Positions 1-64,000 of a stretch of 64,000 nt of DNA are shown here, piece after piece. Source of the stretch: an uncultured Candidatus Rokubacteria bacterium. Lineage in GTDB: Bacteria; Methylomirabilota; Methylomirabilia; Rokubacteriales; DASRDR01. The DNA lies in contig CAWDVE010000012.1 of assembly GCA_963805625.1 (NCBI GenBank), forward strand, positions 64,001 through 128,000, in the 5' to 3' direction. The notes under the pieces are model-generated. The model saw only the letters and a list, made by a program, of their open reading frames with translations. It was not told the DNA's origin and ran no database searches. The position numbers were made by a program, and so were the translations under genes. Each line of letters begins with the position of its first letter. Position 1 is the stretch's first letter.

Positions 1-960
1 GTGGCCGATGGCCTCACCCTCGCCGCGCTCGTCCGCCTCATGCGACGCGTGCGCCCGCACGTGGTCCACACGCACACCGCCAAGGCCGGGACGCTGGGCC
101 GCCTGGCGGCCCGCCTCGCGTGCGTCCCCGTCGTCGTGCACACCTATCACGGGCACGTCTTCCACGGATACTTCTCCCCGGCCCGGGCGCGGATCTTCCT
201 CGGAGTGGAGCGGATGCTGGCCAGGTGGACCGACTGCCTGCTCGCGGTCAGCGAGACGGTGCGCCGGGAGCTCCTGGCCCTCGGCGTAGGCTCGCCGGCC
301 CGGTTCCGCGTGGTGCCGCTCGGCCTCGACCTCGATCGCTACCGGGGGGCGGACGCCGCGCGGGGGAGCCTGCGGGGCGAGCTCGGCCTGCCGCCCGAGG
401 CCCCGGTGGTGACGATCGTCGCCCGGCTGGTCCCCATTAAGGCGCACGAGGTGTTCCTGGAGGCCGCGCGGCGGGTCCACCAGGCGCTGCCCGCGAGCCG
501 GTTCCTGATCGTCGGGGACGGGGAGCGGCGCGCGGCGCTCGAGGCGCTCGCGGCCGACCTCGGGCTCGGCACGAGCGTCCGCTTCCTGGGCTGGCGCCGG
601 GACCTCGAGCGCGTCTACGCGGACGCCACGGTGGTCGCGTTGACCTCGCGCAACGAGGGCTCTCCCGTCTCGCTCATCGAAGCGATGGCGGCGGGGCGCC
701 CGATCGTGGCCGCCCGTGTCGGCGGAGTGCCCGACCTCGTCGAGGACGGCGTGACCGGGTGCCTCGTGCCGCCTGACGACCCCGGCGCGCTGGCGGCGGC
801 ATTGGTCACCCTGCTGCAGAACCCCGAGCGCCGCCGGACGCTCGGCCTGGCCGCGCGCGAGCGCGTGGTCCCAGCCTTCGCCGCGGAGCGGCTGGTCGCC
901 GACGTGGACGCACTCTACGCCGAGCTCCTGGGCGCCAAGGGCGTCACGGTGCCGTCGTGA
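1..960 (+). CDS. Glycosyltransferase family 4 (GT-B), possibly 5'-truncated by the window edge
   Basis: VVHTHTAKAG, HTYHGHVF, IVARLVPIKAH and SRNEGSPVSLIEAMAAGRPIVA motifs typical of GT4. Confidence 0.92.
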   Translation: MADGLTLAALVRLMRRVRPHVVHTHTAKAGTLGRLAARLACVPVVVHTYHGHVFHGYFSPARARIFLGVERMLARWTDCLLAVSETVRRELLALGVGSPARFRVVPLGLDLDRYRGADAARGSLRGELGLPPEAPVVTIVARLVPIKAHEVFLEAARRVHQALPASRFLIVGDGERRAALEALAADLGLGTSVRFLGWRRDLERVYADATVVALTSRNEGSPVSLIEAMAAGRPIVAARVGGVPDLVEDGVTGCLVPPDDPGALAAALVTLLQNPERRRTLGLAARERVVPAFAAERLVADVDALYAELLGAKGVTVPS

Positions 961-1529
961 GCGGGCTGGGGCGTTCCTGGTTCCTGGCATCGTTTCGACG
1001 CCACCCTCGTCTGCGAGCGCGGCGCGACGCGGGCCGGGCTCCTGAAGCACCCGCGCGAGGATCGCTGGCACCGGCGCCTCGAGCCGACCCCAGGCGGCGT
1101 CGCCATGATGGCGACGATCCGGCGCTCGCCTCGCCGGGCGCGCCCCGGATCGATTCCTGCCCCTGATCCTGGCCGCGCTCGCGATGGGTCTCGTAGGCCC
1201 AGTCGACGACCCGCGCCCCGTGCGTGGGGATCACCAACGCCTTCTACTGGACAAGATGGATGGGCTTCCCGCCGGCACAGCCGCGATCACCGGTCGCCGT
1301 CCTCTACGTCTTCCGCTGCGCGCCGGACCGCGAGGGCTGGTCGGCTCACCGGGCACCGGATCTGTTGAGGTCGTCGCGCTGCTGACGGTGGCCGCCGGGG
1401 CCTTCGGGACGGTGGCCTTCGTCCGGAAACTCGAAGGCGACGCCCAGGCTCCGACATCGGCGGGCGGGGCCGGCACCGGCGGATCGCGAGCCCGGATCTC
1501 CACGCGGTCGCAAGCTTCACCCCGGGTGC
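957..1529 (+). pseudogene. Degraded WecA/MraY-family (Glycos_transf_4) polyprenyl-phosphate sugar-1-P transferase
   Basis: Fragments in different frames: GLLKHPREDRWHRR..PTPGGVAM, MGLVGPVDD, GITNAF/LLDKMDGL.AGTAAI. Multiple frameshifts and deletions, ending at the IS630 insertion. Confidence 0.65.
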
Positions 1530-1532
1530 TAA

Positions 1533-2803
1533 GTACACCGAATCATGAATTCGTTCCGGGTTTTAGCCGGTAGCCGCCAGCCTCCGCTGACGGCGGACTT
1601 TCGCCAGCAGCTTCTGGGCCGTGTAGGTCCACTGGATCGGCTGAGCTCGGCGGTTGCGCTCGGCGAAGAAGGCCCGAATGCGCTGACGCACGTGAGTGGT
1701 GCTGTCAAAGTCGTTCGGCGTGAGCGCTTTCCGTTGCAGCTCGCTGAACACGATCTCGATCTGGTCGAGCCAGGACGCGTGGACGGGCAACCAGTGGAGG
1801 TGGACGGGGAAGGGCAGGTCGAGCGTCGTGATCCAGGTCGGCAGGCGCTTCGGGGCATGGGTGGAGCCGTTGTCCAGGATCAGGTGGAGGCTGCGGATCC
1901 TCCGACACCAGACGCTCCCGAAGAGCATCCGCAGGAAGCTCTGGAACTCGACGAAGCGCTTGCGCTCAAAGCAGCGGGCCAGGGTTTCGCCGGTGTGCAC
2001 CAGCAGGCCGCCAAACAACTGCACCGCGCCCTGGCGCTGGTAGCGATCCGGCAGGTACATCGGGCGACCGGGGCGTGCCGGGGTCGTGCGCCCACAGGCC
2101 CGTCGGGCCTGGATCGACGTCTTTTCATCCGCGCAGACGATGAGGTGCCCCGTCCGGGCGAGCGCCTGGGCCCGCTCGTAGAGGGTCAGAATCGGGATGG
2201 CCCGTTCGAGGAAGTGCGGATCGGTGGGGCGTTGCCAGCTGTGGTATTGCCACGGCTTGATGCGCTCGGCCTGGAGCCAGCGCTGGATGGTAACGCCTGA
2301 GATGCGCCGGACAATGCCGCGCTGGACGACCGTGCGGGCGAGTTCGGTAGCCGACCAGCGGGAGAGTGGCTTACCGGAATCCCGCGGCAGCGTGCAGGCC
2401 AACGCGGTGACCTGCGCTCGAACCGCTGAGGGGGAAAAAGCGTGGTCCCCCGGGCCGGGGCGCGTCCTGCAGGGCCGGCCCCGCCCGGCTGCGCCCTCGC
2501 CACTTGCGCACCGTCCGATCCGTGCACCCCACGGCTCGGGCAATGGCCGCGTTGCTCCAGTCCGGGTGCTCATAGGCCAGGAGCAGAATCTTCGCCCGCA
2601 CCACTGCCGCATAGGGAGCGGTGCGCCGACGGGTGAGGCGTTGGAGTTCCCGGTACTCCGGCGCCGTCAGAGCCACCTTGTGTCGCGGCTTCGGTCCACG
2701 GCGCGCCACGATGCGCCGTCCCCCCGCACCCATCGAACACACGATAGCGCGCGGGCATCCGGAACCCCAAGGAAACCCGGAACGAATTCATGATTCGGTG
2801 TAC
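1533..2803 (-). mobile_element. IS630-family insertion sequence, apparently intact
   Basis: Perfect 31-bp terminal inverted repeats (gtacaccgaatcatgaattcgttccgggttt at 1533-1563; reverse complement at 2773-2803), flanked by TAA on both sides (1530-1532, 2804-2806). Confidence 0.93.
1563..2709 (-). CDS. IS630 transposase split over two frames (HTH orfA about 2709-2371 plus DDE orfB), probable programmed frameshift
   Basis: orfA: RAKILLLA..SNAAIARAVGCTDRTVRKWR. orfB: ADEKTSIQA, LILDNGSTH, LPVHASWLDQIE. Slippery TTTTTCCCCC on the minus strand near 2430-2439. Confidence 0.88.
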
Positions 2804-3029
2804 TAAGATCGCCGCATGACGCGCGCCCAGATGGCGATCCTGCAGACCGCGCTGGCGGCGACCCGTCGGCGGTCGCCCACCTCCGGCTGGCGCACGACCC
2901 CGGGCTCCGCGCCGCCGAGCCGCGCGAGATCGCGCCGCCCGGCGATGGCGTGAGCAACGTGGGCTTCCGCCGTCGGACGTCGCGACGGCGGGTCATCTGG
3001 GAAGATCGGCACAGCCCCAAGGGCCCGCC

Positions 3030-5480
3030 GTGCCCGCCCGCGCGCCTCCGGCTCCCCTCCCCGCTGGTCGCGTGGGCACCCTTCGCCGGAAACGTCCACC
3101 ACGACTGGCTCCGCTCCCCGACGGTCGGCCGGGCCCGCGTCCGAGGCTTCACGCGAACCGGGTGGGGCCGGCGCTTCGCCCGATCCTGACTCGCGACGCC
3201 GGGTCACCGCCTACCTCCGCCCCGCCTCCGACCCCTGGTGGCTCGGACCGCGAGGTCGCCGCCCCGGTTCTCGGTCTCCCGCGCCGTCGGCGCGGAGGGG
3301 CGCGGGCCGAGGCGACGGCGCTCCTCGCCCTCTACGGGTTGCTCCTCGTCGTCCCGTCGGCCAACTACCACCTCTTCGACGGCCTGCCTGCGAGCCGCGT
3401 GCCCGAATTCCTCGGGCTCGCCCTGCTCATCCCTTTGGTCGTCAGCCGGGCCCTCCGCCGCCTGTACGGCCGGCTCGTCGGCGGGTGGCCGGTGACGCGA
3501 CGTGCCCTCTTGGCGCTCGGCGCGGTCGCCCTCGCGGCGAAGGTCGTCCTGCTCGCCTCGGGGACTCATGCGGGCTTCCTGGCTTGCTACCGTTCGCCCA
3601 TCGCCGCGCCGCCCGCCGGACCCTGCGAGAAGTCATACGAGAACCCGTTCTCCCGCTTCGGCGTCACGCGGATCGACCGGCGTCTCGACTTCATCCCGGC
3701 CAACTGGGACCTGTCCTTCATCAACTCGCTGCGGTTCAACATCTATCACTGGGTCGCGGGCAACGTCGTCCGGGATCGTCTCCCCCTGGCCGCGACCTGG
3801 ACCGGGACGGTCGCGCGCTCGCGCGCCTGGACGGCCGAGGTACGCTACGTCGGCGCCGCCACCGTCCAGGTCGACTCGATGGAGCCGACGAGGCTCCGCC
3901 CCCGCTACGACACGCTGGCCGTCGCCCACGTGCCCATCCCCGCCGGCCGCCATCGCCTCGTCGTCACCTACGAGTTCGACGACGGCTCCCGAGTCGGCGA
4001 CGGGCACACGCGGGGCCCCTACGCCACCATTCGGCTGGCCCGGCTGAGCGAAGCGCCGGGCCCGGCGATGCCGGTGAGGCCGGTGCGACCGCCGCGGGCG
4101 TGGCGGTGGACCGGCGCGGCGGTCGACGCGGTCGTCGTCCTCCTCGCGGCGACGGTGGCCGGGGCGTGCGCCGTCGCTATGGCCCGCGAGGCGTGGATCC
4201 CGGCCGTCGTCGCGGTCGCGGCGGCCGGCAGCCACCTCTGGGACGGACGGCTGCCCGTCGTTCCGTCGCACTCGTGGTTCTTCCTCCTGCTCGCGCTCCT
4301 TTTCGCGCATCTCGCCCTGGGCGTCCGCCCGCAGCGGCTGCTGGGCGCCTACCTCGGCATCCTTGCGGCAGCCTTCTTCCTGGCGTGGCGGCGACTCGGC
4401 CGGTTGAACGTCGTCCAGTACCGGGCGGCCGGCGATGACTGGCTGACGTACGAGTCCTTCGCGCGGTCCATCCTCGAGACCTGGTCGCTCCGGGGCGCCG
4501 AGGACGTCTTCTACTACCAGCCACTCTTCCGCTACGTCCGCTTCGCCGAGCATTTCGTGCTGGGGGACGGCGATCCGTTCCTCCTGACGTGGGCGGTCGT
4601 GACGCTCACGTGGAGCCTATTCTGGCTCGGCGCGGTCGCGATCGGGCGGCGGCGCGCGTCGTTCCGGACCATCGTCCTCACCTTCGCCGGTCTGCTGCTG
4701 GTGCTGCTGGCGACCTCCCCGACGGTCCTCGACCTGGTGCACGCGGGAGTCTCCGAGTATCCAACCTGGATCGCGCTGCCCTTCTTACTGCCGATGCTCT
4801 TCGTGTCGTCCTCGACGAGGGCCTGGCTGCTGGGGGCGACCCTGCTGGGCCTCTCGCTCCTGACGAGAACGAACCAACTGCCGGCCGTCCTGGCGACGCT
4901 CGGGCTTTTCCTGTGGCGGGGCTGGCGGATCCGACCCCGCGCGGCCATCGCGGCCGGGCTCATGTTCGGCGCTGTCGCGCTGCTTCCCACGCTTCACAAC
5001 TACTACTACGGCGGTCGCCTGGTGCCGCTGACGACCAGCGCCGGGATCCCGGCGAATCTCGTGCTCCCGCCCGTGCGGTTGCTCGACGTCGCCCGCGACG
5101 CGGAGGTGCGGACGCGGCTCCGGACGCAGGTCGAGCGGATGCTGTACGTCGGTGGGTCCGACCGCGTCTTCGGGATGGCGGTCCGCGGGCTGCAGGTGCT
5201 GTGGGTGGTCACGGTCGGGGCGTGGGCGGTGACTGGCCGTGCGAGCTTGCCCCTCGCGCTACTGGTGGGCCTCCCCGTCTGCTACCTCGTTCCCCACGTC
5301 TTCTACCAAGCGACGCACGGCTATCCGCGGCACTTCCTCATTGGCTACCTCGCCATGGGGGCGGTCGTCCTCCTGGCCGAAGCGGGCTCGCGAGGCATTG
5401 CCCGGTCCGCGGCTCCGGCGATCGAATCGACGCCGCGAGAAGCGCCCATCATCCGGACGAGTCGGGGACCAATGGGCTGA
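3030..5480 (+). CDS. Large polytopic membrane protein, GT-C-like (start uncertain, probably downstream near 3250-3320)
   Basis: Many hydrophobic helices, a periplasmic loop, and a GDDWLTYESFARSIL motif resembling the GT-C acidic loop. Confidence 0.6.
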   Translation: MPARAPPAPLPAGRVGTLRRKRPPRLAPLPDGRPGPRPRLHANRVGPALRPILTRDAGSPPTSAPPPTPGGSDREVAAPVLGLPRRRRGGARAEATALLALYGLLLVVPSANYHLFDGLPASRVPEFLGLALLIPLVVSRALRRLYGRLVGGWPVTRRALLALGAVALAAKVVLLASGTHAGFLACYRSPIAAPPAGPCEKSYENPFSRFGVTRIDRRLDFIPANWDLSFINSLRFNIYHWVAGNVVRDRLPLAATWTGTVARSRAWTAEVRYVGAATVQVDSMEPTRLRPRYDTLAVAHVPIPAGRHRLVVTYEFDDGSRVGDGHTRGPYATIRLARLSEAPGPAMPVRPVRPPRAWRWTGAAVDAVVVLLAATVAGACAVAMAREAWIPAVVAVAAAGSHLWDGRLPVVPSHSWFFLLLALLFAHLALGVRPQRLLGAYLGILAAAFFLAWRRLGRLNVVQYRAAGDDWLTYESFARSILETWSLRGAEDVFYYQPLFRYVRFAEHFVLGDGDPFLLTWAVVTLTWSLFWLGAVAIGRRRASFRTIVLTFAGLLLVLLATSPTVLDLVHAGVSEYPTWIALPFLLPMLFVSSSTRAWLLGATLLGLSLLTRTNQLPAVLATLGLFLWRGWRIRPRAAIAAGLMFGAVALLPTLHNYYYGGRLVPLTTSAGIPANLVLPPVRLLDVARDAEVRTRLRTQVERMLYVGGSDRVFGMAVRGLQVLWVVTVGAWAVTGRASLPLALLVGLPVCYLVPHVFYQATHGYPRHFLIGYLAMGAVVLLAEAGSRGIARSAAPAIESTPREAPIIRTSRGPMG

Positions 5481-7452
5481 CCAGTCGTGCGAAGTAGGCG
5501 CTTTTCTCGACGACGTCCGCGTAGGACCCCGCCGCGGTGACCATGCCGTCTTCGAGGACGATGATCTGATCGCAACCGGCGATGGCGGAGGCCCGGTGCG
5601 TCACGGCGACGACGGTCCGCGGCTGATCGCGTCGGAGGGCCGCCCTGATCACCGTGGCCTCCCCATACGGATCCAGGGCGGAGGTCGCCTCGTCCAGGAC
5701 GAGGAGGCTGGGGTCGGAGTAGAGCGCCCGCGCCACGGCCAACCGCTGCCGCTGGCCGCCGCTCAGCGCCGACCCTCGCTCACCGAGCTGCGTGTGGAGC
5801 CCGCGCGGGAGCTGTTGGACCAGCTCCCAGAGCCCGACCTCCTCGAGCACGTGCTCGACACGGTCCTCGTCGATCGCGTCGGCGAAGAGCACGACGTTCC
5901 GGAGGATCGAGTCGTTGAAGATGTAGGGCTCCTGGGACACGACCCCGACGCCAGCCTGCCAGCCAGGTTCGAGTCCGCCCAGCGGCCGGCCGTCCAGTAG
6001 CACCTCGCCCGAAGTCGGCTCGAGCAATCCGACCAGGAGATCGACGAACGTGCTCTTCCCGGCACCGCTCGGCCCGACGATCCCCACGAAGCTGCCGGCC
6101 TCGATTCGGACCGTCACGTCACGCAGGGCCGGACGCTTCGACTCCTCGTACCAGGACGACACGCGCCAGAACTCGATGGCGACGTTCAGCACGGGAGGCC
6201 TCTTCGCCGGGCCGGTGCCGCCAGTGTATCGAGGACCGGCGGCGCCTCGAACGGGGACGTCCTGCAGCACCTGGTCGACGAACGGGAGACCGGCGCGAAC
6301 ATTCGCGAGATTGGTCGCGCTCCGGCCCGCCAGGGGCAACAGCCGGACGAGCGCGTACGCGAAGAGTCCGAGCATCGTCAGGACACGAGGCGTGTCGTAT
6401 TCCAGGCCGATCGTGAAGATGATGAGACTCGCGACTAGTATCATCGTGACACCCTCGATCACGATGCGCGGCAGGTCGACGAGGATCGCCCGATAACGGT
6501 TGGCGGCGGCCACCTTGGCGCGCTCCTCCCGGTGGCTGGACACCACGGGCGCCTCATGGTGGCGGAGGGTGATCTCGCGGCGTCCCTGCAGGACCTGATC
6601 CACGAACAGGTTCGCCGAGCGATCGTGCCGCTCGATGAGCGCGGTCGCTTCGTGGAGACGCGGGTTGACCGCCCTGACCAGCACGACGATCACGCCGGCC
6701 ACGAACGCCGCGGCGGCCAGCGTCCCCCACGGCGAGGCCACCACCATGACCGAGAGGATCGATGCGATGACGGCCGCGTCCGTAAGGAACTGGACGCCGG
6801 GCCGGAACACCTGCCACGCGACGAGCGTGGCGAGCTGCGAGACCCGCCGCTGGAGGTCCGCGACGCGGCGCTGCCTGAACCTGGCATACGGCATGCTCAC
6901 GTAGGCCCAGAGGAGGGCTTCGCCGATGACGATACCGGTCTCGACCGTCGCCGAGGAGGCGGCCGCCGTCAGCGCGAGAGTCAGGGCGGCCCGGAGCAGG
7001 AAGACGGCGACGACCACGGCCGTCACCAGAGCGGCCGTCGACGCCCCCACGAGGAGGAGCGGCGCTTCCGTCGCCCACGGCAGCAACGCCCGGGAGCCGG
7101 ACCCGGCCGACTGCGTCGCCAGCCGGATCACGTTGAGGAAGAGCGCGGTCGTGGCCAGCTCCGCCAGGGAGCAGAGACCGGTGAGGACCATCAGAAGAAC
7201 CCATCGGCGACGGACACGGCGGGGCAGCAGCCTGTAGATGGCCCGCGCCCGCGCCCACACCGACGCGGACGTGACCGGATCGCCCGCGTCCACCCGTGGC
7301 ATCACGATCGGCGGCGCGACGCTCGACCGCTCAGGGAGCGCGCCGGGACACGACCCCACGAATGGCTCGTCGTGGGCGGCCCCATACTTTCGGTGCCCGC
7401 CGTCGGACCTCGGCCTCGAGGCCGCCCGGACATCGATGGCGGCCCGATCCAC
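5449..7452 (-). CDS. ABC exporter, fused permease/ATPase (alternative start 7302)
   Basis: TM domain, Walker A GPSGAGKST, signature LSGGQRQR, Walker B LLVLDEATSALD. Confidence 0.93.
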   Translation of the reverse strand: MDRAAIDVRAASRPRSDGGHRKYGAAHDEPFVGSCPGALPERSSVAPPIVMPRVDAGDPVTSASVWARARAIYRLLPRRVRRRWVLLMVLTGLCSLAELATTALFLNVIRLATQSAGSGSRALLPWATEAPLLLVGASTAALVTAVVVAVFLLRAALTLALTAAASSATVETGIVIGEALLWAYVSMPYARFRQRRVADLQRRVSQLATLVAWQVFRPGVQFLTDAAVIASILSVMVVASPWGTLAAAAFVAGVIVVLVRAVNPRLHEATALIERHDRSANLFVDQVLQGRREITLRHHEAPVVSSHREERAKVAAANRYRAILVDLPRIVIEGVTMILVASLIIFTIGLEYDTPRVLTMLGLFAYALVRLLPLAGRSATNLANVRAGLPFVDQVLQDVPVRGAAGPRYTGGTGPAKRPPVLNVAIEFWRVSSWYEESKRPALRDVTVRIEAGSFVGIVGPSGAGKSTFVDLLVGLLEPTSGEVLLDGRPLGGLEPGWQAGVGVVSQEPYIFNDSILRNVVLFADAIDEDRVEHVLEEVGLWELVQQLPRGLHTQLGERGSALSGGQRQRLAVARALYSDPSLLVLDEATSALDPYGEATVIRAALRRDQPRTVVAVTHRASAIAGCDQIIVLEDGMVTAAGSYADVVEKSAYFARLVSPLVPDSSG

Positions 7453-7537
7453 GATCCACGCCGGCGCCCAGGAGCGCCGATGGGCCCGCTTTGGGCGTGG
7501 GCATCACCGGGTCGATGGCCTCGGCACGGCGGCGGGT

Positions 7538-8728
7538 TCAGTGATGATGGTGCTCGTACGCCCCCGCGGCGAGCCGGAAGAGGCGAAGGGGGTAGTGGAG
7601 GAATGACAGCGCGCGCGGCAGTCTCCGCGCTGCCCAGTCCTCGACCGTGAGGGTCGTCATCGCCAGCCAGCAGTACCGGACCCGATGGCGCCACCGCTCC
7701 CGGACGCGGAGCTGGAATCGGGCCTGCTCGAGGAGGCCGGAGGGGCGGCCGTCGTCCCGAAACAGCCGCGCCCGGACCGCGGCTGCCAGCGTAGGGACGA
7801 CGGCGTCCACCTCCGCCCGCCGCCGCACCGGCCCGGGCATCGGGGCGCCGAGCAGGTCCGCGGCCACTCGGAGCCCCAGCGCGAGCATCCGCTCGCTGGC
7901 AGCTTGCCGGGCCTCCGCCACCATTCGCGCCCAGTCGAGGCCGGGCCGGGCCCGCGTCAGCTCGGCGATGTCGCAGATCCAGATCAGGCGCTCCCACATG
8001 TGCTTGGCTCCGTGCTCGCAGAGGCTCGGCAGGAGGACCTCGGGCGCTAGCGTCGTGACGGTGGTGCCGGCAATCGTGACCGGCTCGAGCCGCTCCCAGA
8101 GTCGCTTGGGCTCGAGGAGCAGCGAGACGTGCCGCGGCGAGATCTCCCAGTGCAGCTCCACCATGGCCGATCGGTCGGGGCGCACCAGCGAGTAGGCGTG
8201 CTGGGACTCGACCAGCGCCTGCTCCTGGCTCTGGCTGAGCGCCACGTTCGGACGGAAGCCCTCGGCGACCAGGACGTCCTTCGCGCGTAGCACCTCCTGC
8301 TTGTTCACCAGGATGTCGAGATCGGAGAAGTCCCGGAGGCCGACGTGGCCGTAGGCCGTCATGGCCAGGGCCGGGCCGCGGTAGGGGATGGCCGGGATGC
8401 CCTCAGCGGTGAAGCGTTTCAGGATGGAGCAGAGCTGAAGGGCCAGGAAGAGGTTGCGGCGCTGGGTCTTCTCGAAGCTTTCCCTGAGGCGCTCGGGCAC
8501 CCCGGCGGGGAGCAGGCCGGGCTCCACCCCCTTGAGGTGCCAATGCACCAGTGGCAGCACCCCGTGCCATCGGGCCGTTCGGAGGATGTACTCCCAGTCG
8601 AGCTCCCGGTCGAGAAGCCCACGGAGGCGCTCGGCCGTCGGCGGGTCCATCCGCGTGCGCGCGCAGGCCAGCAGGAGCTCGCCCTCGGGACGGGAGCTGG
8701 TGGGTCCCGCCGGGGTGCCGGGTGACAC
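7538..8728 (-). CDS. Nucleotidyltransferase family protein (NTP_transf_5 type, commonly lasso-cluster associated)
   Basis: LDWEYILRTARWHGVLPL, YRGPALA..AYG..GLRDFSDLDILV, VELHW, HGAKHMWERLIWICDIA. Confidence 0.85.
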   Translation of the reverse strand: MSPGTPAGPTSSRPEGELLLACARTRMDPPTAERLRGLLDRELDWEYILRTARWHGVLPLVHWHLKGVEPGLLPAGVPERLRESFEKTQRRNLFLALQLCSILKRFTAEGIPAIPYRGPALAMTAYGHVGLRDFSDLDILVNKQEVLRAKDVLVAEGFRPNVALSQSQEQALVESQHAYSLVRPDRSAMVELHWEISPRHVSLLLEPKRLWERLEPVTIAGTTVTTLAPEVLLPSLCEHGAKHMWERLIWICDIAELTRARPGLDWARMVAEARQAASERMLALGLRVAADLLGAPMPGPVRRRAEVDAVVPTLAAAVRARLFRDDGRPSGLLEQARFQLRVRERWRHRVRYCWLAMTTLTVEDWAARRLPRALSFLHYPLRLFRLAAGAYEHHHH

Positions 8729-8964
8729 TATGGATTTCAGCCCTGAGCGCTCGCCTGGGTTTCGCGGTGGGTTGAACGACGAGCCCGGGTCGTCACCCCA
8801 GAATCCTACATCAGGGCGTCAGCCTGACCAAGACGCCGCCCATGTGTCGAGCCATCGCAGGGAGAGGCTGAGGTTCCTGGCCCCATTGCCGAGGACACCT
8901 CGACGCCGGGGTCCGGGTCCATCTGCCACCGAGGCACGAGAAAGGGGCGCCCAGAAAGTTCTTC

Positions 8965-8995
8965 TTGACACCCTCCGCGGTTCCACGCTAAAGGT
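8965..8995 (+). promoter_or_regulatory. Possible sigma70 promoter for the RRE/precursor operon
   Basis: Perfect TTGACA at 8965-8970; the -10 candidate TAAAGG 18 bp later is imperfect. Confidence 0.35.
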
Positions 8996-9017
8996 ATCTT
9001 CCAGCGTGAGGGAACTC

Positions 9018-9293
9018 ATGTCCAATGCGTTCGTCGCAGCAAGGGGGTTGGAAACGACCCCCCTTGAGGAAGGCGCCGTCCTGTTCCATCCAAAGCTCGG
9101 CAAGTTCGTCATGCTCAATCGATCGGCGGCCTTCCTTTGGAGCGAACTGGCGACGCCCAAGACGGAGGAGGAGCTGGCCCGTCGCTTCGCGGCCAACTTC
9201 ACCGATGCGGCGCCGGAGACGTCTCGGCAGGACGTGCGTGAGGCCCTGGCCAAGCTGCGGGAGTTGGAGCTCGTCTCCCCGGCTGAGGCCTAA
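9018..9293 (+). CDS. PqqD-family RiPP recognition element (RRE, lasso B1-like)
   Basis: 91 aa with RBS GAGGGA. LEEGAVLFHPKLGKFVMLNRSAAFLWSELATPKTEEELARRFAANF..RQDVREALAKLRELELV matches the PqqD winged-helix pattern. Confidence 0.9.
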   Translation: MSNAFVAARGLETTPLEEGAVLFHPKLGKFVMLNRSAAFLWSELATPKTEEELARRFAANFTDAAPETSRQDVREALAKLRELELVSPAEA

Positions 9294-9319
9294 CACAACC
9301 AACCCGGGGAGGCCAACAG

Positions 9320-9466
9320 ATGGATCAGCAGGCGACGGCGCGGTACGAGCGGCCCTCGATCACAGTGATGGACGAAGAGGAGCTGCTGAAGGTCTTCCAG
9401 ATGACGGCAGCGGAGATCAGCGTGGCGTCCTGCTGGTGGAACGCCTGCCCGACCGGTTGCCCGTAA
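9320..9466 (+). CDS. Putative RiPP precursor peptide, 48 aa: MDQQATARYERPSITVMDEEELLKVFQMTAAEISVASCWWNACPTGCP
   Basis: Translated by hand (below the ORF track cutoff). Strong RBS GGGGAGG at 9306-9312, YxxPx(I/L) RRE-binding leader motif, Cys/Trp-rich C-terminus, directly after the RRE gene. Confidence 0.88.
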   Translation: MDQQATARYERPSITVMDEEELLKVFQMTAAEISVASCWWNACPTGCP

Positions 9467-9492
9467 CGCCCACATCCTCGATCGTTCGAGCT

Positions 9493-9531
9493 CACGGCCT
9501 CGGTGCTCCGGCAACGGACGCCGAGGCCGTG
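9493..9531 (+). terminator. Stem-loop after the precursor gene (attenuator or mRNA stabiliser)
   Basis: cacggcctcggtg-c-tccg-GCAA-cgga-cgccgaggccgtg: long stem with one G-U pair and a GNRA tetraloop; weak U tract. Confidence 0.7.
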
Positions 9532-9601
9532 TGTTGATGAGCGCCTTCTTGCGAATCCTGGGCGTCGCGGCCTGCGACTGACGCGAAGCGGGGGACAAGG
9601 A

Positions 9602-10420
9602 ATGGGAGCAGCGGCTCAGTACGCCACGAAGGTCGTACGTGGAGTGACTCTCCGTGCGGACCCGGCCCGCGAGGCCTGCTTCAAGGTCGTGAACGACGCC
9701 ACCGATCTGGCGGACTATGCGGACATGTCGCCGGTGGCCCGGCGTCAGCGGCTCCACAAGCACATGCACAACGAGATGCAGAGTCTCGAGATGGCGGCGC
9801 AGTCCGTGGCCGACTTCCCCGACGCGCCGTGGGACGTCAGGATGGGGCTGGCCCGCCAGTGCTGGGACGAGACCCGGCACTCTCAAATCCTCCACCGGCG
9901 GCTCCGGGAGGTCGGGGGCTACAAGGGCGAGTTCCCGGTGATGAACTTCGAGTGGAGCATCACCTGCATGATGGACTCTCTCTCCGCGCGGCTGGCCATC
10001 CAGAACCGCACGTTCGAGGGGGGGGAGATCGACCTCCTGCGGCATCTTGTCGGCGTGTGGCGGGAAGAGGGCGACAACGACACCGCCGATCTCCTCGACG
10101 GGATCCTCGTCGACGAGATCCAGCACGTCCGCCTGGCCAACGAGTGGTTCAAGCAGATGTCCCGGCAGGATCCGACGGTGCTGCTGAAGCTGGCCGCGGC
10201 CGTCAACTTCCTGAAGCGCGTCACCCAGGCGTTCCAGCCGGCTCCCGGCGAGGTGAATGCCGCCGGCGTGAACCTCACCGGCTTCGAGCATGTCGAGATG
10301 CTCTCGAACGTCGAGGACCGGCTCCGCGCGGGATTCACGGAGCGGGAGATCGCCCAGATCCAGCTTCAGGAGAGCCAGCTGCGGGCCTCTGCGGCAGCAG
10401 AGAAGACCGCCGTATCCTAG
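9602..10420 (+). CDS. Ferritin-like diiron protein (DUF455-like), copy 1
   Basis: HNEMQSLE..ARQCWDETRH..NRTFEGGEID..LVDEIQH: two ExxH motifs in a four-helix-bundle spacing; RBS upstream of ATG 9602. Confidence 0.82.
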   Translation: MGAAAQYATKVVRGVTLRADPAREACFKVVNDATDLADYADMSPVARRQRLHKHMHNEMQSLEMAAQSVADFPDAPWDVRMGLARQCWDETRHSQILHRRLREVGGYKGEFPVMNFEWSITCMMDSLSARLAIQNRTFEGGEIDLLRHLVGVWREEGDNDTADLLDGILVDEIQHVRLANEWFKQMSRQDPTVLLKLAAAVNFLKRVTQAFQPAPGEVNAAGVNLTGFEHVEMLSNVEDRLRAGFTEREIAQIQLQESQLRASAAAEKTAVS

Positions 10421-10437
10421 ATACGGCCGGCGACCGG

Positions 10438-11547
10438 GTGTCAACCGCCGTCGGACTCGGCCGGTGGAACGCGACGCTCGAGCGCGTCCTGGAGGCGCCG
10501 GAGCCGCGGCCCCGCCAGACTGAACCAGTCTGGTTCCGGTTCGGCGACGGGTTCTTGGAGGTCGTCTCCGACCACGAGCCGCTCCTCCGCGACCTCGAGG
10601 CCTTCTACGGGGACTGCGGGATCGCCGAGCCTCCCGCAGAGGGATGTCGGGTCCGCTGCACCGCGAGCCTGCTCCCCGGCGTCCCGTTGCTGTCCCTCTC
10701 GTTCAGCGGGCCACGCCAGCCCGATCTGATCGAGGTCGCGCGGAGCCCCTACCGGTTTCGCCGGCGCGAGCCGTACATCGAGGCTCCCGGCCCGGCGCCC
10801 GGCTGGCGCCTGCTGGTGAATCGCGATGCGGACGACCGCCTCCTCATCGCGACCAACGGCCGGGTGAGCTTGGTCAACCTCGACGAAGCGCCGGCCGAGT
10901 TCGTCGTCGACCTGGTCGTCTCCGCGGCCCAGAGTATCCAGACCGGGGTGCTGTTCCTCCACGCCGGCTCCGTGGGCGTCGGCGGAACGGGCGCCCTGAT
11001 CATCGCCCCGACCAACGGGGGCAAGTCGACGACCACCCTCGCCCTGGCGCGGCGCGGCCATGCCTTCCTCGGCGACGACGTGGCGGCGGTGCGGCTGGCC
11101 ACCCGCGAGCTGCTGCCGTTCCCGAGGTCGGCCGGGCTGCGGGAAGGATCCCTGGCCCGATCCCTGGAGGGGCAGGTGCAGGGGTGCCGCCACGTGCGCG
11201 CCACGAACCGTCACGGGATCGAGCGGGCCGTCGTGCGGGTCAGCGATCTCTTCCCCTGGTCGGTCAGCGGCCCGCTGCCCCTCCGGTTCGCGTTCGTCCT
11301 CGACGGGCTGGCGGAGAGCGCCGCGATCTCGGAGTTCCGGCCTGGGCTCGGCGAGCTGCCCCGGCTCCAGTCGACGGTGACCGACACGTCGACATCCTGG
11401 GGGCTCTCGCCCGGGCGTGACCTGATGCTGTTCCTCTCGGTGGTGAACCTTCTGTCCGGCCTGCGCTGCCATCTCGTGCAGCGCGGCTCCCCGGACGAGA
11501 CCGCACGCGTCATCGAAGCCGCCATCATGGAGGGAACATGTACCTGA
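10438..11547 (+). CDS. HPr-kinase-like P-loop kinase (lasso-cluster type)
   Basis: LFLHAGSV..GALIIAPTNGGKSTTTLALARRGHAFLGDD; GTG start inferred. Confidence 0.82.
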   Translation: MSTAVGLGRWNATLERVLEAPEPRPRQTEPVWFRFGDGFLEVVSDHEPLLRDLEAFYGDCGIAEPPAEGCRVRCTASLLPGVPLLSLSFSGPRQPDLIEVARSPYRFRRREPYIEAPGPAPGWRLLVNRDADDRLLIATNGRVSLVNLDEAPAEFVVDLVVSAAQSIQTGVLFLHAGSVGVGGTGALIIAPTNGGKSTTTLALARRGHAFLGDDVAAVRLATRELLPFPRSAGLREGSLARSLEGQVQGCRHVRATNRHGIERAVVRVSDLFPWSVSGPLPLRFAFVLDGLAESAAISEFRPGLGELPRLQSTVTDTSTSWGLSPGRDLMLFLSVVNLLSGLRCHLVQRGSPDETARVIEAAIMEGTCT

Positions 11548-12098
11548 ACGTGAAGGAGCGGGGCGACCACGTAGCCACCTTTCGCTGGATCGAGGTGCGC
11601 CTGATGGAGATGTTGGCCGCCTGGGTCCCCACCACGCCCGAGATGGAGGTGAAGCTCGTCTTCGGAGCCCACATCTGGGAGGCCGCGCAGCATGCGGACG
11701 CGCTGGGGAAGCGGACCCACGAGCTGCGGCTGCCCCTCCACGACAGCCTCGAGCCCGCCCGTGGGTACGTCGACTTGCTCACGGAAGTGGCCAGGACGAC
11801 CGACACCAGCAAGCGGATCGCCGCGTTCTACGATTGCCTGCTCCCGGGCCTCGAGCAGCGCTTCCGGCGTTACATCGAGCGGGTCGACACGCTCCTGGAC
11901 GGCCCCACCGTCCGGATCCTCGAGCGGATCATGGGCGACATGGCCCGCATGACGGCCGACTGTCGCGCCCTCCTAGAGGAGGTGCCGGCCGTCAAGCTCA
12001 AGGACCACAAGTGGCTCGATGCGCTGCGCCAGCGCGAGGCAGGTCTCGGTGACATCATCGTCCACCGGGTGTCGAGCCCGGCGGCGGTCCCGGCGTGA
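11538..12098 (+). CDS. Divergent ferritin-like protein (copy 2) lacking the second ExxH
   Basis: WIEVRLMEMLAAW..EVKLVFGAHIWEAAQHADALGKR resembles ferritin-like helices 1-2; overlaps both neighbouring genes. Confidence 0.65.
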   Translation: MYLNVKERGDHVATFRWIEVRLMEMLAAWVPTTPEMEVKLVFGAHIWEAAQHADALGKRTHELRLPLHDSLEPARGYVDLLTEVARTTDTSKRIAAFYDCLLPGLEQRFRRYIERVDTLLDGPTVRILERIMGDMARMTADCRALLEEVPAVKLKDHKWLDALRQREAGLGDIIVHRVSSPAAVPA

Positions 12099-12808
12099 GC
12101 GTCATGGCCAGCATCGGCACGATCGTGGTGCGCGGTGGCGTCACTCTGCGAGCGAGCCCGGCTCGAGACTCCTGCTTCAGGATCGTCACCGACCAGGCCG
12201 ACATGGTGAAGCATCCCGACGGGTCGCTCGAAGCGCGTCGGGAGCAGCTGCACAGCGATGTGAACAACGAGCTCCAGAGCCTGGAGATCGCCGCCCAGTC
12301 GATCGTCGACTTTCCCGAAGCGCCCTGGGAGCTGCGCCTCGAACTGGCCCGCCAGTGCTGGGACGAGGTACGCCACGCCCGCCTGTTCCTCGGCCGGCTT
12401 CTCGCGCTCAAGGGATACCTGGGGGAGTTCCCCATCATCAACCAGGAGTGGGGCGTCGTCTGCATGTTCGACTCCCTCCCGGCGAGACTTGCGGTCCAGA
12501 ACCGGATCTTCGAGGGCCTGTCACTCGACGTCTTCAAGGAGAGCGTCGAGGTGTGGGCGGGCTGGGGCGATCCCGAGACGGCCGAGGTCATGGAAGGCGT
12601 CATGGTCGACGAGATCCGGCACGCGGCATTTGCCCAGGAGTGGCTTCGCCGCCTGGGAGCCGGTAACCCGGGCGTGACGCTCAAGGCCGTGGCGGCCATG
12701 AGCCAGCTGAAGACGATGAGCATCGCCTTGACCCCCGCCGGGCAGAAGATGGAGCACGAGATCCCGGTCAACACCGAGGACCGGCGTCACGCCGGGCTTC
12801 CCATCTGA
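12095..12808 (+). CDS. Ferritin-like diiron protein (DUF455-like), copy 3
   Basis: NNELQSLE..ARQCWDEVRH..NRIFEGLSLD..MVDEIRH; clear paralog of 9602-10420. Confidence 0.82.
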   Translation: MSVMASIGTIVVRGGVTLRASPARDSCFRIVTDQADMVKHPDGSLEARREQLHSDVNNELQSLEIAAQSIVDFPEAPWELRLELARQCWDEVRHARLFLGRLLALKGYLGEFPIINQEWGVVCMFDSLPARLAVQNRIFEGLSLDVFKESVEVWAGWGDPETAEVMEGVMVDEIRHAAFAQEWLRRLGAGNPGVTLKAVAAMSQLKTMSIALTPAGQKMEHEIPVNTEDRRHAGLPI

Positions 12809-12816
12809 GTTCGCCC

Positions 12817-13560
12817 ATGAGTACGCCTCAGGACGCCGCTCGCCCTCCGCTCGACCCGGCGCTGTTCGCCGATGGCCCGGCGCGCGATTCGCGGTTCGCG
12901 GTGAAGGACCGCTGGATTGAGATGGCCAACACCCCGGCCGACCATCCCCTTCATCAGATGGAATTCACGCATCGCCAGATGAACGAGGAGATCAACGGCC
13001 TCGAGTGCTCGGCGCGCGGCCTGAGCGACTTCCCGGACGCGGCCTGGGAGCTCCGGATGGCGCTGGCCAGGCAGTGCGTCGACGAGGCGCGCCACGTCAA
13101 GATGTTCCGGCGCCTCCTCGAGCGCCTCGGAGGGCACGTCGGGCAGTTCCCGGTGCTCAACTTCCAGTACCGCATCATCACGAAAGCGGACAGCCTGATC
13201 GGCCGGCTGACGATCCAGAATCGTACGTTCGAGGCTGGCGGGCTCGACGCCGTCTCCGCGGTGGTCGAGCAGATGCGGGCGAGGGGCGACGACGACCTCG
13301 AGCTGTTCTTCGACTCCCAGCTGGCCGACGAGATCCTCCACGTGCGCTTCGCCAACGAGTGGATTCGCCGGCTGATCCACGAAGACCCGCGAAACGTTCT
13401 CCGGATGGGGAGCGCGATGACGGCCGCGGCGAAGGCGTTCAAGCAGGTGATGGGAAGGGAAGGGACGGAAGGAGTCAGCTATCCCACCGACAGACAGGCT
13501 CGTTTGGAGGCGGGGTTCACCCCCAGTGAGGTCGAGATGGACGCGGGGTCCAAGGCCTAG
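12817..13560 (+). CDS. Ferritin-like diiron protein (DUF455-like), copy 4
   Basis: MNEEINGLE..ARQCVDEARH..NRTFEAGGLD..LADEILH. Confidence 0.82.
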   Translation: MSTPQDAARPPLDPALFADGPARDSRFAVKDRWIEMANTPADHPLHQMEFTHRQMNEEINGLECSARGLSDFPDAAWELRMALARQCVDEARHVKMFRRLLERLGGHVGQFPVLNFQYRIITKADSLIGRLTIQNRTFEAGGLDAVSAVVEQMRARGDDDLELFFDSQLADEILHVRFANEWIRRLIHEDPRNVLRMGSAMTAAAKAFKQVMGREGTEGVSYPTDRQARLEAGFTPSEVEMDAGSKA

Positions 13561-13594
13561 CCAACTCGGTCGACCCGGCGACACAGCCGTCCGA

Positions 13595-14200
13595 ATGACG
13601 AGGTCGCTCAGCGAGGCGGACACGGCGACGTCCCGTCCTGATCCGGTCCAGGCGGTCGCGGCTTTCTTCCGGGAGGATCCGGCGCGCATCCTCGCTGTCG
13701 CTTCGAGCCTCCGAGGCCCCGACCGCAGCATCGAGTCCACCGTCGAGGGTAAGAGCATGGGGCGGACGCTCCCGCCCGGCTCTCGGATCCGCATCGAGCT
13801 GGCCGATCGACCCGGTTACGAGGTCGGGGAGGTGGTCGCGTTCCTGGCCCGGGGCAAGGTCGTCGTGCACCGGGTGGTGCACAAGAGCCAGCGGGGTGCG
13901 GCTCGCGGCCGGCTCCTCACGCGGGGCGACGCCGCGCTGGTCCCCGACCCGGCGATCGACGTGGCGAGCGTCCTGGGCGCGGTGACCGCGATCGACCGTG
14001 ACGGAGGCTGGGTGCCGCCGGATGGACGGCCCCGCCGATCGCTCCCCGCTCGAGTCGTGGCCTCGCTCGCGCTGGCCATCGTCGCGCGCGTGCTGGAGGC
14101 GAGCCCTCGGGCCGCGGACGTCGTCGTGCGGCTGCTCCACCGAGGACGGCCGCTCCATGCGGCGTGCCTGCGTCACGGCGGGCGAGGGGTGGCACCATGA
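13595..14200 (+). CDS. S24/S26-family (signal-peptidase-like) serine peptidase
   Basis: VEGKSMGRTLPPGS (catalytic Ser), GEVVAF..VVVHRVV (His), LLTRGDA..PD. Confidence 0.78.
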   Translation: MTRSLSEADTATSRPDPVQAVAAFFREDPARILAVASSLRGPDRSIESTVEGKSMGRTLPPGSRIRIELADRPGYEVGEVVAFLARGKVVVHRVVHKSQRGAARGRLLTRGDAALVPDPAIDVASVLGAVTAIDRDGGWVPPDGRPRRSLPARVVASLALAIVARVLEASPRAADVVVRLLHRGRPLHAACLRHGGRGVAP

Positions 14201-14961
14201 AGCTGGTCGCCCAGACCTCGCAGTTCCACGTCTATGACGACGTCCTGCTGGAGAAGGATTTCCGCGCGGTTTGGAACTACGTCCAGCTCGAATCGTACGT
14301 GCCGGTACACCACGACGGCTGGGTGAAGGTCTGGCGCATCTCCGACGGCGTCCCGCTGGGCGCGTTGGCGACCGTGCTCTACGAGAGCCCCAAGCGTCCG
14401 GCCGGATCGGAGGACGCCAAGGGCACCCGCATCTATCCCACGCACACGGGGCTCGACCGGGTGCTGGAAGCCCTCAGGACCCATGCCGACCAGCTGGCCG
14501 ACCTCGTCGGCAAGTGGGGCGCCGATTTCGACAACGTGAGCGCTCGTGCGTTCCTCTATCCGCAGGGGACGGGGCTGTCCTGGCACGAGGACGCGGTCAA
14601 CTACACCGGCGGGTACGCCTTCTACGCGCATCCGGAATGGAACGTCCAGTGGGGCGGCGAGCTCCTCGTCGCCGACGAGTCCGCCAGGTCCCAGCATTTC
14701 GAGGACGACCGGCTCCCGGTTCTTACGCGCACGGAGGAGGGGCTCCGGCTCACCAAGGTGCGCATCCCGCCGTTCCTCGACAATGCGCGCCAGAATACCG
14801 TGCTCGCGCAGCGCGGCATGGGATGCTACATCACTCCGAAGCCCAACCGACTGGTCGTGATCGCTGCCGGGAACGCCCACATGATCAACCGGGTCCACCC
14901 GGCCGCCGGAGACCACGTCCGCTGCACGATCGCGGGCTTCTTCATCTCCTCCAAGGTTTGA
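14197..14961 (+). CDS. 2OG-Fe(II) oxygenase (prolyl-4-hydroxylase-like)
   Basis: LSWHED (HxD), YAHPEWNVQWGGEL, PKPNRLV..HMINRV..RCTIAGF. Confidence 0.85.
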   Translation: MKLVAQTSQFHVYDDVLLEKDFRAVWNYVQLESYVPVHHDGWVKVWRISDGVPLGALATVLYESPKRPAGSEDAKGTRIYPTHTGLDRVLEALRTHADQLADLVGKWGADFDNVSARAFLYPQGTGLSWHEDAVNYTGGYAFYAHPEWNVQWGGELLVADESARSQHFEDDRLPVLTRTEEGLRLTKVRIPPFLDNARQNTVLAQRGMGCYITPKPNRLVVIAAGNAHMINRVHPAAGDHVRCTIAGFFISSKV

Positions 14962-15017
14962 CCGCGAGCGGAAGCATGCGTCGGCCGCTGCCAAGGGCCG
15001 CCTGAGACCGTCGGCCC

Positions 15018-16721
15018 ATGCGGGGTGGCTTCGTCGTCTGCCTGAACGGAAACGGGCGCCTTCTCGACCAGGTCGTCGAGCACGTGCGCTGGCACCACGG
15101 CAAGGGCATCCGGGATCACCGCGATGGCCTGGAGATCGCCGCCCTCGTCGACGGCGCCGACGGCCCGGCCATCGAGATCGGAGCCGGCCGGACCGTCCTG
15201 GTCCATGGCGCCGCCCCGGCGCCCCTCGCCGAGCTCCAGCGCCGCGGGACGCGGTTCGCGGCGATCGAGTGGGACGGAGTGCGATTGCGCGCCAGCCGGG
15301 ATCCGATGGGCCTCGCCCCGCTGTTCTACCGGGCGTATCAGGGAGTCGTGTGGCTTGCCACGGAAGTGCAGCCCCTGGTCGCCCTGGGACGCGCGGCTCC
15401 GGACCTGGAAGCGCTCACGGCCAGGACCGCGTTCACCCCGATCGACGATCGGACGGGCTGGGAGGGCATCGGGCGCGTGCTCCCCGGGTCGACGCTCGAG
15501 TTCGGCCCCGATCGGCAAGTCTCCTCCGCCCGCTACTGGCAACCGGCCGAGGCCCTCGGTCGGTACCGGGGCAGTCGCGCCGAGGCGCTGGCGGAGTTCC
15601 GGGAGCGGTTCCGCACGGCGGTGGGGCGGTGCTACGAGCCCGGTGGCGGCATCCTGCTCAGCGGGGGTCTCGACTCGGCGGCGGTGGCCCTGACGGCGGC
15701 CGAGCAGGGGCAAACCCGCCCGCATCTGGTGCATGTCCACTTCCCCGACCTTCCCGAGACGCACGAGCAAGGATACGCCAGTGCGGTGGCGGCCGCCGTT
15801 GGCGCTCCGCTCCACGTCGTCCCCGGGCAGGTCGACCCCTGGGACGTGGACCCCGAGCTCGACGGCTGGGGAGGGATCGCTTACAGCTGGGTGCCCTACG
15901 GCATGGAGGACCCCGCCCTGGCCCACATGGCGGCCTCGGGTGTCACGGTGGCGCTGGACGGCCACGATGGAGATGGCGCCCTCGGTCCCCTCGGCTCCAA
16001 CTGGGGCGACATGATCCTGAAGGGGGAGCTTCGCCAAGTCGCCGCGCTGGCCGTGCGCCATGGCGCGTGGGCGCTCGTCCGCGGGGTCGCCGTCGATTTC
16101 CTTCCGCCGTACGCCTGGTTACGCCGGCTGGCCGGCCGCCCTCCCCGAGCAACCTACATGCAGTCGGTCGCTCACTACTTTCGCGGGCCCCTCCGCGACC
16201 GCAGCCTCGCGGCCGACATCGAGCGGTGGACGTGGCCGTCGAGGCGCTGGGGGGTGCGGCAGCTCCAGCCGCTGCTTCCGCGTGCGACGATCTCCTTCGA
16301 GCAGAAGGAGCTCGAGGCGGCTCGCCACGGCCTCGACATGCGCCATCCCTTTGCCGACCGTGAGCTGGTCGAGTTCCTCATCTCGCTCCCGTCGGCCGTG
16401 AAGAGCGATCCGATGCGTCCCAAGGCGATCCTCGTGGACAGCCTGAGCGACCTGCTTCCCAAGGCCGTCCAGCAGCGCCCAAAAAGCGACTACATGGCCG
16501 CCGTCCGACAGCGGGTGGACCCGGCCGCCTGCATCGAGAGGATCCGGGCCTCGGGCGTTCGCCTGCCGGGCATCGAGTACGGACGACTCCTGGACGACGC
16601 CCGGCTCGATCCCAACGGGCTGCCGCTGTTCTTCCTCGTCAATCTCACCCGGATCCACGCGTTCGCCCAGCGGGCCCTCGAAGCGGCCGGCGGCTCCGGG
16701 AAGGGGGCGCCCCATGTCTGA
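15018..16721 (+). CDS. Asparagine-synthetase-like ATP-dependent enzyme of lasso-cyclase type (no N-terminal catalytic Cys)
   Basis: RDPMGLAPLFY, ILLSGGLDSAAV (PP-loop), LDGHDGD, MRHPFADRELVEFLISLP; N-terminus is MRGGF rather than MCGI. Confidence 0.85.
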   Translation: MRGGFVVCLNGNGRLLDQVVEHVRWHHGKGIRDHRDGLEIAALVDGADGPAIEIGAGRTVLVHGAAPAPLAELQRRGTRFAAIEWDGVRLRASRDPMGLAPLFYRAYQGVVWLATEVQPLVALGRAAPDLEALTARTAFTPIDDRTGWEGIGRVLPGSTLEFGPDRQVSSARYWQPAEALGRYRGSRAEALAEFRERFRTAVGRCYEPGGGILLSGGLDSAAVALTAAEQGQTRPHLVHVHFPDLPETHEQGYASAVAAAVGAPLHVVPGQVDPWDVDPELDGWGGIAYSWVPYGMEDPALAHMAASGVTVALDGHDGDGALGPLGSNWGDMILKGELRQVAALAVRHGAWALVRGVAVDFLPPYAWLRRLAGRPPRATYMQSVAHYFRGPLRDRSLAADIERWTWPSRRWGVRQLQPLLPRATISFEQKELEAARHGLDMRHPFADRELVEFLISLPSAVKSDPMRPKAILVDSLSDLLPKAVQQRPKSDYMAAVRQRVDPAACIERIRASGVRLPGIEYGRLLDDARLDPNGLPLFFLVNLTRIHAFAQRALEAAGGSGKGAPHV

Positions 16722-17475
16722 CGCCGCGGCGGGGACGGGTTCGGCCGCGTCCGCGCTCGCGCGGGACGGCTTCGCCGGTCCGTTCCCGCTCGGGACCCCG
16801 GCCCAGATGAGCGTCGTGGCCCTCCAGCTGTTCAAGTCGGTGTTCACCCGGCCGGGACCCTTCGCCGACGACCCCTTCCTCGATCGCCACCTCGATTCGC
16901 CGCTGGTCGCCCACCTGGCCACGCATCCCGCGATCCTCGCCCGGGTCGAGCCGCTCCTGGGCGGCGACCTCGTCGCCTGGCGATCGATCTTCTTCGCCAA
17001 GGGCCCGACGAGCCGGGAAGTGCCGTGGCATCAGGACGGCCACTTCTGGAACCTCGATCCGCCGATCACGCTCACCGCGTGGCTCGCGATCGACCGCGCC
17101 CACGGCGCCGATCACTGCATGGAGGTCGTGCCCGGCTCCCACCGGACGGCGCTTCCGCACGTCCCGTCGGCTCCGGGATCCCAGTTCCCGGAGAGCACCG
17201 CCCCCGGGTCCTTCGACCTCTCCCGAGCGATCGAGCTGCCGGTGGATGCCGGGATGTTCGTCCTGTTCGACCAGCGCCTCGTGCACCGTTCGAAGGGAGG
17301 CGGCCAGGCGCGGCGCCTCGCCCTTTCGGTGAGGATCGCCCCCGCGCACGTCCGGATCCCCCCCCACTTGCTGCCTCCGGGTGGCCGCGTGCTGCCTTTT
17401 GGGTGGAGGTCCCTCGCCGAGTCACCCCTCGAGGCCTCCCGGTCCGCCTCGTCCGACCCGCGCCGCGCCTCGTGA
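16714..17475 (+). CDS. Phytanoyl-CoA dioxygenase (PhyH) family Fe/2OG enzyme
   Basis: FFAKGP..VPWHQD..W, TAWLAID..CMEVVPGSH, LVHRS..RRLALSVR. Confidence 0.87.
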   Translation: MSDAAAGTGSAASALARDGFAGPFPLGTPAQMSVVALQLFKSVFTRPGPFADDPFLDRHLDSPLVAHLATHPAILARVEPLLGGDLVAWRSIFFAKGPTSREVPWHQDGHFWNLDPPITLTAWLAIDRAHGADHCMEVVPGSHRTALPHVPSAPGSQFPESTAPGSFDLSRAIELPVDAGMFVLFDQRLVHRSKGGGQARRLALSVRIAPAHVRIPPHLLPPGGRVLPFGWRSLAESPLEASRSASSDPRRAS

Positions 17476-18341
17476 CGCGCCCCGGCGACGCCAGCCCGGC
17501 CGACGCCGCCATGCGGGAGGCGCGCGAGCAGTCCTGGTTCCACACGATCAATCTTCCCGACGGCAGCAGCACGCGCGGTGTCTTCGACAACCGGGGCGTG
17601 GCCCGGCTGGTGCAGTGGCCGGCCGGCCTGCCCGGCGGCCGGTGTCTCGACGTCGGGACGTGTGACGGCTTCTGGGCCTTCGAGATGGAGCGCCGCGGCG
17701 CCGCCGAGGTCACCGCGATCGACGTGGACGACCCCGCCCACCTCGACTGGTCGTGGGAGTCCCGCCGCAACCCAGACGCCACGCAGGCATGGCGGGCGCG
17801 TCGGGGCCACCGCTTCGACATCGCCCGCCGCGCTCTGGGGTCGCGGGTGAACCGGGTGGCCTGCTCCGTCTACGATCTCGACCCGTCCGTCCACGGCCGG
17901 TTCGACGTGGTCTTCTGCGGGACCCTGCTGGTGCATCTCCGGGACCCGGTCCGGGCGCTCGAGCGCATGCGCGAGGTCTGCGCGGGCGAGCTCGTTCTCG
18001 TCGAGTGCATCGACGCGGTCCTGGACGTGGTCGCCTGGCGGGTGCCTTGCGCCCGATTCACCCCGGCGGCCGAGCAGTGGTGGCGGCTCAATCGGGCCGG
18101 GCTCCTCCGCATGCTGCGGGTCGCCGGCTTCGACGTGCTGTGGGCGAGCCGCCGGTTTCACACGCCGTTCGGGCCGAGCGTGCTGCTTCACCCGTCCCGG
18201 CGGTTCGGGCCGCTCCGCGCCGGCCGGGCGGCGGTGGCCCAGGTGCTGCGGGCGTTCCCGAGCGCCCCGGTCCTGGCCGATGCCGCCGGGCTGGCGCTGG
18301 GCACGTACGACGTCGCCGTCCGCGCCCGGCCCCGACCGTGA
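17472..18341 (+). CDS. Class I SAM-dependent methyltransferase
   Basis: WFHTINLPDG..T.G, CLDVGTCDGFWAFEMERRGA, FDVVFCGTLLVHLRDP; overlaps the previous stop (GTGA). Confidence 0.85.
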   Translation: MTRPGDASPADAAMREAREQSWFHTINLPDGSSTRGVFDNRGVARLVQWPAGLPGGRCLDVGTCDGFWAFEMERRGAAEVTAIDVDDPAHLDWSWESRRNPDATQAWRARRGHRFDIARRALGSRVNRVACSVYDLDPSVHGRFDVVFCGTLLVHLRDPVRALERMREVCAGELVLVECIDAVLDVVAWRVPCARFTPAAEQWWRLNRAGLLRMLRVAGFDVLWASRRFHTPFGPSVLLHPSRRFGPLRAGRAAVAQVLRAFPSAPVLADAAGLALGTYDVAVRARPRP

Positions 18342-18468
18342 GCCGAGCGGTCCTGGTGAGCCGTCCTCGGGCGGCCGGTCCGGCGCGGTGGCGGGTCCCG
18401 GGGGTCCTCCGCTGCTGCCGGCCGAACGCCCTCTCGCGACTGCCGCTCAGAGTACTGCCGAAGTTGGC

Positions 18469-20523
18469 CTAGTGTCGCCGAGGATCCAACCCGAGGAATG
18501 GACCAAGCGGCGGGAGGCCATCGGCCGGGCGTCCGCCGGGCCCTGTCATGGGGATCTCGTCGAGGCGCTCGCACCCGCCGATCCCTAAGCCGCACTTGGG
18601 CCCGATCGAGTCAGCGGAGCTGCCGGTCGGCACGAGCAGCTGCGGGTGATCGAACGGTGCCTGCTCCTGGCGCACCCGCTCGTCGGTCAAGCTCCGCAGG
18701 AAGTCAACCAAGCGCTGGCCGTCGACCGCGTCGAACTCCATGAAGGACATGATCGGGTTCACGTCGGCGGCATTGACATCGGTGAAATCTCCGCGGCGGC
18801 GGTAGAACTCGAGGACCTGCTGCAGGGTGGCCTGGCCCCCGTTGTGAAAGTACGGCCCGGTGAGCTCCACGTTGCGGAGGAAGGGGATCTTGAAGGCTCC
18901 CTGCACCAGATCCCGGCCGTCGATCGGGCAGTCGCGGTTCGTGGCATTGCCACAAGGGGGGAGCGGCGGCGCGAACAACAGACCAGCGACCGCCGCCCGG
19001 GTGATGCTGAGCGGTTGACCGAGGACGACGGCGCCGCGGCCCACGTCCTCGCTGGTAGGACGCACCCCGATGTTGGCGAAGCCCGCTTCGTTGAACGCGA
19101 CGATGGGCATCTCGATCAGCTTGCCGTCCACGACCTGCACGGTCGTGGACAGCACGGGCCCGGCGGCGGCAGCGCCCAACTCGGGCCCCCCGTGGCAGAG
19201 GGCACAGTTGCCCCTTCCGACTCCGGCGAAGACGTCCCCGGCCGAAAAGGGATTCTTGATGAACGCGATCAGCCCCAGAAGCTGATCCTCGGTCAGGGCC
19301 GCATCGTCGCCATCCATGAAGCGGTCGAACGGGGTCTGGTCGGAGACGAGCAGTGACTCGTAGAGCTGGATGGCGAGACCGAAGAAGAGGCTGAAGTTGT
19401 TCTCCATCTGCGTGAAATCCCCCGCCCGCTTGGTCGAGGCCCACCACCGGGGTTCGAAGGCCCGCTCGATGAGGGCGGCGTACGTGGTGTCGAGCCCCGG
19501 CGGGCCACCCACGCGGGCGTCCGAGAGGGTGGTGGCGCGTGACAGGGGCCCCAGCACGCTGTCCCGCGGCGAGACGAGCTGCAAGCCAAGCGGTCGAAGC
19601 GAGAGCATCTTTCGTCCGAGCTGGGCGAACGTGCGACCATCGAACGACATCTCGACCGCCGAAAGCGGCGGCTCGACGGCCTGTGAGGCCAGGCTGGCGT
19701 GGTCGATGCTCACCGGGATCTTGACGAGGGTGGCATTCGTCGGATCCTCGACGAACACGCCCGCGGTACCATCGAGCGGCCCGAACGGGCTCGACCCGTT
19801 GAAGCCGCTCTTCGCCCGACCGTCCCAGAAGCTGTCCGGGCTGAAGACGGCGTTGATGACCGAGGGTGCGTTGCGGGGCTCGACCTGGCGAACAGCCCTG
19901 CCGTCTACTTCGAACACCGGATCGGACCTGGGCTCGCCGGCATCCGCGGCGTTGCCGGCGACGATCGCCGTGAGCGTGGCCCTGAATGCGCCCTGGGAGC
20001 CGACGACGTCATTGGTGTCGGCCAGCACGGTTCGTCGAGAGAAGTCGAGCGGGCCCCCGGTGTCGACGCGGTGGAGGGGGAAATCGCTCGGCTCGAGCGC
20101 GTAATTCGGAGCGAAGCGCGGGTGGCCGGTCTCGGTCCTCCTCACCCCCGCACCCGGGTTGCCGAAGCGAGTGTCGCCAGCGTTGACGCCCGGGTTGATC
20201 TGGTTCCTGACCCGGCTGTCGGCCCCGGCGTGGAAATGACAGGAGGCGCACGCTTGGCCATCGGAGCCCACCTGCATGTCCCAGAAGAGGGCCTTGCCGA
20301 GCTGACGGGCGGCAGTCCGACCGTCGTCGGTGTCGCGGATGAACTCGTGGAGATTGCTCGGCGTGGGCACGGCAACCCGGGCCAGGCTACCCAGTCTGGC
20401 GGCGCGTGCCTCCGCCCGGATGCCGGTCCGATTCAGCCTGGCACCGACTTCGCCGCCGGCGTGTGCGCTGCCCAGGACAACGAGGCAGAGCCCCCAGGCG
20501 AGTGACGGCGCCGCCCACGTCAT
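18469..20523 (-). CDS. Secreted di-heme cytochrome c peroxidase / MauG-superfamily protein
   Basis: Signal peptide, LGKALFWD..CASCH, second heme motif CALCH, FKIPFLRNVELTGPYFHNG. Confidence 0.88.
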   Translation of the reverse strand: MTWAAPSLAWGLCLVVLGSAHAGGEVGARLNRTGIRAEARAARLGSLARVAVPTPSNLHEFIRDTDDGRTAARQLGKALFWDMQVGSDGQACASCHFHAGADSRVRNQINPGVNAGDTRFGNPGAGVRRTETGHPRFAPNYALEPSDFPLHRVDTGGPLDFSRRTVLADTNDVVGSQGAFRATLTAIVAGNAADAGEPRSDPVFEVDGRAVRQVEPRNAPSVINAVFSPDSFWDGRAKSGFNGSSPFGPLDGTAGVFVEDPTNATLVKIPVSIDHASLASQAVEPPLSAVEMSFDGRTFAQLGRKMLSLRPLGLQLVSPRDSVLGPLSRATTLSDARVGGPPGLDTTYAALIERAFEPRWWASTKRAGDFTQMENNFSLFFGLAIQLYESLLVSDQTPFDRFMDGDDAALTEDQLLGLIAFIKNPFSAGDVFAGVGRGNCALCHGGPELGAAAAGPVLSTTVQVVDGKLIEMPIVAFNEAGFANIGVRPTSEDVGRGAVVLGQPLSITRAAVAGLLFAPPLPPCGNATNRDCPIDGRDLVQGAFKIPFLRNVELTGPYFHNGGQATLQQVLEFYRRRGDFTDVNAADVNPIMSFMEFDAVDGQRLVDFLRSLTDERVRQEQAPFDHPQLLVPTGSSADSIGPKCGLGIGGCERLDEIPMTGPGGRPADGLPPLGPFLGLDPRRH

Positions 20524-21107
20524 GGCCTGACGATCCCTCCGCTCGCCTGCAGCGCGCCGACTCTCCCGGGTGGTCGGGCCGCGCGTCGCCGCTTGCCCTG
20601 CGCCACGGGGCCGTGCGTCAGGGCTTCCTCCTCAACAAGGCGGATCGGTGCCGAGCGATGAGGAAAACGTTCGCTCGAACTCGGAGTGCCGTTCCAGGAG
20701 ATGGCTGCTGACCGAGAGGGGCCCGCCCGCTCGGCGCGGAGCAGGCCGCGCGTATCGATCAAGCCATTCTGCGCCAGGCGGAAGGTTGCCCGGGGCGACC
20801 AGACGGGTGCAGAGTTCCATCTCACGGAACGCGTGGCCCTCGCGATGTTCATGCTCGAGAATGACCGTCGCCGCGCCTGGAGCAGAGGCCACCCGGCCCC
20901 TGGCTCGTGATGTCTTCGTTCACGAGCGCTTCCGGTGCCGGAAGACGCGCCTGGCCATCCACCCTCATGCTCCCCGTACTCCGCCGGTGCGCCGCCGGCT
21001 ATGATAACAGTCGTGATCGGCGGTCGTGAACGGGTCGTCCGACCGGGTATCGGCGAGCGCCGGCCTGCTCGAGTACGCGCCGATGGCCTGCGGTCCGTGG
21101 GGAAGTC

Positions 21108-22262
21108 TCAGGGTCCGGGAAAGCTGTCGCCACTCCCCGTCCGCGGGTTCTGGGAGCGATCATTGCCGGTGCCGGATGCCCGATCGCCTGGCGTTCTTCG
21201 GCGCAGCGTCCGAAGGGTCGGGAGCACCACGGTCTCAACCAGCCGGCGAGCGAGTCTGCCCGGGATTACGACGGGGTGGACGAGCATCTGACGGTCGGGA
21301 TATACGAAGAATGCGGGGCTGTCGGGGTAGTTGGTGGCAGAGTACAACCACGTAGCGGCACTCTCATGGAAGACCTGCACGGAGTCGACCTCGAGGAGCA
21401 GCCCCGGGGAAAACTGCGCGAAGCGCTCGTCGTAGGTCATCTTGAGGCTGAACAGCCGTTCACCGGCAAGGACGTCGCACCTCATCGCTACCGTCGCGCC
21501 TGCTGCTTCCAGACTGAGCAAGCGGAGGCGATTGTCCGCGGCGAAAGCGGAACACACCGCGCGGAAGAAGTCTCCCTCACCGGCGATCGACAGCATGGCC
21601 GTTCTCGCGAGCCCCTTCCACCCGGCCGCCTCCATGGCCAGGAATCTCTCGACGGCCTGGGGCTCGGACCCCCGGTCGACGATCCGAAGCCGATCGCCGA
21701 GGACGCGCTCGAAGTTCCGGCGCTTCTGTCCCAGCTTCCGTCTCGTCCTCCCCATCAGGGTCTCATGGAGGTAGGTCGGACTCGGGCGGCGCTTGACAAA
21801 CGGGCAGATCGACGGCTCGGGCTCCAGGCTGGAACAGCGGGTTCCCTTCACCGCAGCCAGCAGCGCAGGTCCCACGGTCCCGTCCACCGGAATTCGGTGA
21901 AGGCGGAGTATCCGGCGAGGGCTCCAGCGAGTCGCGAGGAGCTCGATTGCCGTACGCAGGCCATCTTCAGCGTAGGCCGGATCCACGTGGGGGATCCCGA
22001 GGACATTCGGGATCCCCCACGCCGGCAGGCGAAACCGCGATATGCGCTCGTGGCTGTAGAGGGGAAGGCACGCGACCATGTCCGCCCCCTCCGAGATGGT
22101 GGCCAGCGTCACGGGGGTCCTCCGATGCCGGACCGTCGCTTCCAGATACGCGGGTTCGAAGAACGGGTTCGGCTCGGCGGCCCGGCGCACGAGATCGTGC
22201 CACGCCGAGATCTGCGCCGGCTCCAGATCGGCAACCGAGACGAGGCGGGCACGAAGGCTCAC
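21108..22262 (-). CDS. GNAT acetyltransferase, CelD/BcsL (Acetyltransf_6) type
   Basis: AAEPNPFFEP, FLAMEAAGWKG, KMTYDERFAQFSPGLLL. Confidence 0.85.
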   Translation of the reverse strand: MSLRARLVSVADLEPAQISAWHDLVRRAAEPNPFFEPAYLEATVRHRRTPVTLATISEGADMVACLPLYSHERISRFRLPAWGIPNVLGIPHVDPAYAEDGLRTAIELLATRWSPRRILRLHRIPVDGTVGPALLAAVKGTRCSSLEPEPSICPFVKRRPSPTYLHETLMGRTRRKLGQKRRNFERVLGDRLRIVDRGSEPQAVERFLAMEAAGWKGLARTAMLSIAGEGDFFRAVCSAFAADNRLRLLSLEAAGATVAMRCDVLAGERLFSLKMTYDERFAQFSPGLLLEVDSVQVFHESAATWLYSATNYPDSPAFFVYPDRQMLVHPVVIPGRLARRLVETVVLPTLRTLRRRTPGDRASGTGNDRSQNPRTGSGDSFPGP

Positions 22263-22348
22263 ACGGTCCTCGGTGTGGAGTCAACCGGCACGTGGAGACC
22301 TGCGCCATCCAACCGCCGGTCCACATCGTCAGGCATGGTACCCGACTG

Positions 22349-23716
22349 ATGACCGACGGACCCCGGGGGCCAGCCTCTCGAGGCGGCGGCCATGGTCGGG
22401 CCGGAGCGATACCCGGACTGCCCATCATCTGCCCGTGGGACGACGAGCTTCCGTGCTCGCCTGCCTCGCCTTCGCCCGAGCGTCGCGTGAGCATGGCCTG
22501 TCTGGGTCGGCACGGCCGCTGGGGCAACACCCTGATGGGGTACTTCTTCCTCCAAGCGTTCGCGCACGTGCATCAGATGATCCCCGAAGTGCCCCGCTGG
22601 ATCGGTCAGGACCTCTTCGGCCGCCGGGATGATTCGATGGGCCAACTGCACCCTGTCATCCTGTACGACATGGTCAGTCAGATCTGCCAGGAATCTCACC
22701 ACCCAATGGTAACATTCGACCTCGCAGCCGGCCGCGCGCGCGTCGCGCGAGAACGATACGGGCGCAGACTCTTCGTCCTGCGAGATCCGCTCCTGACCCG
22801 TCCGCCGCATCCACTCCCGGCCACTTCCGTGGACCTCGAGGGCCCCTACCTCGTGCACACGCGCAACCTCTCCCCGCACCGCGACCTTCTGCGCCGCCTG
22901 GTGCAGCTCCTTCCCGCCCTCCGCCTACCATTGGAGGCCGCCTGGCGGGATCTTCGCGGTCGCGGTGACGCGGTCATCGGTGTGCACGTGCGCCGAAGTG
23001 ACTTCGATCTGGCCTTTTCTCAGCAGGGCTTCGAGTTCATCGCGCCGATCCAATCGTACCTCCGGTGGCTGGAGTGGGTGTGGGCCCGGTACGAGCGTCC
23101 CGTGCTCTTCGTCGCGAGTGACTCGCTCGAGCGGGTCCTGCCCGCGTTTGCCCGCTATCGACCGGTCACCAGCCGGGATCTGGCGATGCGCTTTCCGTCC
23201 CACCTGCTGCATCCGGATCTGCCTCCCGCCCACGTCGAGCGGGATGCCCGCTTCTTTCCCGACTGGTTCATACTCTCTCGCTGTGACGCGGTGGCGATCT
23301 CCAATAGCTCGTTTTCCTTCACCGCGTGCATGATGAACGAGACCGGCTCGGTATTCGTACGCCCGAGGTTCCGACAGAAGGAACTCGTGCCATTCGACCC
23401 ATGGGACAGTGAACCGCTGCTGTTTCTGCCCGAGACCAGGAACGTGCTGTTCGACATTCTACAGAGACTCTCCCTAGTCCAGCGTGGCCTCGGCACCCGA
23501 GCCACGTTGCCACATCTGCGACGGGCGCTCCGCTGGTACCGGGGGCTGCTCAGGGTGCGGGCGATGGCGTGTCGGCAGCTCTTGGGTCCGAGTGGACTCC
23601 GTCGGGAACTGCTCCGACCCGAGTTCTACCTGGCAAGGAGCCGGCGGTACGAGGGAGCGTCGGCTGCCGCCGCTGGACCGGCGATCGAGACGCTCGGGAA
23701 CCCTTCACGTACCTGA
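22349..23716 (+). CDS. GT11-like (alpha-1,2-fucosyltransferase-like) glycosyltransferase
   Basis: GRWGNTLMGY, IGVHVRRSDF, LFVASD, DWFILSRCDAVAISNSSFSF; start inferred. Confidence 0.72.
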   Translation: MTDGPRGPASRGGGHGRAGAIPGLPIICPWDDELPCSPASPSPERRVSMACLGRHGRWGNTLMGYFFLQAFAHVHQMIPEVPRWIGQDLFGRRDDSMGQLHPVILYDMVSQICQESHHPMVTFDLAAGRARVARERYGRRLFVLRDPLLTRPPHPLPATSVDLEGPYLVHTRNLSPHRDLLRRLVQLLPALRLPLEAAWRDLRGRGDAVIGVHVRRSDFDLAFSQQGFEFIAPIQSYLRWLEWVWARYERPVLFVASDSLERVLPAFARYRPVTSRDLAMRFPSHLLHPDLPPAHVERDARFFPDWFILSRCDAVAISNSSFSFTACMMNETGSVFVRPRFRQKELVPFDPWDSEPLLFLPETRNVLFDILQRLSLVQRGLGTRATLPHLRRALRWYRGLLRVRAMACRQLLGPSGLRRELLRPEFYLARSRRYEGASAAAAGPAIETLGNPSRT

Positions 23717-23850
23717 CGGCACCGCAACGCCTCGACGGGCCGGCGCCTCACCGAGTCGACGTCGCGGCTCAAAGGAACGATAGGACAGGGCGCGACGGTG
23801 CGGAACGTGAGGAGGGGACCTTCGGGGCGGTCGTTGGTCGGAGCGGCAAG

Positions 23851-24996
23851 GTGACACTCCGCGCGCTATTTCCATTCGGATGCAACAACGTGCGTGTCGG
23901 CCATATCCTCTTTTCCTTGGTGCGACACTTATCCGAGACCGATCTGCGGGCCGAGCTGTGGGTGATGCGGCGAGGGCCGCGGGTGCGCGCGACGTGTGTC
24001 CGCACGGCAATTCCAAGCAAGGTGGTTTCGGTGATCGAGCGTGCGAACAGGGTGATTCAGCCGCGGCTGAACTGGGCGCGCACGATCCTAGAGCATCGAT
24101 ACGCCGCCGCCTTCCAGCCGGGAGATGTGGCGTACGTGTACCGGGGGTGCTCGCTCGAGCTAATGCGTGCGCTGCAGGCCCGGGGCCATCCGGTCTTCCT
24201 CGAGCGCGCGATCATCATGGACCACATGGCCAAGCGGATCAGCGACGACGCCTTCACGCGCGCCGGCTGGCCGGTGGAGCCTCTCTTCGCGCAAAGCCGG
24301 CTGGACGCGGAACAGGCACAGGTCGACACCGCGGATTTCATCTTCAGCCCGAGCCCGGCGGTGACGGCCTCGCTGCGGGAGCGGGGGGTACCGGACGAGA
24401 AGATCCTGCAGACGAGCTATGGCTGGGATCCCGAGCGATTCCGGACGACGGCACGGGCGTTGCCGCCGACTGAGGGAGTGACGGTCCTCTTCGTGGGCAG
24501 CATTGAAATCCGGAAGGGCGCCCACCTCTTGCTGGAGGCGTGGAGGCGGGCCGGCATCACCGGCCGCCTCGTGTTGGCCGGCGAGATGGAGCCGTTGATT
24601 GCCAGGTACTGCGGGGAGCACTTGAAACGAAACGACGTGATCCATCTGCCCTTTCATCCCGATCCGGCGCCGGTGTACCGGTCGGCGAACATCTTCGGGT
24701 TTCCCACGCTGGAGGAGGGAAGCCCGCTGGTGAGCTACGAGGCGATCGGGAACGGGCTCCCGGTCGTCACGACGCCCATGGGGGCGGGGGACATCATCCG
24801 GCATCGGCGGGAGGGGCTGGTTGTCGAGCCACACGATCAGGACGCGCTGATCGGGGCGCTGCGGGAGCTGGCGCAGGATGCCGAGAAGCGGCGGGTAATG
24901 GGGGAAGCCGGACGGATTCGGGCGGCCGACTATACGTGGGACAAGGTCGCCCAGCGACGCTACCAACTCATCAAGAGGGCCCTGTCGGGGCTGTGA
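23851..24996 (+). CDS. Glycosyltransferase family 4
   Basis: LFVGSIEIRKGAHLLLEAW, FPTLEEGSPLVSYEA..GLPVVTT. Confidence 0.88.
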   Translation: MTLRALFPFGCNNVRVGHILFSLVRHLSETDLRAELWVMRRGPRVRATCVRTAIPSKVVSVIERANRVIQPRLNWARTILEHRYAAAFQPGDVAYVYRGCSLELMRALQARGHPVFLERAIIMDHMAKRISDDAFTRAGWPVEPLFAQSRLDAEQAQVDTADFIFSPSPAVTASLRERGVPDEKILQTSYGWDPERFRTTARALPPTEGVTVLFVGSIEIRKGAHLLLEAWRRAGITGRLVLAGEMEPLIARYCGEHLKRNDVIHLPFHPDPAPVYRSANIFGFPTLEEGSPLVSYEAIGNGLPVVTTPMGAGDIIRHRREGLVVEPHDQDALIGALRELAQDAEKRRVMGEAGRIRAADYTWDKVAQRRYQLIKRALSGL

Positions 24997-25117
24997 GCAG
25001 CGTGTCGAACCCATGGCTTCGCGTTCGCACACCGATCACGATACTGCCCCGTCGGCTCAGGTCTCCCGCGTGAGTGTGGGGAACGGGCGACGCTGCTCTG
25101 ATGATCCTTGCCGATTA

Positions 25118-26423
25118 GGGATTGTCACGAAATAAATGTACCAGATAATGGGATCGTGGCTGCTAGGGTATCCCATGGATGGTGGCCGAGCAGGCCATTC
25201 GACGACGGTTCCGGCTGATCGAGCCGCACCTGGACGAGCGGCTGCGCCGGCTGGTGGCCGCGGCGGAAGTCGCGGCCGCGGACAGCGTGTCGGCGGTGGC
25301 CCGGGCCACAGGAGTGTCCCGGCGCGCCATTCGCGCTGGGGTCACGGAGCTGAAGGCCCGTGGCGCAGCGGCCCTGGCCCCGGGGCGGATCCGGCGTCCC
25401 GGAGGCGGGCGCAAGCGCACGGTCGACCAGGATCCGACGTTGGTGACGGACTTGGAAACGCTGATCGAACCCACGACGCGCGGGGATCCGCAGTCCCCGC
25501 TGCGGTGGACCTGCAAGAGCGTCCGGCGCCTGGCCGCCGAGCTGACCCGCCAAGGGCATCGCACGAGCCATCGGATGGTCGCCGCGTTGCTCCAGCAGTT
25601 GGGGTACAGCCTGCAGGCCAATCGGAAGACGATCGAGGGCACCCGGCACCCCGATCGCAATGCCCAGTTCGAGCACATCGCCGCCCGCGTCCAGGCCACG
25701 CTGCGCCAGGGCCAGCCGGCGATCTCTGTCGATACCAAGAAGAAGGAGCTCGTGGGGCCGTTCAAGAATGCCGGTCGCGAATGGCGGGCCCACGGGCAGC
25801 CTCGGCCGGTGCGGGTCCACGACTTCGTGCAGCCGGAGCTGGGGCGCGCCATTCCCTACGGGGTCTACGATCTGGGCGCCAACACCGGCTGGGTCAGTGT
25901 CGGCATCGACCACGACACGGCGGCGTTTGCCGTCGCGAGCATTCGCCACTGGTGGCAGGCCATGGGGCGCCGGGCCTATCCTCACGCCCGGCGGCTGCTG
26001 ATCACGGCCGACGCCGGCGGGAGCAACGGCGCCCGCCGGCGGTTGTGGAAGGTCGAGCTGCAGAAACTGGCGGACCGCCTCCACCTGCCCATCACGGTGT
26101 GTCATTTCCCGCCCGGCACGAGCAAGTGGAACAAGATCGAACACCGCCTGTTCTCCTTCATCACTCAGAACTGGCGCGGCCAGCCCCTGCTCAGTCACGC
26201 GGTCATTGTGAATCTGATCGCGGCCACCACGACCACCACGGGCCTCCGCGTGCGGGCGCGGCTGGACACGACCCGGTATCCCTCGGGCCTCAAGGTCAGT
26301 CGCGCCACCCTGGAGGCCGTCCGCCTGCGGCCCGATCCGTTTCACGGGGACTGGAACTACACGATCCTTCCCACCCAGTCGGCAAAGCGATAGCATCTGG
26401 TCCATTTATTTCGCACCGGGTCC
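25118..26423 (+). mobile_element. ISAzo13-family insertion sequence
   Basis: Imperfect TIRs beginning GG and sharing cgaaataaatg.accagat; 3-bp TTA direct repeats at 25115-25117 and 26424-26426. Confidence 0.88.
25179..26393 (+). CDS. ISAzo13-family DDE transposase
   Basis: RGDPQSPLRWTCKS, ISVDTKKKELVG, ITADAGGSN, PPGTSKWNKIEHRLFS, FHGDWNY. Confidence 0.95.
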   Translation: MVAEQAIRRRFRLIEPHLDERLRRLVAAAEVAAADSVSAVARATGVSRRAIRAGVTELKARGAAALAPGRIRRPGGGRKRTVDQDPTLVTDLETLIEPTTRGDPQSPLRWTCKSVRRLAAELTRQGHRTSHRMVAALLQQLGYSLQANRKTIEGTRHPDRNAQFEHIAARVQATLRQGQPAISVDTKKKELVGPFKNAGREWRAHGQPRPVRVHDFVQPELGRAIPYGVYDLGANTGWVSVGIDHDTAAFAVASIRHWWQAMGRRAYPHARRLLITADAGGSNGARRRLWKVELQKLADRLHLPITVCHFPPGTSKWNKIEHRLFSFITQNWRGQPLLSHAVIVNLIAATTTTTGLRVRARLDTTRYPSGLKVSRATLEAVRLRPDPFHGDWNYTILPTQSAKR

Positions 26424-26539
26424 TTAGCTCATGCTCACACTGAAAGTCCCGCGTGTGTCAAGAAGCTGAACGCCGGATGGAGTCGCGCCCGCACGCGCCG
26501 TAACCCGTGATGGAGCGGTCGCATGAGGCCACGGCGATC

Positions 26540-26780
26540 GGGCTCGCACAGGGTTTGGCGCACTCCCCCCTTGACGTTGCCCGGTGCGCTTCGATGGGAT
26601 TGAGTTCGGGGGTGTAGGCGGGCAGTCGTTCGACCGTGAACTCGGCCAAACGGATCACGGCTCCGGCTAGAGTGCCGAGACTGGACCATGCCCACGGTCC
26701 ACGCAGCAGGTCGGCAGGTGCCGGGCCGGCCCGTCGGAACAGACCGCGAGTCTGCAGCCTCCGTCCCCGTTCACCACCGC
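26540..26780 (-). pseudogene. IS630/Tc1 transposase C-terminal remnant (limits approximate)
   Basis: VERLPAYTPELNPIE motif with surrounding frameshifts. Confidence 0.6.
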
Positions 26781-26872
26781 TGGCGCGCTGCACACCGGTC
26801 GTCTATGCTACCGAGCACGTGAAGACAGTCGACGTCGCGAAGCGCGCGCGACGAGCGGGGTGACGTCTGGGC

Positions 26873-27814
26873 ATGACCGCGAGTCAGGTCGTCTCCGGAA
26901 CGAAGCCAGCCCACATTACCGCGGTCATCTGCCACTACAACCCGACGCGGCACGTCTACCTCCGGTACCTGGTCAGCCTGTGCGTGGCAGCCTTGCGGAG
27001 AGTCCCGGACGAGTTCCTGACGATCCTCGTCTGCGACGGAAGTCCCGAGCCCGACGGTCAGCTGGCCGCGACACTGGACGGCAGCAATGCCCGCTACCTC
27101 CACGCGGGCCGGCCGCTCTCGTTCGGCGGGACGTACAACCTGGGGATCGAGGCGGCTCAGACAGAGTACGTCGTTCTCATTGCCAACGACATTCTCATCT
27201 CCTCGCCCCAGGTACGGCAGCTGGTGATGGAGTTGCGCGATGAGGTGGGCTGTGCGATCCCGTATCTCACGCGCTCCGACTACGCCACCCAGTGCACTCG
27301 GCGGAGCCGCGTCCCGCCCCGCTGCTACCCGGCGTCGATGACCCTCAACGTCAACGCGTTTCGTCGAGACGTCCTCCGCAACGCGGGCAGCGTTCCCGAA
27401 GAGTTGTCCGGTTGCTTCAACGACATGGTGATGTTCCAACGGCTACGCAATCGAGTTTGTCGGATCGCTCTGGTCAATGTCGGGCACGTGGATCACCTGC
27501 GTGCCATAACGCGCCTCATCTCGTCGAACCTGAGCTACGAGCGCGACCTCGCGACCGCCCCCTCTCTAGCGCCTGACCTCTTTCATGGCATCCGGCCCAC
27601 GCAACAGAGGAACACGTGGGCTCGCCTGTACGCGAACGCGGCCCAGCGTCCTCTGTCCCGTCTCTTGTGGCTCTTGGTCGGTCACGTTCCCTGGGAACTC
27701 AGTCAGCACCGCGGACTAGGTTACTTAGCGGCCTGGATCGAACCCTACCTCGCCTGCAAGGCCAACGACTATCGGCGCGCCCTGCTCCGCCGACGCCGAC
27801 GATCCTCCGCCTGA
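26873..27814 (+). CDS. Glycosyltransferase family 2
   Basis: TAVICHYN, ILVCDGS, SFGGTYNLGIEAA..YVVLIANDI. Confidence 0.75.
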   Translation: MTASQVVSGTKPAHITAVICHYNPTRHVYLRYLVSLCVAALRRVPDEFLTILVCDGSPEPDGQLAATLDGSNARYLHAGRPLSFGGTYNLGIEAAQTEYVVLIANDILISSPQVRQLVMELRDEVGCAIPYLTRSDYATQCTRRSRVPPRCYPASMTLNVNAFRRDVLRNAGSVPEELSGCFNDMVMFQRLRNRVCRIALVNVGHVDHLRAITRLISSNLSYERDLATAPSLAPDLFHGIRPTQQRNTWARLYANAAQRPLSRLLWLLVGHVPWELSQHRGLGYLAAWIEPYLACKANDYRRALLRRRRRSSA

Positions 27815-27879
27815 TGCCCAGGACAATCACGTGTAACGCATGCGTTGCCGACGAGCTGGCCGTGCCGACCTGGGGCGGA

Positions 27880-28250
27880 GGCCTCCTCCTCTGCGCGCTC
27901 TGTCCGCCTCGGGCCGTGGAGGTCTGCCTCAGCGCGCAGCCGAATTCGGTGCGGTCCGCGACAGGGCGGCGCCGCATTGCGGGTTGCGCGGCTCGCCGAC
28001 CGAGGTGCCGCCCTCCCTACCGTGCCGGCGATTTCTTCCGCCATCACATGGATCGCGATCTCGCGGAGCGACCTGCCGGCAGGTCTCGTGCACCGGGTCC
28101 GTCAATTCGGGCGCGAAGGTTCGCGGGCCTCCTCCCCTTCCTCTGCCTAGGCGCCGGGACCGAGACTCGATTCGTCAACCTCCTCGCCCCAGACCCCCGC
28201 GCGTGGAAGCTGACACAGAACCACATTCACGGTCCGGACACCGAGAAACC
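27880..28250 (+). pseudogene. Possible decayed 2OG-Fe(II) oxygenase (limits approximate)
   Basis: YRAGDFFRHHMDRD (HxD) fragment with no intact ORF. Confidence 0.3.
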
Positions 28251-28304
28251 GCGGCTTATTCTCGGACCAGGGGTGACCCGCACGGTCACGGAGGCTTTGC
28301 CGAA

Positions 28305-29375
28305 ATGACGTCGTCAACCAGGAAGACCACTCGGCCTGCCTGGAGGCGGACCCTGAGGGACTACGTCAAACGTCGTCATCCCGGGCTGTGGTCCGCTTAC
28401 CTGACGGACGAGAGCCTGCTCAGGCGAGGCCGGTTCACGCTACAGCAGAAAGTCCTCTACCTCATGATGAAGTACGGCTTCCGACGGAAGGCCTTGGACC
28501 TCCCGCCGGTGCGCTGTTGGCGAGAAGCGCCGGTGGAGGCGCACATCCTGACGTGCCGGAAGGACTTGCTGGATGCGGTTTGGTGTCTGAAGACGTTCCT
28601 GGGGTTCACGCGGCTCCATGTGGACCTCTTCATCCACGAGGACGGCTCCCTCGACCATGCCGCCATCGAAACCTTACAGCGCCACTTCGTCGGGGCGCGG
28701 GTCATCCGGCGGGCAGAGGCCGACGGGATCGCCCGGGGACAGCTCGCACACTATCCGAACAGCCGCCGGTTCAGGTCCGCACGGGCGACCGCGATGAAGT
28801 TGTTCGACTTCCTTTTCGTCGCGCGGCGCGAGAAACTCCTACTTCTGGATTCGGACCTTCTCTTCTTCCGGGACGCCGTCGAAATCCATGAGCTCATCGC
28901 GCAGGATCACGCATTCTACATGCCGGACCGTTTCAATGCCTACGACCACACCGATGAACTCGTGGCGCGCTGTGGTGCAAGGCTACTCCCGAGGGTCAAT
29001 ACCGGTCTCGCATACGTCCCCAAGAGCTTGATCGACTGGGAGGTTATCGAAAGCTTCCTCCAGCTCTACGACGACGCCTTCGGCTATTGGACCGAGCAAA
29101 CGCTGTACGCGCTCCTCATGTCGAAGCACGGCGGCGAGTTCACGATGCTGTCGGACAAGCACCAAATCTCGTTCGCACCGCTCGACAGCGAGACCGTGAG
29201 CCATCACTTCGTCGACGACGGGTCGCGGGGGCGCCTCTACACACACGGCCTGCGGAGGATCAGGTCGCAGTACCATGAACTGTGGGCGGCTTGCCAACAG
29301 CTCGGAGCACCGACCGCCAGGCTGGGTGAAGGAGACGCGCTATCGCTCCCGCCGTCCCAGAAGGACGGCTCATAG
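28305..29375 (+). CDS. Putative GT-A fold glycosyltransferase
   Basis: FIHEDGSL, KLFDF, LLLLDSDLLFF (DxD), VNTGL, YWTEQT; RBS GGAGG. Confidence 0.72.
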   Translation: MTSSTRKTTRPAWRRTLRDYVKRRHPGLWSAYLTDESLLRRGRFTLQQKVLYLMMKYGFRRKALDLPPVRCWREAPVEAHILTCRKDLLDAVWCLKTFLGFTRLHVDLFIHEDGSLDHAAIETLQRHFVGARVIRRAEADGIARGQLAHYPNSRRFRSARATAMKLFDFLFVARREKLLLLDSDLLFFRDAVEIHELIAQDHAFYMPDRFNAYDHTDELVARCGARLLPRVNTGLAYVPKSLIDWEVIESFLQLYDDAFGYWTEQTLYALLMSKHGGEFTMLSDKHQISFAPLDSETVSHHFVDDGSRGRLYTHGLRRIRSQYHELWAACQQLGAPTARLGEGDALSLPPSQKDGS

Positions 29376-30345
29376 GTCCTGTCTCTCACATATAGTTACA
29401 ATGAACACTGGTCATCCTTCAGATCGTCCTGGGGGCGGCCGCGGGGCAATCGACCAACGGGCTGGCCAAGGCGCTGGGGGAGTGGCCGGCCTGTTGAAGG
29501 ATGCGCCGCGCCCGGGGCGGCGTAAGCGGATCGGGTCGGAGAAGATGGACGTCATCGTGAATGCCACGCTGCACACGACCCCGCGGGACGCCGCCCACTG
29601 GAGCGTGCGGTCAATGGCCCAGGCCTAGCGAGTGAGTCCGGCGACGGTGCACCGGATCTGGCAGGCCGCCAACCTGCAGCCGCATCGCACGAGGGCCTTC
29701 ACTCTGAGTCGGGACCCGTACTTCGTCCGCAAGCTGCGGGACGCGCTCGGCCTCTACATGAATCCCCCCGCCAAGGCGTTGGTGTTGAGCGTCGACGAGA
29801 AGAGCCAGATCCAGGCCCTCGATCACACCCAGCCGATCCGGCCGTTGCGGCCGGGGCGGCCGGCGCGGCAGACCCATGACGACACGCGCCACGGCACGAC
29901 GACACTGTTCGCCGCCCTCAATGTCCTGGAGGGGCACGGGATCGAAGCGTGCCAGCCCCGCCACACGCACGCCGAGTTCCTCGTCTTCTTGGACAAGATC
30001 GATCGGGAGACGTCGCGCCGGCGGGACATCCATCTCATTCTGGACAACTGCCGCACGCACACGCACCCAACCGTGAAGACCTGGATGGGCGAGCACCCGC
30101 GGTTTCACGTCCACTTCACCCCCACCGGGGCGTCGTGGCTGAACCTCGTCGAGCGCTTCTTCGCCGAGATCACGCGCAAACGAATCCGGCGCGGGAACTT
30201 CCGCAGCGTCCCGGCCCTCGTCGCCGCGATTCGCACGTACATACGGGAGCACAACAAACATCCGCGTCCCTTCATCTGGACGGCGACGGCGACCGCTATC
30301 TTGCGTAAGATCAAGCATTGTAAACAAACGTTAGAGACAGGACAC
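29375..30345 (+). mobile_element. Defective IS630-family element
   Basis: Imperfect TIRs (gtcctgtctctcacatatagttacaatg / cattgtaaacaaacgttagagacaggac) with TA flanks. Transposase has a deleted N-terminus and an in-frame TAG at 29626; motifs VDEKSQIQAL, LILDN, TPTGASWLNLVERFF. Confidence 0.85.
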
Positions 30346-30622
30346 TAGAGCTGAAGGCCACTGGCGACCTGCTTCGCGGTGACGATCGGACCGTGCTGGG
30401 TGAGCAGGCGGATATCCGCGCCGAGGCGGAGCCGTGACGTCACGCCCGCCGCCACGTTCCGCTCTTGCTCGTGACGTGCTCTCGAGTTGCGCGACGCGCT
30501 GACCACGGTGCGCCGCGGCCCCCCGCACCGGCCGGCCGGGGAGCCGCCCAGGACGAGCGCGCGGGACGTGCGCTGACCAGGGCGTGCTCGCGGCCCCTGC
30601 GTTCTCTCGGGTCTGTCACCCG

Positions 30623-32374
30623 TCATAGCCCCAAATCGATCGGCAAGTACTGGCCCAGATAAAACACCACCGATAGCGCCGGCAAGGCTAGACCCGTGCC
30701 TACGCCGAACCGGTAAAGGATCCGACGCCCTCGCTCACGGCACTCTTCCAATCCCTGCGCATACATCACGGCGCAAGGAACAAGCATCGGCAGAATGAAT
30801 CGCACATCCTGAGCAACTCCCCACTTTGTGCGAACCGTGAGAGCCACCAGGGCCACCATAGGAATAACGATGGCCAACACGACTGGCACCCCAACTCTCC
30901 GCCGCTGGCATGCCATCACGCCGAACAGCGCTAGCATGCCCGCCTCCACGAGAAGCACGCAGCCAATCACGGATGCTAGCCAAACATGTCGAAACGTGAA
31001 CTCCCCAAATAGCGTGGTCCGCAGGAAATAGTTGAGAAACGGCATGCCCGGCGGCGCTGCGCCCTTCCAGCGCACAAACGGCCACTCCAAGTACTCATGT
31101 AGATCGAATGTCACGTAGTGCCGAACTCCGAACGGGATGCGCCCCGACTCGCCGAAGTGCACCCCGGCACTGAGAGGCGCTCCGGTCATGTATTCGTAGA
31201 TCAGCCGCGACATGTTCAGCAGGGCGCAGGCCATCAAGACGCAGGCGCTGATGACGAGAGGACGCTGGACAAAGTATCCCACGGTGAATCTGCCGGCCAG
31301 CATGCCGGATGCCACGGTGCCGGCGATTATCGCGCCCAGGACCACCGCGTTCGACTTGACCAGAAGGGCCACCCCGAACAGAAAGACCGACCATGCCAGG
31401 CATTCCGGTCGTCGGCGACGATACCATCGTTCCAGATAGTAGAAGGAGGCCCCCCAGGCCGCATAGAGCGCGATGTCATTCGTGATTCGGGTCGCCATCA
31501 AGACGGAAACCGGCCAGAATAGCAGCTGTATCACGCCGACATGGTAGGCGAGCCGACGGGTGTCGACACCGTCCTTCAACGTGCGAAGTCCGTAGATCAG
31601 AAACATCGAATACAGCACCCACGCCAACAGGCGAATGGCGGTCAGCGGGTTCAGTTGCGGGAAGGCGCTTGCGGCAGCGTACACCCGCCCCGCGATAAAG
31701 TAGTAGAACGGAGGCTGAAAATGCTCCCACCCGCGGTACTGGAACGGTTCGCGCCACCGGTCCACCATGTGTTTGATGTACGCGATGTGGCCCGGCAAGT
31801 CGTTGGTATAGGCCAGGTTTGGATGAAAGCGCAGCCAATACATGAAATAGGCGGCTGCCACCACCATGGCGATCCGTGTCGTCCGAGGGAAGCCAAGCCT
31901 CCGCAACACCGTCTCCATGGCCCAGACCGCCAGAGCGAAAAGACCCAGACAGGCCAGCGTCGAGCCCCAATGGCCGCCCAGCAAGACGGGCCCACCCATG
32001 GGCGACGCTGGCAGCTCGTTGGGTTGGACGGGTCTTGATTCGACGGTTACACGGTTTTCTCCTCGTTGGAGATATGGCTTGAGATCGAAGAGGATTCGGC
32101 CGCCACAAATGGGCTCTTCTCTGCCATCAACAAAGGGAATCCGTCGATCGTTCAGATGGAAATCGGCCGACATGCAACGACTGGGCCACCCATCGGGCTC
32201 GAAAAAAAATAGTGTGTTCTGCCAACCGGAGTATGTCACGTTCAAGTGCAGTCGGTGGGAATTAGGCCGATCCCTCCCGATGCCCGGTTGCACTGCGAGA
32301 AGAATCGCACACAGGATCAGCGCCGCCACGCCTGCGGCGCCAAGCGAGAGCGGCCATCGCATTCGCGTGTTCAT
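30623..32374 (-). CDS. Polytopic membrane protein, GT-C/ArnT-like; visibly more AT-rich than its neighbours
   Basis: YTNDLPGHIAYI, WEHFQPPFYY, TRITNDI, ALLVKSN; many TM helices. Confidence 0.7.
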   Translation of the reverse strand: MNTRMRWPLSLGAAGVAALILCAILLAVQPGIGRDRPNSHRLHLNVTYSGWQNTLFFFEPDGWPSRCMSADFHLNDRRIPFVDGREEPICGGRILFDLKPYLQRGENRVTVESRPVQPNELPASPMGGPVLLGGHWGSTLACLGLFALAVWAMETVLRRLGFPRTTRIAMVVAAAYFMYWLRFHPNLAYTNDLPGHIAYIKHMVDRWREPFQYRGWEHFQPPFYYFIAGRVYAAASAFPQLNPLTAIRLLAWVLYSMFLIYGLRTLKDGVDTRRLAYHVGVIQLLFWPVSVLMATRITNDIALYAAWGASFYYLERWYRRRRPECLAWSVFLFGVALLVKSNAVVLGAIIAGTVASGMLAGRFTVGYFVQRPLVISACVLMACALLNMSRLIYEYMTGAPLSAGVHFGESGRIPFGVRHYVTFDLHEYLEWPFVRWKGAAPPGMPFLNYFLRTTLFGEFTFRHVWLASVIGCVLLVEAGMLALFGVMACQRRRVGVPVVLAIVIPMVALVALTVRTKWGVAQDVRFILPMLVPCAVMYAQGLEECRERGRRILYRFGVGTGLALPALSVVFYLGQYLPIDLGL

Positions 32375-32447
32375 GCCAACGGCGTAGGAGATGATTAGGA
32401 GATGGACCGGCCAGCCCTTTCCAGGCCGCCGCGACCGCCCTCGGAGG

Positions 32448-33422
32448 TCAATACCGGAGATACGCCCGCTTCGCGAGGTATTCTTTGAGCTTCTCCGGGT
32501 CGTCCATCACCGCGATGAGCGCCTTCCCGAGAGCGTCGGCGTGCCGACTGAGCTTCACGAGCATCTCCGGCAGCTGCTCGATGACTGTCCGGCGCCCCCA
32601 GCCGCTCCCGAACGCGCCGGAGATCGCTTCCCGGAATTCCGCGTGCTCGAGCAGGCTGTTGCTCAGCAGCGTGCACAAGATCAGGGCCCACGGCGTCGGG
32701 GGCAAGCTCATGCTCAACGACAGACTGTCTGGCGACTCGATCGCTGTGACGTGGTGAAAGTATCCACGGGGGACGTAGAGGACGGAGCCCGGGCTCAGGC
32801 GGTATTCCTGGGCACCGGCGGGCATCTCGGTGGGAAGGTCCGTGGCATGGGCATACGGCGGCGGAGGATCTCCGATCGTCCAGTTCGTCACCGGATGGGC
32901 GATGAAGTCATTGGGGGCGACCAGCCACTGCTTCGTGCCGACGATCTGGATCGTGAAGTTCTCGTTGAAATCGATGTGGGGCCGCGTGCCGCTCTGGCCG
33001 CGCACCGCGAAGAACGCCGTCACGCCAATCGGCGGCTCGCCGAGCTCGTCGGCGAGTGCCGACGTCCACCGGGCGAGCGAAAAGCTGTCTTTCATGCGGA
33101 AGTACAGGGTCGCGCCGCGCTTTTCGTAGGCCACCAGCGCCCCCGCCGTGGACAGCCGACTCGAGTACCGCTCACCAGCCGACTGCGGCCACAGGACGGT
33201 ATACTGGCGACTCTGCCAGAGGAGCTTCGCGATGTCGATCGAACCGAGCTCGCGGAGGATCGGCGCCAGGCGTCCGGCGGACCCGGGACAGAAGAAGGCC
33301 TTTCGCTTCCAGTAGTGCGTCCGAAAGTCGTCCGGCCGGATCGGCGCCACCAGGGAGGCGAGGGACGGCTCGAAGTCGGGGAGGGAATCCAACTCGGCCT
33401 GGGAAAAGGTCGTCATCTCCAT
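32448..33422 (-). CDS. JmjC/cupin-4 (YcfD/RoxA-like) oxygenase
   Basis: FRTHYWKRK, TRPHIDFNENFTIQIVGTKQW, LSPGSVLYVPRGYFH; start inferred. Confidence 0.85.
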   Translation of the reverse strand: MEMTTFSQAELDSLPDFEPSLASLVAPIRPDDFRTHYWKRKAFFCPGSAGRLAPILRELGSIDIAKLLWQSRQYTVLWPQSAGERYSSRLSTAGALVAYEKRGATLYFRMKDSFSLARWTSALADELGEPPIGVTAFFAVRGQSGTRPHIDFNENFTIQIVGTKQWLVAPNDFIAHPVTNWTIGDPPPPYAHATDLPTEMPAGAQEYRLSPGSVLYVPRGYFHHVTAIESPDSLSLSMSLPPTPWALILCTLLSNSLLEHAEFREAISGAFGSGWGRRTVIEQLPEMLVKLSRHADALGKALIAVMDDPEKLKEYLAKRAYLRY

Positions 33423-33466
33423 CGGCCGGTGTCGAGTGTACGATGCGTGGAATCGCCGGGTCAAGG

Positions 33467-33548
33467 CGCCGAGTCACGCGCCGAGTCACGCGGTAGTGCA
33501 TCAGCTTGCTTGAAGCTGACGCACCACCGGTCACGCGCCGAATCACGC
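33467..33548 (-). repeat. Hairpin (33491-33529) flanked by 12-bp tandem direct repeats
   Basis: cgccgagtcacg x2 on the left and a variant on the right; 17-bp stem whose two mismatches are G-U pairs only on the minus strand. Confidence 0.65.
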
Positions 33549-33579
33549 CCCGTTCCGGTCGACCTCGTTCCGAGGTCGG

Positions 33580-34953
33580 TTACCGCGACCGGAGCGAGGC
33601 CCAGTAGTCGGGCGCCGCGAAGGTAAACGCGGCCGCTCCCGGCGTCCCCGCCTCCACCGCACCCCGCCACGTGCCCAGGCGCTCATCGGCGCGCGCGATC
33701 ATGCTGATCCGCGCCGGGTCGAATCCCATCAGCCGCGCCGCGGCGGCGTCGATCGCCACCGGATCGGTTCCTCCGAGAATCACCCCGCATGGCTTCGGGC
33801 GCGCCCCCAGCGGCCCCTGCCCCTCGCCTGCGATGACGCCGTCGACGACGGAGAACCACGCGCGCTGAGGCGTCGCCTGGAGCCGCCCCTGCCGATCCGC
33901 GAAGCGTAACGCCGTGTTCAGATCGAGCGCCATCCGCCACGTCGTGTCGTTCCCCTCCCAGTTGCCGTTGACCACGGGGTCGGCGTGCCCGTTCTCCAGC
34001 GCAGGCCAGCGCGCGATCAGGGCGTGTCCGCGCGGCAGCGGCACCCGACCGAGCGTCGCGGTGAGCCACTGGGACCAGCTGAGGGGCGTGGGATACTCGT
34101 CCCCCCGGGGCGGCGCACCCGCTCGGTAATGCGGCAGCCACTGCTTCTTGTCGGTGATGCCGACGACGTTCTTGAGCGCCACCGAGATGCCGGTCTTGCG
34201 ATGCGTCTTGAGCTTCGGCACGTTCACGAACAGGTCGGCCTCGAGCACCGTGTTGGACAGGCTGTAGCGATGCCGGCCAGGACCGTGATGCCTGATCGGC
34301 TCCCGCTCGCCGTTGTTGAGATTGTGACGCAGCCGGGACAGGTCGAGGCCGTCCCGCTCGAAGTAGCTGGCCCGACCCACGTCCACGATCGTGTAGCCGC
34401 GCGGATCCCCTCGGAGGCGCCGGCGGACCGCCACCCCGAGATTCCAGGAGCGGCGGGCAAAGGGCACGTCGTTGAGGAGCATCACGGGGTCCATCTTGAA
34501 CTCGCGCAGGTCGATCAGCTCGACCCCGACACCGTCGCGCCGAAGCGCCTCGAGCATGTCGTGGACACGCAGCGTGCGCAGGGTCTGCTCGAAATGACTG
34601 CCCGCGATCGAGCAATCCACGATGGAGATCCGCCCGTCCGCGCCGACCGCCTTCCAGGCGTACTCGATGAGCGGCCGCAGGACGGCGGGATGCGTCGCCA
34701 CGCTCCAGAGGCGCTCGCCCGCCAGGTTCTCGTGGAGGTTCCGAGAGGTGACGAAGTTGGGCTTCAGCACCACTCGCCCCCCGGGCCGCACGAGGTCCCC
34801 GAAGGGATTCCAGGCCGCGCTGCCGCGGTGAGCGGCGTCCAGCCCCGCCCCGGCGAGGACGCTCTCGACCGCGCGGAAGATCTCCCCGCGCTCGAACAGG
34901 TCCTCGTCTCGATACCCACGCGACACGCGGGCCAGCGCCACCATCGGGCTCAC
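33580..34953 (-). CDS. DUF362 domain protein
   Basis: VVLKPNFV, THPAVL, FVNVPKLKTHRKTGISVALKNVVG, VDGVIAGEGQGP, DPVAID. Confidence 0.88.
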   Translation of the reverse strand: MSPMVALARVSRGYRDEDLFERGEIFRAVESVLAGAGLDAAHRGSAAWNPFGDLVRPGGRVVLKPNFVTSRNLHENLAGERLWSVATHPAVLRPLIEYAWKAVGADGRISIVDCSIAGSHFEQTLRTLRVHDMLEALRRDGVGVELIDLREFKMDPVMLLNDVPFARRSWNLGVAVRRRLRGDPRGYTIVDVGRASYFERDGLDLSRLRHNLNNGEREPIRHHGPGRHRYSLSNTVLEADLFVNVPKLKTHRKTGISVALKNVVGITDKKQWLPHYRAGAPPRGDEYPTPLSWSQWLTATLGRVPLPRGHALIARWPALENGHADPVVNGNWEGNDTTWRMALDLNTALRFADRQGRLQATPQRAWFSVVDGVIAGEGQGPLGARPKPCGVILGGTDPVAIDAAAARLMGFDPARISMIARADERLGTWRGAVEAGTPGAAAFTFAAPDYWASLRSR

Positions 34954-37148
34954 AAGGGCTCCGCACCGACGAGCGAGCGACCCGCCAGCTCGACCGGCAA
35001 CCGGTTGATGCAGCTCAGCCGCTTCCCGGCCCGGGTCAGGGGAATGGCGTCGACGAACTCGACCTCGATCTCCATGCGAGCGCCGACATAGCGCCGTAGC
35101 ACCCGCAGGATCTCGTCCAGGACCGCGTCGCTGTAGCGCAGGCCCTTGACGATGCGCAGCCCCAGCGCGCCATGGCGCTCCTGGATCACCTGGAACTGCC
35201 GAACCGCGAAGTCGTAGTCCTTCATGACGTGGAGGAAGAGCGAGCTGGGAATGTAGCGGCCATGGCTGCCCAGGATCATGGCCTGGATGCGCCCCTCGAT
35301 CCGGCCGATGCGCGGCAGCCCGCGGCCGCAGGCGCAGGCATGGTCGTCCTCGATTGCCTCCGCGAGGTCGCCGAGCCGGTAGCGAATCAGCGGCACGCAG
35401 AAGTTGTTCAGGTCCGTCACGACCACTTCGCCGATCTCGCCCGCTTGAGCCGGACGGCCGTCCACCAGGATCTCGACGATGTGGTTCTCCGCGACCACGT
35501 GGTGCCCGGCGTGCGCGTCACACTCGTAGGCGATGCCGCTGAACTCCCGGCTGCCGTACTTGTCGAACACCGGACAGCCGAAGGCCTCCTCGATGACCCG
35601 TCGACTGGCCTCCGGCAGAGTCTGCGCCGAGGTGATGATCCCCCGCAAGCCGAAACCGCGCGCGTCGCCGTGCTGGCGCAGGTAGGTCGCCAGGAGGTGC
35701 AGCGACTCGGCATACCCGTCGATCAGCACGGGCCTGAAGTGGCGCAGCCGGGCGATCGTCCTCGCCAGGATCCGATCGTCCATGTCGAACGCGGGAACGA
35801 ACAGGCGCCGACACAGCCAGCCGTCGAGCTGCTCCCGGACGATCTGCGACGCCGTCATGCCGATCGTGTGATGCCACAGCCGGGCATGCCGATCGCCGAA
35901 GCGATAACCGGTCCATTCCATGCTGCGCAGCGTGGCCGCCCACCGAAGCTCCAGTTGCCGTCGGTCGACGTAGAGGGTCAGCGGCTCGCCGGTCGACCCA
36001 CTGGTCGAGATGCGCAGGATGTCGCGCTTGCGATGATTGTCGGACAAGAGGCCGAAGTAGAGCGCCGTTCGCAACTCCTCGCGGGTCAGAACGGGCAACT
36101 GCTGCAGATCCGCCAGGGAGCGGATCATCGACGGGTGGAAGCCGAGGGCCTGCCATTGCTCCCGGTAGTAGCCGACGTGGTGATAGGCGTGGTCGAGCAG
36201 GCGCCGCAGCTTCTCCAGCTGCAGCTGCCGGATCGCCTCCATCGACAGCCATTGCGTCTGGAAGAGCTCGGCGTGGTACCGACCCGCGTCCGCCGTGATC
36301 ATCCAGTGATGCAAGGGCATCAGCCGAAGATAGGCTTCGAAGTGCCCGCGTCGGGCCCCCGAGATCGAGCTCGCCCGCCGCGCGGCCGATCCCAGGGGGC
36401 GCCGGAGGCTCAGGTCCCGTTGCGGCAACAGGCGAAACTCGACGATCGCCTTGATCAGATCGACGAGAACCCACCAGATGACCCCGACGGGAATCGCCGG
36501 GATGAACGAGCGGCCCTGCCGGCGGCTCTCGAAGAGGGTCTCGATCTCGCGGATGGTGTAGCCCTTGGCATGCGCGGAGACCGTGATGAAGGTCTGGAAA
36601 TACCGATAGTGGAACCGGTGGGACAGGATCTCTTCCAGGACGACGCGCCGGCACAGCACGAATCCCGACTTGTTGTCCCGCGCCCGCATGCCGAAACATG
36701 CGTTCAGCAGGACGTTGAGCCCACGACTGAGCGTCCAGCGTGAATCGCGGAGACGGCCGACGGAGCTGCGCCAGCCCTGGGCCACGTCGGCATGGCTGAA
36801 GCGCAGCTCGCGATACAGTCGGTCGATGTCCTCCGGCTGGTACTGCAGATCCGCATCGATGAGACACACGTAGTGCCCGCGCGCCCGCGCCAGTCCGGTC
36901 TTCCAGGCCGCGACGATGCCGCGAGTGGTGGGGTGGTGGCAGATCAGCACGAAGGGGTGCGCGGCCGCCAGCCGCGCCATGACCTCGGCGCTATCATCGC
37001 GGCTGCCGTCGTCGACGAGAATCAGCTCGCCGGCCAAGCGCCTCCGCGCGAAGAGGAGACGCACTCGCTCGACCAGCTCGGGGAGGTTCGCCGCCTCGTC
37101 ATGGCAAGGGGCGATGACGCTCAGCTCGCACGGCGACCGGTCGGTCAT
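34950..37148 (-). CDS. Fusion of GT2 (DPM-synthase-like) and phenylacetate-CoA-ligase/CapK-like adenylate-forming domain
   Basis: N-term VDDGSRD..IDADLQY; C-term STSGSTGEP, YGSREF, PLIRYRLGD, IEGR. Confidence 0.87.
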   Translation of the reverse strand: MTDRSPCELSVIAPCHDEAANLPELVERVRLLFARRRLAGELILVDDGSRDDSAEVMARLAAAHPFVLICHHPTTRGIVAAWKTGLARARGHYVCLIDADLQYQPEDIDRLYRELRFSHADVAQGWRSSVGRLRDSRWTLSRGLNVLLNACFGMRARDNKSGFVLCRRVVLEEILSHRFHYRYFQTFITVSAHAKGYTIREIETLFESRRQGRSFIPAIPVGVIWWVLVDLIKAIVEFRLLPQRDLSLRRPLGSAARRASSISGARRGHFEAYLRLMPLHHWMITADAGRYHAELFQTQWLSMEAIRQLQLEKLRRLLDHAYHHVGYYREQWQALGFHPSMIRSLADLQQLPVLTREELRTALYFGLLSDNHRKRDILRISTSGSTGEPLTLYVDRRQLELRWAATLRSMEWTGYRFGDRHARLWHHTIGMTASQIVREQLDGWLCRRLFVPAFDMDDRILARTIARLRHFRPVLIDGYAESLHLLATYLRQHGDARGFGLRGIITSAQTLPEASRRVIEEAFGCPVFDKYGSREFSGIAYECDAHAGHHVVAENHIVEILVDGRPAQAGEIGEVVVTDLNNFCVPLIRYRLGDLAEAIEDDHACACGRGLPRIGRIEGRIQAMILGSHGRYIPSSLFLHVMKDYDFAVRQFQVIQERHGALGLRIVKGLRYSDAVLDEILRVLRRYVGARMEIEVEFVDAIPLTRAGKRLSCINRLPVELAGRSLVGAEPL

Positions 37149-37179
37149 GCGGGATCCCCCGTCCCCTCGGCCGCGGCGG

Positions 37180-38424
37180 TCATGCCAGTCTCCGCACCTG
37201 CCCCCGCGCCCACCAGGCGCCGGCCGCGCTCAGGAGGCCCAGCAGGGGCTCGATCGTCCAGCGGTGGCGCCCCCCGATGTAGAACAGCGCCTGGCCGATA
37301 CTGAAGGTCAGTCCGAGCCAGAGGACAAGCCGCGCCACCGCCCAGGGGCCGGGGCCGCCACGCGCCAGCGCCACGACGCCGATCACCGCGCAACCGACGA
37401 GCGCGAGATACCACGCCTGATACGCCGCGACCCACGTGCCGGGGTACCACAGCCCGGTGTGCGGCGAACGCCACCAGAAGAAGCCGAGCTTCCGCACGTA
37501 CAGCTCGGCCGCCCGCCGGGGCTGCGTGCGGATGAAGGTCAGCGCCGCGTCGTGAAACGCCTCCATCTGCTCGAGCTCGCCCTTGCCGGCGAGCCGCGCT
37601 TGCAGCTCGGGGGAGTGCACCCACTTGATGGGCCGCCCATCGGCCGTGAACTCCGTGCCGGTGGCGGCCTCGTTGTTCCCCTCCCAGAGCGCCATCCAGG
37701 TGGTCGTCATCAGGGGCACGAAACGGCCGTGCACGAGCGCGTTGCGTACCATCCACGGTGACAGGAGGAGGACGGCGACCACCCCGTAGAGGCCGACCTG
37801 CCGGATCCAGCGGCTCCAGGACAGATGAGCCAGACCCCTCACCCACAGCAGGGCGACCGGGAAGAAGAGGCCCGCCGTGCCCCGCTCGTACATCACGAGG
37901 CCGCTTAGGAGGCCCGCGCACCCGGCGCGTCCGAAGGACGGCTGCTCCGCCCAGCGCACGAACGCCAGCAGCACCGCCGCCATCAGCGTCGCGTCGAAGC
38001 TGAACTGGACGAGCCGCGTGGCATCGTACGCGAGCAGCCCGGGATGGGTCGCTGCCAGCCACGCGGCGAGCCCGGCCAGCGGTGGAGGCCCCAGCCGCAT
38101 CCCGATGTGCCACACCACCACGCAGAGCAGCGCGGCGAACACCCACTGGACGACGAGATTCGCCCCCGGATGACCCCCGCTGAGGCCATACACGCCAGCA
38201 TACAGAAGGTCATAGGGAAGGGCGCTATGGAACGAGCGATAGTCCGTTCCCAGAAAGTGGTGCGTGTACCCGCGTCCCTCGAACCAGTTGCGGATCAGCT
38301 CTTCCGTTTCAAAGGTCTTGGGCGCCCCGAGCGTCCCCCACCAGAGCGCCGGTACGGCTCGGACGAGGACGGCACCGACCGCCGCGCTGACCGGGTGCAG
38401 GAGCCACCCGCTCATCTCGAGCAT
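37180..38424 (-). CDS. ArnT/PMT-like (GT-C) membrane glycosyltransferase
   Basis: Multiple TM helices, LSPWMVRNALVHGRFVP, LWEGNN..ATG. Confidence 0.72.
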   Translation of the reverse strand: MLEMSGWLLHPVSAAVGAVLVRAVPALWWGTLGAPKTFETEELIRNWFEGRGYTHHFLGTDYRSFHSALPYDLLYAGVYGLSGGHPGANLVVQWVFAALLCVVVWHIGMRLGPPPLAGLAAWLAATHPGLLAYDATRLVQFSFDATLMAAVLLAFVRWAEQPSFGRAGCAGLLSGLVMYERGTAGLFFPVALLWVRGLAHLSWSRWIRQVGLYGVVAVLLLSPWMVRNALVHGRFVPLMTTTWMALWEGNNEAATGTEFTADGRPIKWVHSPELQARLAGKGELEQMEAFHDAALTFIRTQPRRAAELYVRKLGFFWWRSPHTGLWYPGTWVAAYQAWYLALVGCAVIGVVALARGGPGPWAVARLVLWLGLTFSIGQALFYIGGRHRWTIEPLLGLLSAAGAWWARGQVRRLA

Positions 38425-38514
38425 ACGGGCTTCCTTGCGCGGATCACTCCGATCCTCCGCCCCGCGCGCGCCGGTCGCTCGCCCCTTCCCGCGACCCGGT
38501 CTCTCGCGCCGCAC

Positions 38515-40053
38515 CTATCCCGGGACCCGGGACGGGGCGCGGGCCCCGACGCCGCGACGAAAATGATCGTTGATGGCGAGGGCGGCCGCTGCCACCATGA
38601 CAGCGAGGAATGGCCACGTAGCGAAAGCATACCGCTCCAGACCGACCTCGACCAGGGCCACCACCAGATGGTGCGCATTGATGGAAAGGGCGGCCAGTCC
38701 CGCCAAGGCGAGCACCGGCGAGCTGCGCTGCCCCAAGAAGACCGCGGGGATCAACGCGAAGGACAGACCCATGAGTGATACGAGCACCAGGTCCTTCGCC
38801 ACCACGGCACCCCTGGGCCAGATCGTTCGTAGCGCGTGCCCGGAGTCGCTCAGGCAGAATCCTCGGCCGAGGAACTCCCGGAGGGCCGGTGCACACACCA
38901 ACCCGCGAACCCTCCGATCCTCCTCCGCGGTTCCAATCGACGGAAACGTCCACAGAGCGGCAAAGTGCACGGCCACGTGCCATCCGAACGCAGTGGGATC
39001 GCGCAGGAGCACCGAGCGCGAGATGTCCCAGGCCAGTGCGTTGACGCGCCTCGCAATGGCGGGATCGCTCAAGGCCTCGCCGCGCGCACTCGCGTCCCCT
39101 CCGGCTTCCTCCACGAGAATCGGCAGGATCGTTCCGTGTAGCGCGGGGTTGTAGCCGAAGTACGTCATCCAATAGTGATCCCTCGCCCCCGCTATCGTCC
39201 GGCTGGGGAGGCGGGCGGACACGGCCTGCAGTCGCGTGGCGATCCGCGCCGCCCCGTTCCTGTCGGCGCCCGGGAGGTCGGGCCGGATCAGGAAGGCGAC
39301 GTTCCCGACGAGGTTGTACCCGCCAGAGATCTGCGTCGCGAACGTGCCCCGCGCGACCCAGTTGACGAGGCTGGCGAGGAGAAGGCATGCCAAGGCAGGG
39401 CCCACGAGCGCGGCGCCCGCCCTCGCCCAGTTCGGGCGCCACAGGACCACGCCGATCGCGCTGGCGGCGAGCAGGGAGTACCCGTCCGGCCGGGTCAGGA
39501 CCACCAACCCGAGGACGACGCCCGCCGGCCCGAGCCACGCCAGACCGTGGGGGCGGGCACGCAGCGCCAACGCGGCAGCGGCGACGAAGAGCATGCACAA
39601 GGAGATGTACAGGCTCTCGGCGAGGATCTGCATCGCATAGCGCCAGATGAACGGATTGGCCAGGATCGCCATGCCCGCCAGCGCCCAGACGACGCCCGCT
39701 GGCCGCAGCGCATGACACGCCGCGACCATGAGCGCGGCCGACGCGACGAGCAGCGCCATCTGGACGTACGGCACGAGCGAATGGCTCGGATCGATCCGAC
39801 CGATCAGCCAGAGGAGGGCGGGGTACGCAAAGGTGCGGGACGGGCTCCAGTCGAGGTAGCTTCCACTGTCGAAGGTGAGCAGGTCCGGCCGGCTCAGCGT
39901 CGCCATGAAGGCGGCCATGAGGGCAACGCCGCCAGCGGCCACGGACAATCCGGGCAGCGACCGGTGACGGCTGGGCGCCGAGACGTCCACTCGAAAGGAT
40001 GTTTCGCCGGCACGCATCACGCGCCCCCGCTCATCGGGGAAGCTCCTGGACAC
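38515..40053 (-). CDS. Polytopic membrane protein, GT-C-like
   Basis: TFDSGSYL..RTFAYP, ILAESL, LTRP, ERY; start uncertain. Confidence 0.65.
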   Translation of the reverse strand: MSRSFPDERGRVMRAGETSFRVDVSAPSRHRSLPGLSVAAGGVALMAAFMATLSRPDLLTFDSGSYLDWSPSRTFAYPALLWLIGRIDPSHSLVPYVQMALLVASAALMVAACHALRPAGVVWALAGMAILANPFIWRYAMQILAESLYISLCMLFVAAAALALRARPHGLAWLGPAGVVLGLVVLTRPDGYSLLAASAIGVVLWRPNWARAGAALVGPALACLLLASLVNWVARGTFATQISGGYNLVGNVAFLIRPDLPGADRNGAARIATRLQAVSARLPSRTIAGARDHYWMTYFGYNPALHGTILPILVEEAGGDASARGEALSDPAIARRVNALAWDISRSVLLRDPTAFGWHVAVHFAALWTFPSIGTAEEDRRVRGLVCAPALREFLGRGFCLSDSGHALRTIWPRGAVVAKDLVLVSLMGLSFALIPAVFLGQRSSPVLALAGLAALSINAHHLVVALVEVGLERYAFATWPFLAVMVAAAALAINDHFRRGVGARAPSRVPG

Positions 40054-40294
40054 GTCCCGGCCGGGCCCGCCGTGGTGGGCGGCGCGTGCGCAGGATGCGC
40101 CCCGCGGCGCGGCCGGCCGGGCTCCTCTCCCCGGCGCCCCGGCGCAACCGGTCGATCGATCGCGCCGCGCGGAAGCACCACGGACCCCCAGTCCGCGTGC
40201 GCCGGCAACGCGGGCATGGCTTGCCGGAGCCCCGAACCGTCGTGGTATCCGGCCGGCCGGGATGGCGCGGGGCCGCTCGAGCCATCCGGGTCCA

Positions 40295-41176
40295 CTACGG
40301 GCGCCGAGGCAGCCTGCGGAGGATGTCCGTGACTAGGCCGAGCGCGAAGAGCAGGAGCGCCGTGCAGGAACCGAGCGCCACGATCAGCCCCGCGTGGGCT
40401 CCCCGGGCGATCCAGGCATCCAGGCCCAGCGCCGGGACGGTGCCCAGAAGGGCGGCGCCCATCAAGACCAGGAAGAGCTTGATCGGGTTGTAGGTCACGA
40501 TGGCCACAGTCAGGATCTGGAGGACGCGCAGGAGCTCCTGGTAGAGGATGACCTTGCTCTTGCCCACCCGGGCGCGGTAGTCGATCGGGACGTGGGCCAC
40601 GAAGTGGCCCTCGAGGAGAATCGCGAGCGTCAAGGTGGTGGTGAAGGAGAAGCCGTTGCCGATGGAAGCGATGTGCTCCAGGGCGATGGACTTCCGGAAG
40701 ACCCGCATGCCGGAGTTCACGTCCGGCACCCAGACTCCGCACACGAAGCGCACCATCGCCCGCAAGGCGACGCGGGCCAGCCACTTGGCCGGGGAGCTCC
40801 AGTAGTGCACCCCGGTCCGAGCACCCACGACCATGTCGAAGCGGGGCACGTAGGCCAACAGCTCGGGCAAGGCCTCCACCGGATACGATCCATCGGCGTC
40901 CACGATGGCGATCCAGTCCCCGGACGCGTGGCGGAGGCCGGTCTTGAGGGCGCGGCCATACCCCGCGTTCTGAGGATGCTCGAGCACGGTGACCGCGCAG
41001 CCGCGGGCCTTGGTCCCCGTGTCGTCGGTCGAGCCATCGTCGATGACCACGATCTCGTAGTTCAGTCCGGCTCGCCGGGCCGCCCCCTGGATGCGCTCCA
41101 CGATGCCCTGGACGGACGCCCCCTCGTTGTACGCCGGAATCAGGATCGACACCTTGATGTCAGGCGCGGAGGGCAT
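40295..41176 (-). CDS. Glycosyltransferase family 2 (polyprenol-phosphate glycosyltransferase-like)
   Basis: ILIPAYNE, IDDGSTD, NAGYGRALKTG, VDADGSY, PDVNSGMRVF; two C-terminal TM helices. Confidence 0.9.
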   Translation of the reverse strand: MPSAPDIKVSILIPAYNEGASVQGIVERIQGAARRAGLNYEIVVIDDGSTDDTGTKARGCAVTVLEHPQNAGYGRALKTGLRHASGDWIAIVDADGSYPVEALPELLAYVPRFDMVVGARTGVHYWSSPAKWLARVALRAMVRFVCGVWVPDVNSGMRVFRKSIALEHIASIGNGFSFTTTLTLAILLEGHFVAHVPIDYRARVGKSKVILYQELLRVLQILTVAIVTYNPIKLFLVLMGAALLGTVPALGLDAWIARGAHAGLIVALGSCTALLLFALGLVTDILRRLPRRP

Positions 41177-41506
41177 CGGCGATGGCGATGCGGGACTGGC
41201 CGCTCGGCGGCCAGCCCCGGAGCTGCCGGCGGTGCAGGGCGAGGACACGGGGCCGATCCAGGCCGGTCTGGTGGTCGACCGAGCCACTCACGAACCGAGC
41301 CTCGACGCGACAGGTCAGCGCCCCCCGGGCGTCGACGCGGTGGAGCGGCCGGGCGACGAGGGCGGCTCTCTGTGGCGACGCTTCGGGCGCGAGACTCCCA
41401 TGTCGCCGACGGTGTGCAGGCCGCACGTCGGGCCACCCGAACCGCGGGGAGCGGGTCCGAGCCGCGCGAAGCGGTGGCATCGCCCCTCTGTCGCCCGGAG
41501 GCGGCA

Positions 41507-43486
41507 TCAGCAGTGGTTCGGGAGGGCCGGCGCGTGAAAGGCCGCATCCGCCACGCTAGAAGCCGCGTGGGCGCCGGGCGAGGCGACGACCGGGCGGGTT
41601 GCCGGAGCCCGCAGGACCTCGTGCTCCCAGAGCAGGAGACTGAGCAGGCTCCACAGCCGGAAGCCGTGATCCGCCACGCCGGACCGGTGGGCGCCCCAGA
41701 GAGCGGTCACGACGGGGTGTCGCAGGTCGACCAGGGCGGACGAGCCGGCCAACAGGTCATCCGTCATGTCCCGCAGCCCGCCCCGGAGCCAGTCGGAGAC
41801 CGGCGCGTTGAACCCGCTCTTCCGGCGCTTCAGCACGAAGGAGGGAAGCTTCCCGGCCATCGCCCGCTTCAGCACGACCTTCCTCCGGAGCCCGCGCATC
41901 TTCAAGGGAGCCGGCAGGCGCATGGTGAACTCGACGAGGTCCACGTCGAGGAACGGCACCCGCGCCTCGAGCCCGACGGCCATGCTGGCGCGGTCCACCT
42001 TCGTCAGGATGTCGCTCGCCAGCCAGGTGTTCAAGTCGACGTAGAGCGCACGGTCCAGGGGGTTCGCCGCTGCCGCGCGATCGTAGTACTCACGGTACGT
42101 CGCGAACGGGTCGTAGCCGTCAGCCGAGTGGCCGAGCAGGGCCGCGCGATCCGTCGGCTCGAAGAGGAGGCGCCAGCCGTAGTGCGCCTCTTCGGGGGCC
42201 CGGCCGGCATGCGCCACGAACTGCCGGATCTTGTAGCCAAGCCCCAGTTTCCGGCGCGAGATCCGGATCCAGCGCGACATGGGAAGGAGGAGCCGATGGT
42301 GGAGCGCCGCGGGCACGCGCCGGTAGAGGCGCTGGAGGCGGTCGGCGACGTACGTGTCGTAGCCGGCCAGGGTCTCGTCCGCTCCATCCCCGGTGAGCAC
42401 GACCTTGACGTGTTGCCGCGCCAGACGCGAGAGGAAATAGGTGGGGATGGTCGACGTGTCCCCCAGGGGCTCGTCGAGCTGGCGAGCGAGGGCCGGAAGG
42501 GTCGCCGCCACGTCGGCCGCGACGATCTCCGTGCGGTGCTCGGTGCCGAGGGCGGCGGCGACCCGGCGTGCGTGGTCCAGCTCGCTGTACGACGGCTCGA
42601 CGAAGCCCATGCTGAAGGTCCCGATGCGGTGCTTGCTGTGGGCCCGCATGTGGTACACGATCGTCGAGGAGTCGATCCCCCCGCTGAGAAACGCGCCCAC
42701 CGGGACGTCACTGACCATCTGCCGCGAGACGGCCTGGGCGAGAAGGGCCGAGTACTCCTCGACCTGCTCGCCCTCCGGCCGCGCGCGCCGCGAACCGTCC
42801 GCGGGGACCGGCGCCGGGTCCCAGAAGCGCTCGGTCCGGATTCGGCCGTCCTCCCAGAGAAGCGACGACCCCGGGGGAAGCCGCGACACGCCGCGAAGGA
42901 TGGTGCGAGAGCCGAGGACGTACCCGAGGGCCAGGTAGTCCGCGAGCCCCTCGGGCTGGACCTCGCGCGGGACGCAGGCGGCGCGCAGGATCGCCTTCAG
43001 CTCGGAGGCGAAGATCAGGCAGCCGTCCGGCCGGTGGTAGTAGAGGAGCGGCTTGACGCCGACGTGGTCGCGGGCGAGGAAGAGGCGGCGCTCCTTCGTG
43101 TCCCAGACGGCGAACGCGAAGATGCCTCGGAAGGCCTTCGGCGCCTGCGCGCCCCACTCGGCGACGGCCGCGAGGACGACTTCGGTGTCGGACGTCGTCC
43201 GGAACCGGTGGCCCCGAGCGGCGAGGTCGTGGCGAAGCTCGCGGTAGTTGTAGATCTCTCCGTTGTGGGTGATCCAGTACCGTCCGTCCATGTAGCTCAT
43301 CGGCTGCGCGCCGCCGCCAAGATCGATGATCGACAGCCGGCGGTGGCCGAGGCCCACGGCGCCGCTGCACCAGATCCCCTCCCCATCCGGGCCTCGCTGC
43401 CGGAGGACCGCGCACGCCTCGCGGAGAAACGGCTCCCCGAGCGCCGGCTCCTGGACTAGCGACGCGAACCCGACGATCCCGCACAT
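41507..43486 (-). CDS. asnB: Asparagine synthase (glutamine-hydrolysing), polysaccharide amidotransferase type
   Basis: MCGIVG N-terminus, HNGEIYNY, RDHVGVKPL, FLSGGIDSS, KVDRASMAVGLEARVPFLD. Confidence 0.93.
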   Translation of the reverse strand: MCGIVGFASLVQEPALGEPFLREACAVLRQRGPDGEGIWCSGAVGLGHRRLSIIDLGGGAQPMSYMDGRYWITHNGEIYNYRELRHDLAARGHRFRTTSDTEVVLAAVAEWGAQAPKAFRGIFAFAVWDTKERRLFLARDHVGVKPLLYYHRPDGCLIFASELKAILRAACVPREVQPEGLADYLALGYVLGSRTILRGVSRLPPGSSLLWEDGRIRTERFWDPAPVPADGSRRARPEGEQVEEYSALLAQAVSRQMVSDVPVGAFLSGGIDSSTIVYHMRAHSKHRIGTFSMGFVEPSYSELDHARRVAAALGTEHRTEIVAADVAATLPALARQLDEPLGDTSTIPTYFLSRLARQHVKVVLTGDGADETLAGYDTYVADRLQRLYRRVPAALHHRLLLPMSRWIRISRRKLGLGYKIRQFVAHAGRAPEEAHYGWRLLFEPTDRAALLGHSADGYDPFATYREYYDRAAAANPLDRALYVDLNTWLASDILTKVDRASMAVGLEARVPFLDVDLVEFTMRLPAPLKMRGLRRKVVLKRAMAGKLPSFVLKRRKSGFNAPVSDWLRGGLRDMTDDLLAGSSALVDLRHPVVTALWGAHRSGVADHGFRLWSLLSLLLWEHEVLRAPATRPVVASPGAHAASSVADAAFHAPALPNHC

Positions 43487-43810
43487 GAACGGTGACGCCC
43501 TGTTGGCCTGCAGTTCACAATCATGATAGCCGAATGGCCCCGCGGAGCCCGCGAGAACCATCGCACGCTCGGCGCCGTCGGATCAAGACCGGGAGGGCAT
43601 CAGGGCCAGGAGCGGCCGGGTACCGCCGCGTGCCCGCCCTCGAGGGCGGCGGTAGCTACCCGGGCGCTACGCGCCTGGCGACGTGTCGATGCAGGCTCGG
43701 CGGGCGAGAGCGGGCGGCCTCCTCGCGGCGCGTGACCGTCCGACCTCCCCGACGCCGGCCGAGTCAGTGTTCGCGCTTAGGTCGACCATCGGTCCGCACG
43801 GCGACATCCC

Positions 43811-44074
43811 TGGACGCGCACCAACGGCATCCGGGTCGAGTCGGCGGACGACGAGCTGTTCCGGACGATGCGCCGCGCCGGATGCTACCGCGTCTCGTTC
43901 GGCTTCGAGTCGCGTAACGACGAGGTGCTCCGCACGTTCGGTAAGGGCGGCCGGGCCAGCATCGAGAAGGGGCGAGAGGCGGTGCGCATGGCCCGCGTTC
44001 GGACGGATGCCGGTCGCTTTACGGCAGGGCCAAGCTCGAGGTCGAGAGAGTCACGCTTGCCCACGGCGCGCTAG
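43811..44074 (+). pseudogene. Internal fragment of a (B12-binding type) radical SAM gene
   Basis: WTRTNGIRVESADDELFRTMRRAGCYRVSFGFES..DEVL; no CxxxCxxC region and no proper start. Confidence 0.65.
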
Positions 44075-44192
44075 TTAGTGGTGCCGCCCGGCCTGATCTA
44101 CGGCGACGGCGTGGACGGAATGGTCGGTCGGCTCGTCGAAACGATCCGTCATGAGGCTCGCGCTCCCGACGCGGTACCCTTGACACCGACAC

Positions 44193-45695
44193 TTAGGCGT
44201 CCGGCAACCGCGACCCGCGACCGATGTCGGGCTGATCCGAACGACCCGCGCCGATGGCCTCCGTCGCTCGCGGCCGCCGAGTCCGCAACGATCTCGCGAG
44301 GACGCTCGCCGCCACGATCGCGACGGGGAATACCGTCAGTCCGTGTCGAGGCTCAAAGGGCGACAGGAGCGCATGGAACATGACGAGCCCGAACGCGGGC
44401 AGGCAGAACATCAGGAACTCGTCATGCCGGCCCCAGAGCGCCCATCCGAGGCCCGCCACGAGCACCGGAAACGTGAGTATGGCGCCTCGCCAGAGGAACG
44501 GGACCGTCATCGCTAGGCTTTCGAGCGGATGTGCTCGCATGTGCGCCAGCGCACGTCGCATCAACATCTCATCGGCAGCCAGACGGGAGTGCGCCACGCC
44601 CGCGGCAGCGAGTTGCCGGTCCACCATCGTCAGTTCCGCGATACTCCGGTAGAAGTACGACACCGCGTCCTGGGGACGGCCCTGGAACATGGCCGCTCGG
44701 TCTTGCGCCAGGAAGCCTGAATCGGCGAACGTACTGAGCTGCTCCAGCCGCCCGCCCCGCCGGAGATCCGCTGGGCCAAAGCCTGTCACGGCTCCGATCG
44801 CCGGCCTCAATACGCTGGGCGCCCACGCGTAGAACGACCCGCGAACCTGAGACGGCCAGATCCCCTCGCTCATCACAGCTCGCATCCACAGGGCCATTCC
44901 GCCGCGATCGCTGATGCCGAGTCTCCCGAACGTCTGGTAGTTGCGGAGCAGCCAGGGTGCCACTACAACCCCGCAGCCGAGAACGAGCATGGCGACTCCC
45001 GCAACGTCTCGGCGGAGCGCCACGCGCCGGAGGCGCGCTGCCCAGAGCACGGCCACCGCGACGACCAACCCCCCAAACACGTACAGCGCCGCTGCCTTGA
45101 TCAGGGCCACAACACCGAAGCTGATGCCCACCAGGCCCATACGGTCCCACCTGGGTCGGGACACTCCGCGGGCGATGAGCAACGACCCGAGCATCAACAT
45201 CGCCGCGGCGGGAATCTCAGTATACAGGGAGTCGACGCCCCACGCCCTCGTGGGTCCCTGAAAGAAGACCGCCTGCGTGAGGATGGCGCCGCCGATCGCC
45301 AAGACCGTCGAGCCGGTGAATGCCGTGATCGTAATGTACGTGACGACGCACAGCAGGAGCAGCCAGAGAACATTCTGAGACTTGATCCATCGCGCCCGTT
45401 CGCCCCCGAGATACGCTGCGAGCTCGGCTCTCCCCGTCACGGCGTCGACGACTGCGACCATCACTGCATCAGTCAGAACGGGCAGAGGCTCCCGATACAT
45501 CGACGGCGCATAGGGGGGCGCCACGTCGAGCGACATCACGCCGCCGTGCACGAGACTGACCGCCATGCGCAACGTATCGTAGGCGTCGCAGCACACGGGC
45601 GATCCGGTCAAACGGGTGCTCCAGAACCAGCACAGGATCAATGCCACCAGGACGGCGACCCGATGTGGTCGCGCACGGGACAGCCACTCTCTCAC
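44193..45695 (-). CDS. Polytopic membrane protein, GT-C-like
   Basis: MYREPLP, LYTEIPA, ALIKA, APWLLRNYQTFG, EPRH. Confidence 0.7.
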   Translation of the reverse strand: MREWLSRARPHRVAVLVALILCWFWSTRLTGSPVCCDAYDTLRMAVSLVHGGVMSLDVAPPYAPSMYREPLPVLTDAVMVAVVDAVTGRAELAAYLGGERARWIKSQNVLWLLLLCVVTYITITAFTGSTVLAIGGAILTQAVFFQGPTRAWGVDSLYTEIPAAAMLMLGSLLIARGVSRPRWDRMGLVGISFGVVALIKAAALYVFGGLVVAVAVLWAARLRRVALRRDVAGVAMLVLGCGVVVAPWLLRNYQTFGRLGISDRGGMALWMRAVMSEGIWPSQVRGSFYAWAPSVLRPAIGAVTGFGPADLRRGGRLEQLSTFADSGFLAQDRAAMFQGRPQDAVSYFYRSIAELTMVDRQLAAAGVAHSRLAADEMLMRRALAHMRAHPLESLAMTVPFLWRGAILTFPVLVAGLGWALWGRHDEFLMFCLPAFGLVMFHALLSPFEPRHGLTVFPVAIVAASVLARSLRTRRPRATEAIGAGRSDQPDIGRGSRLPDA

Positions 45696-45975
45696 CCCCT
45701 GCCTCCCGGTGGGCAGGTGGTTCGAGGCTGCGCGGCGGAACGGGCGGGCCCCGAGTCCGTCCGCATCTCGGTCGAGCCACCCGCATCGACTGCGGCGCCG
45801 TCCCGGTCGGACGCACCGCCCGGGACGAGAGCCGCCCCTGGGGTGTCGATCGGCACCGTCACGAGCAGCCGGCCTCCCGGCTTCAGCACCCGCCGGAACT
45901 CGACGAACGCCGCCTGCGGGCCGGCTTCGTCATGCTCGATCACTCTCCATGAGAGCACAGCGTCGAACCGTTCGC
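45692..45975 (-). pseudogene. SAM methyltransferase fragment
   Basis: RFDAVLSWRVIEH..AAFVEFRRVLKPGGRLLVTVP without the N-terminal SAM motif. Confidence 0.6.
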
Positions 45976-46061
45976 TGGTAGACTCGGGACTCCGTCAGGC
46001 GGAAGCTGGATGCGAAATTCTCTTCCCACCGCACCGGATTGCGGTGGTGGATCGGCAGTCC

Positions 46062-46434
46062 TTATACATGGGCCGGTGGCATCGTCGGGCAGGGCTGGTC
46101 GAGGAACATGCGGTGCCAGAGCTCGACCATGAGGAACGTCCACTGGAGGCCGTGCTCCTGGACGAACCCCTCCTGGACCGGGTCGAGCTTGCCATCCTGC
46201 TCGAGCCCCTCGACCGTCATGACGGTCCGGCGTCGGCCTGGACGGCGAAGACCGTGCACGACTTCACCGGCCGGCCGTCGAGGAGGATCGTGCAGGCCCC
46301 GCAGTGCGTCGTGTCGCACCCGCTGTGCGTCCCGGTGAGGCGGAACATCTCCCGGATCAGGTGGGCCAGGAGCAGCCGGGGCTCGACGCCGGCGTCGCGC
46401 GCCGCTCGCCGTTGATCGTGACGCCCACGCGTAT
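46062..46434 (-). pseudogene. coxS: Frameshifted coxS-like (2Fe-2S) gene fused to the 3' end of an asnB-like gene
   Basis: RBS AGGAGG then ATA (mutated start). [40 protein letters not shown] ... QEHGLQ switches at about 46142 to WTFLMVELWHRMFLD. Confidence 0.75.
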
Positions 46435-46511
46435 CCGGGCCTCCTTCCAGCCTGATGGCCAGTCACGACGACCGATCGCAACACCGCCGGCCGCGGCCGG
46501 CGCGCCGCTGT

Positions 46512-47387
46512 TCAGTGAGCCGTGCCGGCGCGCTCCAGCGCGCGGCGAATCGCCCGGACCGTGAGCACCCGTACCAGGTCGCGCTTGTACGCCACCGATC
46601 CGCGCAGATCCTCTGACGGATCGCTCTCGTCGGCCGCCGCCCGGGCGGCCTCCCGGATGGCCGCGTCGTCGGGACGGCGCCCCTGTAGAAGCGCCTCCGC
46701 CCGCCGCGCCTTGATCGGCGTCGGCCCCACGTTGGTGAGCCCGATCCCCACGTGCGCACACGTCCCGCCGTCGCCGAGCGTGAGCTGGACGGCGACCGCC
46801 GCCGTCGCGAAGTCCCCGACCTTCCGCTCCATCTTGAGATAGGCCCCGCCGGACCGCGGGGGCGGGAGCGGGACACGGATCTCCGTGAGGATCTCGCCCG
46901 GCGCGAGGGCGGTCTCGAGGGGTCCCGTGAAGAACCCGGCGACCGGGAGGCGCCGCGACCCTTTCGGCCCGACCGCCACCACCTCCGCCCCGAGCGCCAG
47001 CATCGCGGCGGGGTGGTCGTTGGCGGGGTCTCCGTGAGCGAGGTTCCCCCCGACCGTGGCCAGGTTGCGGACGAGCGGGTCGGCGATCACCCGGCAGGCA
47101 TCCTCAAGGACGGGGAATCGCCGCCGGACCAGGTCGGATGCCTCGAGCTCCGACTCGCGAACGAGAGCCCCGATGACGAGCGCGCCGTCCCGCTCGGCGA
47201 TCGACCCGAGCCCGGTGATCCGGTTGAGGTCGACCACGTGGCGCGGGGACGCGAGGCGGAGCTTCATCAGGGGGATGAGGCTCTGACCGCCCGCGAGGAC
47301 CTTCGCGTCGCCACCGAGCCGGCCGAGCAGCGCGATGGCGTCCTGGAGGGTGGACGGGCGGTGATACTCGAAGGCCGCAGGAATCAT
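46512..47387 (-). CDS. coxM: CoxM/xanthine dehydrogenase family FAD-binding subunit
   Basis: MIPAAFEYHRP, LAGGQSLIPLMKLRLA, VRNLATVGGNLAHGDPAND, DLRGSVAYKR. Confidence 0.92.
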   Translation of the reverse strand: MIPAAFEYHRPSTLQDAIALLGRLGGDAKVLAGGQSLIPLMKLRLASPRHVVDLNRITGLGSIAERDGALVIGALVRESELEASDLVRRRFPVLEDACRVIADPLVRNLATVGGNLAHGDPANDHPAAMLALGAEVVAVGPKGSRRLPVAGFFTGPLETALAPGEILTEIRVPLPPPRSGGAYLKMERKVGDFATAAVAVQLTLGDGGTCAHVGIGLTNVGPTPIKARRAEALLQGRRPDDAAIREAARAAADESDPSEDLRGSVAYKRDLVRVLTVRAIRRALERAGTAH

Positions 47388-47444
47388 GCTCGTCCTCCCA
47401 GCGCAGGGAATCAGTAGACCGGGGGCGAAGCTGATGGCCGCCCG

Positions 47445-47473
47445 ATACTAGGAGCCACCCCGGGGCCTGTCAA
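47445..47473 (-). promoter_or_regulatory. Sigma70-type promoter upstream of coxM
   Basis: Minus strand TTGACA-17 bp-TAGTAT. Confidence 0.75.
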
Positions 47474-47556
47474 GGGAAGGCTGGGGCGGGCGAGCCGAGC
47501 CGGCTCCCCGCCTTCCCGCCGGTCTCGGCCGGGGATCCTGGACCTCGCGCGGAATG

Positions 47557-48765
47557 TCAGACGATGGGCAACTCGGCCGGCGCCCGGCGTGTGAGGAGCT
47601 CGCACCCCGTCGGCGTCACGACGACGTTTTCCTCGTGCACCATCAGCCGACGCGCCATCCCGGCCAGGCCGGGCAGGGTGAGACTCGGCTCGAGGGTGAT
47701 GACCATCCCCGCCTCGAGGAACGTTCGGTCGTCGGGCGTGAGGGAGGGCGCCTCGGTGAGGTCGAGGCCGAGGCCGTGCCCCATCCGGCCGACCGGGGTG
47801 TCCGCGCGGCCGGCCGGATCGGCCACGGTCGCCATCGCGCGCCACACCTCGGCCGCCGTCCGCCCGGGCCGCACGGCCGCGAGGCCGGCCTCGGTCGCCT
47901 CGAAAACGCGCGCGTAGGCCGCCCGCGTCTCGTCGGTCGCGCGGCCCAGCGCGAAGTTCCGGTCGAAGTCACAGAAGTAGCCCCGCCAGGTCGCACCGAC
48001 GTCGATGATCAAGAGGTCTCCGGCCTCGAGCCGCCGGTCGGTCGGGCCCATGTTGATCTGCTGGTAGCCGTGGGTGCCCGACACCGGGACGAGGTACGGC
48101 ACCGTGTCGGCCCCGAGCTCGACGAGGAGGCCGTGGAGGACGCGCGCGACGTCGCGCTCGGTCAGCCCGGGCCGGAGCTGCGGCGCCAGCCGGGCGAACG
48201 CCTCGCTGGCGATCTCGGCGATCCGTCGCATGTGGGCGATCTCGGGTGCGCTCTTGACCATGCGCACCGGCCGGATCACCGGGCCGGCGTCGAGGAGCGG
48301 GCCGGCCAGCGTCTCGCGGATCCGCAGGAAGTCGGCGATCGGCATCTGAACCCGCATCTCGGGACCGATCTCCGCGGCGACGCGGCCGCCTGGGCCCGCG
48401 AGACTCCGAAGCGCGTCGATGACCAGGCTCACGCCGTCGTCCGCCGGGCGAGGCGCCGGCCAGGCGCGCACGTCCTCGAGCCACGTCGTCGCGCGGATAC
48501 CGGCCACGTTGCTCGTCGGCACGACAGCCACCGGCGCGCCCTCGACTGGGAGCAGCACGTAGCGCGGGCGGGTCGGGCTCACCCACGTCTGGCTGTGGAA
48601 ACCCGTGAGGTACCGGATGTTCTTCTCCGCGGTGAGGAACAGGCAGTCGACGCCGGCGTCGACCATCCGGCGCCGGACGCTCTCGACGCGGCGGCGGTAC
48701 TCCGCCGGCGGGAACTCCCAGCCGTGCTCGGCGGGAAGCTGATCGAGCCGGCCCCAGCTATTCAT
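47557..48765 (-). CDS. M24 family (Xaa-Pro) peptidase
   Basis: IIDVGATWRGYFCDFDR, GHGLGL..TEAP, TLEP, HEENVVVT. Confidence 0.92.
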   Translation of the reverse strand: MNSWGRLDQLPAEHGWEFPPAEYRRRVESVRRRMVDAGVDCLFLTAEKNIRYLTGFHSQTWVSPTRPRYVLLPVEGAPVAVVPTSNVAGIRATTWLEDVRAWPAPRPADDGVSLVIDALRSLAGPGGRVAAEIGPEMRVQMPIADFLRIRETLAGPLLDAGPVIRPVRMVKSAPEIAHMRRIAEIASEAFARLAPQLRPGLTERDVARVLHGLLVELGADTVPYLVPVSGTHGYQQINMGPTDRRLEAGDLLIIDVGATWRGYFCDFDRNFALGRATDETRAAYARVFEATEAGLAAVRPGRTAAEVWRAMATVADPAGRADTPVGRMGHGLGLDLTEAPSLTPDDRTFLEAGMVITLEPSLTLPGLAGMARRLMVHEENVVVTPTGCELLTRRAPAELPIV

Positions 48766-48921
48766 GCCTCGCGCTTTCGATGCCCCACCCGGCCCCTCGC
48801 CACGTACATGGCCCTTCCCTCCTTGCGGACCTCTGGCCAGGATGCTACGGTCTCCGCGTTACCTCATCCAACCACAGGGGAGCTCCGAGAGTCGCTCCCA
48901 CGTGATCCGGGAGCCGCCCCG

Positions 48922-50118
48922 ATGGTGCCGAAGCCGGCCTCGATTGAGGCCCCCGTTCCCTTCGACCTCGTGATCCATGCGGGGCGAGTGGTCTGTCCGG
49001 CGACGGGGCTCGACGGCCCCGGGGCCGTCGCCATCGTCGGCGGCCGGATTGCGGCGGCCGGGCCGGGGGTCGGCGGGCTGGCCCGCGAGGAGCTGCGGCT
49101 GCCGGACGCCGTCCTCCTCCCCGGGCTGGTGGACCTCCACGCCCATCCCGCCCGCGGCGAGTCGCGGTACGGCGTCGATCCCGACGTCCACCTCCTCCCC
49201 TTCGGCACGACGACCGTGCTCGCCCAGGGCGAAGCCGGCGCCCTGAACCTGGCACGCTACCTCGACGTCGTGATCGCACGCTCGCTGACGCGGGTCCGGC
49301 TCGCCATCAACCTGTCCCGGCGGGGCGAGGCGACGCCCGGGGGGAGCTGCGAGGTCCGAGAGGACGTCGACGGGGCGGCCTGCGCGGGCGCGGTGCGGGC
49401 GGCCGCGCGGAACGGTGGGCGCGCGATCTGGGGGATCGCCGTCAACCTGAGCCGCAATACATGCGGCCCCACCGACCCGCGGGCCGTCATGGCCGAGGGC
49501 CTCGCGGCCGCGAATGACACGGGACTCCCGCTCCTCTTCGGGCCCCGGCGGGACGACGACTGGGCGCTCAAGGAGCAGCTCGCCCTCCTCCGGCCGGGTG
49601 ACGTGGTCACCTACTGCTTCAGCGACTGCCCAGAGGGCCTCCTCGCCGACGGTCGGGTTCGGGACGAGGTCTGGGCGGCCCGCGAGCGGGGCATCCACTT
49701 CGACGTGGGTCACGGGATGGGCTCGTTCAGCTTCAGGGTGGCGGAGCCGGCCATCGCGGAGGGCTTTCTCCCGGACGCGATCTCGACGGACCGGTACCAG
49801 CGGCACCTCGCGCTCTCGCCGCGCCACGACCTGCCCCGGACGCTCTCGAAGCTCCTCGCGGCGGGCATGACGGAGCGAGACGCCTTCCTGCGGGTGACAG
49901 CGCGGCCGGCGGCGATTCTCGGCCTCGGCGACGAGGCGGGCACGCTCGCGCCCGGGGCGTGCGCGGACCTGGCAGTGCTCGCCTGGAATCCCGCCGCGCC
50001 CCCTCTCCGCGACACGAGCGGGGCGGAGCGGCCGGGCGGCGTCTGGGAGCCCGTTCTGACCGTGCGCGCCGGCGCCCTGATCCGCCCCTCGCCGGAGCGG
50101 GCGGGGGCTCTCGCATGA
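48922..50118 (+). CDS. Amidohydrolase (dihydroorotase-like/deacetylase family)
   Basis: PGLVDLHAH, LRPGDVVT, FDVGHGMGSFSF, PDAISTD. Confidence 0.87.
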   Translation: MVPKPASIEAPVPFDLVIHAGRVVCPATGLDGPGAVAIVGGRIAAAGPGVGGLAREELRLPDAVLLPGLVDLHAHPARGESRYGVDPDVHLLPFGTTTVLAQGEAGALNLARYLDVVIARSLTRVRLAINLSRRGEATPGGSCEVREDVDGAACAGAVRAAARNGGRAIWGIAVNLSRNTCGPTDPRAVMAEGLAAANDTGLPLLFGPRRDDDWALKEQLALLRPGDVVTYCFSDCPEGLLADGRVRDEVWAARERGIHFDVGHGMGSFSFRVAEPAIAEGFLPDAISTDRYQRHLALSPRHDLPRTLSKLLAAGMTERDAFLRVTARPAAILGLGDEAGTLAPGACADLAVLAWNPAAPPLRDTSGAERPGGVWEPVLTVRAGALIRPSPERAGALA

Positions 50119-51011
50119 CGCCGTCGCGTTGGGACCACCTGAAGAACGACCAGACGGTGCTCGCCGCCCTCTTCCTGCTGCCGACGCTCCTCGTCCTCCT
50201 GGCCGTGGTCGTGTACCCGTTCTGCTCCGCCGTCTGGATCAGCTTCCAGGCCAAGCAGGCGGGGACGCCCGGGCGCTTCATCGGGCTCCAGAACTACGCC
50301 GAGCTGCTCGGCAACCAGGTCTTCTTCCAGATCGTCGGGAACACGATCTTCTACACGGGAATCGCCGTCGCCATCAAGTTCGCGCTCGGGCTCCTGGCGG
50401 CGCTCGTGCTCGCCCCCGAGCGCCGGCTCAACGGCCTTTACCGCACCGTCCTGTTCGTTCCCTGGGCGGTGCCAACGGTGATCGCCGCGCTCAACTGGCG
50501 CTGGGTCTACGACGAGTTCAGCGGCATGCTGAACAACGTGCTCCTCGCCCTCGGGCTCACGCAGAACGTCGTCGCCTGGCTGGCCGAGCCCCGGCTCGCG
50601 ATGTGGTGCGTGATCGCCGTCGCGGTGTGGACGGGGACCCCGTTCTACACGATGAGCTTCCTGGCGGGGCTCCAGGCCATCCCCAAGGAGCTCTACGAGG
50701 CCGCGCGGCTGGACGGCGCGTCCACGCTCCAGGAGTTCCTCCACGTGACCGTGCCTGGGATGCAGGCGATCTTCCTCATCACCGTCATGCTGTCGACCGT
50801 CTTCACCTCGACGAGCCTCGTGATCGTCAACGTCCTCACGAACGGCGCGCCGGCCGAGCGCACCAACATCCTGCCCAACTTCTCCTTCAACCTGGCCATG
50901 GGCACCGGCCGGCTCGGGATCGCGTCGGCCGTCAACATGATCTTCTTCCCGCTCCTCATCCTCGTCATCCTCGGGCTCAGCCGGCGGCTTCTGGCCGCGC
51001 GCGCGAGCTGA
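50115..51011 (+). CDS. Carbohydrate ABC transporter permease
   Basis: FIGLQNY, LAGLQAIPKELYEAARLDGA (EAA motif). Confidence 0.93.
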   Translation: MTPSRWDHLKNDQTVLAALFLLPTLLVLLAVVVYPFCSAVWISFQAKQAGTPGRFIGLQNYAELLGNQVFFQIVGNTIFYTGIAVAIKFALGLLAALVLAPERRLNGLYRTVLFVPWAVPTVIAALNWRWVYDEFSGMLNNVLLALGLTQNVVAWLAEPRLAMWCVIAVAVWTGTPFYTMSFLAGLQAIPKELYEAARLDGASTLQEFLHVTVPGMQAIFLITVMLSTVFTSTSLVIVNVLTNGAPAERTNILPNFSFNLAMGTGRLGIASAVNMIFFPLLILVILGLSRRLLAARAS

Positions 51012-51015
51012 CGGC

Positions 51016-51867
51016 ATGGCGGCGACGGCGAGCATGCGCGGGCTCCGGCGCGTGAGGGCGCTCGCCGCCTATGTCGTGCTCGCGATCCTGGCGGTGTGGA
51101 CGCTCGGCCCGCTCTACTGGATGGTCACGACCTCGCTCAAGACCAACCGAGAGGTCTACGGCACCTCGGCGACCCTGTGGCCGCGCGAGCCGACCCTGGC
51201 AAACTACCGGGTCCTGTTCACCAAGACGCCCTTCGCTGTCTACTTCCAGAACAGCACGGTCATCGCGCTGGCCACGACCGCCGTGACCGTCTTCACGAGC
51301 GCCTTCGGCGCCTATGCCCTCGTCCGCCTGCGTTTCCCGGGCCGCCGGCTCCTCGCGCGGGCCCTCGTCTACACGTACCTCGTGCCGCAGTCGCTCCTGT
51401 TCATTCCGCTCTTCACGATCCTGGTCAACACGGGGTTGTCGAACACGCGCACCGGGCTCGTCCTCACGTACCTCGGGTTCACGGTGCCCTTCTGCACCTG
51501 GCTCCTCATGGGGTACTTCCTGTCGGTGCCGGTGGAATTGGAGGAGGCCGGGCTCGTGGACGGCTGCAGCCGTCTCGGCGTGCTCTTCCGGATCGTGATG
51601 CCGGTCACCTTGCCGGCCCTCGCGGTGACGGCCTTCTTCTCGTTCACGCTGTCGTGGAACGAGTACCTCTACGCCTCGGTCTTCGTCTCCGACGTGAACG
51701 CCAAGACCATTCCCACCGGCATCCCGAGCTTCATCATCGAGGACGTCTTCTTCTGGGGACCGATGATGGCGTCGACCGTGCTGAGCGTGATCCCCCCGCT
51801 CGCCGTGTACTTCATCTTCCAGCGCTGGTTGCTCACCGGGCTCACCCTGGGCGCCGTCAAGGGCTGA
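51016..51867 (+). CDS. Carbohydrate ABC transporter permease
   Basis: VPVELEEAGLVDG, SWNEYLYA, GLTLGAVKG. Confidence 0.93.
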   Translation: MAATASMRGLRRVRALAAYVVLAILAVWTLGPLYWMVTTSLKTNREVYGTSATLWPREPTLANYRVLFTKTPFAVYFQNSTVIALATTAVTVFTSAFGAYALVRLRFPGRRLLARALVYTYLVPQSLLFIPLFTILVNTGLSNTRTGLVLTYLGFTVPFCTWLLMGYFLSVPVELEEAGLVDGCSRLGVLFRIVMPVTLPALAVTAFFSFTLSWNEYLYASVFVSDVNAKTIPTGIPSFIIEDVFFWGPMMASTVLSVIPPLAVYFIFQRWLLTGLTLGAVKG

Positions 51868-51908
51868 CGCCGCCCCGATCCTGAACTCCTGACGCGGAGG
51901 ACACTGTG

Positions 51909-53258
51909 ATGGAATCCCCGAAGCTCACCCGACGGACCCTCCTGCAGGTTGGCCTGAAGGCCGGGGCGGGCGCCGCGGCGTTCGCCACCACGACCAACAT
52001 CTTCACCCCGCTCAAGACCTTCGCCGCCCGCGACCAGAAGCTCATCTTCTGGCTCCAGCCAAACTTCAATCCGACGGCGGACAGGATCCTGGAGGACCAG
52101 ACGCGAGCCTTCGCGAAGCAGGCGGGGCTGAAGGACACGGAGCTCCAGATCCTCAAGGTGCCCGGCGGCGAGATCCCGACGCGGATGGCCGCCGCGCTCG
52201 AGGTGGGGGCGCCGCCCGACGTGACGCGGCTCGAGGAAGGCTACGTCGCGCGCATGCGGGCGCAGAAGGCGCTCCTCGACATCACCGACATCATGACCGA
52301 GATGAAAAAGGTCCCCGGCGGGGTGAATGCCTCGGTCATCCCGCTGACCGAGGACGGCGGCCGGAACTTCGCGGTGCCGATGGGGCTCAACCCCGAGGTC
52401 ATGCACGCCCGCATGGACCTCCTCGAGCAGGCCGGCTACAGCACGTTCCCCGAGACCTGGGAGAAGTTCGTGGAGGCCTCGCTCAAGATCAACAAGCCGC
52501 CGTTCTACGCTTACGGGATGGCCCTCGGCACGTCGCCCGGCAACGACAGCACCGAGGACATCATGGCTTGCGTGTGGGCGAACGGGGGCAACATCATCGA
52601 CAAGCAGAACAAGGTGGTCTTCAACTCGCCCGGGGCCGTGAAGGGGTTCCAACTGGTCAAGGACATGTACCTGAAGCACCAGATCATCCCGAAGGGGACG
52701 CTCAGCTGGGACAACTCCGGGAACAACAAGGCCTACCAGTCGAAGCAGGTCGCCTTCGTCTACAATCCGCCGAGCGTCTACTCCTACCTCCTCCAGGAGG
52801 ACAAGGAGACGGCGGCGAAGACCGGCCTCTTCCCTGCCCCCGGGGGACCGGGCGGCCGCGTGAAGCGCGTCTACGTCGACTACTACGGCGTCTTCAAGGC
52901 GAGCCCCTACCCCGACATCGCCAAGGGGCTCATTCGGTACTTCGTCGAGCCGAAGAACTACAACGAGTTCATCACGGGAACGGCCGGCCGTTACCTGCCG
53001 ACCTACCCGAAGCTCCTCGAGGATCCCTTCTGGGCGTCGAACAAGGCGTTCGCGGGCCTGGTCGATATCGGCAAGAACGGCGAGACCATCGCCCGCGAGG
53101 GTGTGATCACGGCCGCGCTCGGCGAGGTGGTCGCGCAGTCGCTCCTGGCGAAGTCGGTCCAGACCGTGCTGGTCAACAACGTCGACCCCGCGGAGGCCGT
53201 GGCCAAGGCCCACGCGGAGATCGTGGCGATCTATAAGCGGTTCAACGAGCCAGTCTAG
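51909..53258 (+). CDS. Extracellular solute-binding protein (CUT1 family) with Tat signal
   Basis: LTRRTLLQ twin-arginine signal, SBP_bac_1-like body, RBS GGAGG. Confidence 0.9.
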   Translation: MESPKLTRRTLLQVGLKAGAGAAAFATTTNIFTPLKTFAARDQKLIFWLQPNFNPTADRILEDQTRAFAKQAGLKDTELQILKVPGGEIPTRMAAALEVGAPPDVTRLEEGYVARMRAQKALLDITDIMTEMKKVPGGVNASVIPLTEDGGRNFAVPMGLNPEVMHARMDLLEQAGYSTFPETWEKFVEASLKINKPPFYAYGMALGTSPGNDSTEDIMACVWANGGNIIDKQNKVVFNSPGAVKGFQLVKDMYLKHQIIPKGTLSWDNSGNNKAYQSKQVAFVYNPPSVYSYLLQEDKETAAKTGLFPAPGGPGGRVKRVYVDYYGVFKASPYPDIAKGLIRYFVEPKNYNEFITGTAGRYLPTYPKLLEDPFWASNKAFAGLVDIGKNGETIAREGVITAALGEVVAQSLLAKSVQTVLVNNVDPAEAVAKAHAEIVAIYKRFNEPV

Positions 53259-53366
53259 TCCTGGATCGGCCGCGGCCGACTGCCGCGTGACCCTCGCCGT
53301 GTCCCGCTCCGACCGGTGCTCCACGCCGGCGGAGCGGGGCACGGGCGGGCTGCGCGGTCCGAGGAG

Positions 53367-55094
53367 ATGCGGGTGCTCGATCTCGTGATCACGGGCGGCG
53401 TGGTGCTCGACGGCACCGGCGCGCCCGCCGTTCCGTCCGACCTCGAGGTGGCAGGCGGGCGAATCGTCGAGATCGGACGCCTCACGAGCGTCCGCGCGAC
53501 GCGGACGATCCGGGCCGACGGGCGGATCGTCTGCCCCGGCTTCATCGACATGCACGCCCACGACGACTTCAACCTGCCGGTGAACCCGCTCGCCGCCGAG
53601 AAGACCCGGCAGGGCGTGACGACCCTCGTCACGGGCAACTGCGGGCTCTCGCCGGCCCCGCTGGGCCGTGAGCATCGCCCGGCCGTCCTGGACGCCGTCG
53701 ACACGCTCGACAGCGGACTCGACTACGACTGGCCGACGTTCGGCGAGTTCCTGGACCGGATGCCGCCCCTCGGCCTGAACGCGGCGACCCTCGTCGGCCA
53801 CGGGACCGTGCGTACGGCGGTCCTCGGCGACGAGTCCCGGGCGCCCCGCCCCGACGAGCTCCGGCGGATGGCGGCGCTCGTCGAAGAGGCGATGGCGGCG
53901 GGGGCCTTCGGCCTGTCGACCGGGCTCTTCGGGCCGCCGTCCGGGTATGCGGCGACGGACGAGGTCGTCGCCCTCGCCCGCGTGGCGGCGCGCTACGGGG
54001 GCGGCTACCACACCCACATGCGGGACGAGGGCGTGCACATCGCCGAGGCCGTGCGCGAGGCGCTCGAGATCGGCGAGCGCGCGGGCTGCCCCGTCCAGAT
54101 CTCGCACCTCAAGATCTCGAGCCTCGACCGCTGGGGCCGGGCGCCCGAGTTGCTCGTCACGATCGGCGAGGCCCGCCGCCGGGGGCTCCGGGTCGCCTGC
54201 GACCAGTATCCGTACCACGCGTCAAGCGGCGGGCTCCGCGACCATCTGCCGGCATGGGTCCACGCGGGCGGGCTGCCCGCGCTCCTCGGCCGGCTCCGGG
54301 ACCCGGCCCGCCGCGCCCGGCTCCGCTATGACCTCGTCGAGGGGATGGCGAAGGCCGGCATCTCGCTTCGCTTCTACCGCTGGGACCTGACGCGCGTCAG
54401 CGAGTCCCCGACGCGCCCGGACTACGCCGGGCTCACGCTGGCCGAGATCGGCGCGCGGGAAGGTCAGGCGCCGGTGGACGCGCTCCTCGACCTTCTCCTG
54501 GCCGACGGCGGCCGCACGGGCGGGATCTACTTCCACATCGACGAGGGGGACGTGCGCACCATCATGCGCGACCCGCACGTCGGCGTCGGCTCGGACGGCC
54601 TCTACACCGGCCGCCCGGGTCACCCGGCGCGGGGGCGTCCGCATCCGCGGCACTTCGGCACCTTCCCGCGCGTCCTCGGCCGCTACACGCGCGACGAGGG
54701 CCTCCTCGCGCTCCCGGAGGCGATCCGCAAGATGACCTCGCTGTCGGCCGACGTGCTGGGGCTCGCCGATCGCGGCCGGATCCGGGAGGGCGCGGCGGCC
54801 GACCTCGTCGTGTTCGACCCGTCGACGATCGCGGACCGCGCCACGTTCGAGACGCCTCACCAGCCGCCGGTGGGGATCGCGGCGGTGATCGTCAACGGGG
54901 TGCCCGTCGTGCTCGACGGCGAGCCTACCGGGGTCACGCCGGGACACGTCCTCCGACACGGCCGTCCCAGTCGGCCGGGGTGGCTGACTGGTCGTCGAGC
55001 CTCAAGTCATCCAGATCCTTCGGGACCTGATCGAGCACGGGCCGCTGGAGATGCCGTGCGAGAGCCCAGTCCTGGACGACCGTCCGCCAGGTGA
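53367..55094 (+). CDS. N-acyl-D-amino-acid deacylase (D-aminoacylase)
   Basis: PGFIDMHAHDD, GVTTLVTGNCG, HTHMRDE, QISHLK, HPRHFGTFPRVLG. Confidence 0.92.
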   Translation: MRVLDLVITGGVVLDGTGAPAVPSDLEVAGGRIVEIGRLTSVRATRTIRADGRIVCPGFIDMHAHDDFNLPVNPLAAEKTRQGVTTLVTGNCGLSPAPLGREHRPAVLDAVDTLDSGLDYDWPTFGEFLDRMPPLGLNAATLVGHGTVRTAVLGDESRAPRPDELRRMAALVEEAMAAGAFGLSTGLFGPPSGYAATDEVVALARVAARYGGGYHTHMRDEGVHIAEAVREALEIGERAGCPVQISHLKISSLDRWGRAPELLVTIGEARRRGLRVACDQYPYHASSGGLRDHLPAWVHAGGLPALLGRLRDPARRARLRYDLVEGMAKAGISLRFYRWDLTRVSESPTRPDYAGLTLAEIGAREGQAPVDALLDLLLADGGRTGGIYFHIDEGDVRTIMRDPHVGVGSDGLYTGRPGHPARGRPHPRHFGTFPRVLGRYTRDEGLLALPEAIRKMTSLSADVLGLADRGRIREGAAADLVVFDPSTIADRATFETPHQPPVGIAAVIVNGVPVVLDGEPTGVTPGHVLRHGRPSRPGWLTGRRASSHPDPSGPDRARAAGDAVREPSPGRPSAR

Positions 55095-55379
55095 TGGCGG
55101 CCACATCCCTGCCGCACAGGTGGTCCCTTACAGCACCACCGAGCGGATTTCGCTGAAGGGCGCGATCGCGGCGCAGGTCTGGCTCCGCGAGGTGGTGGAG
55201 ATCCGCGCCGGCGCATAGCCGGGCACCCCGGCGCGCTTGAAGGAACGTCGTCACCTGGGCGGCGGTGGGACTCGACGGGCGGCGCCGCGCCGAGCCGCGT
55301 CCTCTGCCGAGGGCGTGCGGTCGACGAGGCCGCGGGCTGAGTCCGGACCCCGACCCGGCGGCGGTGCGCCGAACGTCGG

Positions 55380-56792
55380 CTAGCGTCGGGGCCAACGCCC
55401 CGGGGTGCCGAGACCGAGCCGCGCGGCCATGTGCCCGGCCGACGCGCGCGCCTCGGCGATCACCTCCGTCTCACTGACCCGTGTCGAGCGGCCGCCCTTC
55501 AGCACCACCTGGCCGTTGACCAGCACCGTGTCGGCGGTGGGGCCGTGCCCCAGGGTGACGAGCTGGTGCGCGGGGTCGAGCCCGGGACCGAGCTCCACCG
55601 CGTCGCGCTGCCGTACCACGAGGTCGGCGCGCTTGCCCGGCTCGAGGCTGCCGAGGAGTCGGTCGAGGCCCGCAGCGCGCGCGGCCCCGAGCGTCACCAT
55701 CTCGATGGCGTCCTCCGAGGCGAGCGGCTGGCCGGCCTCGGCCGCTAGGTGGACCGCGAGGAACGGGGCGTCGCCGACCGTGCTCTGGCGCGCCGAGTCG
55801 GTGCCGAGCGCGACGTGCGCGCCCCGGCGCCGTATCTCCGGGATGCGCGTCGGCAGTCGGAGCGGCGTGCCCTTCTGGAGGTAGGCGAGCGGGCACCAGA
55901 CGATCGACAGGCCGGAGGCGAGGATCGGCTCGACGTCCTCATCCCGGATCACGTTCATGTGGACGAAGGTCGCGTTCGGCCCGAGCACGCCCAGCTCCCG
56001 GAGGTGGACGAACCGGGGGCGCCCCAGGCGCGCCTCCATGGCCGCGGCCATGTCGAGATCGTAGCCGAGGTGGGAGTTGACGATGACGCCTTCGCGGTCG
56101 GCGAGGGCCTTGGCCGCCTGCAGGAGCTCGTCGGAGGCCGTGCCCTCGCCGTATAGCGCGACGTGGCCGTGGACGATGGCGTCGGGATCCCGGTTGCGAT
56201 GGAGCTGGCCTCCCAGGAGCTTGAGCGACCGCTCGCGGGTCGGCGGCACGCGCGCGAACAGGCTCGGGCTCTTCAGACCCGCGATCAGGTCCATCAGCGA
56301 GGGGTCGTCCCAGAGATACGGATCGGCGAGGGAGCACCGGACGCCGGTGGCCTCGGCGGCGGCGGCGATGGCGTCCGGCTCGAACGCACTGCCCGGCTCC
56401 ACGAAGGCGGTGTAGCCGTGGCGCAGGAGCTCGAGACACCCGAGCGCGGCCGCCGCCTGCTCATCTTCCAGCCGGAGCGCGGCCTTCCAGTCGGCGTAGT
56501 TCGGCCCCGCCCCGCCGCCCCGGCTGCTGTCCCCCTGGAAGAAGCCCCGGCAGGTCTGGGCGTTGATGTGGAGATGGGCATCGATGAACCCCGGGTGCAC
56601 GATCCCGCCACCGGCGTCGAGGACGCGCGGCGCACGCCAGCGCAGCAGCAGCTCCCTCTCCGGCCCGACCGCGACGATCGTGTGGCCTCGCACCGCGACG
56701 GCTCCGGTGGAGTAGATCGTGCGTCGGGCGTCGAGCGTCAGGACCTGCGCCCCCTTCAGGATCAGGTCACAGGGCTCCGGAGCGGTGGTCAG
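55380..56792 (-). CDS. Amidohydrolase (SsnA/MTA-SAH deaminase-like), probable CTG start
   Basis: PGFIDAHLH, FVHMN, ALGTD, GSLEPGKRADLVV. The conserved N-terminus DLILKGAQVLTLD lies upstream of the first ATG/GTG. Confidence 0.85.
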   Translation of the reverse strand: MTTAPEPCDLILKGAQVLTLDARRTIYSTGAVAVRGHTIVAVGPERELLLRWRAPRVLDAGGGIVHPGFIDAHLHINAQTCRGFFQGDSSRGGGAGPNYADWKAALRLEDEQAAAALGCLELLRHGYTAFVEPGSAFEPDAIAAAAEATGVRCSLADPYLWDDPSLMDLIAGLKSPSLFARVPPTRERSLKLLGGQLHRNRDPDAIVHGHVALYGEGTASDELLQAAKALADREGVIVNSHLGYDLDMAAAMEARLGRPRFVHLRELGVLGPNATFVHMNVIRDEDVEPILASGLSIVWCPLAYLQKGTPLRLPTRIPEIRRRGAHVALGTDSARQSTVGDAPFLAVHLAAEAGQPLASEDAIEMVTLGAARAAGLDRLLGSLEPGKRADLVVRQRDAVELGPGLDPAHQLVTLGHGPTADTVLVNGQVVLKGGRSTRVSETEVIAEARASAGHMAARLGLGTPGRWPRR

Positions 56793-56822
56793 GCGGGTGC
56801 TCCTCGCTCCGGCGAGACCGCG

Positions 56823-57950
56823 TCAGGCGCTCACGCCCGGCGGGGCGTTGCGGCCCCAGCGCTCGAGGATGTCCAGGTCGACCTCGACGCCCAGACCCGG
56901 GCCCTCCGGCGGATAGGCGTAGCCGCCCTCGATGCGGAGCGGATGGGTCAGGAGGTCCTCGGCATGATAGAGGACGCCGCAGGTGTCGCTGTCGGGCCCG
57001 AGGTTCGGCATGGCGACGCCGAGGTGGATCTGGGCTGCGGTGCCGATGCCGAACTCGGGCATGCTGCCGATCATGCACGGCATGCCGGCCGCCTCGCAGA
57101 GGGTGAAGATGCGGCTCGCGTTCAGGAGGCCGCCGGCCTCGGTGACGTAGACGTTGGCGATGTCGGCGGCGCCGCGCCGGATGACCTCCATCGCGTCCCG
57201 CGGGGTGCGGATGCTCTCGTCGGCCATCAGCGGCACCCCGATCGCCCGGCGCACCTCCGCCATGGCGTCGAGCTCGCGCGGCGGGAGCGGCTGTTCGACC
57301 AGCTCGAGGTCCCACCGCTCCATCGCGCGGATGAGGCGAATGGCCTCCTTCGCGGTCGGCCAGGCCATGTTGGCGTCGACGCGGAGGCGCACTCCCGGCC
57401 CGATCGCCTCACGCACCCGCTCGACGGCCTCGACGTCCCGCGCCGGGTCGTTCCCGACCTTCACCTTGATCGTGCGATGCCCCTCGCCGACGCGCTCGCG
57501 GGCGTACTCGGCCATCGCCTTGGGCTCGCCGAACGGCACCGAGTAGCTGAGCGGGATGCGCTCGCGCACCAGGCCGCCGAGGAGCGTGTAGGCCGGTGTG
57601 CCGAGGGCCTTCCCCAGGATGTCCCAGAGCGCCATCTCGATCCCGGCCTTCGCCTCCTCCACGCCGTCGAGCGCGCGGTCCATCTTCTGGACGAGGTGGG
57701 CGATACGGCGCGGATCCTCGCCGATCACCGCGGGGGCGAGCACCGCCTCGACGTCTCGCGCCAAGAGACGCCCGCGCCGCTTGAACACGGACGAGATCTC
57801 GCCGACGCCGGTCACGCCGGCGTCCGTGTCGACGAACACGATGGCGTGCTCCGACACCGCCGCGAGCCCAAGCGCGGTGCGGGACGCGCCACCATACGCC
57901 GGCCGACGCGGCCCCCACACCACCACCGTGCGGACGGCGGCGATCCTCAT
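56823..57950 (-). CDS. Mandelate racemase/muconate lactonizing (enolase superfamily) enzyme
   Basis: GIEMALWDILGK, IKVKVG, RVDANM, VEQP, MADES, PEGPGLGVEVD. Confidence 0.92.
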   Translation of the reverse strand: MRIAAVRTVVVWGPRRPAYGGASRTALGLAAVSEHAIVFVDTDAGVTGVGEISSVFKRRGRLLARDVEAVLAPAVIGEDPRRIAHLVQKMDRALDGVEEAKAGIEMALWDILGKALGTPAYTLLGGLVRERIPLSYSVPFGEPKAMAEYARERVGEGHRTIKVKVGNDPARDVEAVERVREAIGPGVRLRVDANMAWPTAKEAIRLIRAMERWDLELVEQPLPPRELDAMAEVRRAIGVPLMADESIRTPRDAMEVIRRGAADIANVYVTEAGGLLNASRIFTLCEAAGMPCMIGSMPEFGIGTAAQIHLGVAMPNLGPDSDTCGVLYHAEDLLTHPLRIEGGYAYPPEGPGLGVEVDLDILERWGRNAPPGVSA

Positions 57951-58005
57951 CGCGCCCGCCATTCGATCGCGTCGTCGGAGACTGGCGGCCGGCGCGCCGG
58001 CCGCG

Positions 58006-58344
58006 TCACACACCTTCCTGGGGCGCGCCGTCGCCGGGACCGTCCTCGTCCAGTTCCGAGGGGTCGGGGTCCATCGCATCCGGATACTTCACCGGCACGT
58101 TCTGCGCGACCCACAGCTTCCAGTCGCTCCACGCGTGGTCGAGCTCGTGGAGGAACGCCCCGCGCTTCTCGGCGGGCGGGAGGCGACGATCCACGACGAT
58201 CGTCCGCGTATCCACGTCCCACTCGGCGGCGCGATCATCCTTGTCGGGCGTGCCCTGGACGACCGAGATCTCGTACCCGAACGGGAACTCGAACCTCCGC
58301 GGAAGCCGATAGATGAGACTCTTGACCGGAGCGGGTTCAGTCAT
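58006..58344 (-). CDS. Small HExxH protein (ImmA/IrrE-like or mini-zincin)
   Basis: RTIVVDRRLPPAEKRGAFLHELDH. Confidence 0.6.
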   Translation of the reverse strand: MTEPAPVKSLIYRLPRRFEFPFGYEISVVQGTPDKDDRAAEWDVDTRTIVVDRRLPPAEKRGAFLHELDHAWSDWKLWVAQNVPVKYPDAMDPDPSELDEDGPGDGAPQEGV

Positions 58345-58798
58345 TCCCGGTGTGTTCCTTCCCCTCGCGAGGGCCGCCCGCCGCGCTCGCTCATCTTGCC
58401 CCGTCAGACCCCGCGCGGCGGCGGTGAGCTGTTTCCCCTTGAGCCTCCACGCCCGCCGAGAACCACGGCGCGGGGACTCTTCCACTGCGGTCGCCCGGCC
58501 ACTGGGCCGTCGAGTCGCCCCGCGCAACACCTTTCAGGGCCTTCGACTCAACCCTATGATCATAGGCCACCTCGGGCTCTCGTTTCCTGGCGGATTTAGC
58601 GAGCATTTACAGTAGCTTACACGGTTGTCCCGGGTAAGTGCTGCTCGGGCCACGTCCCGACCCTCCCCCGACACCAGCGGGCTCGGACACCCCCCACACG
58701 CTGAAGGCGGGATCCTCGGGGACTCGCACGGTGGGCCCAAGCCGGCGCCGGACGATAACCCGGACCTTTCGAGATGGCGCGGACGTGAGCATGAGGCT

Positions 58799-58842
58799 TG
58801 GCGCGCCTGAAGGGAATCGAACTCGGACCCACGGCTTAGAAG
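58799..58842 (-). pseudogene. 3' half of tRNA-Arg(TCT), degenerate; att-like remnant
   Basis: Minus strand CTTCTAAGCCGTGGGTCCGAGTTCGATTCCCTTCAGGCGCGCCA: anticodon loop, TTCGA T-loop, CCA end; no D-arm or 5' half. Confidence 0.7.
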
Positions 58843-59144
58843 CTCCGATCCGGGCGCGACGCCCCCAGCGTCCTCGGGCCAACCCCATGATAGTACGCAC
58901 TCGCGGCCTCACGGCCTTTGGGGCGAGTTGGGGCCCGTTGGCCCTGGTTCCCGGACAGAACCCGGACAGTAACCGGGCCAATCCGATCTCGTCGCGACCA
59001 ACCGTCTGACCCCCGAGACTCCTCGACCCGCGCCCTAGCTCCGACCAGATCGAGGTCCAGTCATCCGGGGCCGGGGGGTCATTTGACGCGGTCCAGCACC
59101 TCCCGGTACGCTCCTGCCGTCCCTTCCGTCGAGCTGGGGGTGCG

Positions 59145-60299
59145 ATGACGCTCACGCTCCGCGTCATTACAGTCGCGATCCTTACCCGTCTCACTTCGCC
59201 GTTCCGCGGGGAGGCCGAGCGATGCTTCTGTTTCGGCGCCGCCTTCGCCGGCGGTTCGCCAAAATCCCCACCCCGCCGCGCCGTCACGCTGCCTCAGCCG
59301 GAGGCGCGCGCGAGAATCTCTCGGCTCCGCGGCACAGTCATCCTCGCGCTCGGCCTCCTCCTCGCGGCGCCCGCCGCCGCGCAATACCCGGGCAAGGTGT
59401 ACCGGATTGGGATGCTGCTTCACACGGACAATCCGTCCGATTCCGCCCGAATCGCCTTCCGGGAGGGTCTCCGGGCGCTCGGCTGGGTCGAGGGCCAGAA
59501 CTACATGCTCGAGCCCCGGTTCGCGGAAGGGCAGGCGGACCGGTTTCCGGCCCTCGCCGCCGAGCTCGTCCAGCTCAAGGTGGACGTCATTGTCACCGCC
59601 GGCCCTCCACCGACCCGAGCGGCCAAGGATGCGACGAAGACGATTCCCATCGTCATGGCGACCCACGGCGACCCGGTCGGGCACGGCGCCGTGGCCAGCC
59701 TGGCGCGACCCGGCGGCAACATCACCGGCCTCAGCAGCATGGCCGGCGACCTGGAGACGAAGCGGCTCGAGCTGCTGAAGGGGATCGTGCCCGGGGCGGT
59801 CCGCGTTGCATACCTCTGGGTGGCGCCCGTCACGAACGTAGACCCGTGGCTGGTCCGGAGCGGTGTCGGCGCGGCGGCCCGCACGCTGGGCGTTCAGCTC
59901 CAGCACGTCGGGGCGCGTGATGCCAGCGACCTTGACGCCGCCTTTCCGGCCATGACGCGTGACCGTATCGACGCGGTCGTCGTCTCGAACCAGCCGTTCC
60001 AGTACGCCCACCGCGCCCGGATCACGGAGCTGGCGGCAAAGTACCGCCTACCGGCGATGTACGAGATCCGGGACTATCCCGACGTCGGCGGGCTCATCTC
60101 GTACGGCACGTACTTCCCTGAACTCTTCCGCCGCGCCGCGAGCTACGTCGACAAGGTCCTGAAGGGCGCCAAGCCCGCCGACCTGCCCATCGAGCCGCCC
60201 ACGAAGTTTGAGCTAGTTGTGAACCTCAGGACGGCCAAGGCCCTCGGGTTGACGATCCCCCCAGCGGTCCTGCGGCAGGCCGACGAGATCATCGAGTGA
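59145..60299 (+). CDS. ABC transporter substrate-binding protein (ABC_sub_bind type), unit 1; start uncertain
   Basis: [56 protein letters not shown]. Confidence 0.85.
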   Translation: MTLTLRVITVAILTRLTSPFRGEAERCFCFGAAFAGGSPKSPPRRAVTLPQPEARARISRLRGTVILALGLLLAAPAAAQYPGKVYRIGMLLHTDNPSDSARIAFREGLRALGWVEGQNYMLEPRFAEGQADRFPALAAELVQLKVDVIVTAGPPPTRAAKDATKTIPIVMATHGDPVGHGAVASLARPGGNITGLSSMAGDLETKRLELLKGIVPGAVRVAYLWVAPVTNVDPWLVRSGVGAAARTLGVQLQHVGARDASDLDAAFPAMTRDRIDAVVVSNQPFQYAHRARITELAAKYRLPAMYEIRDYPDVGGLISYGTYFPELFRRAASYVDKVLKGAKPADLPIEPPTKFELVVNLRTAKALGLTIPPAVLRQADEIIE

Positions 60300-61279
60300 T
60301 GGACCGGCGCGCGTTCGTCCGTGCGCTGGGCCTGGGCATCCTCGCCCGGCCCATGGCCGCCGAGCCGCAGCCCGCTAAGGTCGCCCGCGTCGGGTATCTC
60401 TCGAGCGGCGTATTCGCACGGACGGATCCGGTCGAGGGGGAACTCCTGCGGGGGCTCCGCGAGCAGGGGTACACCGAAGGCCAGAACCTCGCCATCGAGT
60501 ACCGCTCAGCTGAGGGGCGCAACGAGGCCTTCCCGGACCTGGCCGCGGAATTGGTCCGACTCAAGGTGGAAGTCATCGTGGCCCACTCGGCGCCGGCGAC
60601 GCTGGCGGCCAAGCAGGCGACGACCACGATCCCCATCGTGCTGCTGAACGTCGCGGACCCCGTCGGGGTGGGGCTGGTCGCCAGCCTGGCGCGCCCGGGC
60701 GGCAACGTCACCGGGGTGTCGAGCCAGGCCGCCGACTTTACCGCCAAGCTCCTGGAACTGGCCAAGCAGGCGGTGCCGCGGCTCGACCGGGTGGCCGTCA
60801 TCACGACCCCGACGAATCCGGCCCTGGCCCCGCGCGTGAGGGACCTCGAGGCAGCCGCCTCGGCGCTCGGGATCACGCTCGACTCCTTTGGAGTGGGCGG
60901 GCCGCCGGAGATCCAGCAGGCGTTCCCGGCGATGACCAAGAGGGGGACTCACGCGGTCGTGGTACTGGCGGACAACCTCATCTGGTTTCACCGCGCGCAG
61001 ATCCTCGATCTGGCCACCCGAAGCCATCTCCCGACCATCTGCATGTTCAAGGTGTGGGCCGGCGCGGGATGTCTCCTGGCCTATGGGCCGAGCCTCGCCC
61101 ACATGTGGTATCAGGCGGGCGTGTTCGCGGGCAAGCTCCTGAATGGCGCCAAGCCTGCCACCCTTCCCGTCGAGCAGCCCACGAAGTTCGAGCTAGTCGT
61201 GAACCTCAAAACCGCCAAGGCGCTCGGTCTCACGATTCCGCCCGCGGTGCTCGCGCGAGTGGATGAGGTCATCCAATAA
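60299..61279 (+). CDS. ABC transporter substrate-binding protein, unit 2
   Basis: MDRRAF signal, [32 protein letters not shown]. Confidence 0.92.
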   Translation: MDRRAFVRALGLGILARPMAAEPQPAKVARVGYLSSGVFARTDPVEGELLRGLREQGYTEGQNLAIEYRSAEGRNEAFPDLAAELVRLKVEVIVAHSAPATLAAKQATTTIPIVLLNVADPVGVGLVASLARPGGNVTGVSSQAADFTAKLLELAKQAVPRLDRVAVITTPTNPALAPRVRDLEAAASALGITLDSFGVGGPPEIQQAFPAMTKRGTHAVVVLADNLIWFHRAQILDLATRSHLPTICMFKVWAGAGCLLAYGPSLAHMWYQAGVFAGKLLNGAKPATLPVEQPTKFELVVNLKTAKALGLTIPPAVLARVDEVIQ

Positions 61280-62281
61280 TGAACCGACGTGTTTTCGTCC
61301 TTGGCTCCCTCGGCCTCCTTGCCGCGCCGCTCGCCGCCGAGGCGCAGGCGGTGCCGAGGGTGTACCGGATCGCCCTCATCGTCAGCCTCGCGCCGGTCGG
61401 GGAGATGACGGAATCGGCAAACCCGGCGCTCCGCGCGTTCTTCGGGGAGCTGCGGAGCCTGGGCTACGTCGACGGCCAGAACCTCGTCGTCGCGGCGGTC
61501 CGCCCTCGGGCGTCCGGAACGCTTTCCCGAGATCGCGGCGGAGGTGGTGCGCCTCAATCCTGACCTCATCGTGGTGGGCCCCAACCGGATCGCCCGCGCG
61601 TTTCGGGCCGCGACCAGCACGATTCCCACCGTCGGCGCGGGCCTCAGCTTCCCGGTGGAGTACGGGCTCGCCGTGAGCCTGGCGCGGCCCGGCGGCAACC
61701 TGACCGGCATCACGGATGATGCGGGCCCGGAGATCGCCGCCAAAGCGCTTGAGGCGCTCGCGGAGGCGGTGCCGGGCACCGCCCGGGTGGCGTATACCGC
61801 GACGACCACTATCTGGAATGGGCCAATGGGACAACTGCTGCGAGCTGGCGCTCAACAGCGTGGTGTCACCCTGGTCGCCGCCTTGATGGATGGCCCATTC
61901 CTGGAGGCCCAGTATCTGGAGACGTTCCGGACCATCACGCAGACCGGCGCGGAGGCGGTGCTCGTCGGCCCCACCGGTGAGCACTGGGGCAACCGGCGTC
62001 TGATCGCCGAGCTGGCCTTACGGAACCGGCTCCCGACGATGGCCCCCTCGCGGGAGTTCGTCGAGGCCGGCGGTCTCATGGCCTATGGCGTCAGCACGCC
62101 GGACAACTGGCGACGTGCCGCCCTGTACGTGGACCGTATCCTGAAGGGAGCTAAGCCTGGTGACCTTCCGTTTGAACAGCCCACGAAGTTCGAGTTGGTG
62201 ATCAACATGAAGACCGCCAAGGCCCTCGGCCTCACGATCCCCCCGGCGGTGCTCGCTCGGGTCGACGAGGTGATCGAATAG
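61279..62281 (+). pseudogene. ABC substrate-binding protein, unit 3, frameshifted near 61490
   Basis: N-terminal ORF ends GQNLVV; the continuation [19 protein letters not shown] is in another frame (small indel or sequencing error). Confidence 0.82.
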
Positions 62282-63283
62282 GTGAACCGCCGTACGTTCG
62301 TGGCGGGCTGCCTCGGTCTGCTGGGCGCACCACTCGCCGCCGAGGCGCAGTCGGCGGGAAAGCGATACCGGATCGCGTTCCTCTCGAACGATGGACCGCT
62401 CCCGACGATGTGCGTCCCCGACCCGAGCGACGTGGGATTCCGAGGCTTGCGAGACGGGCTTCGCGAGCTAGGCTATCGGGAGGGTGTCCAGATCACGTTC
62501 GAGTGCCGCTCGGCCGAGGGCAATTACAGTCGGCTGCCCGAGCTCGCCCGCGAGATCGTCCGGGCCGGTCCGCACGTGATCGTCGCTTCCTCCTCCCCGG
62601 CGTCGCTGGCCGCAAAAGCGGCGACCGGCACGCTTCCCATCGTGTCCGTGTACACGGCGGATCCTGTCGATCTCGGTCTGGTGGCGAGCCTGGCGCGCCC
62701 GGGTGGAAACGTGACCGGCATCTCGGCGCTCGCGGCAGATTATGTGGCGAAATGCTTGCAGCTCTTGAAGGAGACGGTTCCTCGAGCCACGCGCATCGGC
62801 GTGCTCGGGCACGGTGAGAATCGGACCTTCCGTATCTACCAACGGGAGCTGGAGCCCGCCGCGACAACTCTCGGGCTGCATCTCAAGTTCCGCCGGCTGG
62901 CGAAGGTCGAGGACATCGACAGCGACGTTGCCGCGCTCGCGAACACGGCCCCCAGCGCGGTGCTCGTGATGCACCAGCCGTTCACGTTCGTGCACCGGGG
63001 ACGGGTCGTTGAAGCGCTCGGCAAGCGACGTCTCCCCGCGATGTTCGGGAGTCGTGAAGCGGTCGAGGCAGGCGGGCTGATGTCCTACGCCGCCAGCGTG
63101 GGCGAGGTGTTCCGGCGGTCGGCCGTGTACGTCGACAAGATCCTCAAGGGCGCGAAGCCCGCCGACCTGCCCGTCGAGCAGCCCACCAAGTTCGAGTTGG
63201 TCATCAACAGGCGGACCGCGAAGGCCCTCGGGCTCACGATCCCGCCGGCCGTGTTGGCGCGGGCGGATGAGGTAATCGAGTAG
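62282..63283 (+). CDS. ABC transporter substrate-binding protein, unit 4
   Basis: MNRRTF signal, [31 protein letters not shown]. Confidence 0.92.
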   Translation: MNRRTFVAGCLGLLGAPLAAEAQSAGKRYRIAFLSNDGPLPTMCVPDPSDVGFRGLRDGLRELGYREGVQITFECRSAEGNYSRLPELAREIVRAGPHVIVASSSPASLAAKAATGTLPIVSVYTADPVDLGLVASLARPGGNVTGISALAADYVAKCLQLLKETVPRATRIGVLGHGENRTFRIYQRELEPAATTLGLHLKFRRLAKVEDIDSDVAALANTAPSAVLVMHQPFTFVHRGRVVEALGKRRLPAMFGSREAVEAGGLMSYAASVGEVFRRSAVYVDKILKGAKPADLPVEQPTKFELVINRRTAKALGLTIPPAVLARADEVIE

Positions 63284-63423
63284 TGGACCGGCGCGCCTTT
63301 GTCGTTGGCACCCTCGGCCTCCTCGCCGCGCCGTTCGCTGCTGAGGCGCAGCCAGAGACAAAGAGGTCGCCTACTGCACGCTTCACAGATCAACTTCATC
63401 AGAGGCAGGGCCTCCATGCCTGA
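63283..63423 (+). pseudogene. 5' remnant (signal peptide) of SBP unit 5
   Basis: MDRRAFVVGTLGLLAAPFAAEAQP then loss of homology. Confidence 0.7.
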
Positions 63424-63874
63424 GATCAAGACCGAGTTTCTGTTCACGATCGCCTTTGAAGTTCAAGTCTTCAACCTCGGCGACACGCCCCATGGCGGCC
63501 GGCGCATCGTCCGGCTCGGTACCGGCAGCTTCGAAGGACCGAAGCTCAAGGGCACGGTGTTACCGGGCGGTGGCGGCTGGTCGCTCATGCGCCGCGATGA
63601 TGTGCTGGAGATCGGCGGCCACGGCCTGGCCCTCGAGACGGACGACAAGCAGCACATCTACATGACCTGGAAGGGATTTCGCCACGGCCCGAAGGAGGTT
63701 ATTGATCGTCTCAATCGCGGTGAGACGGTCGACCCGGAGACGTACTATTTCCGCACCACGCCATACTTCGAGACGAGCTCGGAAAAGTACGGCTGGATGA
63801 ACCGCATCTGCTCGATCGCCTCCGGCTCGCGCACGGCGAGCGGGCGGACCTTCCAGGTGTTTCAGGTGTTGTAA
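63416..63874 (+). CDS. DUF3237 domain protein
   Basis: LGDTPHGGRRI..GSFEGPKLKGTVLPGG, LETDD, YYFRTTPYFETSSEKYGWMNR. Confidence 0.87.
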   Translation: MPEIKTEFLFTIAFEVQVFNLGDTPHGGRRIVRLGTGSFEGPKLKGTVLPGGGGWSLMRRDDVLEIGGHGLALETDDKQHIYMTWKGFRHGPKEVIDRLNRGETVDPETYYFRTTPYFETSSEKYGWMNRICSIASGSRTASGRTFQVFQVL

Positions 63875-63901
63875 GGGGATGCAGGTATGAGCTGCGGACC
63901 C

Positions 63902-63976
63902 CTCAAGACCTCGAAGGCCCTCGGCCTGACGATCCCCCCGGCGGTCCTCGCGCGGGCGGATGAGGTCATCGAGTGA
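63902..63976 (+). pseudogene. 3' remnant of SBP unit 5
   Basis: [24 protein letters not shown]. Confidence 0.75.
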
Positions 63977-64000
63977 TGGACCGGCGAGCCTTCGTCGCTG
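63976..64000 (+). CDS. Start of the next SBP unit (truncated by the window edge)
   Basis: MDRRAFVA, overlapping the preceding TGA. Confidence 0.6.

Follow-up and report, generated by a model that had tools for sequence, protein, structure and literature searches.

Clusters for linear polyphosphorylated peptides (LPP; lppA-K-B-S-D-N) have been described from Bacillota by Popov et al. 2026 (PMC13381572). In the passages of that paper drawn on here, their cores are variable, phosphorylation is the primary modification, and LppS, an SpI-type peptidase, was shown experimentally to cleave the leader in an RRE-dependent manner, after FET. Lasso clusters of the paeninodin/pseudomycoidin type, in the portions of their description used here, comprise an RRE, a kinase, a nucleotidyltransferase, an Asn-synthetase homologue and an ABC exporter. 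The locus analysed here has all of these in common with them but carries no B2 cysteine protease and no conserved Asp/Glu at core positions 7-9, and its cyclase homologue is optional and far under the lasso cut-off (PMC9266682).

The preliminary description had spoken of a lasso-like scaffold. RRE, kinase and nucleotidyltransferase are present as claimed, but an S24/S26 protein replaces B2, as LppS does in LPP, and the scaffold is thus LPP-like; by analogy, the cluster resembles the LPP pathway more than lasso clusters. As far as the LPP paper was covered, both have a stand-alone RRE, a YxxP leader, an F-x-(x)-T motif ahead of the core, a SipW-type Ser/His/Asp leader peptidase, an HprK-like kinase, an NTP transferase, an MsbA-like exporter and polysaccharide-gene surroundings (PMC13381572), our cluster sitting among glycosyltransferase genes. 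Within the same coverage, the LPP text and six supplements contained no DUF455 match, whereas DUF455 is always present here; DUF455 and a Trp-Trp (WW) motif are constant in our family and the kinase is optional; the leader is four residues longer, with 17 residues from Tyr to Phe versus 13; and of the LPP leader consensus YxxPxVLxHQxIxFETxxS, YxxP is common to both (PMC13381572). Our FQx[T/S] motif lies four residues farther from Tyr than its LPP counterpart and has no Ser at +3.

Gene content and linkage of the cluster

The window, that is the whole stretch of 64,000 nucleotides analysed, contains a tightly packed run of 12 genes with two divergent genes beside it; comparison of homologous loci shows the cluster to be conserved among soil bacteria that belong to several phyla. 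An ORF check of the window recovered all 12 genes with the positions, order and strands given in the preliminary description, and four junctions overlap by 4-10 nt each. Matches to PqqD, DUF455 (three proteins), Asn_synthase, NTP_transf_5, PhyH, ABC_tran and Methyltransf exceeded the Pfam cut-offs; HPr kinase C (E 2e-5), 2OG oxygenase (E 5e-5) and Peptidase_S24 (E 0.023) stayed below them. Among the domains proposed earlier, PqqD, DUF455, Asn_synthase and NTP_transf_5 were recovered above cut-off and Peptidase_S24 below it. The absence of B2, also proposed earlier, holds throughout the window, and the genome's only PF13471 match lies on contig C16, in a lasso cassette of its own.

Two genes lie on the minus strand: an MsbA-like ABC exporter (ORF limits 5449..7452, true start probably later; ABC_tran E 3e-31, ABC_membrane weak), present in 9/16 long loci, and an NTP_transf_5 nucleotidyltransferase similar to LppN/PsmN (7538..8728; PF14907 E 3e-60), found in 11/16 long loci by blastp and in two others, L020 and L023, by Pfam. 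All further features are on the plus strand. The stand-alone RRE of the PqqD family (9018..9293, 91 aa; PF05402 E 4e-15) has TbiB1 (5v1u, E 0.002) as its nearest PDB sequence. It is followed by the precursor P0001 (9320..9466, 48 aa), with a Shine-Dalgarno-like GGGAGG upstream of the ORF. No sigma-70 promoter or intrinsic terminator was found at 8600-9700. RNA contigs from four libraries of four studies span the RRE-precursor stretch, although such contigs cannot show transcription or its level and are not taken as evidence here. The HprK-like kinase (10438..11547, start inferred; Hpr_kinase_C E 2e-5; HprK PDB match E 0.002) keeps its P-loop Lys196 in 30/30 homologues and is present in 20 of 25 homologous loci; the kinase-less loci argue, at the sequence level, against Ser polyphosphorylation as the class-defining modification in this family.

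The soluble SipW/SEC11-type (S26) protein (13595..14200, alternative start 13526) carries a Ser54/His92/Asp118 triad, invariant in 66/66 homologues, whose spacing agrees with S29/H68/D93 of LppS; it matched the profiles of SEC11A (E 1e-5) and of the NCBIfam archaeal signal peptidase I (E 3e-9). It is predicted to be the leader peptidase; the SpI type, whose first description in 2026 came from Bacillota, would then reach further phyla as well as an oxidative pathway.

Four genes complete the cluster: a 2OG-Fe(II) oxygenase (14197..14961; Pfam match under cut-off, as above), an Asn-synthetase-like ATP-dependent amide ligase without the N-terminal glutaminase Cys (15018..16721; PF00733 E 2e-29), a PhyH-family Fe/2OG hydroxylase (16714..17475; PF05721 E 2e-22) and a SAM-dependent methyltransferase (17511..18341; Pfam Methyltransf). 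Close orthologues occur in 1, 9, 3 and 4 of 16 long loci, respectively, and three of the 16 hold no Asn-synthetase-like gene; judged by this distribution, all four are optional tailoring genes. The PhyH protein was rejected as a halogenase because it keeps HxD, which we take to separate hydroxylases from halogenases. A MauG/MbnH-like di-haem gene (18469-20523) was likewise rejected as a cluster member, being found in 1/16 long loci and, with weak matches, in three loci in total.

Precursor, RRE, Fer2 and the S26 peptidase gene lie beside DUF455 genes in all 25 loci whose sequence extends 4.5 kb or more upstream of Fer4. DUF455 genes are missing in none of these loci and the kinase in five, and the peptidase was found in 56 of 57 loci. 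DUF455 genes alternate with those for precursor, kinase and peptidase, to which they are translationally coupled. In three genome sweeps that started from the peptide, they adjoined 8/8 WW-bearing precursors (one of these loci, G222, is nearly the same as L024 and breaks off behind the kinase), and the single leader-only match without WW had no DUF455 neighbour. The sample includes near-duplicates and kin, so locus counts overstate independence. We regard the cluster as very probably a RiPP pathway.

Ferritin-like sets without RRE or precursor, named in the preliminary description as evidence against such a pathway, do exist in part: distant pairs of DUF455 and Fer2-like proteins lacked RRE, precursor and S26 peptidase in 8/8 loci checked, but these peptide-free pairs form a clade separate from the cluster's DUF455. 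The module is thus not peptide-specific. Fer4 matches occurred in 53 of 61 related genomes (a tally including the unpublished G038 and G055, which enter no other result), outside G000 solely at E of at least 1e-29 (lone type). A plasmid collection gave five DUF455 matches, all distant, the best one without a peptide cassette. A related cluster, locus L020, is carried by a cultured bacterium, Ramlibacter monticola KACC 19175 (NZ_JAEQNE010000002.1, about 829.9-839.3 kb), which makes the pathway directly testable.

The precursor family and the DUF455 proteins

The 48-aa peptide, as proposed earlier, is a member of a real family, with 417 matches. P0001 carries YxxP at 9-12, FQxT at 26-29 and Cys38-Trp39-Trp40, with more Cys at 43 and 47. 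Over 30 loci, pairwise differences in the conserved block at codon positions 1/2/3 numbered 1103/609/2405, and on this sequence pattern the variation is of coding type. In 144 listed proteins, a count biased toward the best-scoring matches, the leader Tyr and Pro were each kept in 143 and Cys immediately preceded WW in all. Seven loci nevertheless have no Cys ahead of WW, and WW is the sole core motif common to the CWW and Cys-less subfamilies; of the Cys/Trp-rich core described earlier, Trp-Trp is therefore invariant and Cys is not. The stretch C-terminal to WW can be as short as 2 residues or exceed 20, and Cys-rich tails are patterned within subfamilies. For P0001, an unmodified core starting at residue 29, 30, 37 or 38 would have a monoisotopic mass of 2065.87, 1964.82, 1323.48 or 1236.45, respectively. 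Asp/Glu was found at core positions 7-9 in 0/144 listed proteins for 13 of 16 registers, and in 60/144 for three registers, which lack the penultimate Thr. A lipobox-like motif ahead of Cys38, judged by the usual consensus, suggested a lipoprotein; an acidic leader with no hydrophobic stretch led us to reject this reading. Directly 3′ to the precursor stop, a predicted RNA hairpin (9492..9532, plus strand; z -2.56), with z below -2 in 10/32 homologous loci, may possibly act as a stabiliser or attenuator.

Fer1 (9602..10420; PF04305 E 5e-28), Fer3 (12095..12808; E 2e-24), which is optional in the family, and Fer4 (12817..13560; E 1e-24) score 87-99 bits against the PF04305 cut-off of 34.3. Each carries the complete E, ExxH, E, ExxH set of four carboxylates and two His. 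Glu63, Glu90/His93, Glu139 and Glu172/His175 are invariant (89/89 for Fer4, 85-86/86 for Fer1/3), and by this ligand set the three are predicted diiron proteins. The Fer4 model (pLDDT 80.9) has a ferritin-like diiron fold. The residue four ahead of the second ExxH Glu, the third-His site of AurF, is Gln or Ile/Val here, but an invariant His52 is also present. AurF/CmlI-type N-oxygenases use 3H/4C ligands in the part of the source relied on (PMC13108848), from which the 4C/2H set seen here appears to differ.

The fourth protein, Fer2 (11538..12098, 186 aa), is predicted to adopt a ferritin fold (model pLDDT 94.9), but its second ExxH is missing, no ExxH pair is conserved and PF04305 was not matched. 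Hence the four ferritin-like diiron proteins of the preliminary description become three, and its up to six non-haem iron enzymes become five. The longest Fer2 fold matches include the arene monooxygenase beta subunits 1t0q_B (VIA-align Z 15.1, rmsd 3.2, 176 aligned) and 2inn_C, and 24 of 43 selected homologues are fusions of a Fer2-like domain with DUF455. Comparison of the Fer2 and Fer1 profiles gave no significant alignment (probability 0.9%), so the kinship of Fer2 rests on fold and fusions. Modelling leads us to predict that Fer2 is a structural, beta-like, metal-free subunit. The fold matches of Fer4 and Fer2 are helical bundles of many functions, and in Foldseek neither model found a match at E of 0.001 or below. 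No solved relative of DUF455 was found by sequence, the best match (E 0.034) being unrelated.

Each of 39 loci encodes at least two ligand-complete DUF455 paralogues, a number corresponding to the two Trp. In a tree of these loci made by a quick method, in which the enzyme of the Cys-less loci may be Fer1-like or Fer3-like, Fer1 forms its own clade, present in 32/32 CWW and 0/7 Cys-less loci, possibly through a single event; the Fer3 position is vacant in 9/32 CWW loci.

Candidate pathway and alternatives

We propose, with a confidence a little short of even for the scheme as a whole, that a multi-subunit DUF455 oxidase oxygenates Trp39-Trp40, after which the leader is removed. We predict that the YxxP leader is bound by the RRE. 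Fer1 and Fer4, optionally with Fer3, and with the ligand-less Fer2 as predicted structural subunit, would oxygenate the indole rings with O2, and the SipW-like peptidase would then cleave near FQxT (26-29), much as LppS does behind FET. Ser/Thr or the new hydroxyls could be decorated by the kinase, the nucleotidyltransferase, the Fe/2OG enzymes and the methyltransferase. The Asn-synthetase-like enzyme could activate the C-terminal carboxylate for amidation or cyclisation, and export would be the task of the ABC protein.

We consider it quite probable that WW is the target of the DUF455 proteins. Oxygenation as their specific chemistry is a tentative choice, held at slightly under even chances. 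Monooxygenation requires two external electrons; the cluster holds no ferredoxin, reductase or effector gene and none recurs among the 105 ORFs of the neighbourhoods, which counts against oxygenation. A Rieske protein encoded some 19 kb upstream was not assigned as redox partner since its homologues lie near just 2 of 97 loci.

An unlikely alternative is that the DUF455 complex forms a Trp-Trp or Cys38 sulfur-indole link, giving a small macrocycle with no oxygen added. The Cys directly ahead of WW in every listed protein and the restriction of the Fer1 clade to CWW loci, possibly a single event, fit such a link, as does R2lox, a radical cross-link-forming protein that heads the Foldseek list; the R2lox match is however weak (E 0.008), two DUF455 enzymes are retained where the precursor is Cys-less, and the frequent O-methyltransferase, kinase and sulfotransferase neighbours suit new hydroxyls better.

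A PQQ-like reading is improbable: the peptide would be the scaffold, and an oxidised bis-indole or quinone small molecule, serving as cofactor, pigment or chelator, would be cut out of it. The variable tail after WW would be expected if it is discarded, but the patterned Cys-rich tails suggest that tails are retained; the single peptidase is of leader-peptidase type, and no cofactor-using dehydrogenase recurs among neighbour genes. YxxP is also found in PQQ precursors, according to the passages drawn on (PMC13381572).

We find it similarly hard to believe that the locus is an LPP-type phosphopeptide cluster whose DUF455 set acts on another substrate, for instance a surface glycan or a small molecule. 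The locus has the five core functions of LPP, glycosyltransferase genes surround it as they do LPP loci, and DUF455 sets without peptide occur; yet it is the kinase and not DUF455 that loci lose, the DUF455 genes are interleaved and coupled with the peptide genes, DUF455 is absent from the LPP text and supplements as covered here (PMC13381572), and the invariance of WW would be left needing explanation.

Very improbable, finally, is a lasso peptide, cut at residues 23-25 and then closed onto Glu32 by the Asn-synthetase-like protein: RRE, YxxP-type leader (a lasso feature) and cyclase homologue are all there, a core start at 24-26 places Glu at 7-9 in the 60 listed proteins mentioned above and fits the usual Tyr-16 register, and the locus L022 has an above-cut-off lasso cyclase adjoining its RRE, but B2 is missing, these registers lack the penultimate Thr, Gln or Lys replaces Glu in 84/144 listed proteins, the 72% identical Asn orthologue of L100 goes with Gln at the Glu32 site, and the enzyme, which three long loci lack, reaches 92 bits where the cut-off is 525 (NF033535) and 72 where it is 300 (NF033561). 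The earlier statement that the core is not lasso-compatible is supported, as is an RRE-dependent peptide pathway centred on DUF455 enzymes.

Relation to known iron-dependent oxidases

The scaffold is already known; the DUF455 chemistry on WW is what we infer. We think it probable that the cluster represents a new RiPP class, whose defining step is carried out by a hetero-oligomeric (alpha/alpha'/beta) DUF455 diiron enzyme on Trp-Trp. The papers searched assign no reaction to DUF455, and no DUF455 or ferritin-like RiPP enzyme was found in the open literature searched; the earlier claim that no DUF455 RiPP pathway has been characterised stands within that literature. If true, no earlier ferritin-like diiron oxidase with a ribosomal precursor as its substrate is described in the literature searched; DUF455 would gain its first function, and natural variants of the precursor would number in the hundreds across phyla. 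The widespread DUF455 family is now paired with a genetically encoded candidate substrate, and since this is encoded beside it, function can be tested by co-expression and mass spectrometry. Peptide-acting non-haem iron enzymes (MNIO, HExxH) have repeatedly yielded new chemistry, and for peptide engineering it is useful to oxidise or cross-link Trp site-selectively.

In MNIO (DUF692) RiPPs such as methanobactin, bufferins and nitrilobacillins, a non-haem multi-iron oxidase and a partner likewise act on a precursor, and nitrilobacillin adds an Asn-synthetase-like enzyme acting at the C-terminus, as described in the parts of the sources used here (PMC12452194, PMC13060819). In contrast, the ferritin-like bundle of DUF455 is an unrelated enzyme family, and the target here appears to be Trp-Trp and not Cys, Asp or Phe (PMC12452194, PMC13060819). 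Pfam and NCBIfam scans of all cluster proteins gave no DUF692/PF05114 match.

The multicomponent ferritin-like diiron arene oxygenases (toluene/phenol monooxygenase alpha/beta, PaaA/PaaC) share with the cluster the 4C/2H set and fold matches. Both combine ligand-complete subunits with a ligand-less ferritin-fold partner, given the alpha and beta roles that we take these subunits to have. They differ in that identity is 8-16%, that no reductase or effector gene is present here, and that the predicted substrate of the cluster is a peptide.

Gene cluster and precursor family

The gene order given in the preliminary description was borne out by the ORF list, the sequence and family scans. On the + strand, the RRE gene (9018–9293; ORF list and family scan) precedes an ORF for the 48-aa precursor (9320–9466), followed by Fer1 (DUF455), an HprK-like kinase, Fer2 (a 186-aa orphan), Fer3 and Fer4 (DUF455), an S24/S26 peptidase (S26), a 2OG oxygenase, an Asn-synthetase-like enzyme, PhyH and a methyltransferase; a nucleotidyltransferase and an ABC exporter lie divergently on the − strand. 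Four gene junctions overlap. Family scans found glycosyltransferases and transposases around the cluster, and this glycosyltransferase-rich setting with flanking transposases suggests a mobile island. The three flanking transposase genes lie at 1563–2742, 25179–26393 and 29632–30348 (DDE_3 twice, and ISAzo13-type). A MauG/MbnH-like di-haem protein gene (18469–20523, − strand) converges on the operon, with weak homologues near L028, L032 and L095 only. A gene for a 589-aa Rieske-domain protein (L114:384–2153, − strand, or 52386–54152 of the same contig) lies upstream of the precursor at a distance of about 19 kb; homologues 42–51% identical occur near two of 97 loci (L090 and L045). Four tandem genes for PF04392 ABC substrate-binding proteins, one possibly split, occupy 59145–63283 (+ strand).

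The 48-aa peptide belongs to a genuine gene family. Searching with its sequence alone matched 44 of 44 candidates, and with a profile built from 27 diverse members 417 of 444 candidates matched at E ≤ 0.01, 120 of these matches being listed. Among 144 listed proteins, a set biased toward high scorers, there is no variation at F, Q, A-A, I-S, A and C-W-W, almost none in YxxP, and variation in the tail. Codon changes in the family are concentrated at third positions. In a second subfamily, recovered from the loci, Thr, Met, Val, Ser or Tyr replaces the Cys before WW and the spacer is shorter; what both subfamilies share is limited to the YxxP region, Gln27 and Trp-Trp. Such Cys-less precursors occur with two DUF455 enzymes at L089, L091, L102, L118 and L131–L133. 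Glutamine-dependent Asn synthases were seen at L091, L102 and L118, and fatty-acid hydroxylase/desaturase neighbours at L091 and L102.

A Fer4 alignment search gave eight named genome loci in Pseudomonadota (including cultured Ramlibacter monticola KACC 19175), Acidobacteriota and Actinomycetota, together with metagenome loci, the best 80 of 371 matches, mostly on short contigs. With HMMs built partly from these same 88 loci, precursor, RRE, Fer2 and S26 were found in all 25 loci whose sequence extends 4.5 kb or more upstream of Fer4, the kinase in 20 of them, and S26 in 56/57 loci with sufficient downstream DNA. At L081 (4293–6309) S26 is absent within 2.1 kb downstream of Fer4; at L088 (1815–4075) S26 and Fer2 each appear in two pieces, possibly a rearrangement or assembly error. 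A peptide-first search of 251 + 401 + 401 genomes gave nine matches in eight further genomes. All eight WW-bearing matches adjoin DUF455 genes (G222 being a near-duplicate of L024, and related loci not independent), and the ninth, matching in the leader only and without WW, has no DUF455 neighbour. Accessory genes varied among 16 long loci: a close Asn-synthetase-like orthologue in 9, methyltransferase in 4, PhyH in 3, 2OG oxygenase in 1, ABC in 9 and nucleotidyltransferase in at least 13. The patchy distribution (3/251 genomes of the window's own phylum) is in line with specialised metabolism.

DUF455 proteins and their partner

Glu63, Glu90-x-x-His93, Glu139 and Glu172-x-x-His175 are kept in essentially all Fer1, Fer3 and Fer4 homologues. 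The predicted Fer4 model (pLDDT 80.9) matched ferritin-like diiron enzymes only moderately (best, an aldehyde-deformylating-oxygenase-like protein: Z 11.4, rmsd 4.6, 170 aligned), hence the fold gives the superfamily, not the reaction. The Fer2 model (pLDDT 94.9) is a ferritin-like bundle; the longest among its tied top matches was a toluene/o-xylene monooxygenase beta subunit (Z 15.1, rmsd 3.2, 176 aligned), and no ExxH pair is conserved in the homologue alignment. Among 43 of 150 listed Fer2 homologues, picked mostly by length, Pfam gave a DUF455 match in 24, 21 above cut-off.

Lone DUF455 genes of the window's genome and its relatives were checked at eight loci; all eight have a Fer2-like gene next to them and no RRE, precursor or S26. 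DUF455 with Fer2 therefore represents a general two-part module, and one branch was recruited to the WW peptide. The lone pair (L104:7664–9028, about 270.7–272.0 kb of contig C13; also L105–L111) is conserved across the window's order of bacteria with no peptide nearby, and its neighbours, read by eye, include biotin carboxylase/carrier, dinB and isc genes. A quick ML tree separates lone, Fer4, Fer1, Fer3 and Cys-less clades; Fer1 is present in 32/32 CWW loci but 0/7 Cys-less loci, and at least two ligand-complete DUF455 paralogues occur in all 39.

Candidate reactions

We tentatively favour, over all rivals, O2-dependent oxygenation by the DUF455 enzymes of the indoles in the WW pair. Arguments for it are the four-carboxylate/two-histidine ligands, a partner resembling beta subunits, the match of two catalytic paralogues to two Trp, and tailoring neighbours that use hydroxyls; against it, no reductase gene was found in the cluster. 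The same enzymes might instead cross-link the WW pair, a less likely outcome, and excision of a small molecule from the precursor is improbable. Equally improbable is action of the DUF455 set on an unrelated substrate.

A lasso product is very unlikely. The Asn-synthetase-like enzyme carries the ATP-binding SGGLDS motif, lacks the N-terminal Cys in 14/14 close orthologues and scores far below lasso cut-offs in the family scan. A Glu32 ring is possible only with cores beginning at residues 24–26 (60/144 precursors), for which a penultimate Thr is absent, and a 72% orthologue (L100) is paired with Gln at that site. The precursor C-terminus is a likelier target than Glu32; C-terminal amidation and nitrile formation are described for such enzymes in PMC13060819.

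Genes for a second kinase and a lasso cyclase scoring above cut-off immediately precede the RRE and WW precursor at L022 (3064–6646), too close together to leave space for a B2 leader protease gene. On contig C16 of the window's genome (about 413–416 kb; L113:5092–8327, − strand), RRE, B2 and cyclase genes form a canonical cassette of lasso type, followed by an ORF fusing a lasso-leader-like N-terminus (YxxPxL...T) to a Peptidase_S74 chaperone domain; a similar ORF seems to come next.

Predicted leader removal and relation to known pathways

S26 matches SEC11 in a profile search and keeps Ser54, His92, Asp112 and Asp118 in 66/66 homologues. By analogy with the peptidase LppS, we tentatively predict that the leader is cleaved near FQxT; cleavage behind Ala36 or Ser37 would also satisfy the −3,−1 rule. 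The linear polyphosphorylated peptide (LPP) pathway of Popov et al. (PMC13381572) uses LppS (S29, H68, D93) to cut off a YxxP leader behind FET, a step that depends on the RRE; DUF455 is absent from the text and six supplements of that paper. No DUF455 or ferritin-like RiPP enzyme appeared in the literature searched, a scope outside which most subscription papers lie, nor did a term search of PMC11002830, PMC12710340 and PMC12452194 find ferritin or DUF455. The WW/DUF455 pathway is undescribed in that literature and offers a testable new enzyme family. The cluster is very probably a real, conserved RiPP pathway, and its scaffold is LPP-like.

Follow-up and report, generated by a model that had tools for sequence, protein, structure and literature searches.

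The question raised by this locus is what is encoded by a short open reading frame that lies between a gene for a PqqD-type RiPP recognition element (RRE) and a gene for a DUF455 protein. The sequence-only reading of the 64,000-nucleotide stretch of DNA analyzed here (the window) had claimed an ORF of 48 amino acids at 9320..9466, and direct inspection bore this out: the frame opens with ATG at 9320, closes with TAA at 9464-9466, translates as MDQQATARYERPSITVMDEEELLKVFQMTAAEISVASCWWNACPTGCP and is also reported by an ORF scan of the window (+ strand, 48 aa, ATG). The claimed ribosome binding site GGGGAGG is present at 9306-9312 with the ATG 7 nt downstream, and the claimed spacing of 26 nt is found between the TAA of the PqqD gene (9291-9293) and the precursor ATG. 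The explanation that we favor, with a probability of roughly 0.55, is that this 48-aa ORF encodes the precursor of a conserved, undescribed RiPP family, whose invariant Cys-Trp-Trp (CWW) motif is predicted to be oxidized by three DUF455 diiron-type proteins. The features of the region are as follows.

5449..7452, - strand: ABC exporter (transmembrane and ATPase domains), likely export pump (Pfam ABC_tran 2.9e-31, ABC_membrane 3e-4)
7538..8728, - strand: NTP_transf_5 nucleotidyltransferase, accessory, LppN-like (PF14907 3.4e-60)
9018..9293, + strand: PqqD-type RRE of 91 aa, start ATG at 9018 (PF05402 3.5e-15)
9306..9312, + strand: Shine-Dalgarno-like GGGGAGG, read directly, 7 nt ahead of the precursor ATG
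9320..9466, + strand: precursor peptide of 48 aa, with variable N-terminus 1-8, RRE motif Y9-E-R-P12-S-I14 and acidic helix E19-K24; predicted leader end F26-Q-M-T29 and predicted core A30-P48 including S34 and C38-W39-W40
9493..9530, + strand: G+C-rich perfect hairpin just 3' of the precursor stop, possible attenuator or RNA stabilizer
9602..10420, + strand: DUF455a, ferritin-like, with full E/ExxH/E/ExxH diiron-type ligand set (PF04305 3.3e-28)
10438..11547, + strand: HprK-related kinase, LppK-like, P-loop GGKST (PF07475 2.3e-5; TIGR04352 1.4e-9, under its cut-off)
11538..12098, + strand: ferritin-like partner of 186 aa (unk186), without a Pfam or NCBIfam family and with a ligand set that appears degenerate
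12095..12808, + strand: DUF455b, ligand set invariant (PF04305 2.1e-24)
12817..13560, + strand: DUF455c, ligand set invariant (PF04305 1.3e-24)
13595..14200, + strand: archaeal/SEC11-type signal peptidase I-like serine peptidase, LppS-like, predicted leader peptidase (TIGR02228 2.9e-9)
14197..14961, + strand: 2OG-Fe(II) oxygenase, accessory (PF13640 7e-5 and PF13661 5.2e-5, both under gathering score)
15018..16721, + strand: asparagine-synthetase-like (AS-like) adenylating enzyme without N-terminal Cys nucleophile (PF00733 2e-29)
16714..17475, + strand: PhyH-type Fe/2OG dioxygenase, accessory (PF05721 2e-22; also in loci L013 and L023)
17511..18341, + strand: SAM methyltransferase, accessory (PF13489 5.1e-9, PF08241 4.6e-8; also in L013 and L023)

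Homologues of the peptide were readily found: 44 metagenome proteins matched at E <= 2.5e-11 with 60-96% identity, and a profile search yielded 64 representatives of the family at E <= 1e-3, of which 33 scored E <= 1e-10; P0075 and P0086, two long proteins in each of which several short stretches matched, were omitted from the 64 at sequence fetch. All source names found for these homologues are 'hypothetical protein' or absent, no Pfam or NCBIfam model matches the peptide, and in the ESM Atlas the top score (0.88) went to unnamed clusters, whereas lantibiotic-precursor clusters reached 0.77-0.80, values too weak for use. The G+C content at codon positions 1, 2 and 3 of the ORF is 0.55, 0.49 and 0.88 in a window of 69.3% G+C, a pattern equal to that of neighboring real genes. 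When 50 distinct DNA versions were compared over a conserved block of 21 codons, the differences at the three positions were 3404, 2580 and 10504, and Thr-Ala-Ala, invariant at the protein level, is nevertheless encoded with all four synonymous codons. The shortness of the ORF, the lack of a matching library model and the many spurious ORFs in the window might suggest an untranslated frame that is open by chance in intergenic DNA of high G+C; such a reading is hardly credible against conservation across phyla with variation at synonymous sites, a constant place between RRE and DUF455a, the existence of in-frame fusions to the RRE and a strong Shine-Dalgarno sequence. Homologues, third-position bias and DUF455 synteny refute it as far as sequence can, and on the same grounds the precursor gene is real and under purifying selection. 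RNA-library contigs from three studies also span the ORF, which indicates presence only and not transcription. Depth differences between the precursor and DUF455a on these contigs were left unused because genes cannot be ranked by contig depth and parts without cover are uninformative; nor were habitat labels used for runs whose word shares were small.

Homologous short ORFs, which the sequence-only reading had proposed to look for beside PqqD and DUF455 genes, were present in 54 related loci, and the ORF is clearly conserved in syntenic loci. A DUF455 gene comes next after the precursor in 50/50 loci that have at least 300 nt downstream, and a PqqD-type RRE stands directly upstream in 33/40; in most loci the RRE either adjoins the precursor or stands elsewhere in the locus. 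Gene order is conserved and runs RRE, precursor, DUF455a, HprK-like kinase, ferritin-like partner, DUF455b, DUF455c, archaeal-type signal peptidase, AS-like enzyme; all 12 long loci keep it in full, with the AS-like gene on the same strand in 10 of them. This order recurs in records from Acidobacteriota, Burkholderiales, Steroidobacteraceae and Chloroflexota, and the cluster is spread over at least four bacterial phyla. Within a phylum its occurrence is patchy: the precursor was found in 3/251 genomes of the phylum sample, a search of 60 related genomes gave no match better than E 0.07, and its own genome holds one copy. As is characteristic of RiPP precursors, the ORF is short, is conserved beside an RRE and modifying enzymes, and joins a conserved leader to a core whose tail varies; the product of the cluster likely represents an as yet undescribed type of ribosomal natural product.

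The family consensus is YExPS[IV]xV[LM]DEEELLKVFQMTAAEIS, in which Y-x-x-P-x-[IV] (Y9, P12) is near-invariant and F-Q-x-T invariant. The sequence-only reading had taken YxxP as a leader motif served by the adjacent RRE, and several observations agree. The RRE matches the lasso PqqD chaperone models NF033530 (1.5e-11) and TIGR04353 (8.4e-8), both under cut-off, and its nearest solved relatives in profile searches are TbiB1 (5v1u, 1.5e-8) and TfuB1 (6jx3, 6.6e-7), lasso B1 proteins that were crystallized with YxxPxL leaders; its fold superposes on both leader complexes with TM 0.81-0.86. Also, RRE and precursor form a single open frame in 15 loci, and fusion proteins of 146-155 aa were independently called in the protein library (P0046, P0052, P0053). 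An AF2 model of a natural fusion had pLDDT of 79-88 in the RRE, below 50 in the linker and 73-78 in the leader segment, with a β-strand directly after YAPPS followed by a helix; its docked leader is similar to those of solved B1-leader complexes, a similarity that may by itself account for the result. That the adjacent RRE serves this precursor is therefore supported, and it very probably binds Y9-x-x-P12-x-I14 as an added β-strand. Natural RRE-precursor fusions are a rare architecture and useful for studies of leader recognition.

A PqqD/B1-type RRE together with a YxxPxL-type leader is characteristic of lasso peptides, and an atypical lasso peptide was considered in which the AS-like enzyme would be the macrolactam-forming cyclase and Thr29 the canonical penultimate leader residue. 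The Thr two residues ahead of an invariant Ala and an AS-like enzyme that resembles lasso cyclases in lacking the glutaminase Cys would fit, as would the kinase and nucleotidyltransferase, known also from paeninodin-type clusters according to the text of PMC13381572. The family shares with paeninodin-type systems a B1-like RRE, a YxxPx[LIV] leader, an AS-family enzyme without glutaminase Cys, a kinase and an NTP transferase, but it differs in having neither a B2 peptidase nor an acceptor at positions 7-9 and in a leader removal predicted to be carried out by a serine peptidase. With the core counted from either A30 or A31, all 88 core variants lack Asp and Glu at positions 7-9, and the sequence-only claim that a canonical macrolactam cannot form thus holds for the family. 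No B2 transglutaminase-type peptidase (PF13471) was detected among the 16 cluster proteins, the sole PF13471 match of the genome sits on another contig (C16), and a different type of peptidase is conserved instead. The AS-like enzyme scored 92.3 bits with NF033535 (cut-off 525) and 71.7 with NF033561 (cut-off 300). Since a B2 peptidase and Asp/Glu at 7-9 are missing and the cyclase score lies far under its cut-off, the product is not a lasso peptide, and we give the atypical variant only a very small chance.

The closest known system is that of the linear polyphosphorylated peptides (LPP; LppA/B/K/S/N/D) of Paenibacillus and other Bacillota (Popov et al., Nat Commun 2026, PMC13381572). According to the article text, the conserved LPP set comprises an RRE, an SpI-like peptidase, an HprK-like kinase, an NTP transferase and an exporter resembling MsbA; the precursors of 35-200 aa have variable cores and the motif YxxPxVLxHQxIxFETxxS, LppS, an SpI-like peptidase with Ser/His/Asp, cleaves the leader behind FET only when the RRE is present, and the HprK-like kinase acts on core Ser3, which becomes polyphosphorylated (PMC13381572). 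Our locus shares with it a discrete lasso-type RRE and the same five protein types, and in the window the archaeal-type SpI homologue with its Ser/His/Asp triad stands together with the HprK-like kinase, the NTP_transf_5 protein and the MsbA-like ABC exporter. Both also have a YxxPx[VI] leader that ends in Phe..Thr, with Ala next and a Ser close by.

The cluster could hence be a plain LPP member, defined by phosphorylation of a core Ser, with the ferritin-like, AS-like and 2OG genes as optional tailoring functions or unrelated neighbors; the full LPP gene set and the F..T|A..S arrangement speak for this. However, the LPP motif is matched neither in spacing nor in residues: the present leader has five more residues, no HQ, and FQxT in place of FET. 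LPP cores are variable according to PMC13381572, whereas CWW is invariant here, and LPP are presented in that article as restricted to Bacillota, its text mentioning ferritin, DUF455, oxygenase or asparagine synthetase nowhere, while our loci belong to Acidobacteriota, Burkholderiales, Steroidobacteraceae and Chloroflexota. The LPP core set has no macrolactam-synthase-type enzyme, whereas an AS-like gene is conserved here (10/12 long loci), and RRE-precursor fusions as in our 15 loci further set the family apart. The NTP transferase, with a 67% identical copy in L010/L023 and weaker ones in L012, L014, L016, L026, L027, L030, L046 and L055, is often absent, and the kinase, whose place is conserved in 12/12 long loci, is missing there in loci of the L061 type. 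LPP clusters have no counterpart of the three DUF455 genes and their ferritin-like partner, which are universal here: they are core genes and not neighbors, since a DUF455 gene follows the precursor in 50/50 loci and all four are interleaved with kinase and peptidase in 12/12 long loci. We consider it unlikely that the cluster is merely an LPP member.

In the explanation that we prefer, the LPP-like part would account for recognition and release of the peptide. The RRE would offer the leader to the signal-peptidase-like enzyme, a serine protease that is probably the leader peptidase: it scored 37 bits with TIGR02228 (curated cut-off 51.85), shows a weak SEC11A match across the His and Asp boxes, and retains G-x-SM, VHR and GD..VPD, the Ser/His/Asp boxes, in the window and in 13/13 homologues. 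The boundary between leader and core is placed by analogy to LPP. In contrast to the lasso-type boundary with Thr at -2 of the sequence-only reading, a cut at T29|A30 appears more likely in view of the LPP site FET|A. Cleavage after Thr29 (FQMT|AAEIS) would free AAEISVASCWWNACPTGCP, and for this exact bond the odds seem even, the site FQxT|A resting on analogy in a leader with five extra residues and FQxT instead of FET. A signal-peptidase cut VAS|CWW, with small residues at -1 and -3, was ranked second: residue 37 is mostly Ser, Gly or Ala, and Leu or Met also occur, being found at -1 in L037, L039 and L047. If the analogy holds, leader removal by a signal-peptidase-type enzyme, described as late as 2026 for the LPP of Bacillota, would extend to Gram-negative bacteria and other phyla. 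By the same analogy, the HprK-like kinase (start codon GTG) may phosphorylate Ser34, core position 5, an assignment to which we give slightly less than an even chance; Ser or Thr occupies this position in 78/88 variants, compatible with a phosphorylated core Ser, and Gly, Ala or Cys replaces Ser34 in a few members.

With regard to the core, the three Cys and the WW pair had been proposed as the sites of modification. C38-W39-W40 stood as a near-universal motif, with C38 in 67/69 long-branch variants and WW in every counted variant, although the counting pattern itself requires WW; Cys43 and Cys47 did not, as they are kept only in the closest subgroup. Tails beyond CWW differ freely in length and sequence, other versions being CWWATTAHQVKE or CWWMAGSGAG. 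A sister branch of precursors has no Cys ahead of WW, and both of its loci examined (L067, L082) hold PqqD, kinase, partner and two DUF455 genes and lack the DUF455a copy. DUF455 (PF04305) is a widespread ferritin-like family of which the function is not known; to our knowledge it has no characterized member, and action of a DUF455 protein on a peptide has never been shown. The three paralogues belong to it with 99.3, 86.9 and 87.6 bits (gathering score 34.3). All retain E/ExxH/E/ExxH in 28/28 aligned sequences, with E63, E90, H93, E139, E172 and H175 invariant in DUF455a, and a diiron site is predicted. PDB sequence searches with DUF455a and the 186-aa partner gave nothing significant.

The partner, with 68% mean column identity over 17 homologues, was modeled by AF2 with pLDDT 92.3. 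Foldseek returned only ferritin-like folds (TM 0.6-0.67, E >= 1.2e-2) and no match at E <= 1e-3, hhalign matched it weakly to DUF455 (E 0.074, probability 0.8%), and the ESM Atlas gave nothing but clusters without a name, DUF455 clusters standing at 0.81 as a lead only. Among the Foldseek matches was chain B of the toluene 4-monooxygenase hydroxylase T4moH (TM 0.64). Multicomponent monooxygenases combine a catalytic diiron four-helix-bundle subunit with a ferritin-like subunit without metal site, a pairing similar to that of the cluster; the likeness is at the level of fold only (E about 3e-2), and, in contrast to these systems, genes for a reductase or an effector are missing from the cluster and a peptide would be the substrate. 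In MNIO (DUF692) RiPP pathways such as MbnB/MbnC, TglH/TglI or the biphenomycin-like ones, a multi-iron enzyme with a non-catalytic partner oxidizes Cys or aromatic residues. Here the likeness is one of working only, an O2-activating non-heme iron enzyme with a non-catalytic partner on a ribosomal peptide, and the folds are unrelated, a TIM barrel in MNIO versus a four-helix ferritin-like bundle in DUF455. The genome of the window also holds a DUF455 and partner-like pair amid housekeeping genes, and the basic substrate of the DUF455 family may for this reason not be a peptide.

We propose, with somewhat better than even confidence, that CWW is the target of the DUF455 proteins, which together with the catalytically degenerate partner would use O2 to hydroxylate or cross-link C38, W39 and W40. 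A bolder and decidedly tentative version is that the family founds a new class of RiPPs and provides DUF455 with its first substrate: three ferritin-like diiron oxygenases and a degenerate partner would form a Cys-Trp or Trp-Trp cross-link or a Trp-derived quinone on a peptide recruited by an often fused RRE and released by a signal-peptidase-like enzyme, with DUF455a bringing in the Cys. If true, the few O2-dependent RiPP maturases would be joined by an enzyme with a new fold, and three copies with an invariant CWW target make DUF455 function directly testable. Literature searches on DUF455 or ferritin-like RiPPs, TAAEIS, HPr kinase with lasso and tryptophan, and RiPP with diiron retrieved no such system, most of the papers retrieved for DUF455 alone apparently concerning the unrelated DUF4553, and neither LPP nor the literature searched offered a counterpart of an invariant CWW with four ferritin-like proteins. 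The article texts of PMC12710340, PMC7470986 and PMC13381572 hold nothing on a CWW system; Supplementary Data 1-2 of PMC13381572 (SpI neighborhoods) could hold related clusters.

An oxidized CWW might also belong to a peptide-derived redox cofactor or metal-binding molecule, for instance one like cysteine tryptophylquinone (cf. PQQ, mycofactocin), and not to a secreted, antibiotic-like product. This would agree with the PqqD-family chaperone, with the several enzymes that activate O2 and with the invariant Cys beside two Trp, and a gene for a di-heme MauG-family peroxidase adjoins the cluster at 18469-20523. MauG acts in the formation of tryptophan tryptophylquinone. However, the MauG-like gene lies on the opposite strand and elsewhere gave two short weak matches only (L044, L045), the tails beyond CWW show free variation, the cluster is linked to an ABC exporter, and the occurrence in 3/251 genomes of the phylum sample and 0/60 relatives is the pattern of a secondary metabolite and not of a cofactor. 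A cofactor precursor is thus improbable.

For the cross-linked or hydroxylated RiPP that we favor, the AS-like enzyme would adenylate a carboxylate, most likely that of the C-terminus, leading to an amide, a nitrile or a lactam; this assignment is rather doubtful. AS-like RiPP enzymes other than lasso cyclases are PesC, which uses glutamine and forms a C-terminal nitrile, and TsrC and ScdTA, which perform C-terminal amidation (PMC13060819). They share with our cluster an AS-family adenylating enzyme in a RiPP cluster, with the carboxylate of the core C-terminus as substrate; in contrast to PesC, the cluster enzyme has no N-terminal Cys and starts with MRGGF, as in 9/9 homologues, PesC and TsrC being compared by description. 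Glu at core position 3 is the only recurrent acidic core residue in the 88 variants; E32 as acyl donor for the AS-like enzyme was ranked low, since it is Q, K or R in 15/69 long-branch variants. A head-to-tail lactam of 7-9 residues in the short sister branch is speculation, the AS gene of L067 being of the full glutamine-dependent type and located upstream.

The two Fe/2OG oxygenases and the methyltransferase may add optional decorations, and the oxygenase at 14197..14961 was found besides the window only in L020 and L023. The ABC pump would export the product; ABC genes lie beside the cluster in L010-L014, L023, L040, L046 and L055, and the exporter, like the NTP transferase, is variable. 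New bioactive scaffolds might be found among the predicted products, small Trp- and Cys-rich peptides exported by soil Acidobacteriota and Burkholderiales. A scan of 8600-9700 for consensus promoters and terminators called none, including no T-rich terminator. The hairpin after the precursor, with -42 kcal/mol in the best 60-nt window, has counterparts in related loci, and in 27/34 of these they were stronger than two control windows.

The 48-aa open reading frame at 9320–9466 is, judged by sequence comparison, the conserved precursor of an uncharacterised RiPP family. Its gene clusters join a recruitment and processing module, like that recently described for the linear polyphosphorylated peptides (LPP) of Bacillota, to ferritin-like DUF455 proteins, which are universal in the family, and the peptide carries an invariant (C)WW motif as the putative target. 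No description of this RiPP family was found in the literature searched, and every step of the chemistry proposed below is one that we infer.

As the sequence-only reading had described, the frame runs from ATG at 9320 to TAA at 9464–9466, follows a GGGGAGG ribosome-binding site (9306–9312) and starts 26 nt downstream of the PqqD stop codon. Its G+C content at third codon positions (0.88) is like that of real neighbours, the window overall having 69.3%. Among 5.8 billion clustered proteins, 44 homologues of 46–84 aa were found (E <= 2.5e-11), and a precursor profile gave 64 matches at E <= 1e-3, 33 of them at E <= 1e-10, among 1.84 billion representatives. From the latter search 57 new representatives were retrieved, omitting P0075 and P0086, long proteins that matched the profile in several short stretches only. 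Every source name of the homologues was "hypothetical protein" or blank. Pattern scans recovered 8 precursor loci among 194 pattern matches in species-representative genomes and 46 among 337 in metagenome contigs; L010, L023 and L068, with identical peptide and gene order, were counted once, and L049–L051 have one peptide in common. Conservation in syntenic loci, set beforehand as a test that could refute the frame, was found across these 54 related loci. When 55 sequences were reduced to 50 distinct DNA versions of the 21-codon conserved block, differences at codon positions 1/2/3 numbered 3404/2580/10504, and all four codons of each residue of the invariant Thr-Ala-Ala were in use. These sequence patterns indicate that the frame is not a chance one. 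Part of the stretch is contained in 20 public runs from 12 studies, and three studies supplied RNA-library contigs that span the precursor (X12, 9012–9463; X16, 9083–9505; X18, 9204–9427), which denotes presence in such libraries but does not prove transcription; within the frame they show three differences from the window, two synonymous and M28L.

The surrounding genes were mapped with Pfam and NCBIfam, and their starts were refined.

Genes of the cluster (window positions, strand, product)
5449–7452, minus: ABC exporter
7538–8728, minus: NTP_transf_5 protein
9018–9293, plus: PqqD RRE
9320–9466, plus: precursor
9602–10420, plus: DUF455a
10438–11547, plus: HprK-related kinase
11538–12098, plus: 186-aa protein without family (partner)
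12095–12808, plus: DUF455b
12817–13560, plus: DUF455c
13595–14200, plus: archaeal-type signal peptidase I-like protein
14197–14961, plus: 2OG oxygenase
15018–16721, plus: Asn-synthetase-like (AS-like) enzyme
16714–17475, plus: PhyH dioxygenase
17511–18341, plus: methyltransferase

Synteny was counted from tblastn matches of the cluster proteins in the 54 loci. In all 50 loci whose sequence extends 300 nt or more past the precursor, a DUF455 gene lies at most 400 nt 3' of it; the four remaining loci end too early. PqqD is the direct 5' neighbour in 33 of the 40 loci that have 400 nt or more upstream; among the seven others, L014, L017 and L057 carry it at another place in the locus. All 12 loci that extend 6.7 kb or more downstream keep the order DUF455a, kinase, 186-aa protein, (DUF455b), DUF455c, peptidase; the DUF455b copy is absent from L055. 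An AS-like gene on the same strand occurs in ten of these; L046 gave a weak opposite-strand match and tblastn found none in L055. Genes for the 2OG oxygenase, PhyH protein and methyltransferase were seen again only in L013, L020 and L023 and are therefore accessory. The best NCBIfam match of the PhyH protein (16714–17475) was "chlorinating enzyme", at 81 bits versus a cut-off of 226, and the protein contains WHQDGH; such an H-x-D iron motif is a mark of hydroxylases, not halogenases. A di-haem cytochrome c peroxidase/MauG-family gene (18469–20523, minus strand) directly adjoins the cluster in the opposite orientation; MauG-type enzymes oxidise tryptophan. As its matches in other loci were short and weak and confined to L044 and L045, it probably does not belong to the cluster. 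Named records were labelled Acidobacteriota (2), Burkholderiales or beta-proteobacterium (4), Steroidobacteraceae (1) and Chloroflexota (1). With the precursor as query, the best match in 60 relatives was no better than E 0.07, and 3 of 251 genomes of a phylum sample, the window's own included, gave a match; the distribution of the cluster is rare and patchy.

In close homologues of the precursor, E19, E21, L22, L23, F26, Q27, T29, A30, A31, E32, I33, S34, V35, A36, C38, W39 and W40 are invariant and Y9, E10, P12, C43 and C47 near-invariant, so that the leader motif YxxP, proposed earlier for checking, is conserved. From 115 of 123 stored proteins, which fit a pattern that itself contains WW, 88 distinct core variants were obtained. 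The distance from Thr to WW is nine residues in 69 of them (CWW branch) and five or six in 19 (sister branch, e.g. FQVTVAGISWWVG, without Cys before WW). C38 is kept in 67 of the 69 CWW-branch variants, where position 32 is E (54), Q (8), K (6) or R (1). Tails after WW comprise 1 to 46 residues, many without further Cys (CWWATTAHQVKE, CWWMAGSGAG), and Ser or Thr stands five residues past the Thr in 78/88 variants. With this wider sampling of branches, the signature read from the alignments therefore reduces to Y-x-x-P-x-[IV], an acidic helix, F-Q-x-T-x-A, Ser/Thr and WW. The sequence-only reading had taken three Cys and the WW pair as modification sites; C38 and WW stand as candidates in the CWW branch, and Cys43 and Cys47 are typical of the window's subgroup only. 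Two loci with precursors lacking Cys before WW, L067 (4744–8700; ...FQVTQSMAVWWITAMC) and L082 (54–3583; ...FQITQAMATWWGAC), contain PqqD, precursor, kinase, partner and two (not three) DUF455 genes, none directly after the precursor; the peptidase is present in L067, and L082 stops at a contig edge. So few loci give no more than a hint that DUF455a accompanies the additional segment containing Cys, and L056 (VWW), still with DUF455 beside the precursor, is a counter-case. One genome (G254) has both cluster types.

The best solved relatives of the RRE profile were the lasso B1 proteins TbiB1 (1.5e-8) and TfuB1 (6.6e-7), followed by two 2026 PqqD-family entries. In 15 loci (L011, 9650–10120; L012, 9659–10120; L013, 9674–10123; L024, L027, L028, L032, L035, L037–L039 and L042–L045) the PqqD gene continues without stop and in frame into the precursor, giving proteins of 135–172 aa. 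These begin at a clean ATG, that of PqqD, and have some 30 residues of variable linker between the two parts. Named records carrying such fusions are labelled Burkholderiales or beta-proteobacterium, and gene callers of other sources gave the same fusions (P0046, P0052, P0053). By their sequences these are natural, "self-recruiting" RRE-precursor proteins. In a predicted structure of the L012 fusion (154 aa, 16-sequence alignment), pLDDT was 79–88 for the RRE, below 50 for the linker and 73–78 for the leader stretch, which forms a beta-strand at VSVL directly past YAPPS; a helix follows, and the model shows the core as disordered. DSSP assigns strands only to paired segments, and all remaining strands of this model belong to the RRE, so that the leader is docked there on the sheet of the RRE. 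Its RRE part superposes on the TbiB1-leader and TfuB1-leader complexes with TM 0.81–0.86; the modelled docking resembles these solved complexes, and the model may pass for that reason.

According to the available text of Popov et al. (2026, PMC13381572), LPP are restricted to Bacillota, their kinase places up to four phosphates on core Ser3, and a Ser/His/Asp peptidase that requires the RRE cuts after Thr-1, depending on F-3, E-2, T-1 and L-10; precursor without phosphorylation is poorly cut. The words ferritin, DUF455, oxygenase and asparagine synthetase do not occur in that text. The window cluster holds all five LPP protein types (RRE, signal-peptidase-like peptidase, kinase, NTP transferase and exporter). 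It differs in a leader five residues longer, in FQxT instead of FET, and in departing from both the LPP precursor motif and the "no cyclase-type enzyme" feature. The boxes G-x-SM, VHR and GD..VPD are present in the window peptidase and all 13 homologues, and SEC11A aligns weakly across the His and Asp boxes. By analogy, the leader would be cut after T29 (F26-Q-M-T29, before A30) and S34 would be phosphorylated. The small-residue rule would also allow a cut between VAS and CWW, though not in members that have Leu or Met as residue 37.

In DUF455a, b and c (PF04305 paralogues), E63, E90-x-x-H93, E139 and E172-x-x-H175, as well as C87, W77, R80 and R85, were found in 28/28 aligned sequences, which were drawn from the window and nine further loci. 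Since the ligand residues are intact in all three paralogues, each should have the predicted dimetal site. The 186-aa partner is strongly conserved (mean column identity 68%, 17 sequences) and was modelled as a helical bundle (pLDDT 92.3). Its Foldseek matches were all ferritin-like (3ez0, CADD, YciF, the non-catalytic beta subunit of toluene 4-monooxygenase; TM 0.55–0.70), none of them at E <= 1e-3. In hhalign, its LME..PE..W[DE]xAQHA fell weakly (E 0.074, probability 0.8%) on SLE..PD..WDExRHA of DUF455, with the second Glu and last ExxH lost, suggesting that it is probably a degenerate, non-catalytic partner. On another contig of the same genome (L075, 8664–10028), a fourth DUF455 gene has a partner-like gene (34% identity) as its direct 3' neighbour; other large frames around it look housekeeping when read by eye, and no RRE or WW peptide was detected nearby. 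This second pair thus makes the two genes look like a general module, multiplied by this cluster.

The AS-like enzyme has an SGGLDS ATP-binding loop, and its N-terminus reads MRGGF[VI][AV]C in 9/9 homologues, so that it is without the N-terminal Cys of glutamine-dependent enzymes. Its best solved relatives were a hydroxyamidotransferase (6.6e-11) and beta-lactam synthetase (1.2e-7). The precursor is not that of a lasso peptide: the lasso cyclase model gave 92 bits versus a cut-off of 525, the B2 domain lies elsewhere and, in line with the earlier argument against a canonical macrolactam, none of the 88 core variants has Asp/Glu at positions 7–9. The genome's sole lasso-type B2 peptidase domain (PF13471, L069) is on another contig, C16 (region L076, 5918–9154), with weak Asn-synthetase-like and HprK-like matches nearby, and so probably belongs to a separate, conventional lasso-type cluster. 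Cha et al. (2026, PMC13060819) show that AS-like enzymes of RiPP clusters are able to convert the C-terminal carboxylate to an amide or a nitrile, and they count about 300 uncharacterised RiPP-linked members. Because E32 is replaceable and no other acidic residue is present, the C-terminus is most likely the substrate here; this assignment is the weakest part of the model.

Directly after the precursor stop lies a perfect G+C-rich stem-loop (9493–9530). In 34 distinct loci, the best hairpin within 110 nt past the stop had a median of -31.5 kcal/mol versus -23.6 and -22.6 in two control windows, and it was stronger than both in 27/34; Wilcoxon values overstate the effect because the loci are related. 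The hairpins of related loci are similar but differ in sequence, and the element may be an attenuator or stabilise RNA, setting the precursor-to-enzyme ratio.

Follow-up and report, generated by a model that had tools for sequence, protein, structure and literature searches.

The RRE, the precursor peptide, the HPr-kinase-like protein, four ferritin-like proteins and the S26 peptidase encoded in the window (the whole stretch of DNA analysed, 64,000 nucleotides) form one conserved cluster. It is almost certainly a real RiPP cluster. In the reading that we favour, by a little better than even chance, three predicted DUF455 diiron oxidases and a structural (beta) partner oxidise the Trp-Trp of the adjacent precursor. 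Features of the region are listed with their best supporting matches:

5449..7452, minus strand: ABC exporter, MsbA-like, start uncertain (PF00005 E 3e-31; PF00664 weak)
7538..8728, minus strand: NTP_transf_5 nucleotidyltransferase (PF14907 E 3e-60)
9018..9293, plus strand: RiPP recognition element (RRE), PqqD family, 91 aa (PF05402 E 3.8e-15)
9320..9466, plus strand: precursor peptide, 48 aa, with YxxP leader motif, FQMT and Trp-Trp core (33 distinct homologues)
9602..10420, plus strand: DUF455 copy 1 (class A), 272 aa (PF04305 99 bits)
~10438..11547, plus strand: HPr-kinase-like protein, start uncertain (PF07475 E 2e-5, TIGR04352 E 1e-9, both below cut-off)
11538..12098, plus strand: ligand-deficient ferritin-fold partner, putative beta subunit, 186 aa (predicted structure, fusions, gene pairing)
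12104..12808, plus strand: DUF455 copy 3 (class C), 234 aa (PF04305 87 bits)
12817..13560, plus strand: DUF455 copy 4 (class D), 247 aa (PF04305 88 bits)
13595..14200, plus strand: S26/SpI-like (archaeal-type signal peptidase), putative leader peptidase (TIGR02228 E 3e-9, below cut-off)
14197..14961, plus strand: 2-oxoglutarate/Fe(II) oxygenase-like, variable accessory (PF13661/PF13640 E ~6e-5)
15018..16721, plus strand: asparagine-synthetase-like protein (PF00733 E 2e-29; lasso cyclase model 92/525 bits)
16714..17475, plus strand: PhyH-type dioxygenase, variable accessory (PF05721 E 2e-22)
17541..18341, plus strand: SAM methyltransferase, variable accessory, start uncertain (PF13489 E 2e-8)

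Gene content and conservation of the cluster

By ORF check, the four ferritin-like genes lay where the first-pass annotation had placed them, all on the plus strand. The kinase gene falls within the span described there, between copy 1 and the partner. This position is not a matter of chance, because a kinase gene was directly upstream of the partner in 69 of the 70 loci with room to tell. The partner gene overlaps the 3' end of the kinase gene by 10 nt, and an alternative GTG for copy 3 at 12095 overlaps the partner stop codon.

Related loci were collected by similarity to these proteins with near duplicates included, so that the locus counts are not independent. A catalytic DUF455 copy was directly downstream of the partner in 80/80 loci, a precursor was present in 31/31 partner loci with enough upstream DNA, and the S26 peptidase (Ser-Met, His and RGD motifs) in 35/35 loci with room. 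An RRE homologue was found in 29 of 35 precursor loci, and RRE and precursor shared one reading frame in 9 of the 35. The HPr-kinase-like protein carries a P-loop (GGKS) and GDD motifs. Four intact DUF455 copies were encoded in two loci. An ABC gene was close to many related loci, as in the window. The asparagine-synthetase-like gene was common, not universal, and absent from several related loci; the 2-oxoglutarate/Fe(II) oxygenase-like gene was present in few. The window and three related loci have a MauG-like di-haem gene close to the cluster. A scan for promoters and terminators gave no signal exceeding shuffles. RRE and precursor of close relatives were covered by contigs of RNA data (three runs, from three studies); such contigs cannot show transcription.

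The cluster resembles those of linear polyphosphorylated peptides (LPPs) in its discrete RRE, YxxP leader motif, HprK-like kinase, SpI-like peptidase, NTP transferase and MsbA-like exporter, and in its location among glycosyltransferase genes. All five LPP core genes (SpI, RRE, HprK kinase, NTP transferase and MsbA-like exporter) were found in the window, with kinase and SpI below curated cut-offs. According to the available part of the description by Popov et al. 2026 (PMC13381572), LPPs are from Bacillota and have the motif YxxPxVLxHQxIxFETxxS, with Ser3 phosphorylated. The precursors here do not follow this motif: only YxxP and a later FQ[MLI][TS] are common to both, the spacing has four more residues, and E, Q or K stands at +3 in place of Ser. 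Unlike in LPP clusters, four ferritin-like genes are part of the core here and Trp-Trp is invariant; DUF455 was not found in the text or the six supplements of the LPP paper (PMC13381572).

Catalytic DUF455 copies and the ligand-deficient partner

Copies 1, 3 and 4 are members of Pfam DUF455 (PF04305, ferritin-like superfamily) and exceeded its gathering cut-off of 34.3 bits with 99, 87 and 88 bits, respectively, while the partner was undetected by this model (no match at E<=0.1). The DExxH pairs read in the first pass were recovered as DETRH/DEIQH, DEVRH/DEIRH and DEARH/DEILH in copies 1, 3 and 4. The helix-1 Glu (E58) and helix-3 Glu (E139) are also present in all three, so that the six ligand positions are filled and the E, ExxH, E, ExxH set is complete. 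The six ligand columns were 100% conserved in 147/147 full-length copies (38 of class A, 61 of class C, 46 of class D and 2 extra), and both DExxH motifs were present in 144/144 full-length locus copies. Copies 1, 3 and 4 are thus predicted, with high confidence, to bind a dimetal centre. No family of NCBIfam scored above cut-off for the four ferritin-like proteins or the precursor.

The residue three positions after the helix-3 ligand differs between the classes. Copy 1 has Glu142 here (38/38 of class A), copy 3 has Ser (92% of 61 class C sequences), and copy 4 has Gly together with Gln168 (both in 46/46 of class D). In the tree, class D formed a single clade of 46 with support 1.0; class C was split and is not one clade. 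These class-specific residues beside the metal site support the view that the DUF455 copies are specialised and not redundant, and because they are kept there, the copies probably perform different steps.

Structure models cover copy 1 (pLDDT 92) and the partner (pLDDT 94). The ferritin-like fold proposed in the first-pass annotation was supported for both kinds of protein: the models are four-helix ferritin-like bundles, and the top VIA matches were ferritin-like, with Z up to 15.6 for copy 1 and up to 15.8 for the partner. Dps-like proteins, bacterioferritins and aldehyde-deformylating oxygenases tied among the top structural matches, and no oxygenase was singled out. Foldseek with both models gave no match at E<=0.001. 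Sequence searches of the PDB found no relative for copy 1, with bacterioferritin the best match at E 0.2, and none for the partner profile. In the model of copy 1, extra C-terminal helices resemble those of class-II diiron enzymes.

Dps proteins and bacterioferritins among the top matches would also suit ferroxidases or peroxide scavengers (Dps-, bacterioferritin- or rubrerythrin-like) in an LPP-type cluster whose peptide is left unmodified. The same applies to the extra Glu of copy 1, three residues past the helix-3 ligand, which we take to be the rubrerythrin pattern. However, the three copies have diverged, have class-fixed second-shell residues and keep a fixed order between precursor and peptidase; they have extra C-terminal helices resembling those of class-II diiron enzymes, and LPP clusters are without DUF455. 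Scavenging is accordingly considered highly improbable, and the DUF455 copies are predicted with good confidence to modify the adjacent peptide.

For the 186-aa partner, four of the six ligand positions are occupied by non-ligand residues (Ala49, Leu102, Met135 and Met138), in agreement with its earlier description as ligand-deficient. The EAAQH motif reported at the same time is present, but its Glu occupies the D position of DExxH, and the bridging-ligand position is Ala49. Only His52 and, variably, Glu19 are kept among the ligands. Across 87 partner sequences, His138 and Glu101/102 were absent from 87/87 and Glu49 from at least 86. Residues 21-60 were 86-88% conserved despite this ligand loss, and the partner is conserved in 984 proteins. 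Profile-profile comparison of partner and copy 1 gave a weak match (E 0.13 over 43 columns). An Atlas search with the partner returned unnamed clusters only at 0.95-0.97; DUF455 clusters at 0.81 are a lead only.

A partner-like domain was fused N-terminal to a DUF455 domain in 23 of the 35 homologues of at least 290 aa among the 150 matches listed, and the DUF455 domains of these 23 fusions carry both DExxH motifs. W29, K39, G43, R59, L63 and P123 are common to partner and fusion domains. In the own genome and in relatives, a second, peptide-free locus was found, in which the partner was directly downstream in 48/48 strong DUF455 matches (45/45 when the own and two unpublished genomes were left out), all from one order and hence not independent counts. 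Inspection of five peptide-free pair regions revealed no peptide cluster. On the strength of its conservation, its fusion to DUF455 and its pairing with DUF455 at the peptide-free locus, the protein appears to be a structural (beta) partner with a general role. The non-catalytic structural role suggested for it in the first pass is thereby backed by genomic evidence, and binding of the partner to a catalytic copy is likely from gene arrangement and sequence. A decaying copy or pseudogene was considered and rejected in view of the 984 proteins, the fusions and the recurrent DUF455 pairing.

The overlap of the partner gene with the kinase end, a single kinase-partner fusion-like record (P0331), and the presence of one partner gene against three or four catalytic genes are compatible with a partner that binds the peptide or the kinase alone, the catalytic copies forming homodimers or alpha-alpha heterodimers. 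Against this arrangement, the partner is fused to DUF455 in 23 proteins with the six shared motif residues, and it is adjacent to DUF455 throughout the peptide-free loci, where no peptide cluster was seen in the inspected regions. We regard it as quite unlikely.

Precursor residues and candidate targets

Trp-Trp was present in 33/33 distinct precursors, and core positions 1 (Ala), 4 (Ile) and 7 (Ala) were equally invariant. Ser at core position 5 (30/33) is a candidate phosphorylation site only. The stretch from leader to Trp-Trp is of constant length in distant taxa and contains many residues that do not vary among them, while the tail after Trp-Trp and the accessory enzymes differ by lineage. 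A PF02441 flavoprotein is encoded in three loci where Cys is the last precursor residue, in keeping with the precursor's C-terminal part as the modified core. Trp is rated as the main target with modest confidence; the invariant Trp-Trp may instead be a recognition or folding element and not the reactive site.

The first-pass annotation had noted, as suggestive only, that three intact copies match three Cys residues. If each intact copy oxidised one core Cys, as MNIO enzymes do, equal numbers would be expected, and three Cys with three copies were indeed found in the window and likewise in 17 of 30 complete loci. The other 13 showed a mismatch, such as a single Cys against three copies (L062, L095) or two Cys against four (L009). 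In 30 of 33 precursors, Trp-Trp is preceded by Cys; in L063, L088 and L089, which retain all copies, Val takes its place. Core Cys numbers of 1, 2 or 3 occurred with the same enzyme set, and Trp-Trp never varied; one copy per Cys was therefore rejected. Of the earlier proposal, paralog specialisation (class-fixed residues) and a structural subunit (fusions, peptide-free pair) found support, and the assignment to single Cys residues did not. It is still possible that one copy acts on the Cys before Trp-Trp. MNIO enzymes are TIM-barrel proteins; their usual target is Cys and their partner is unrelated to the enzyme, whereas the partner in this cluster shares the fold of the enzyme as a degenerate relative. 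As far as the available part of one source goes (PMC12141560), the MNIO (DUF692) RiPP oxidases MbnBC, TglHI and ChrHI are non-haem multi-iron enzymes that need a non-catalytic partner and no reductant. The same part gives heterodimeric iron enzymes acting on peptide Cys as a precedent (PMC12141560). Overall, a purely Cys-directed role of the three copies is considered very unlikely.

With the same enzymes and substrate, the product could be a small redox cofactor or quinone made from Trp and retained inside the cell, by a logic like that of PQQ or mycofactocin, instead of an exported peptide. The fixed length and invariant residues between leader and Trp-Trp would agree with this, three oxidative steps on two indoles would suit quinone formation, and the MauG-like di-haem protein lies near the cluster. 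Most loci are without a MauG-like gene, however, the tail and the accessory enzymes are lineage-variable, and an exporter is often adjacent. Neither a conserved cofactor-using enzyme nor a second peptidase was seen in the loci. A retained cofactor is therefore judged unlikely.

A lasso peptide was rejected, as there is neither an acceptor residue nor B2. With cleavage after Thr, core positions 7-9 are A, G/S/A and C/V, so the acceptor Asp/Glu is absent there, and the window core has no acidic residue after position 3. No B2 cysteine leader peptidase was matched among the cluster proteins. The asparagine-synthetase-like protein reached 92/525 bits against the macrolactam cyclase model NF033535.

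Proposed pathway and related enzyme systems

For the oxidation of Trp-Trp by the DUF455 copies, the following steps are proposed. By analogy with the LPP system, the RRE would grip the YxxP leader, the kinase would phosphorylate a hydroxyl and the S26 peptidase would take off the leader. In the manner of PaaC with PaaA, the partner would bind one or more of the catalytic copies, probably by way of its conserved helices 1 and 2. As there are three catalytic genes to a single partner gene, it may be shared by the copies or attach to just one. Each copy may carry out a different O2-dependent step, because each class has its own fixed residue three positions past the helix-3 Glu ligand (Glu, Ser, Gly). 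The preferred chemistry is hydroxylation of the Trp indoles; an oxidative crosslink that involves Trp-Trp and the Cys next to it may follow. No ferredoxin or reductase was found in the window cluster or among 128 accessory ORFs of 22 loci, which were picked by a codon heuristic. The electrons would hence be supplied by a ferredoxin of the host or by the peptide, the cluster having no reductase gene.

Pairs of subunits with one fold, of which one is catalytic and the other ligand-less, are likewise known from PaaA/PaaC of phenylacetyl-CoA epoxidase and from the alpha/beta subunits of bacterial multicomponent monooxygenases. Chain 1t0q_B of toluene/o-xylene monooxygenase hydroxylase, presumably the beta subunit, aligned to 176 partner residues (Z 15.4, rmsd 3.1), a tie with a Dps-like protein. 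In the available part of the report on PaaA/PaaC (PMC4498308), the two subunits have ~17-20% identity and aromatic-ring oxidation is the reaction. In contrast to these systems, three catalytic paralogs per partner are encoded here and the candidate substrate is a peptide; compared with multicomponent monooxygenases, there is also no reductase or regulatory subunit gene in the cluster. By Pfam, the four proteins are not members of the Phenol_Hydrox or PaaA_PaaC families.

In the literature and databases searched, no function, structure, partner or substrate was on record for DUF455. No paper linking DUF455 to RiPPs was found in the literature searched, outside which most subscription papers fall. 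A search for ferritin-like diiron proteins with a RiPP precursor matched methanobactin only and not such a cluster, and the main text of an RRE survey, as far as available, had no mention (PMC12710340).

More tentatively, DUF455 proteins in general might be unrecognised alpha/beta ferritin-like diiron oxygenases. The present cluster might then represent a new RiPP-modifying class, in which three specialised alphas on one beta scaffold convert Trp-Trp to a hydroxylated, crosslinked or quinone-type unit without a dedicated reductase. We consider this wider reading doubtful. If it were true, the Trp-Trp unit would be of a kind unseen before in ribosomal peptides. If the role in this cluster is confirmed, ferritin-like diiron enzymes would join radical SAM, P450 and MNIO enzymes in RiPP tailoring, and their arrangement, in which one scaffold serves several catalytic subunits, would be unusual. 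DUF455 is widespread, and the locus provides a candidate partner, backed by the fusions and the second gene pair, and a gene-encoded candidate substrate in which two Trp are invariant, so that co-expression with mass spectrometry can test the family. The cluster genes are available from a cultured source, Ramlibacter monticola (L006).

The cluster and its conservation

The window holds a real and conserved RiPP cluster, whose core consists of three DUF455 (PF04305) putative diiron oxidases (copies 1, 3 and 4) and one structural relative of 186 aa (the partner). The four ORFs claimed by the first-pass annotation were recovered by an ORF check of the window, and the DExxH motifs it had quoted were confirmed in the sequence. 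Genes were arranged as follows.

Opposite strand, upstream of cluster: nucleotidyltransferase
Opposite strand, upstream of cluster: ABC exporter
9018-9293, upstream of copy 1: RiPP recognition element (RRE), PqqD family (PF05402, E 3.8e-15)
9320-9466, upstream of copy 1: precursor, 48-aa peptide
9602-10420 (+): copy 1
Between copy 1 and partner: HPr-kinase-like gene
11538-12098 (+): partner
12104-12808 (+): copy 3
12817-13560 (+): copy 4
Downstream of the four ORFs: S26/SpI-like peptidase (S26)
Downstream of the four ORFs: 2OG oxygenase
Downstream of the four ORFs: Asn-synthetase-like protein
Downstream of the four ORFs: PhyH dioxygenase
Downstream of the four ORFs: methyltransferase

Glycosyltransferase genes and transposases surround the cluster. 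Positions 1-960 and 21111-43561 were rich in glycosyltransferases and contained a second asparagine synthase, a JmjC protein and DUF362; three transposase genes were located in the glycosyltransferase-rich region (1563-2612, 25179-26390 and 29632-30345). A MauG-like di-haem cytochrome c peroxidase gene was present at the cluster end (18469-20523, -), and MauG-like genes also occurred in related loci L033, L044 and L056. Four ABC_sub_bind (PF04392) substrate-binding protein genes were found in tandem at 59145-63280 (+).

Related loci were selected by likeness to cluster proteins, near duplicates included. Ten genome loci were fetched with copy 1 (taxa including Burkholderiales, Steroidobacteraceae, Stellaceae, Acidimicrobiia, Chloroflexota, Ca. 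Acidoferrum and Ramlibacter monticola). The partner brought up 496 metagenome loci, of which the best 80 were used. Gene order was counted on 88 partner-holding loci, only where there was room to tell. The kinase was immediately upstream of the partner in 69/70 loci and a catalytic copy immediately downstream in 80/80; precursor and S26 were found in 31/31 and 35/35, respectively. The RRE was found in 29 of 35 precursor loci. RRE and precursor formed a single reading frame in 9/35 (about 152 aa; L003:7337-7861, L005, L006:7508-7966, L031, L033, L036, L044, L067 and L004), with a linker free of Met in eight of these nine.

Putative catalytic DUF455 copies

Copies 1, 3 and 4 scored 99, 87 and 88 bits against Pfam DUF455 (cut-off 34.3) and shared 39-48% pairwise identity. 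Both DExxH motifs were retained in all 144 full-length copies from the gathered loci (37, 60, 45 and 2 by position), and all six ligand columns were invariant across these and the window's three. The copies presumably bind metal. In a FastTree run, copy 4 formed a single clade (46 sequences, support 1.0), and copy 1 and the additional fourth copies found in L008 and L009 grouped together (support 0.995) in a clade nested inside copy 3, which was not one clade. These extra copies are intact, copy-1-derived and located after the peptidase (L008:12828-13631, L009:12700-13527).

Three residues after the helix-3 Glu, on the same helix side, copy 1 carried Glu (38/38 sequences), copy 3 mostly Ser (92%) and copy 4 Gly (46/46). 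We take this position to be that of the extra Glu ligand in rubrerythrin and of Thr199 in soluble desaturase, where it presumably tunes the chemistry. Because the residue is class-specific, it was read as a sign that the copies probably catalyse different steps. Copy 4 additionally had an invariant Gln168 and was devoid of Trp88.

The first-pass annotation had called for a check of the ferritin-like fold, and predicted models of both copy 1 and the partner bore it out. Copy 1 (pLDDT 92) was modelled as a ferritin-like bundle with additional C-terminal helices. Dps-like proteins, mini-bacterioferritin and aldehyde-deformylating oxygenases tied as its top structural matches (Z 14.6-15.6), so the fold leaves the reaction unnamed. 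That the ferritin-like proteins are ferroxidase bystanders was considered very unlikely. Double-ferritin ferroxidases are treated in 10.1101/2025.09.13.676036.

The ligand-deficient partner

A family search with the partner gave no match, and its likeness to copies 1, 3 and 4 was marginal (BLAST E 0.14-0.55; hhalign E 0.13). The Glu of its EAAQH motif aligned with the Asp of DExxH, and the ligand position is therefore Ala49. Leu102 replaces the helix-3 Glu, and the second ExxH reads M135/M138, in keeping with the earlier description of a ligand-deficient protein. Homologues of similar length numbered 984. Among 87 partner sequences, His138 and Glu at 101/102 were absent from all and Glu49 from at least 86, 79 kept His52 and 32 kept Glu19; conservation was highest at residues 21-60. 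Two structures tied as top matches of the ferritin-like partner model (pLDDT 94): a Dps-like protein, with Z 15.8 and an rmsd of 2.6 over 140 aligned residues, and toluene/o-xylene monooxygenase chain B, with Z 15.4 and an rmsd of 3.1 over 176.

A profile search gave 983 matches at E<=0.001, of which 150 were listed; 35 of these 150 had at least 290 aa. Twenty-three of the 35 were fusions of a partner-like N-domain with a DUF455 domain in which both DExxH motifs are present. Most of the other 12 had an unnamed C-terminal part, one was a kinase-plus-partner protein and one was apparently frameshifted. In homologues P0269, P0279, P0286-P0288 and P0338 and in locus L105, the partner-like domain was followed on its C-terminal side by an unnamed domain of about 130 aa without Pfam match.

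In the cluster's own genome, a further DUF455 gene is immediately followed by a partner-like gene; isc Fe-S genes, dinB and biotin-carboxylase genes lie nearby. Across 61 genomes of one order, a partner-like gene directly followed 48/48 strong DUF455 matches, the three cluster copies left out (45/45 after removal of the own genome and unpublished G038 and G055). This peptide-free pair, in which DUF455 is intact, was nearly universal in the order (L106:8667-10028, equal to G000:C13, about 270660-272030, in the own genome; L097-L105). ORF listing of five such regions gave housekeeping neighbours and no peptide cluster. As the partner of the peptide-free pair keeps E19, H52 and the second ExxH, it may hold one metal.

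The DUF455 fusions and the peptide-free adjacency tie the partner to DUF455 outside the cluster. Fusion together with adjacency usually marks an obligate partner, related genomes not being independent. From the sequences, an alpha/beta complex of partner and catalytic copies is probable, and a partner independent of them appears distinctly unlikely.

Precursor and proposed pathway

Across 33 distinct precursors, YxxP and the Trp-Trp pair were separated by a constant distance, and P, L, F, Q and core A1, I4, A7, W10 and W11 were invariant (numbering presumes cleavage after Thr); core C9 and S5 were each present in 30/33. Cores with three Cys were the most frequent (21 precursors), followed by those with two (10) and one (2). 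The suggestion of three intact copies for three Cys did not hold: where precursor and all four genes were seen, Cys and intact copy numbers agreed in 17/30 loci and differed in 13/30, so the one-copy-per-Cys idea fails. A Cys-directed pathway was accordingly given little probability. Heterodimeric iron enzymes that target Cys of peptides are described in PMC12141560. We infer that the catalytic copies act on the precursor, with the Trp pair as best candidate target; a Trp-derived cofactor as product seems unlikely.

Val-Trp-Trp precursors ending in Cys (L063, L088 and L089) were accompanied by a PF02441 flavoprotein, presumably of the family of C-terminal Cys decarboxylases, which fits the C-terminal precursor part as modified core. 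This subgroup, to which the L092 precursor also belongs, additionally had a fatty-acid-hydroxylase-family gene.

The whole chain, alpha/beta diiron oxidases acting on Trp-Trp of the precursor, was slightly favoured. By analogy with linear polyphosphorylated peptides (LPPs; PMC13381572), leader presentation would fall to the RRE, phosphorylation to the kinase and cleavage to S26; on the model of PaaA/PaaC (PMC4498308), the partner would stabilise catalytic subunits oxidising an aromatic ring. The system would work like an LPP chassis with a PaaAC-like oxidase module. An Asn-synthetase-like RiPP enzyme can act at the C-terminus, according to PMC13060819.

The cluster departs from LPPs in the precursor motif and from multicomponent monooxygenases in the reductase; assignment as a lasso peptide was rejected on the lasso criteria. 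It was therefore placed in none of the three. No ferredoxin or reductase was found among 128 accessory ORFs (picked by a codon heuristic) of 22 loci. The cluster is apparently without published description: no account was found in the literature, subscription papers being largely outside reach, nor by term search of PMC12710340. In L078, a second PqqD gene followed by a radical SAM gene was located close to the cluster (15159-16414).
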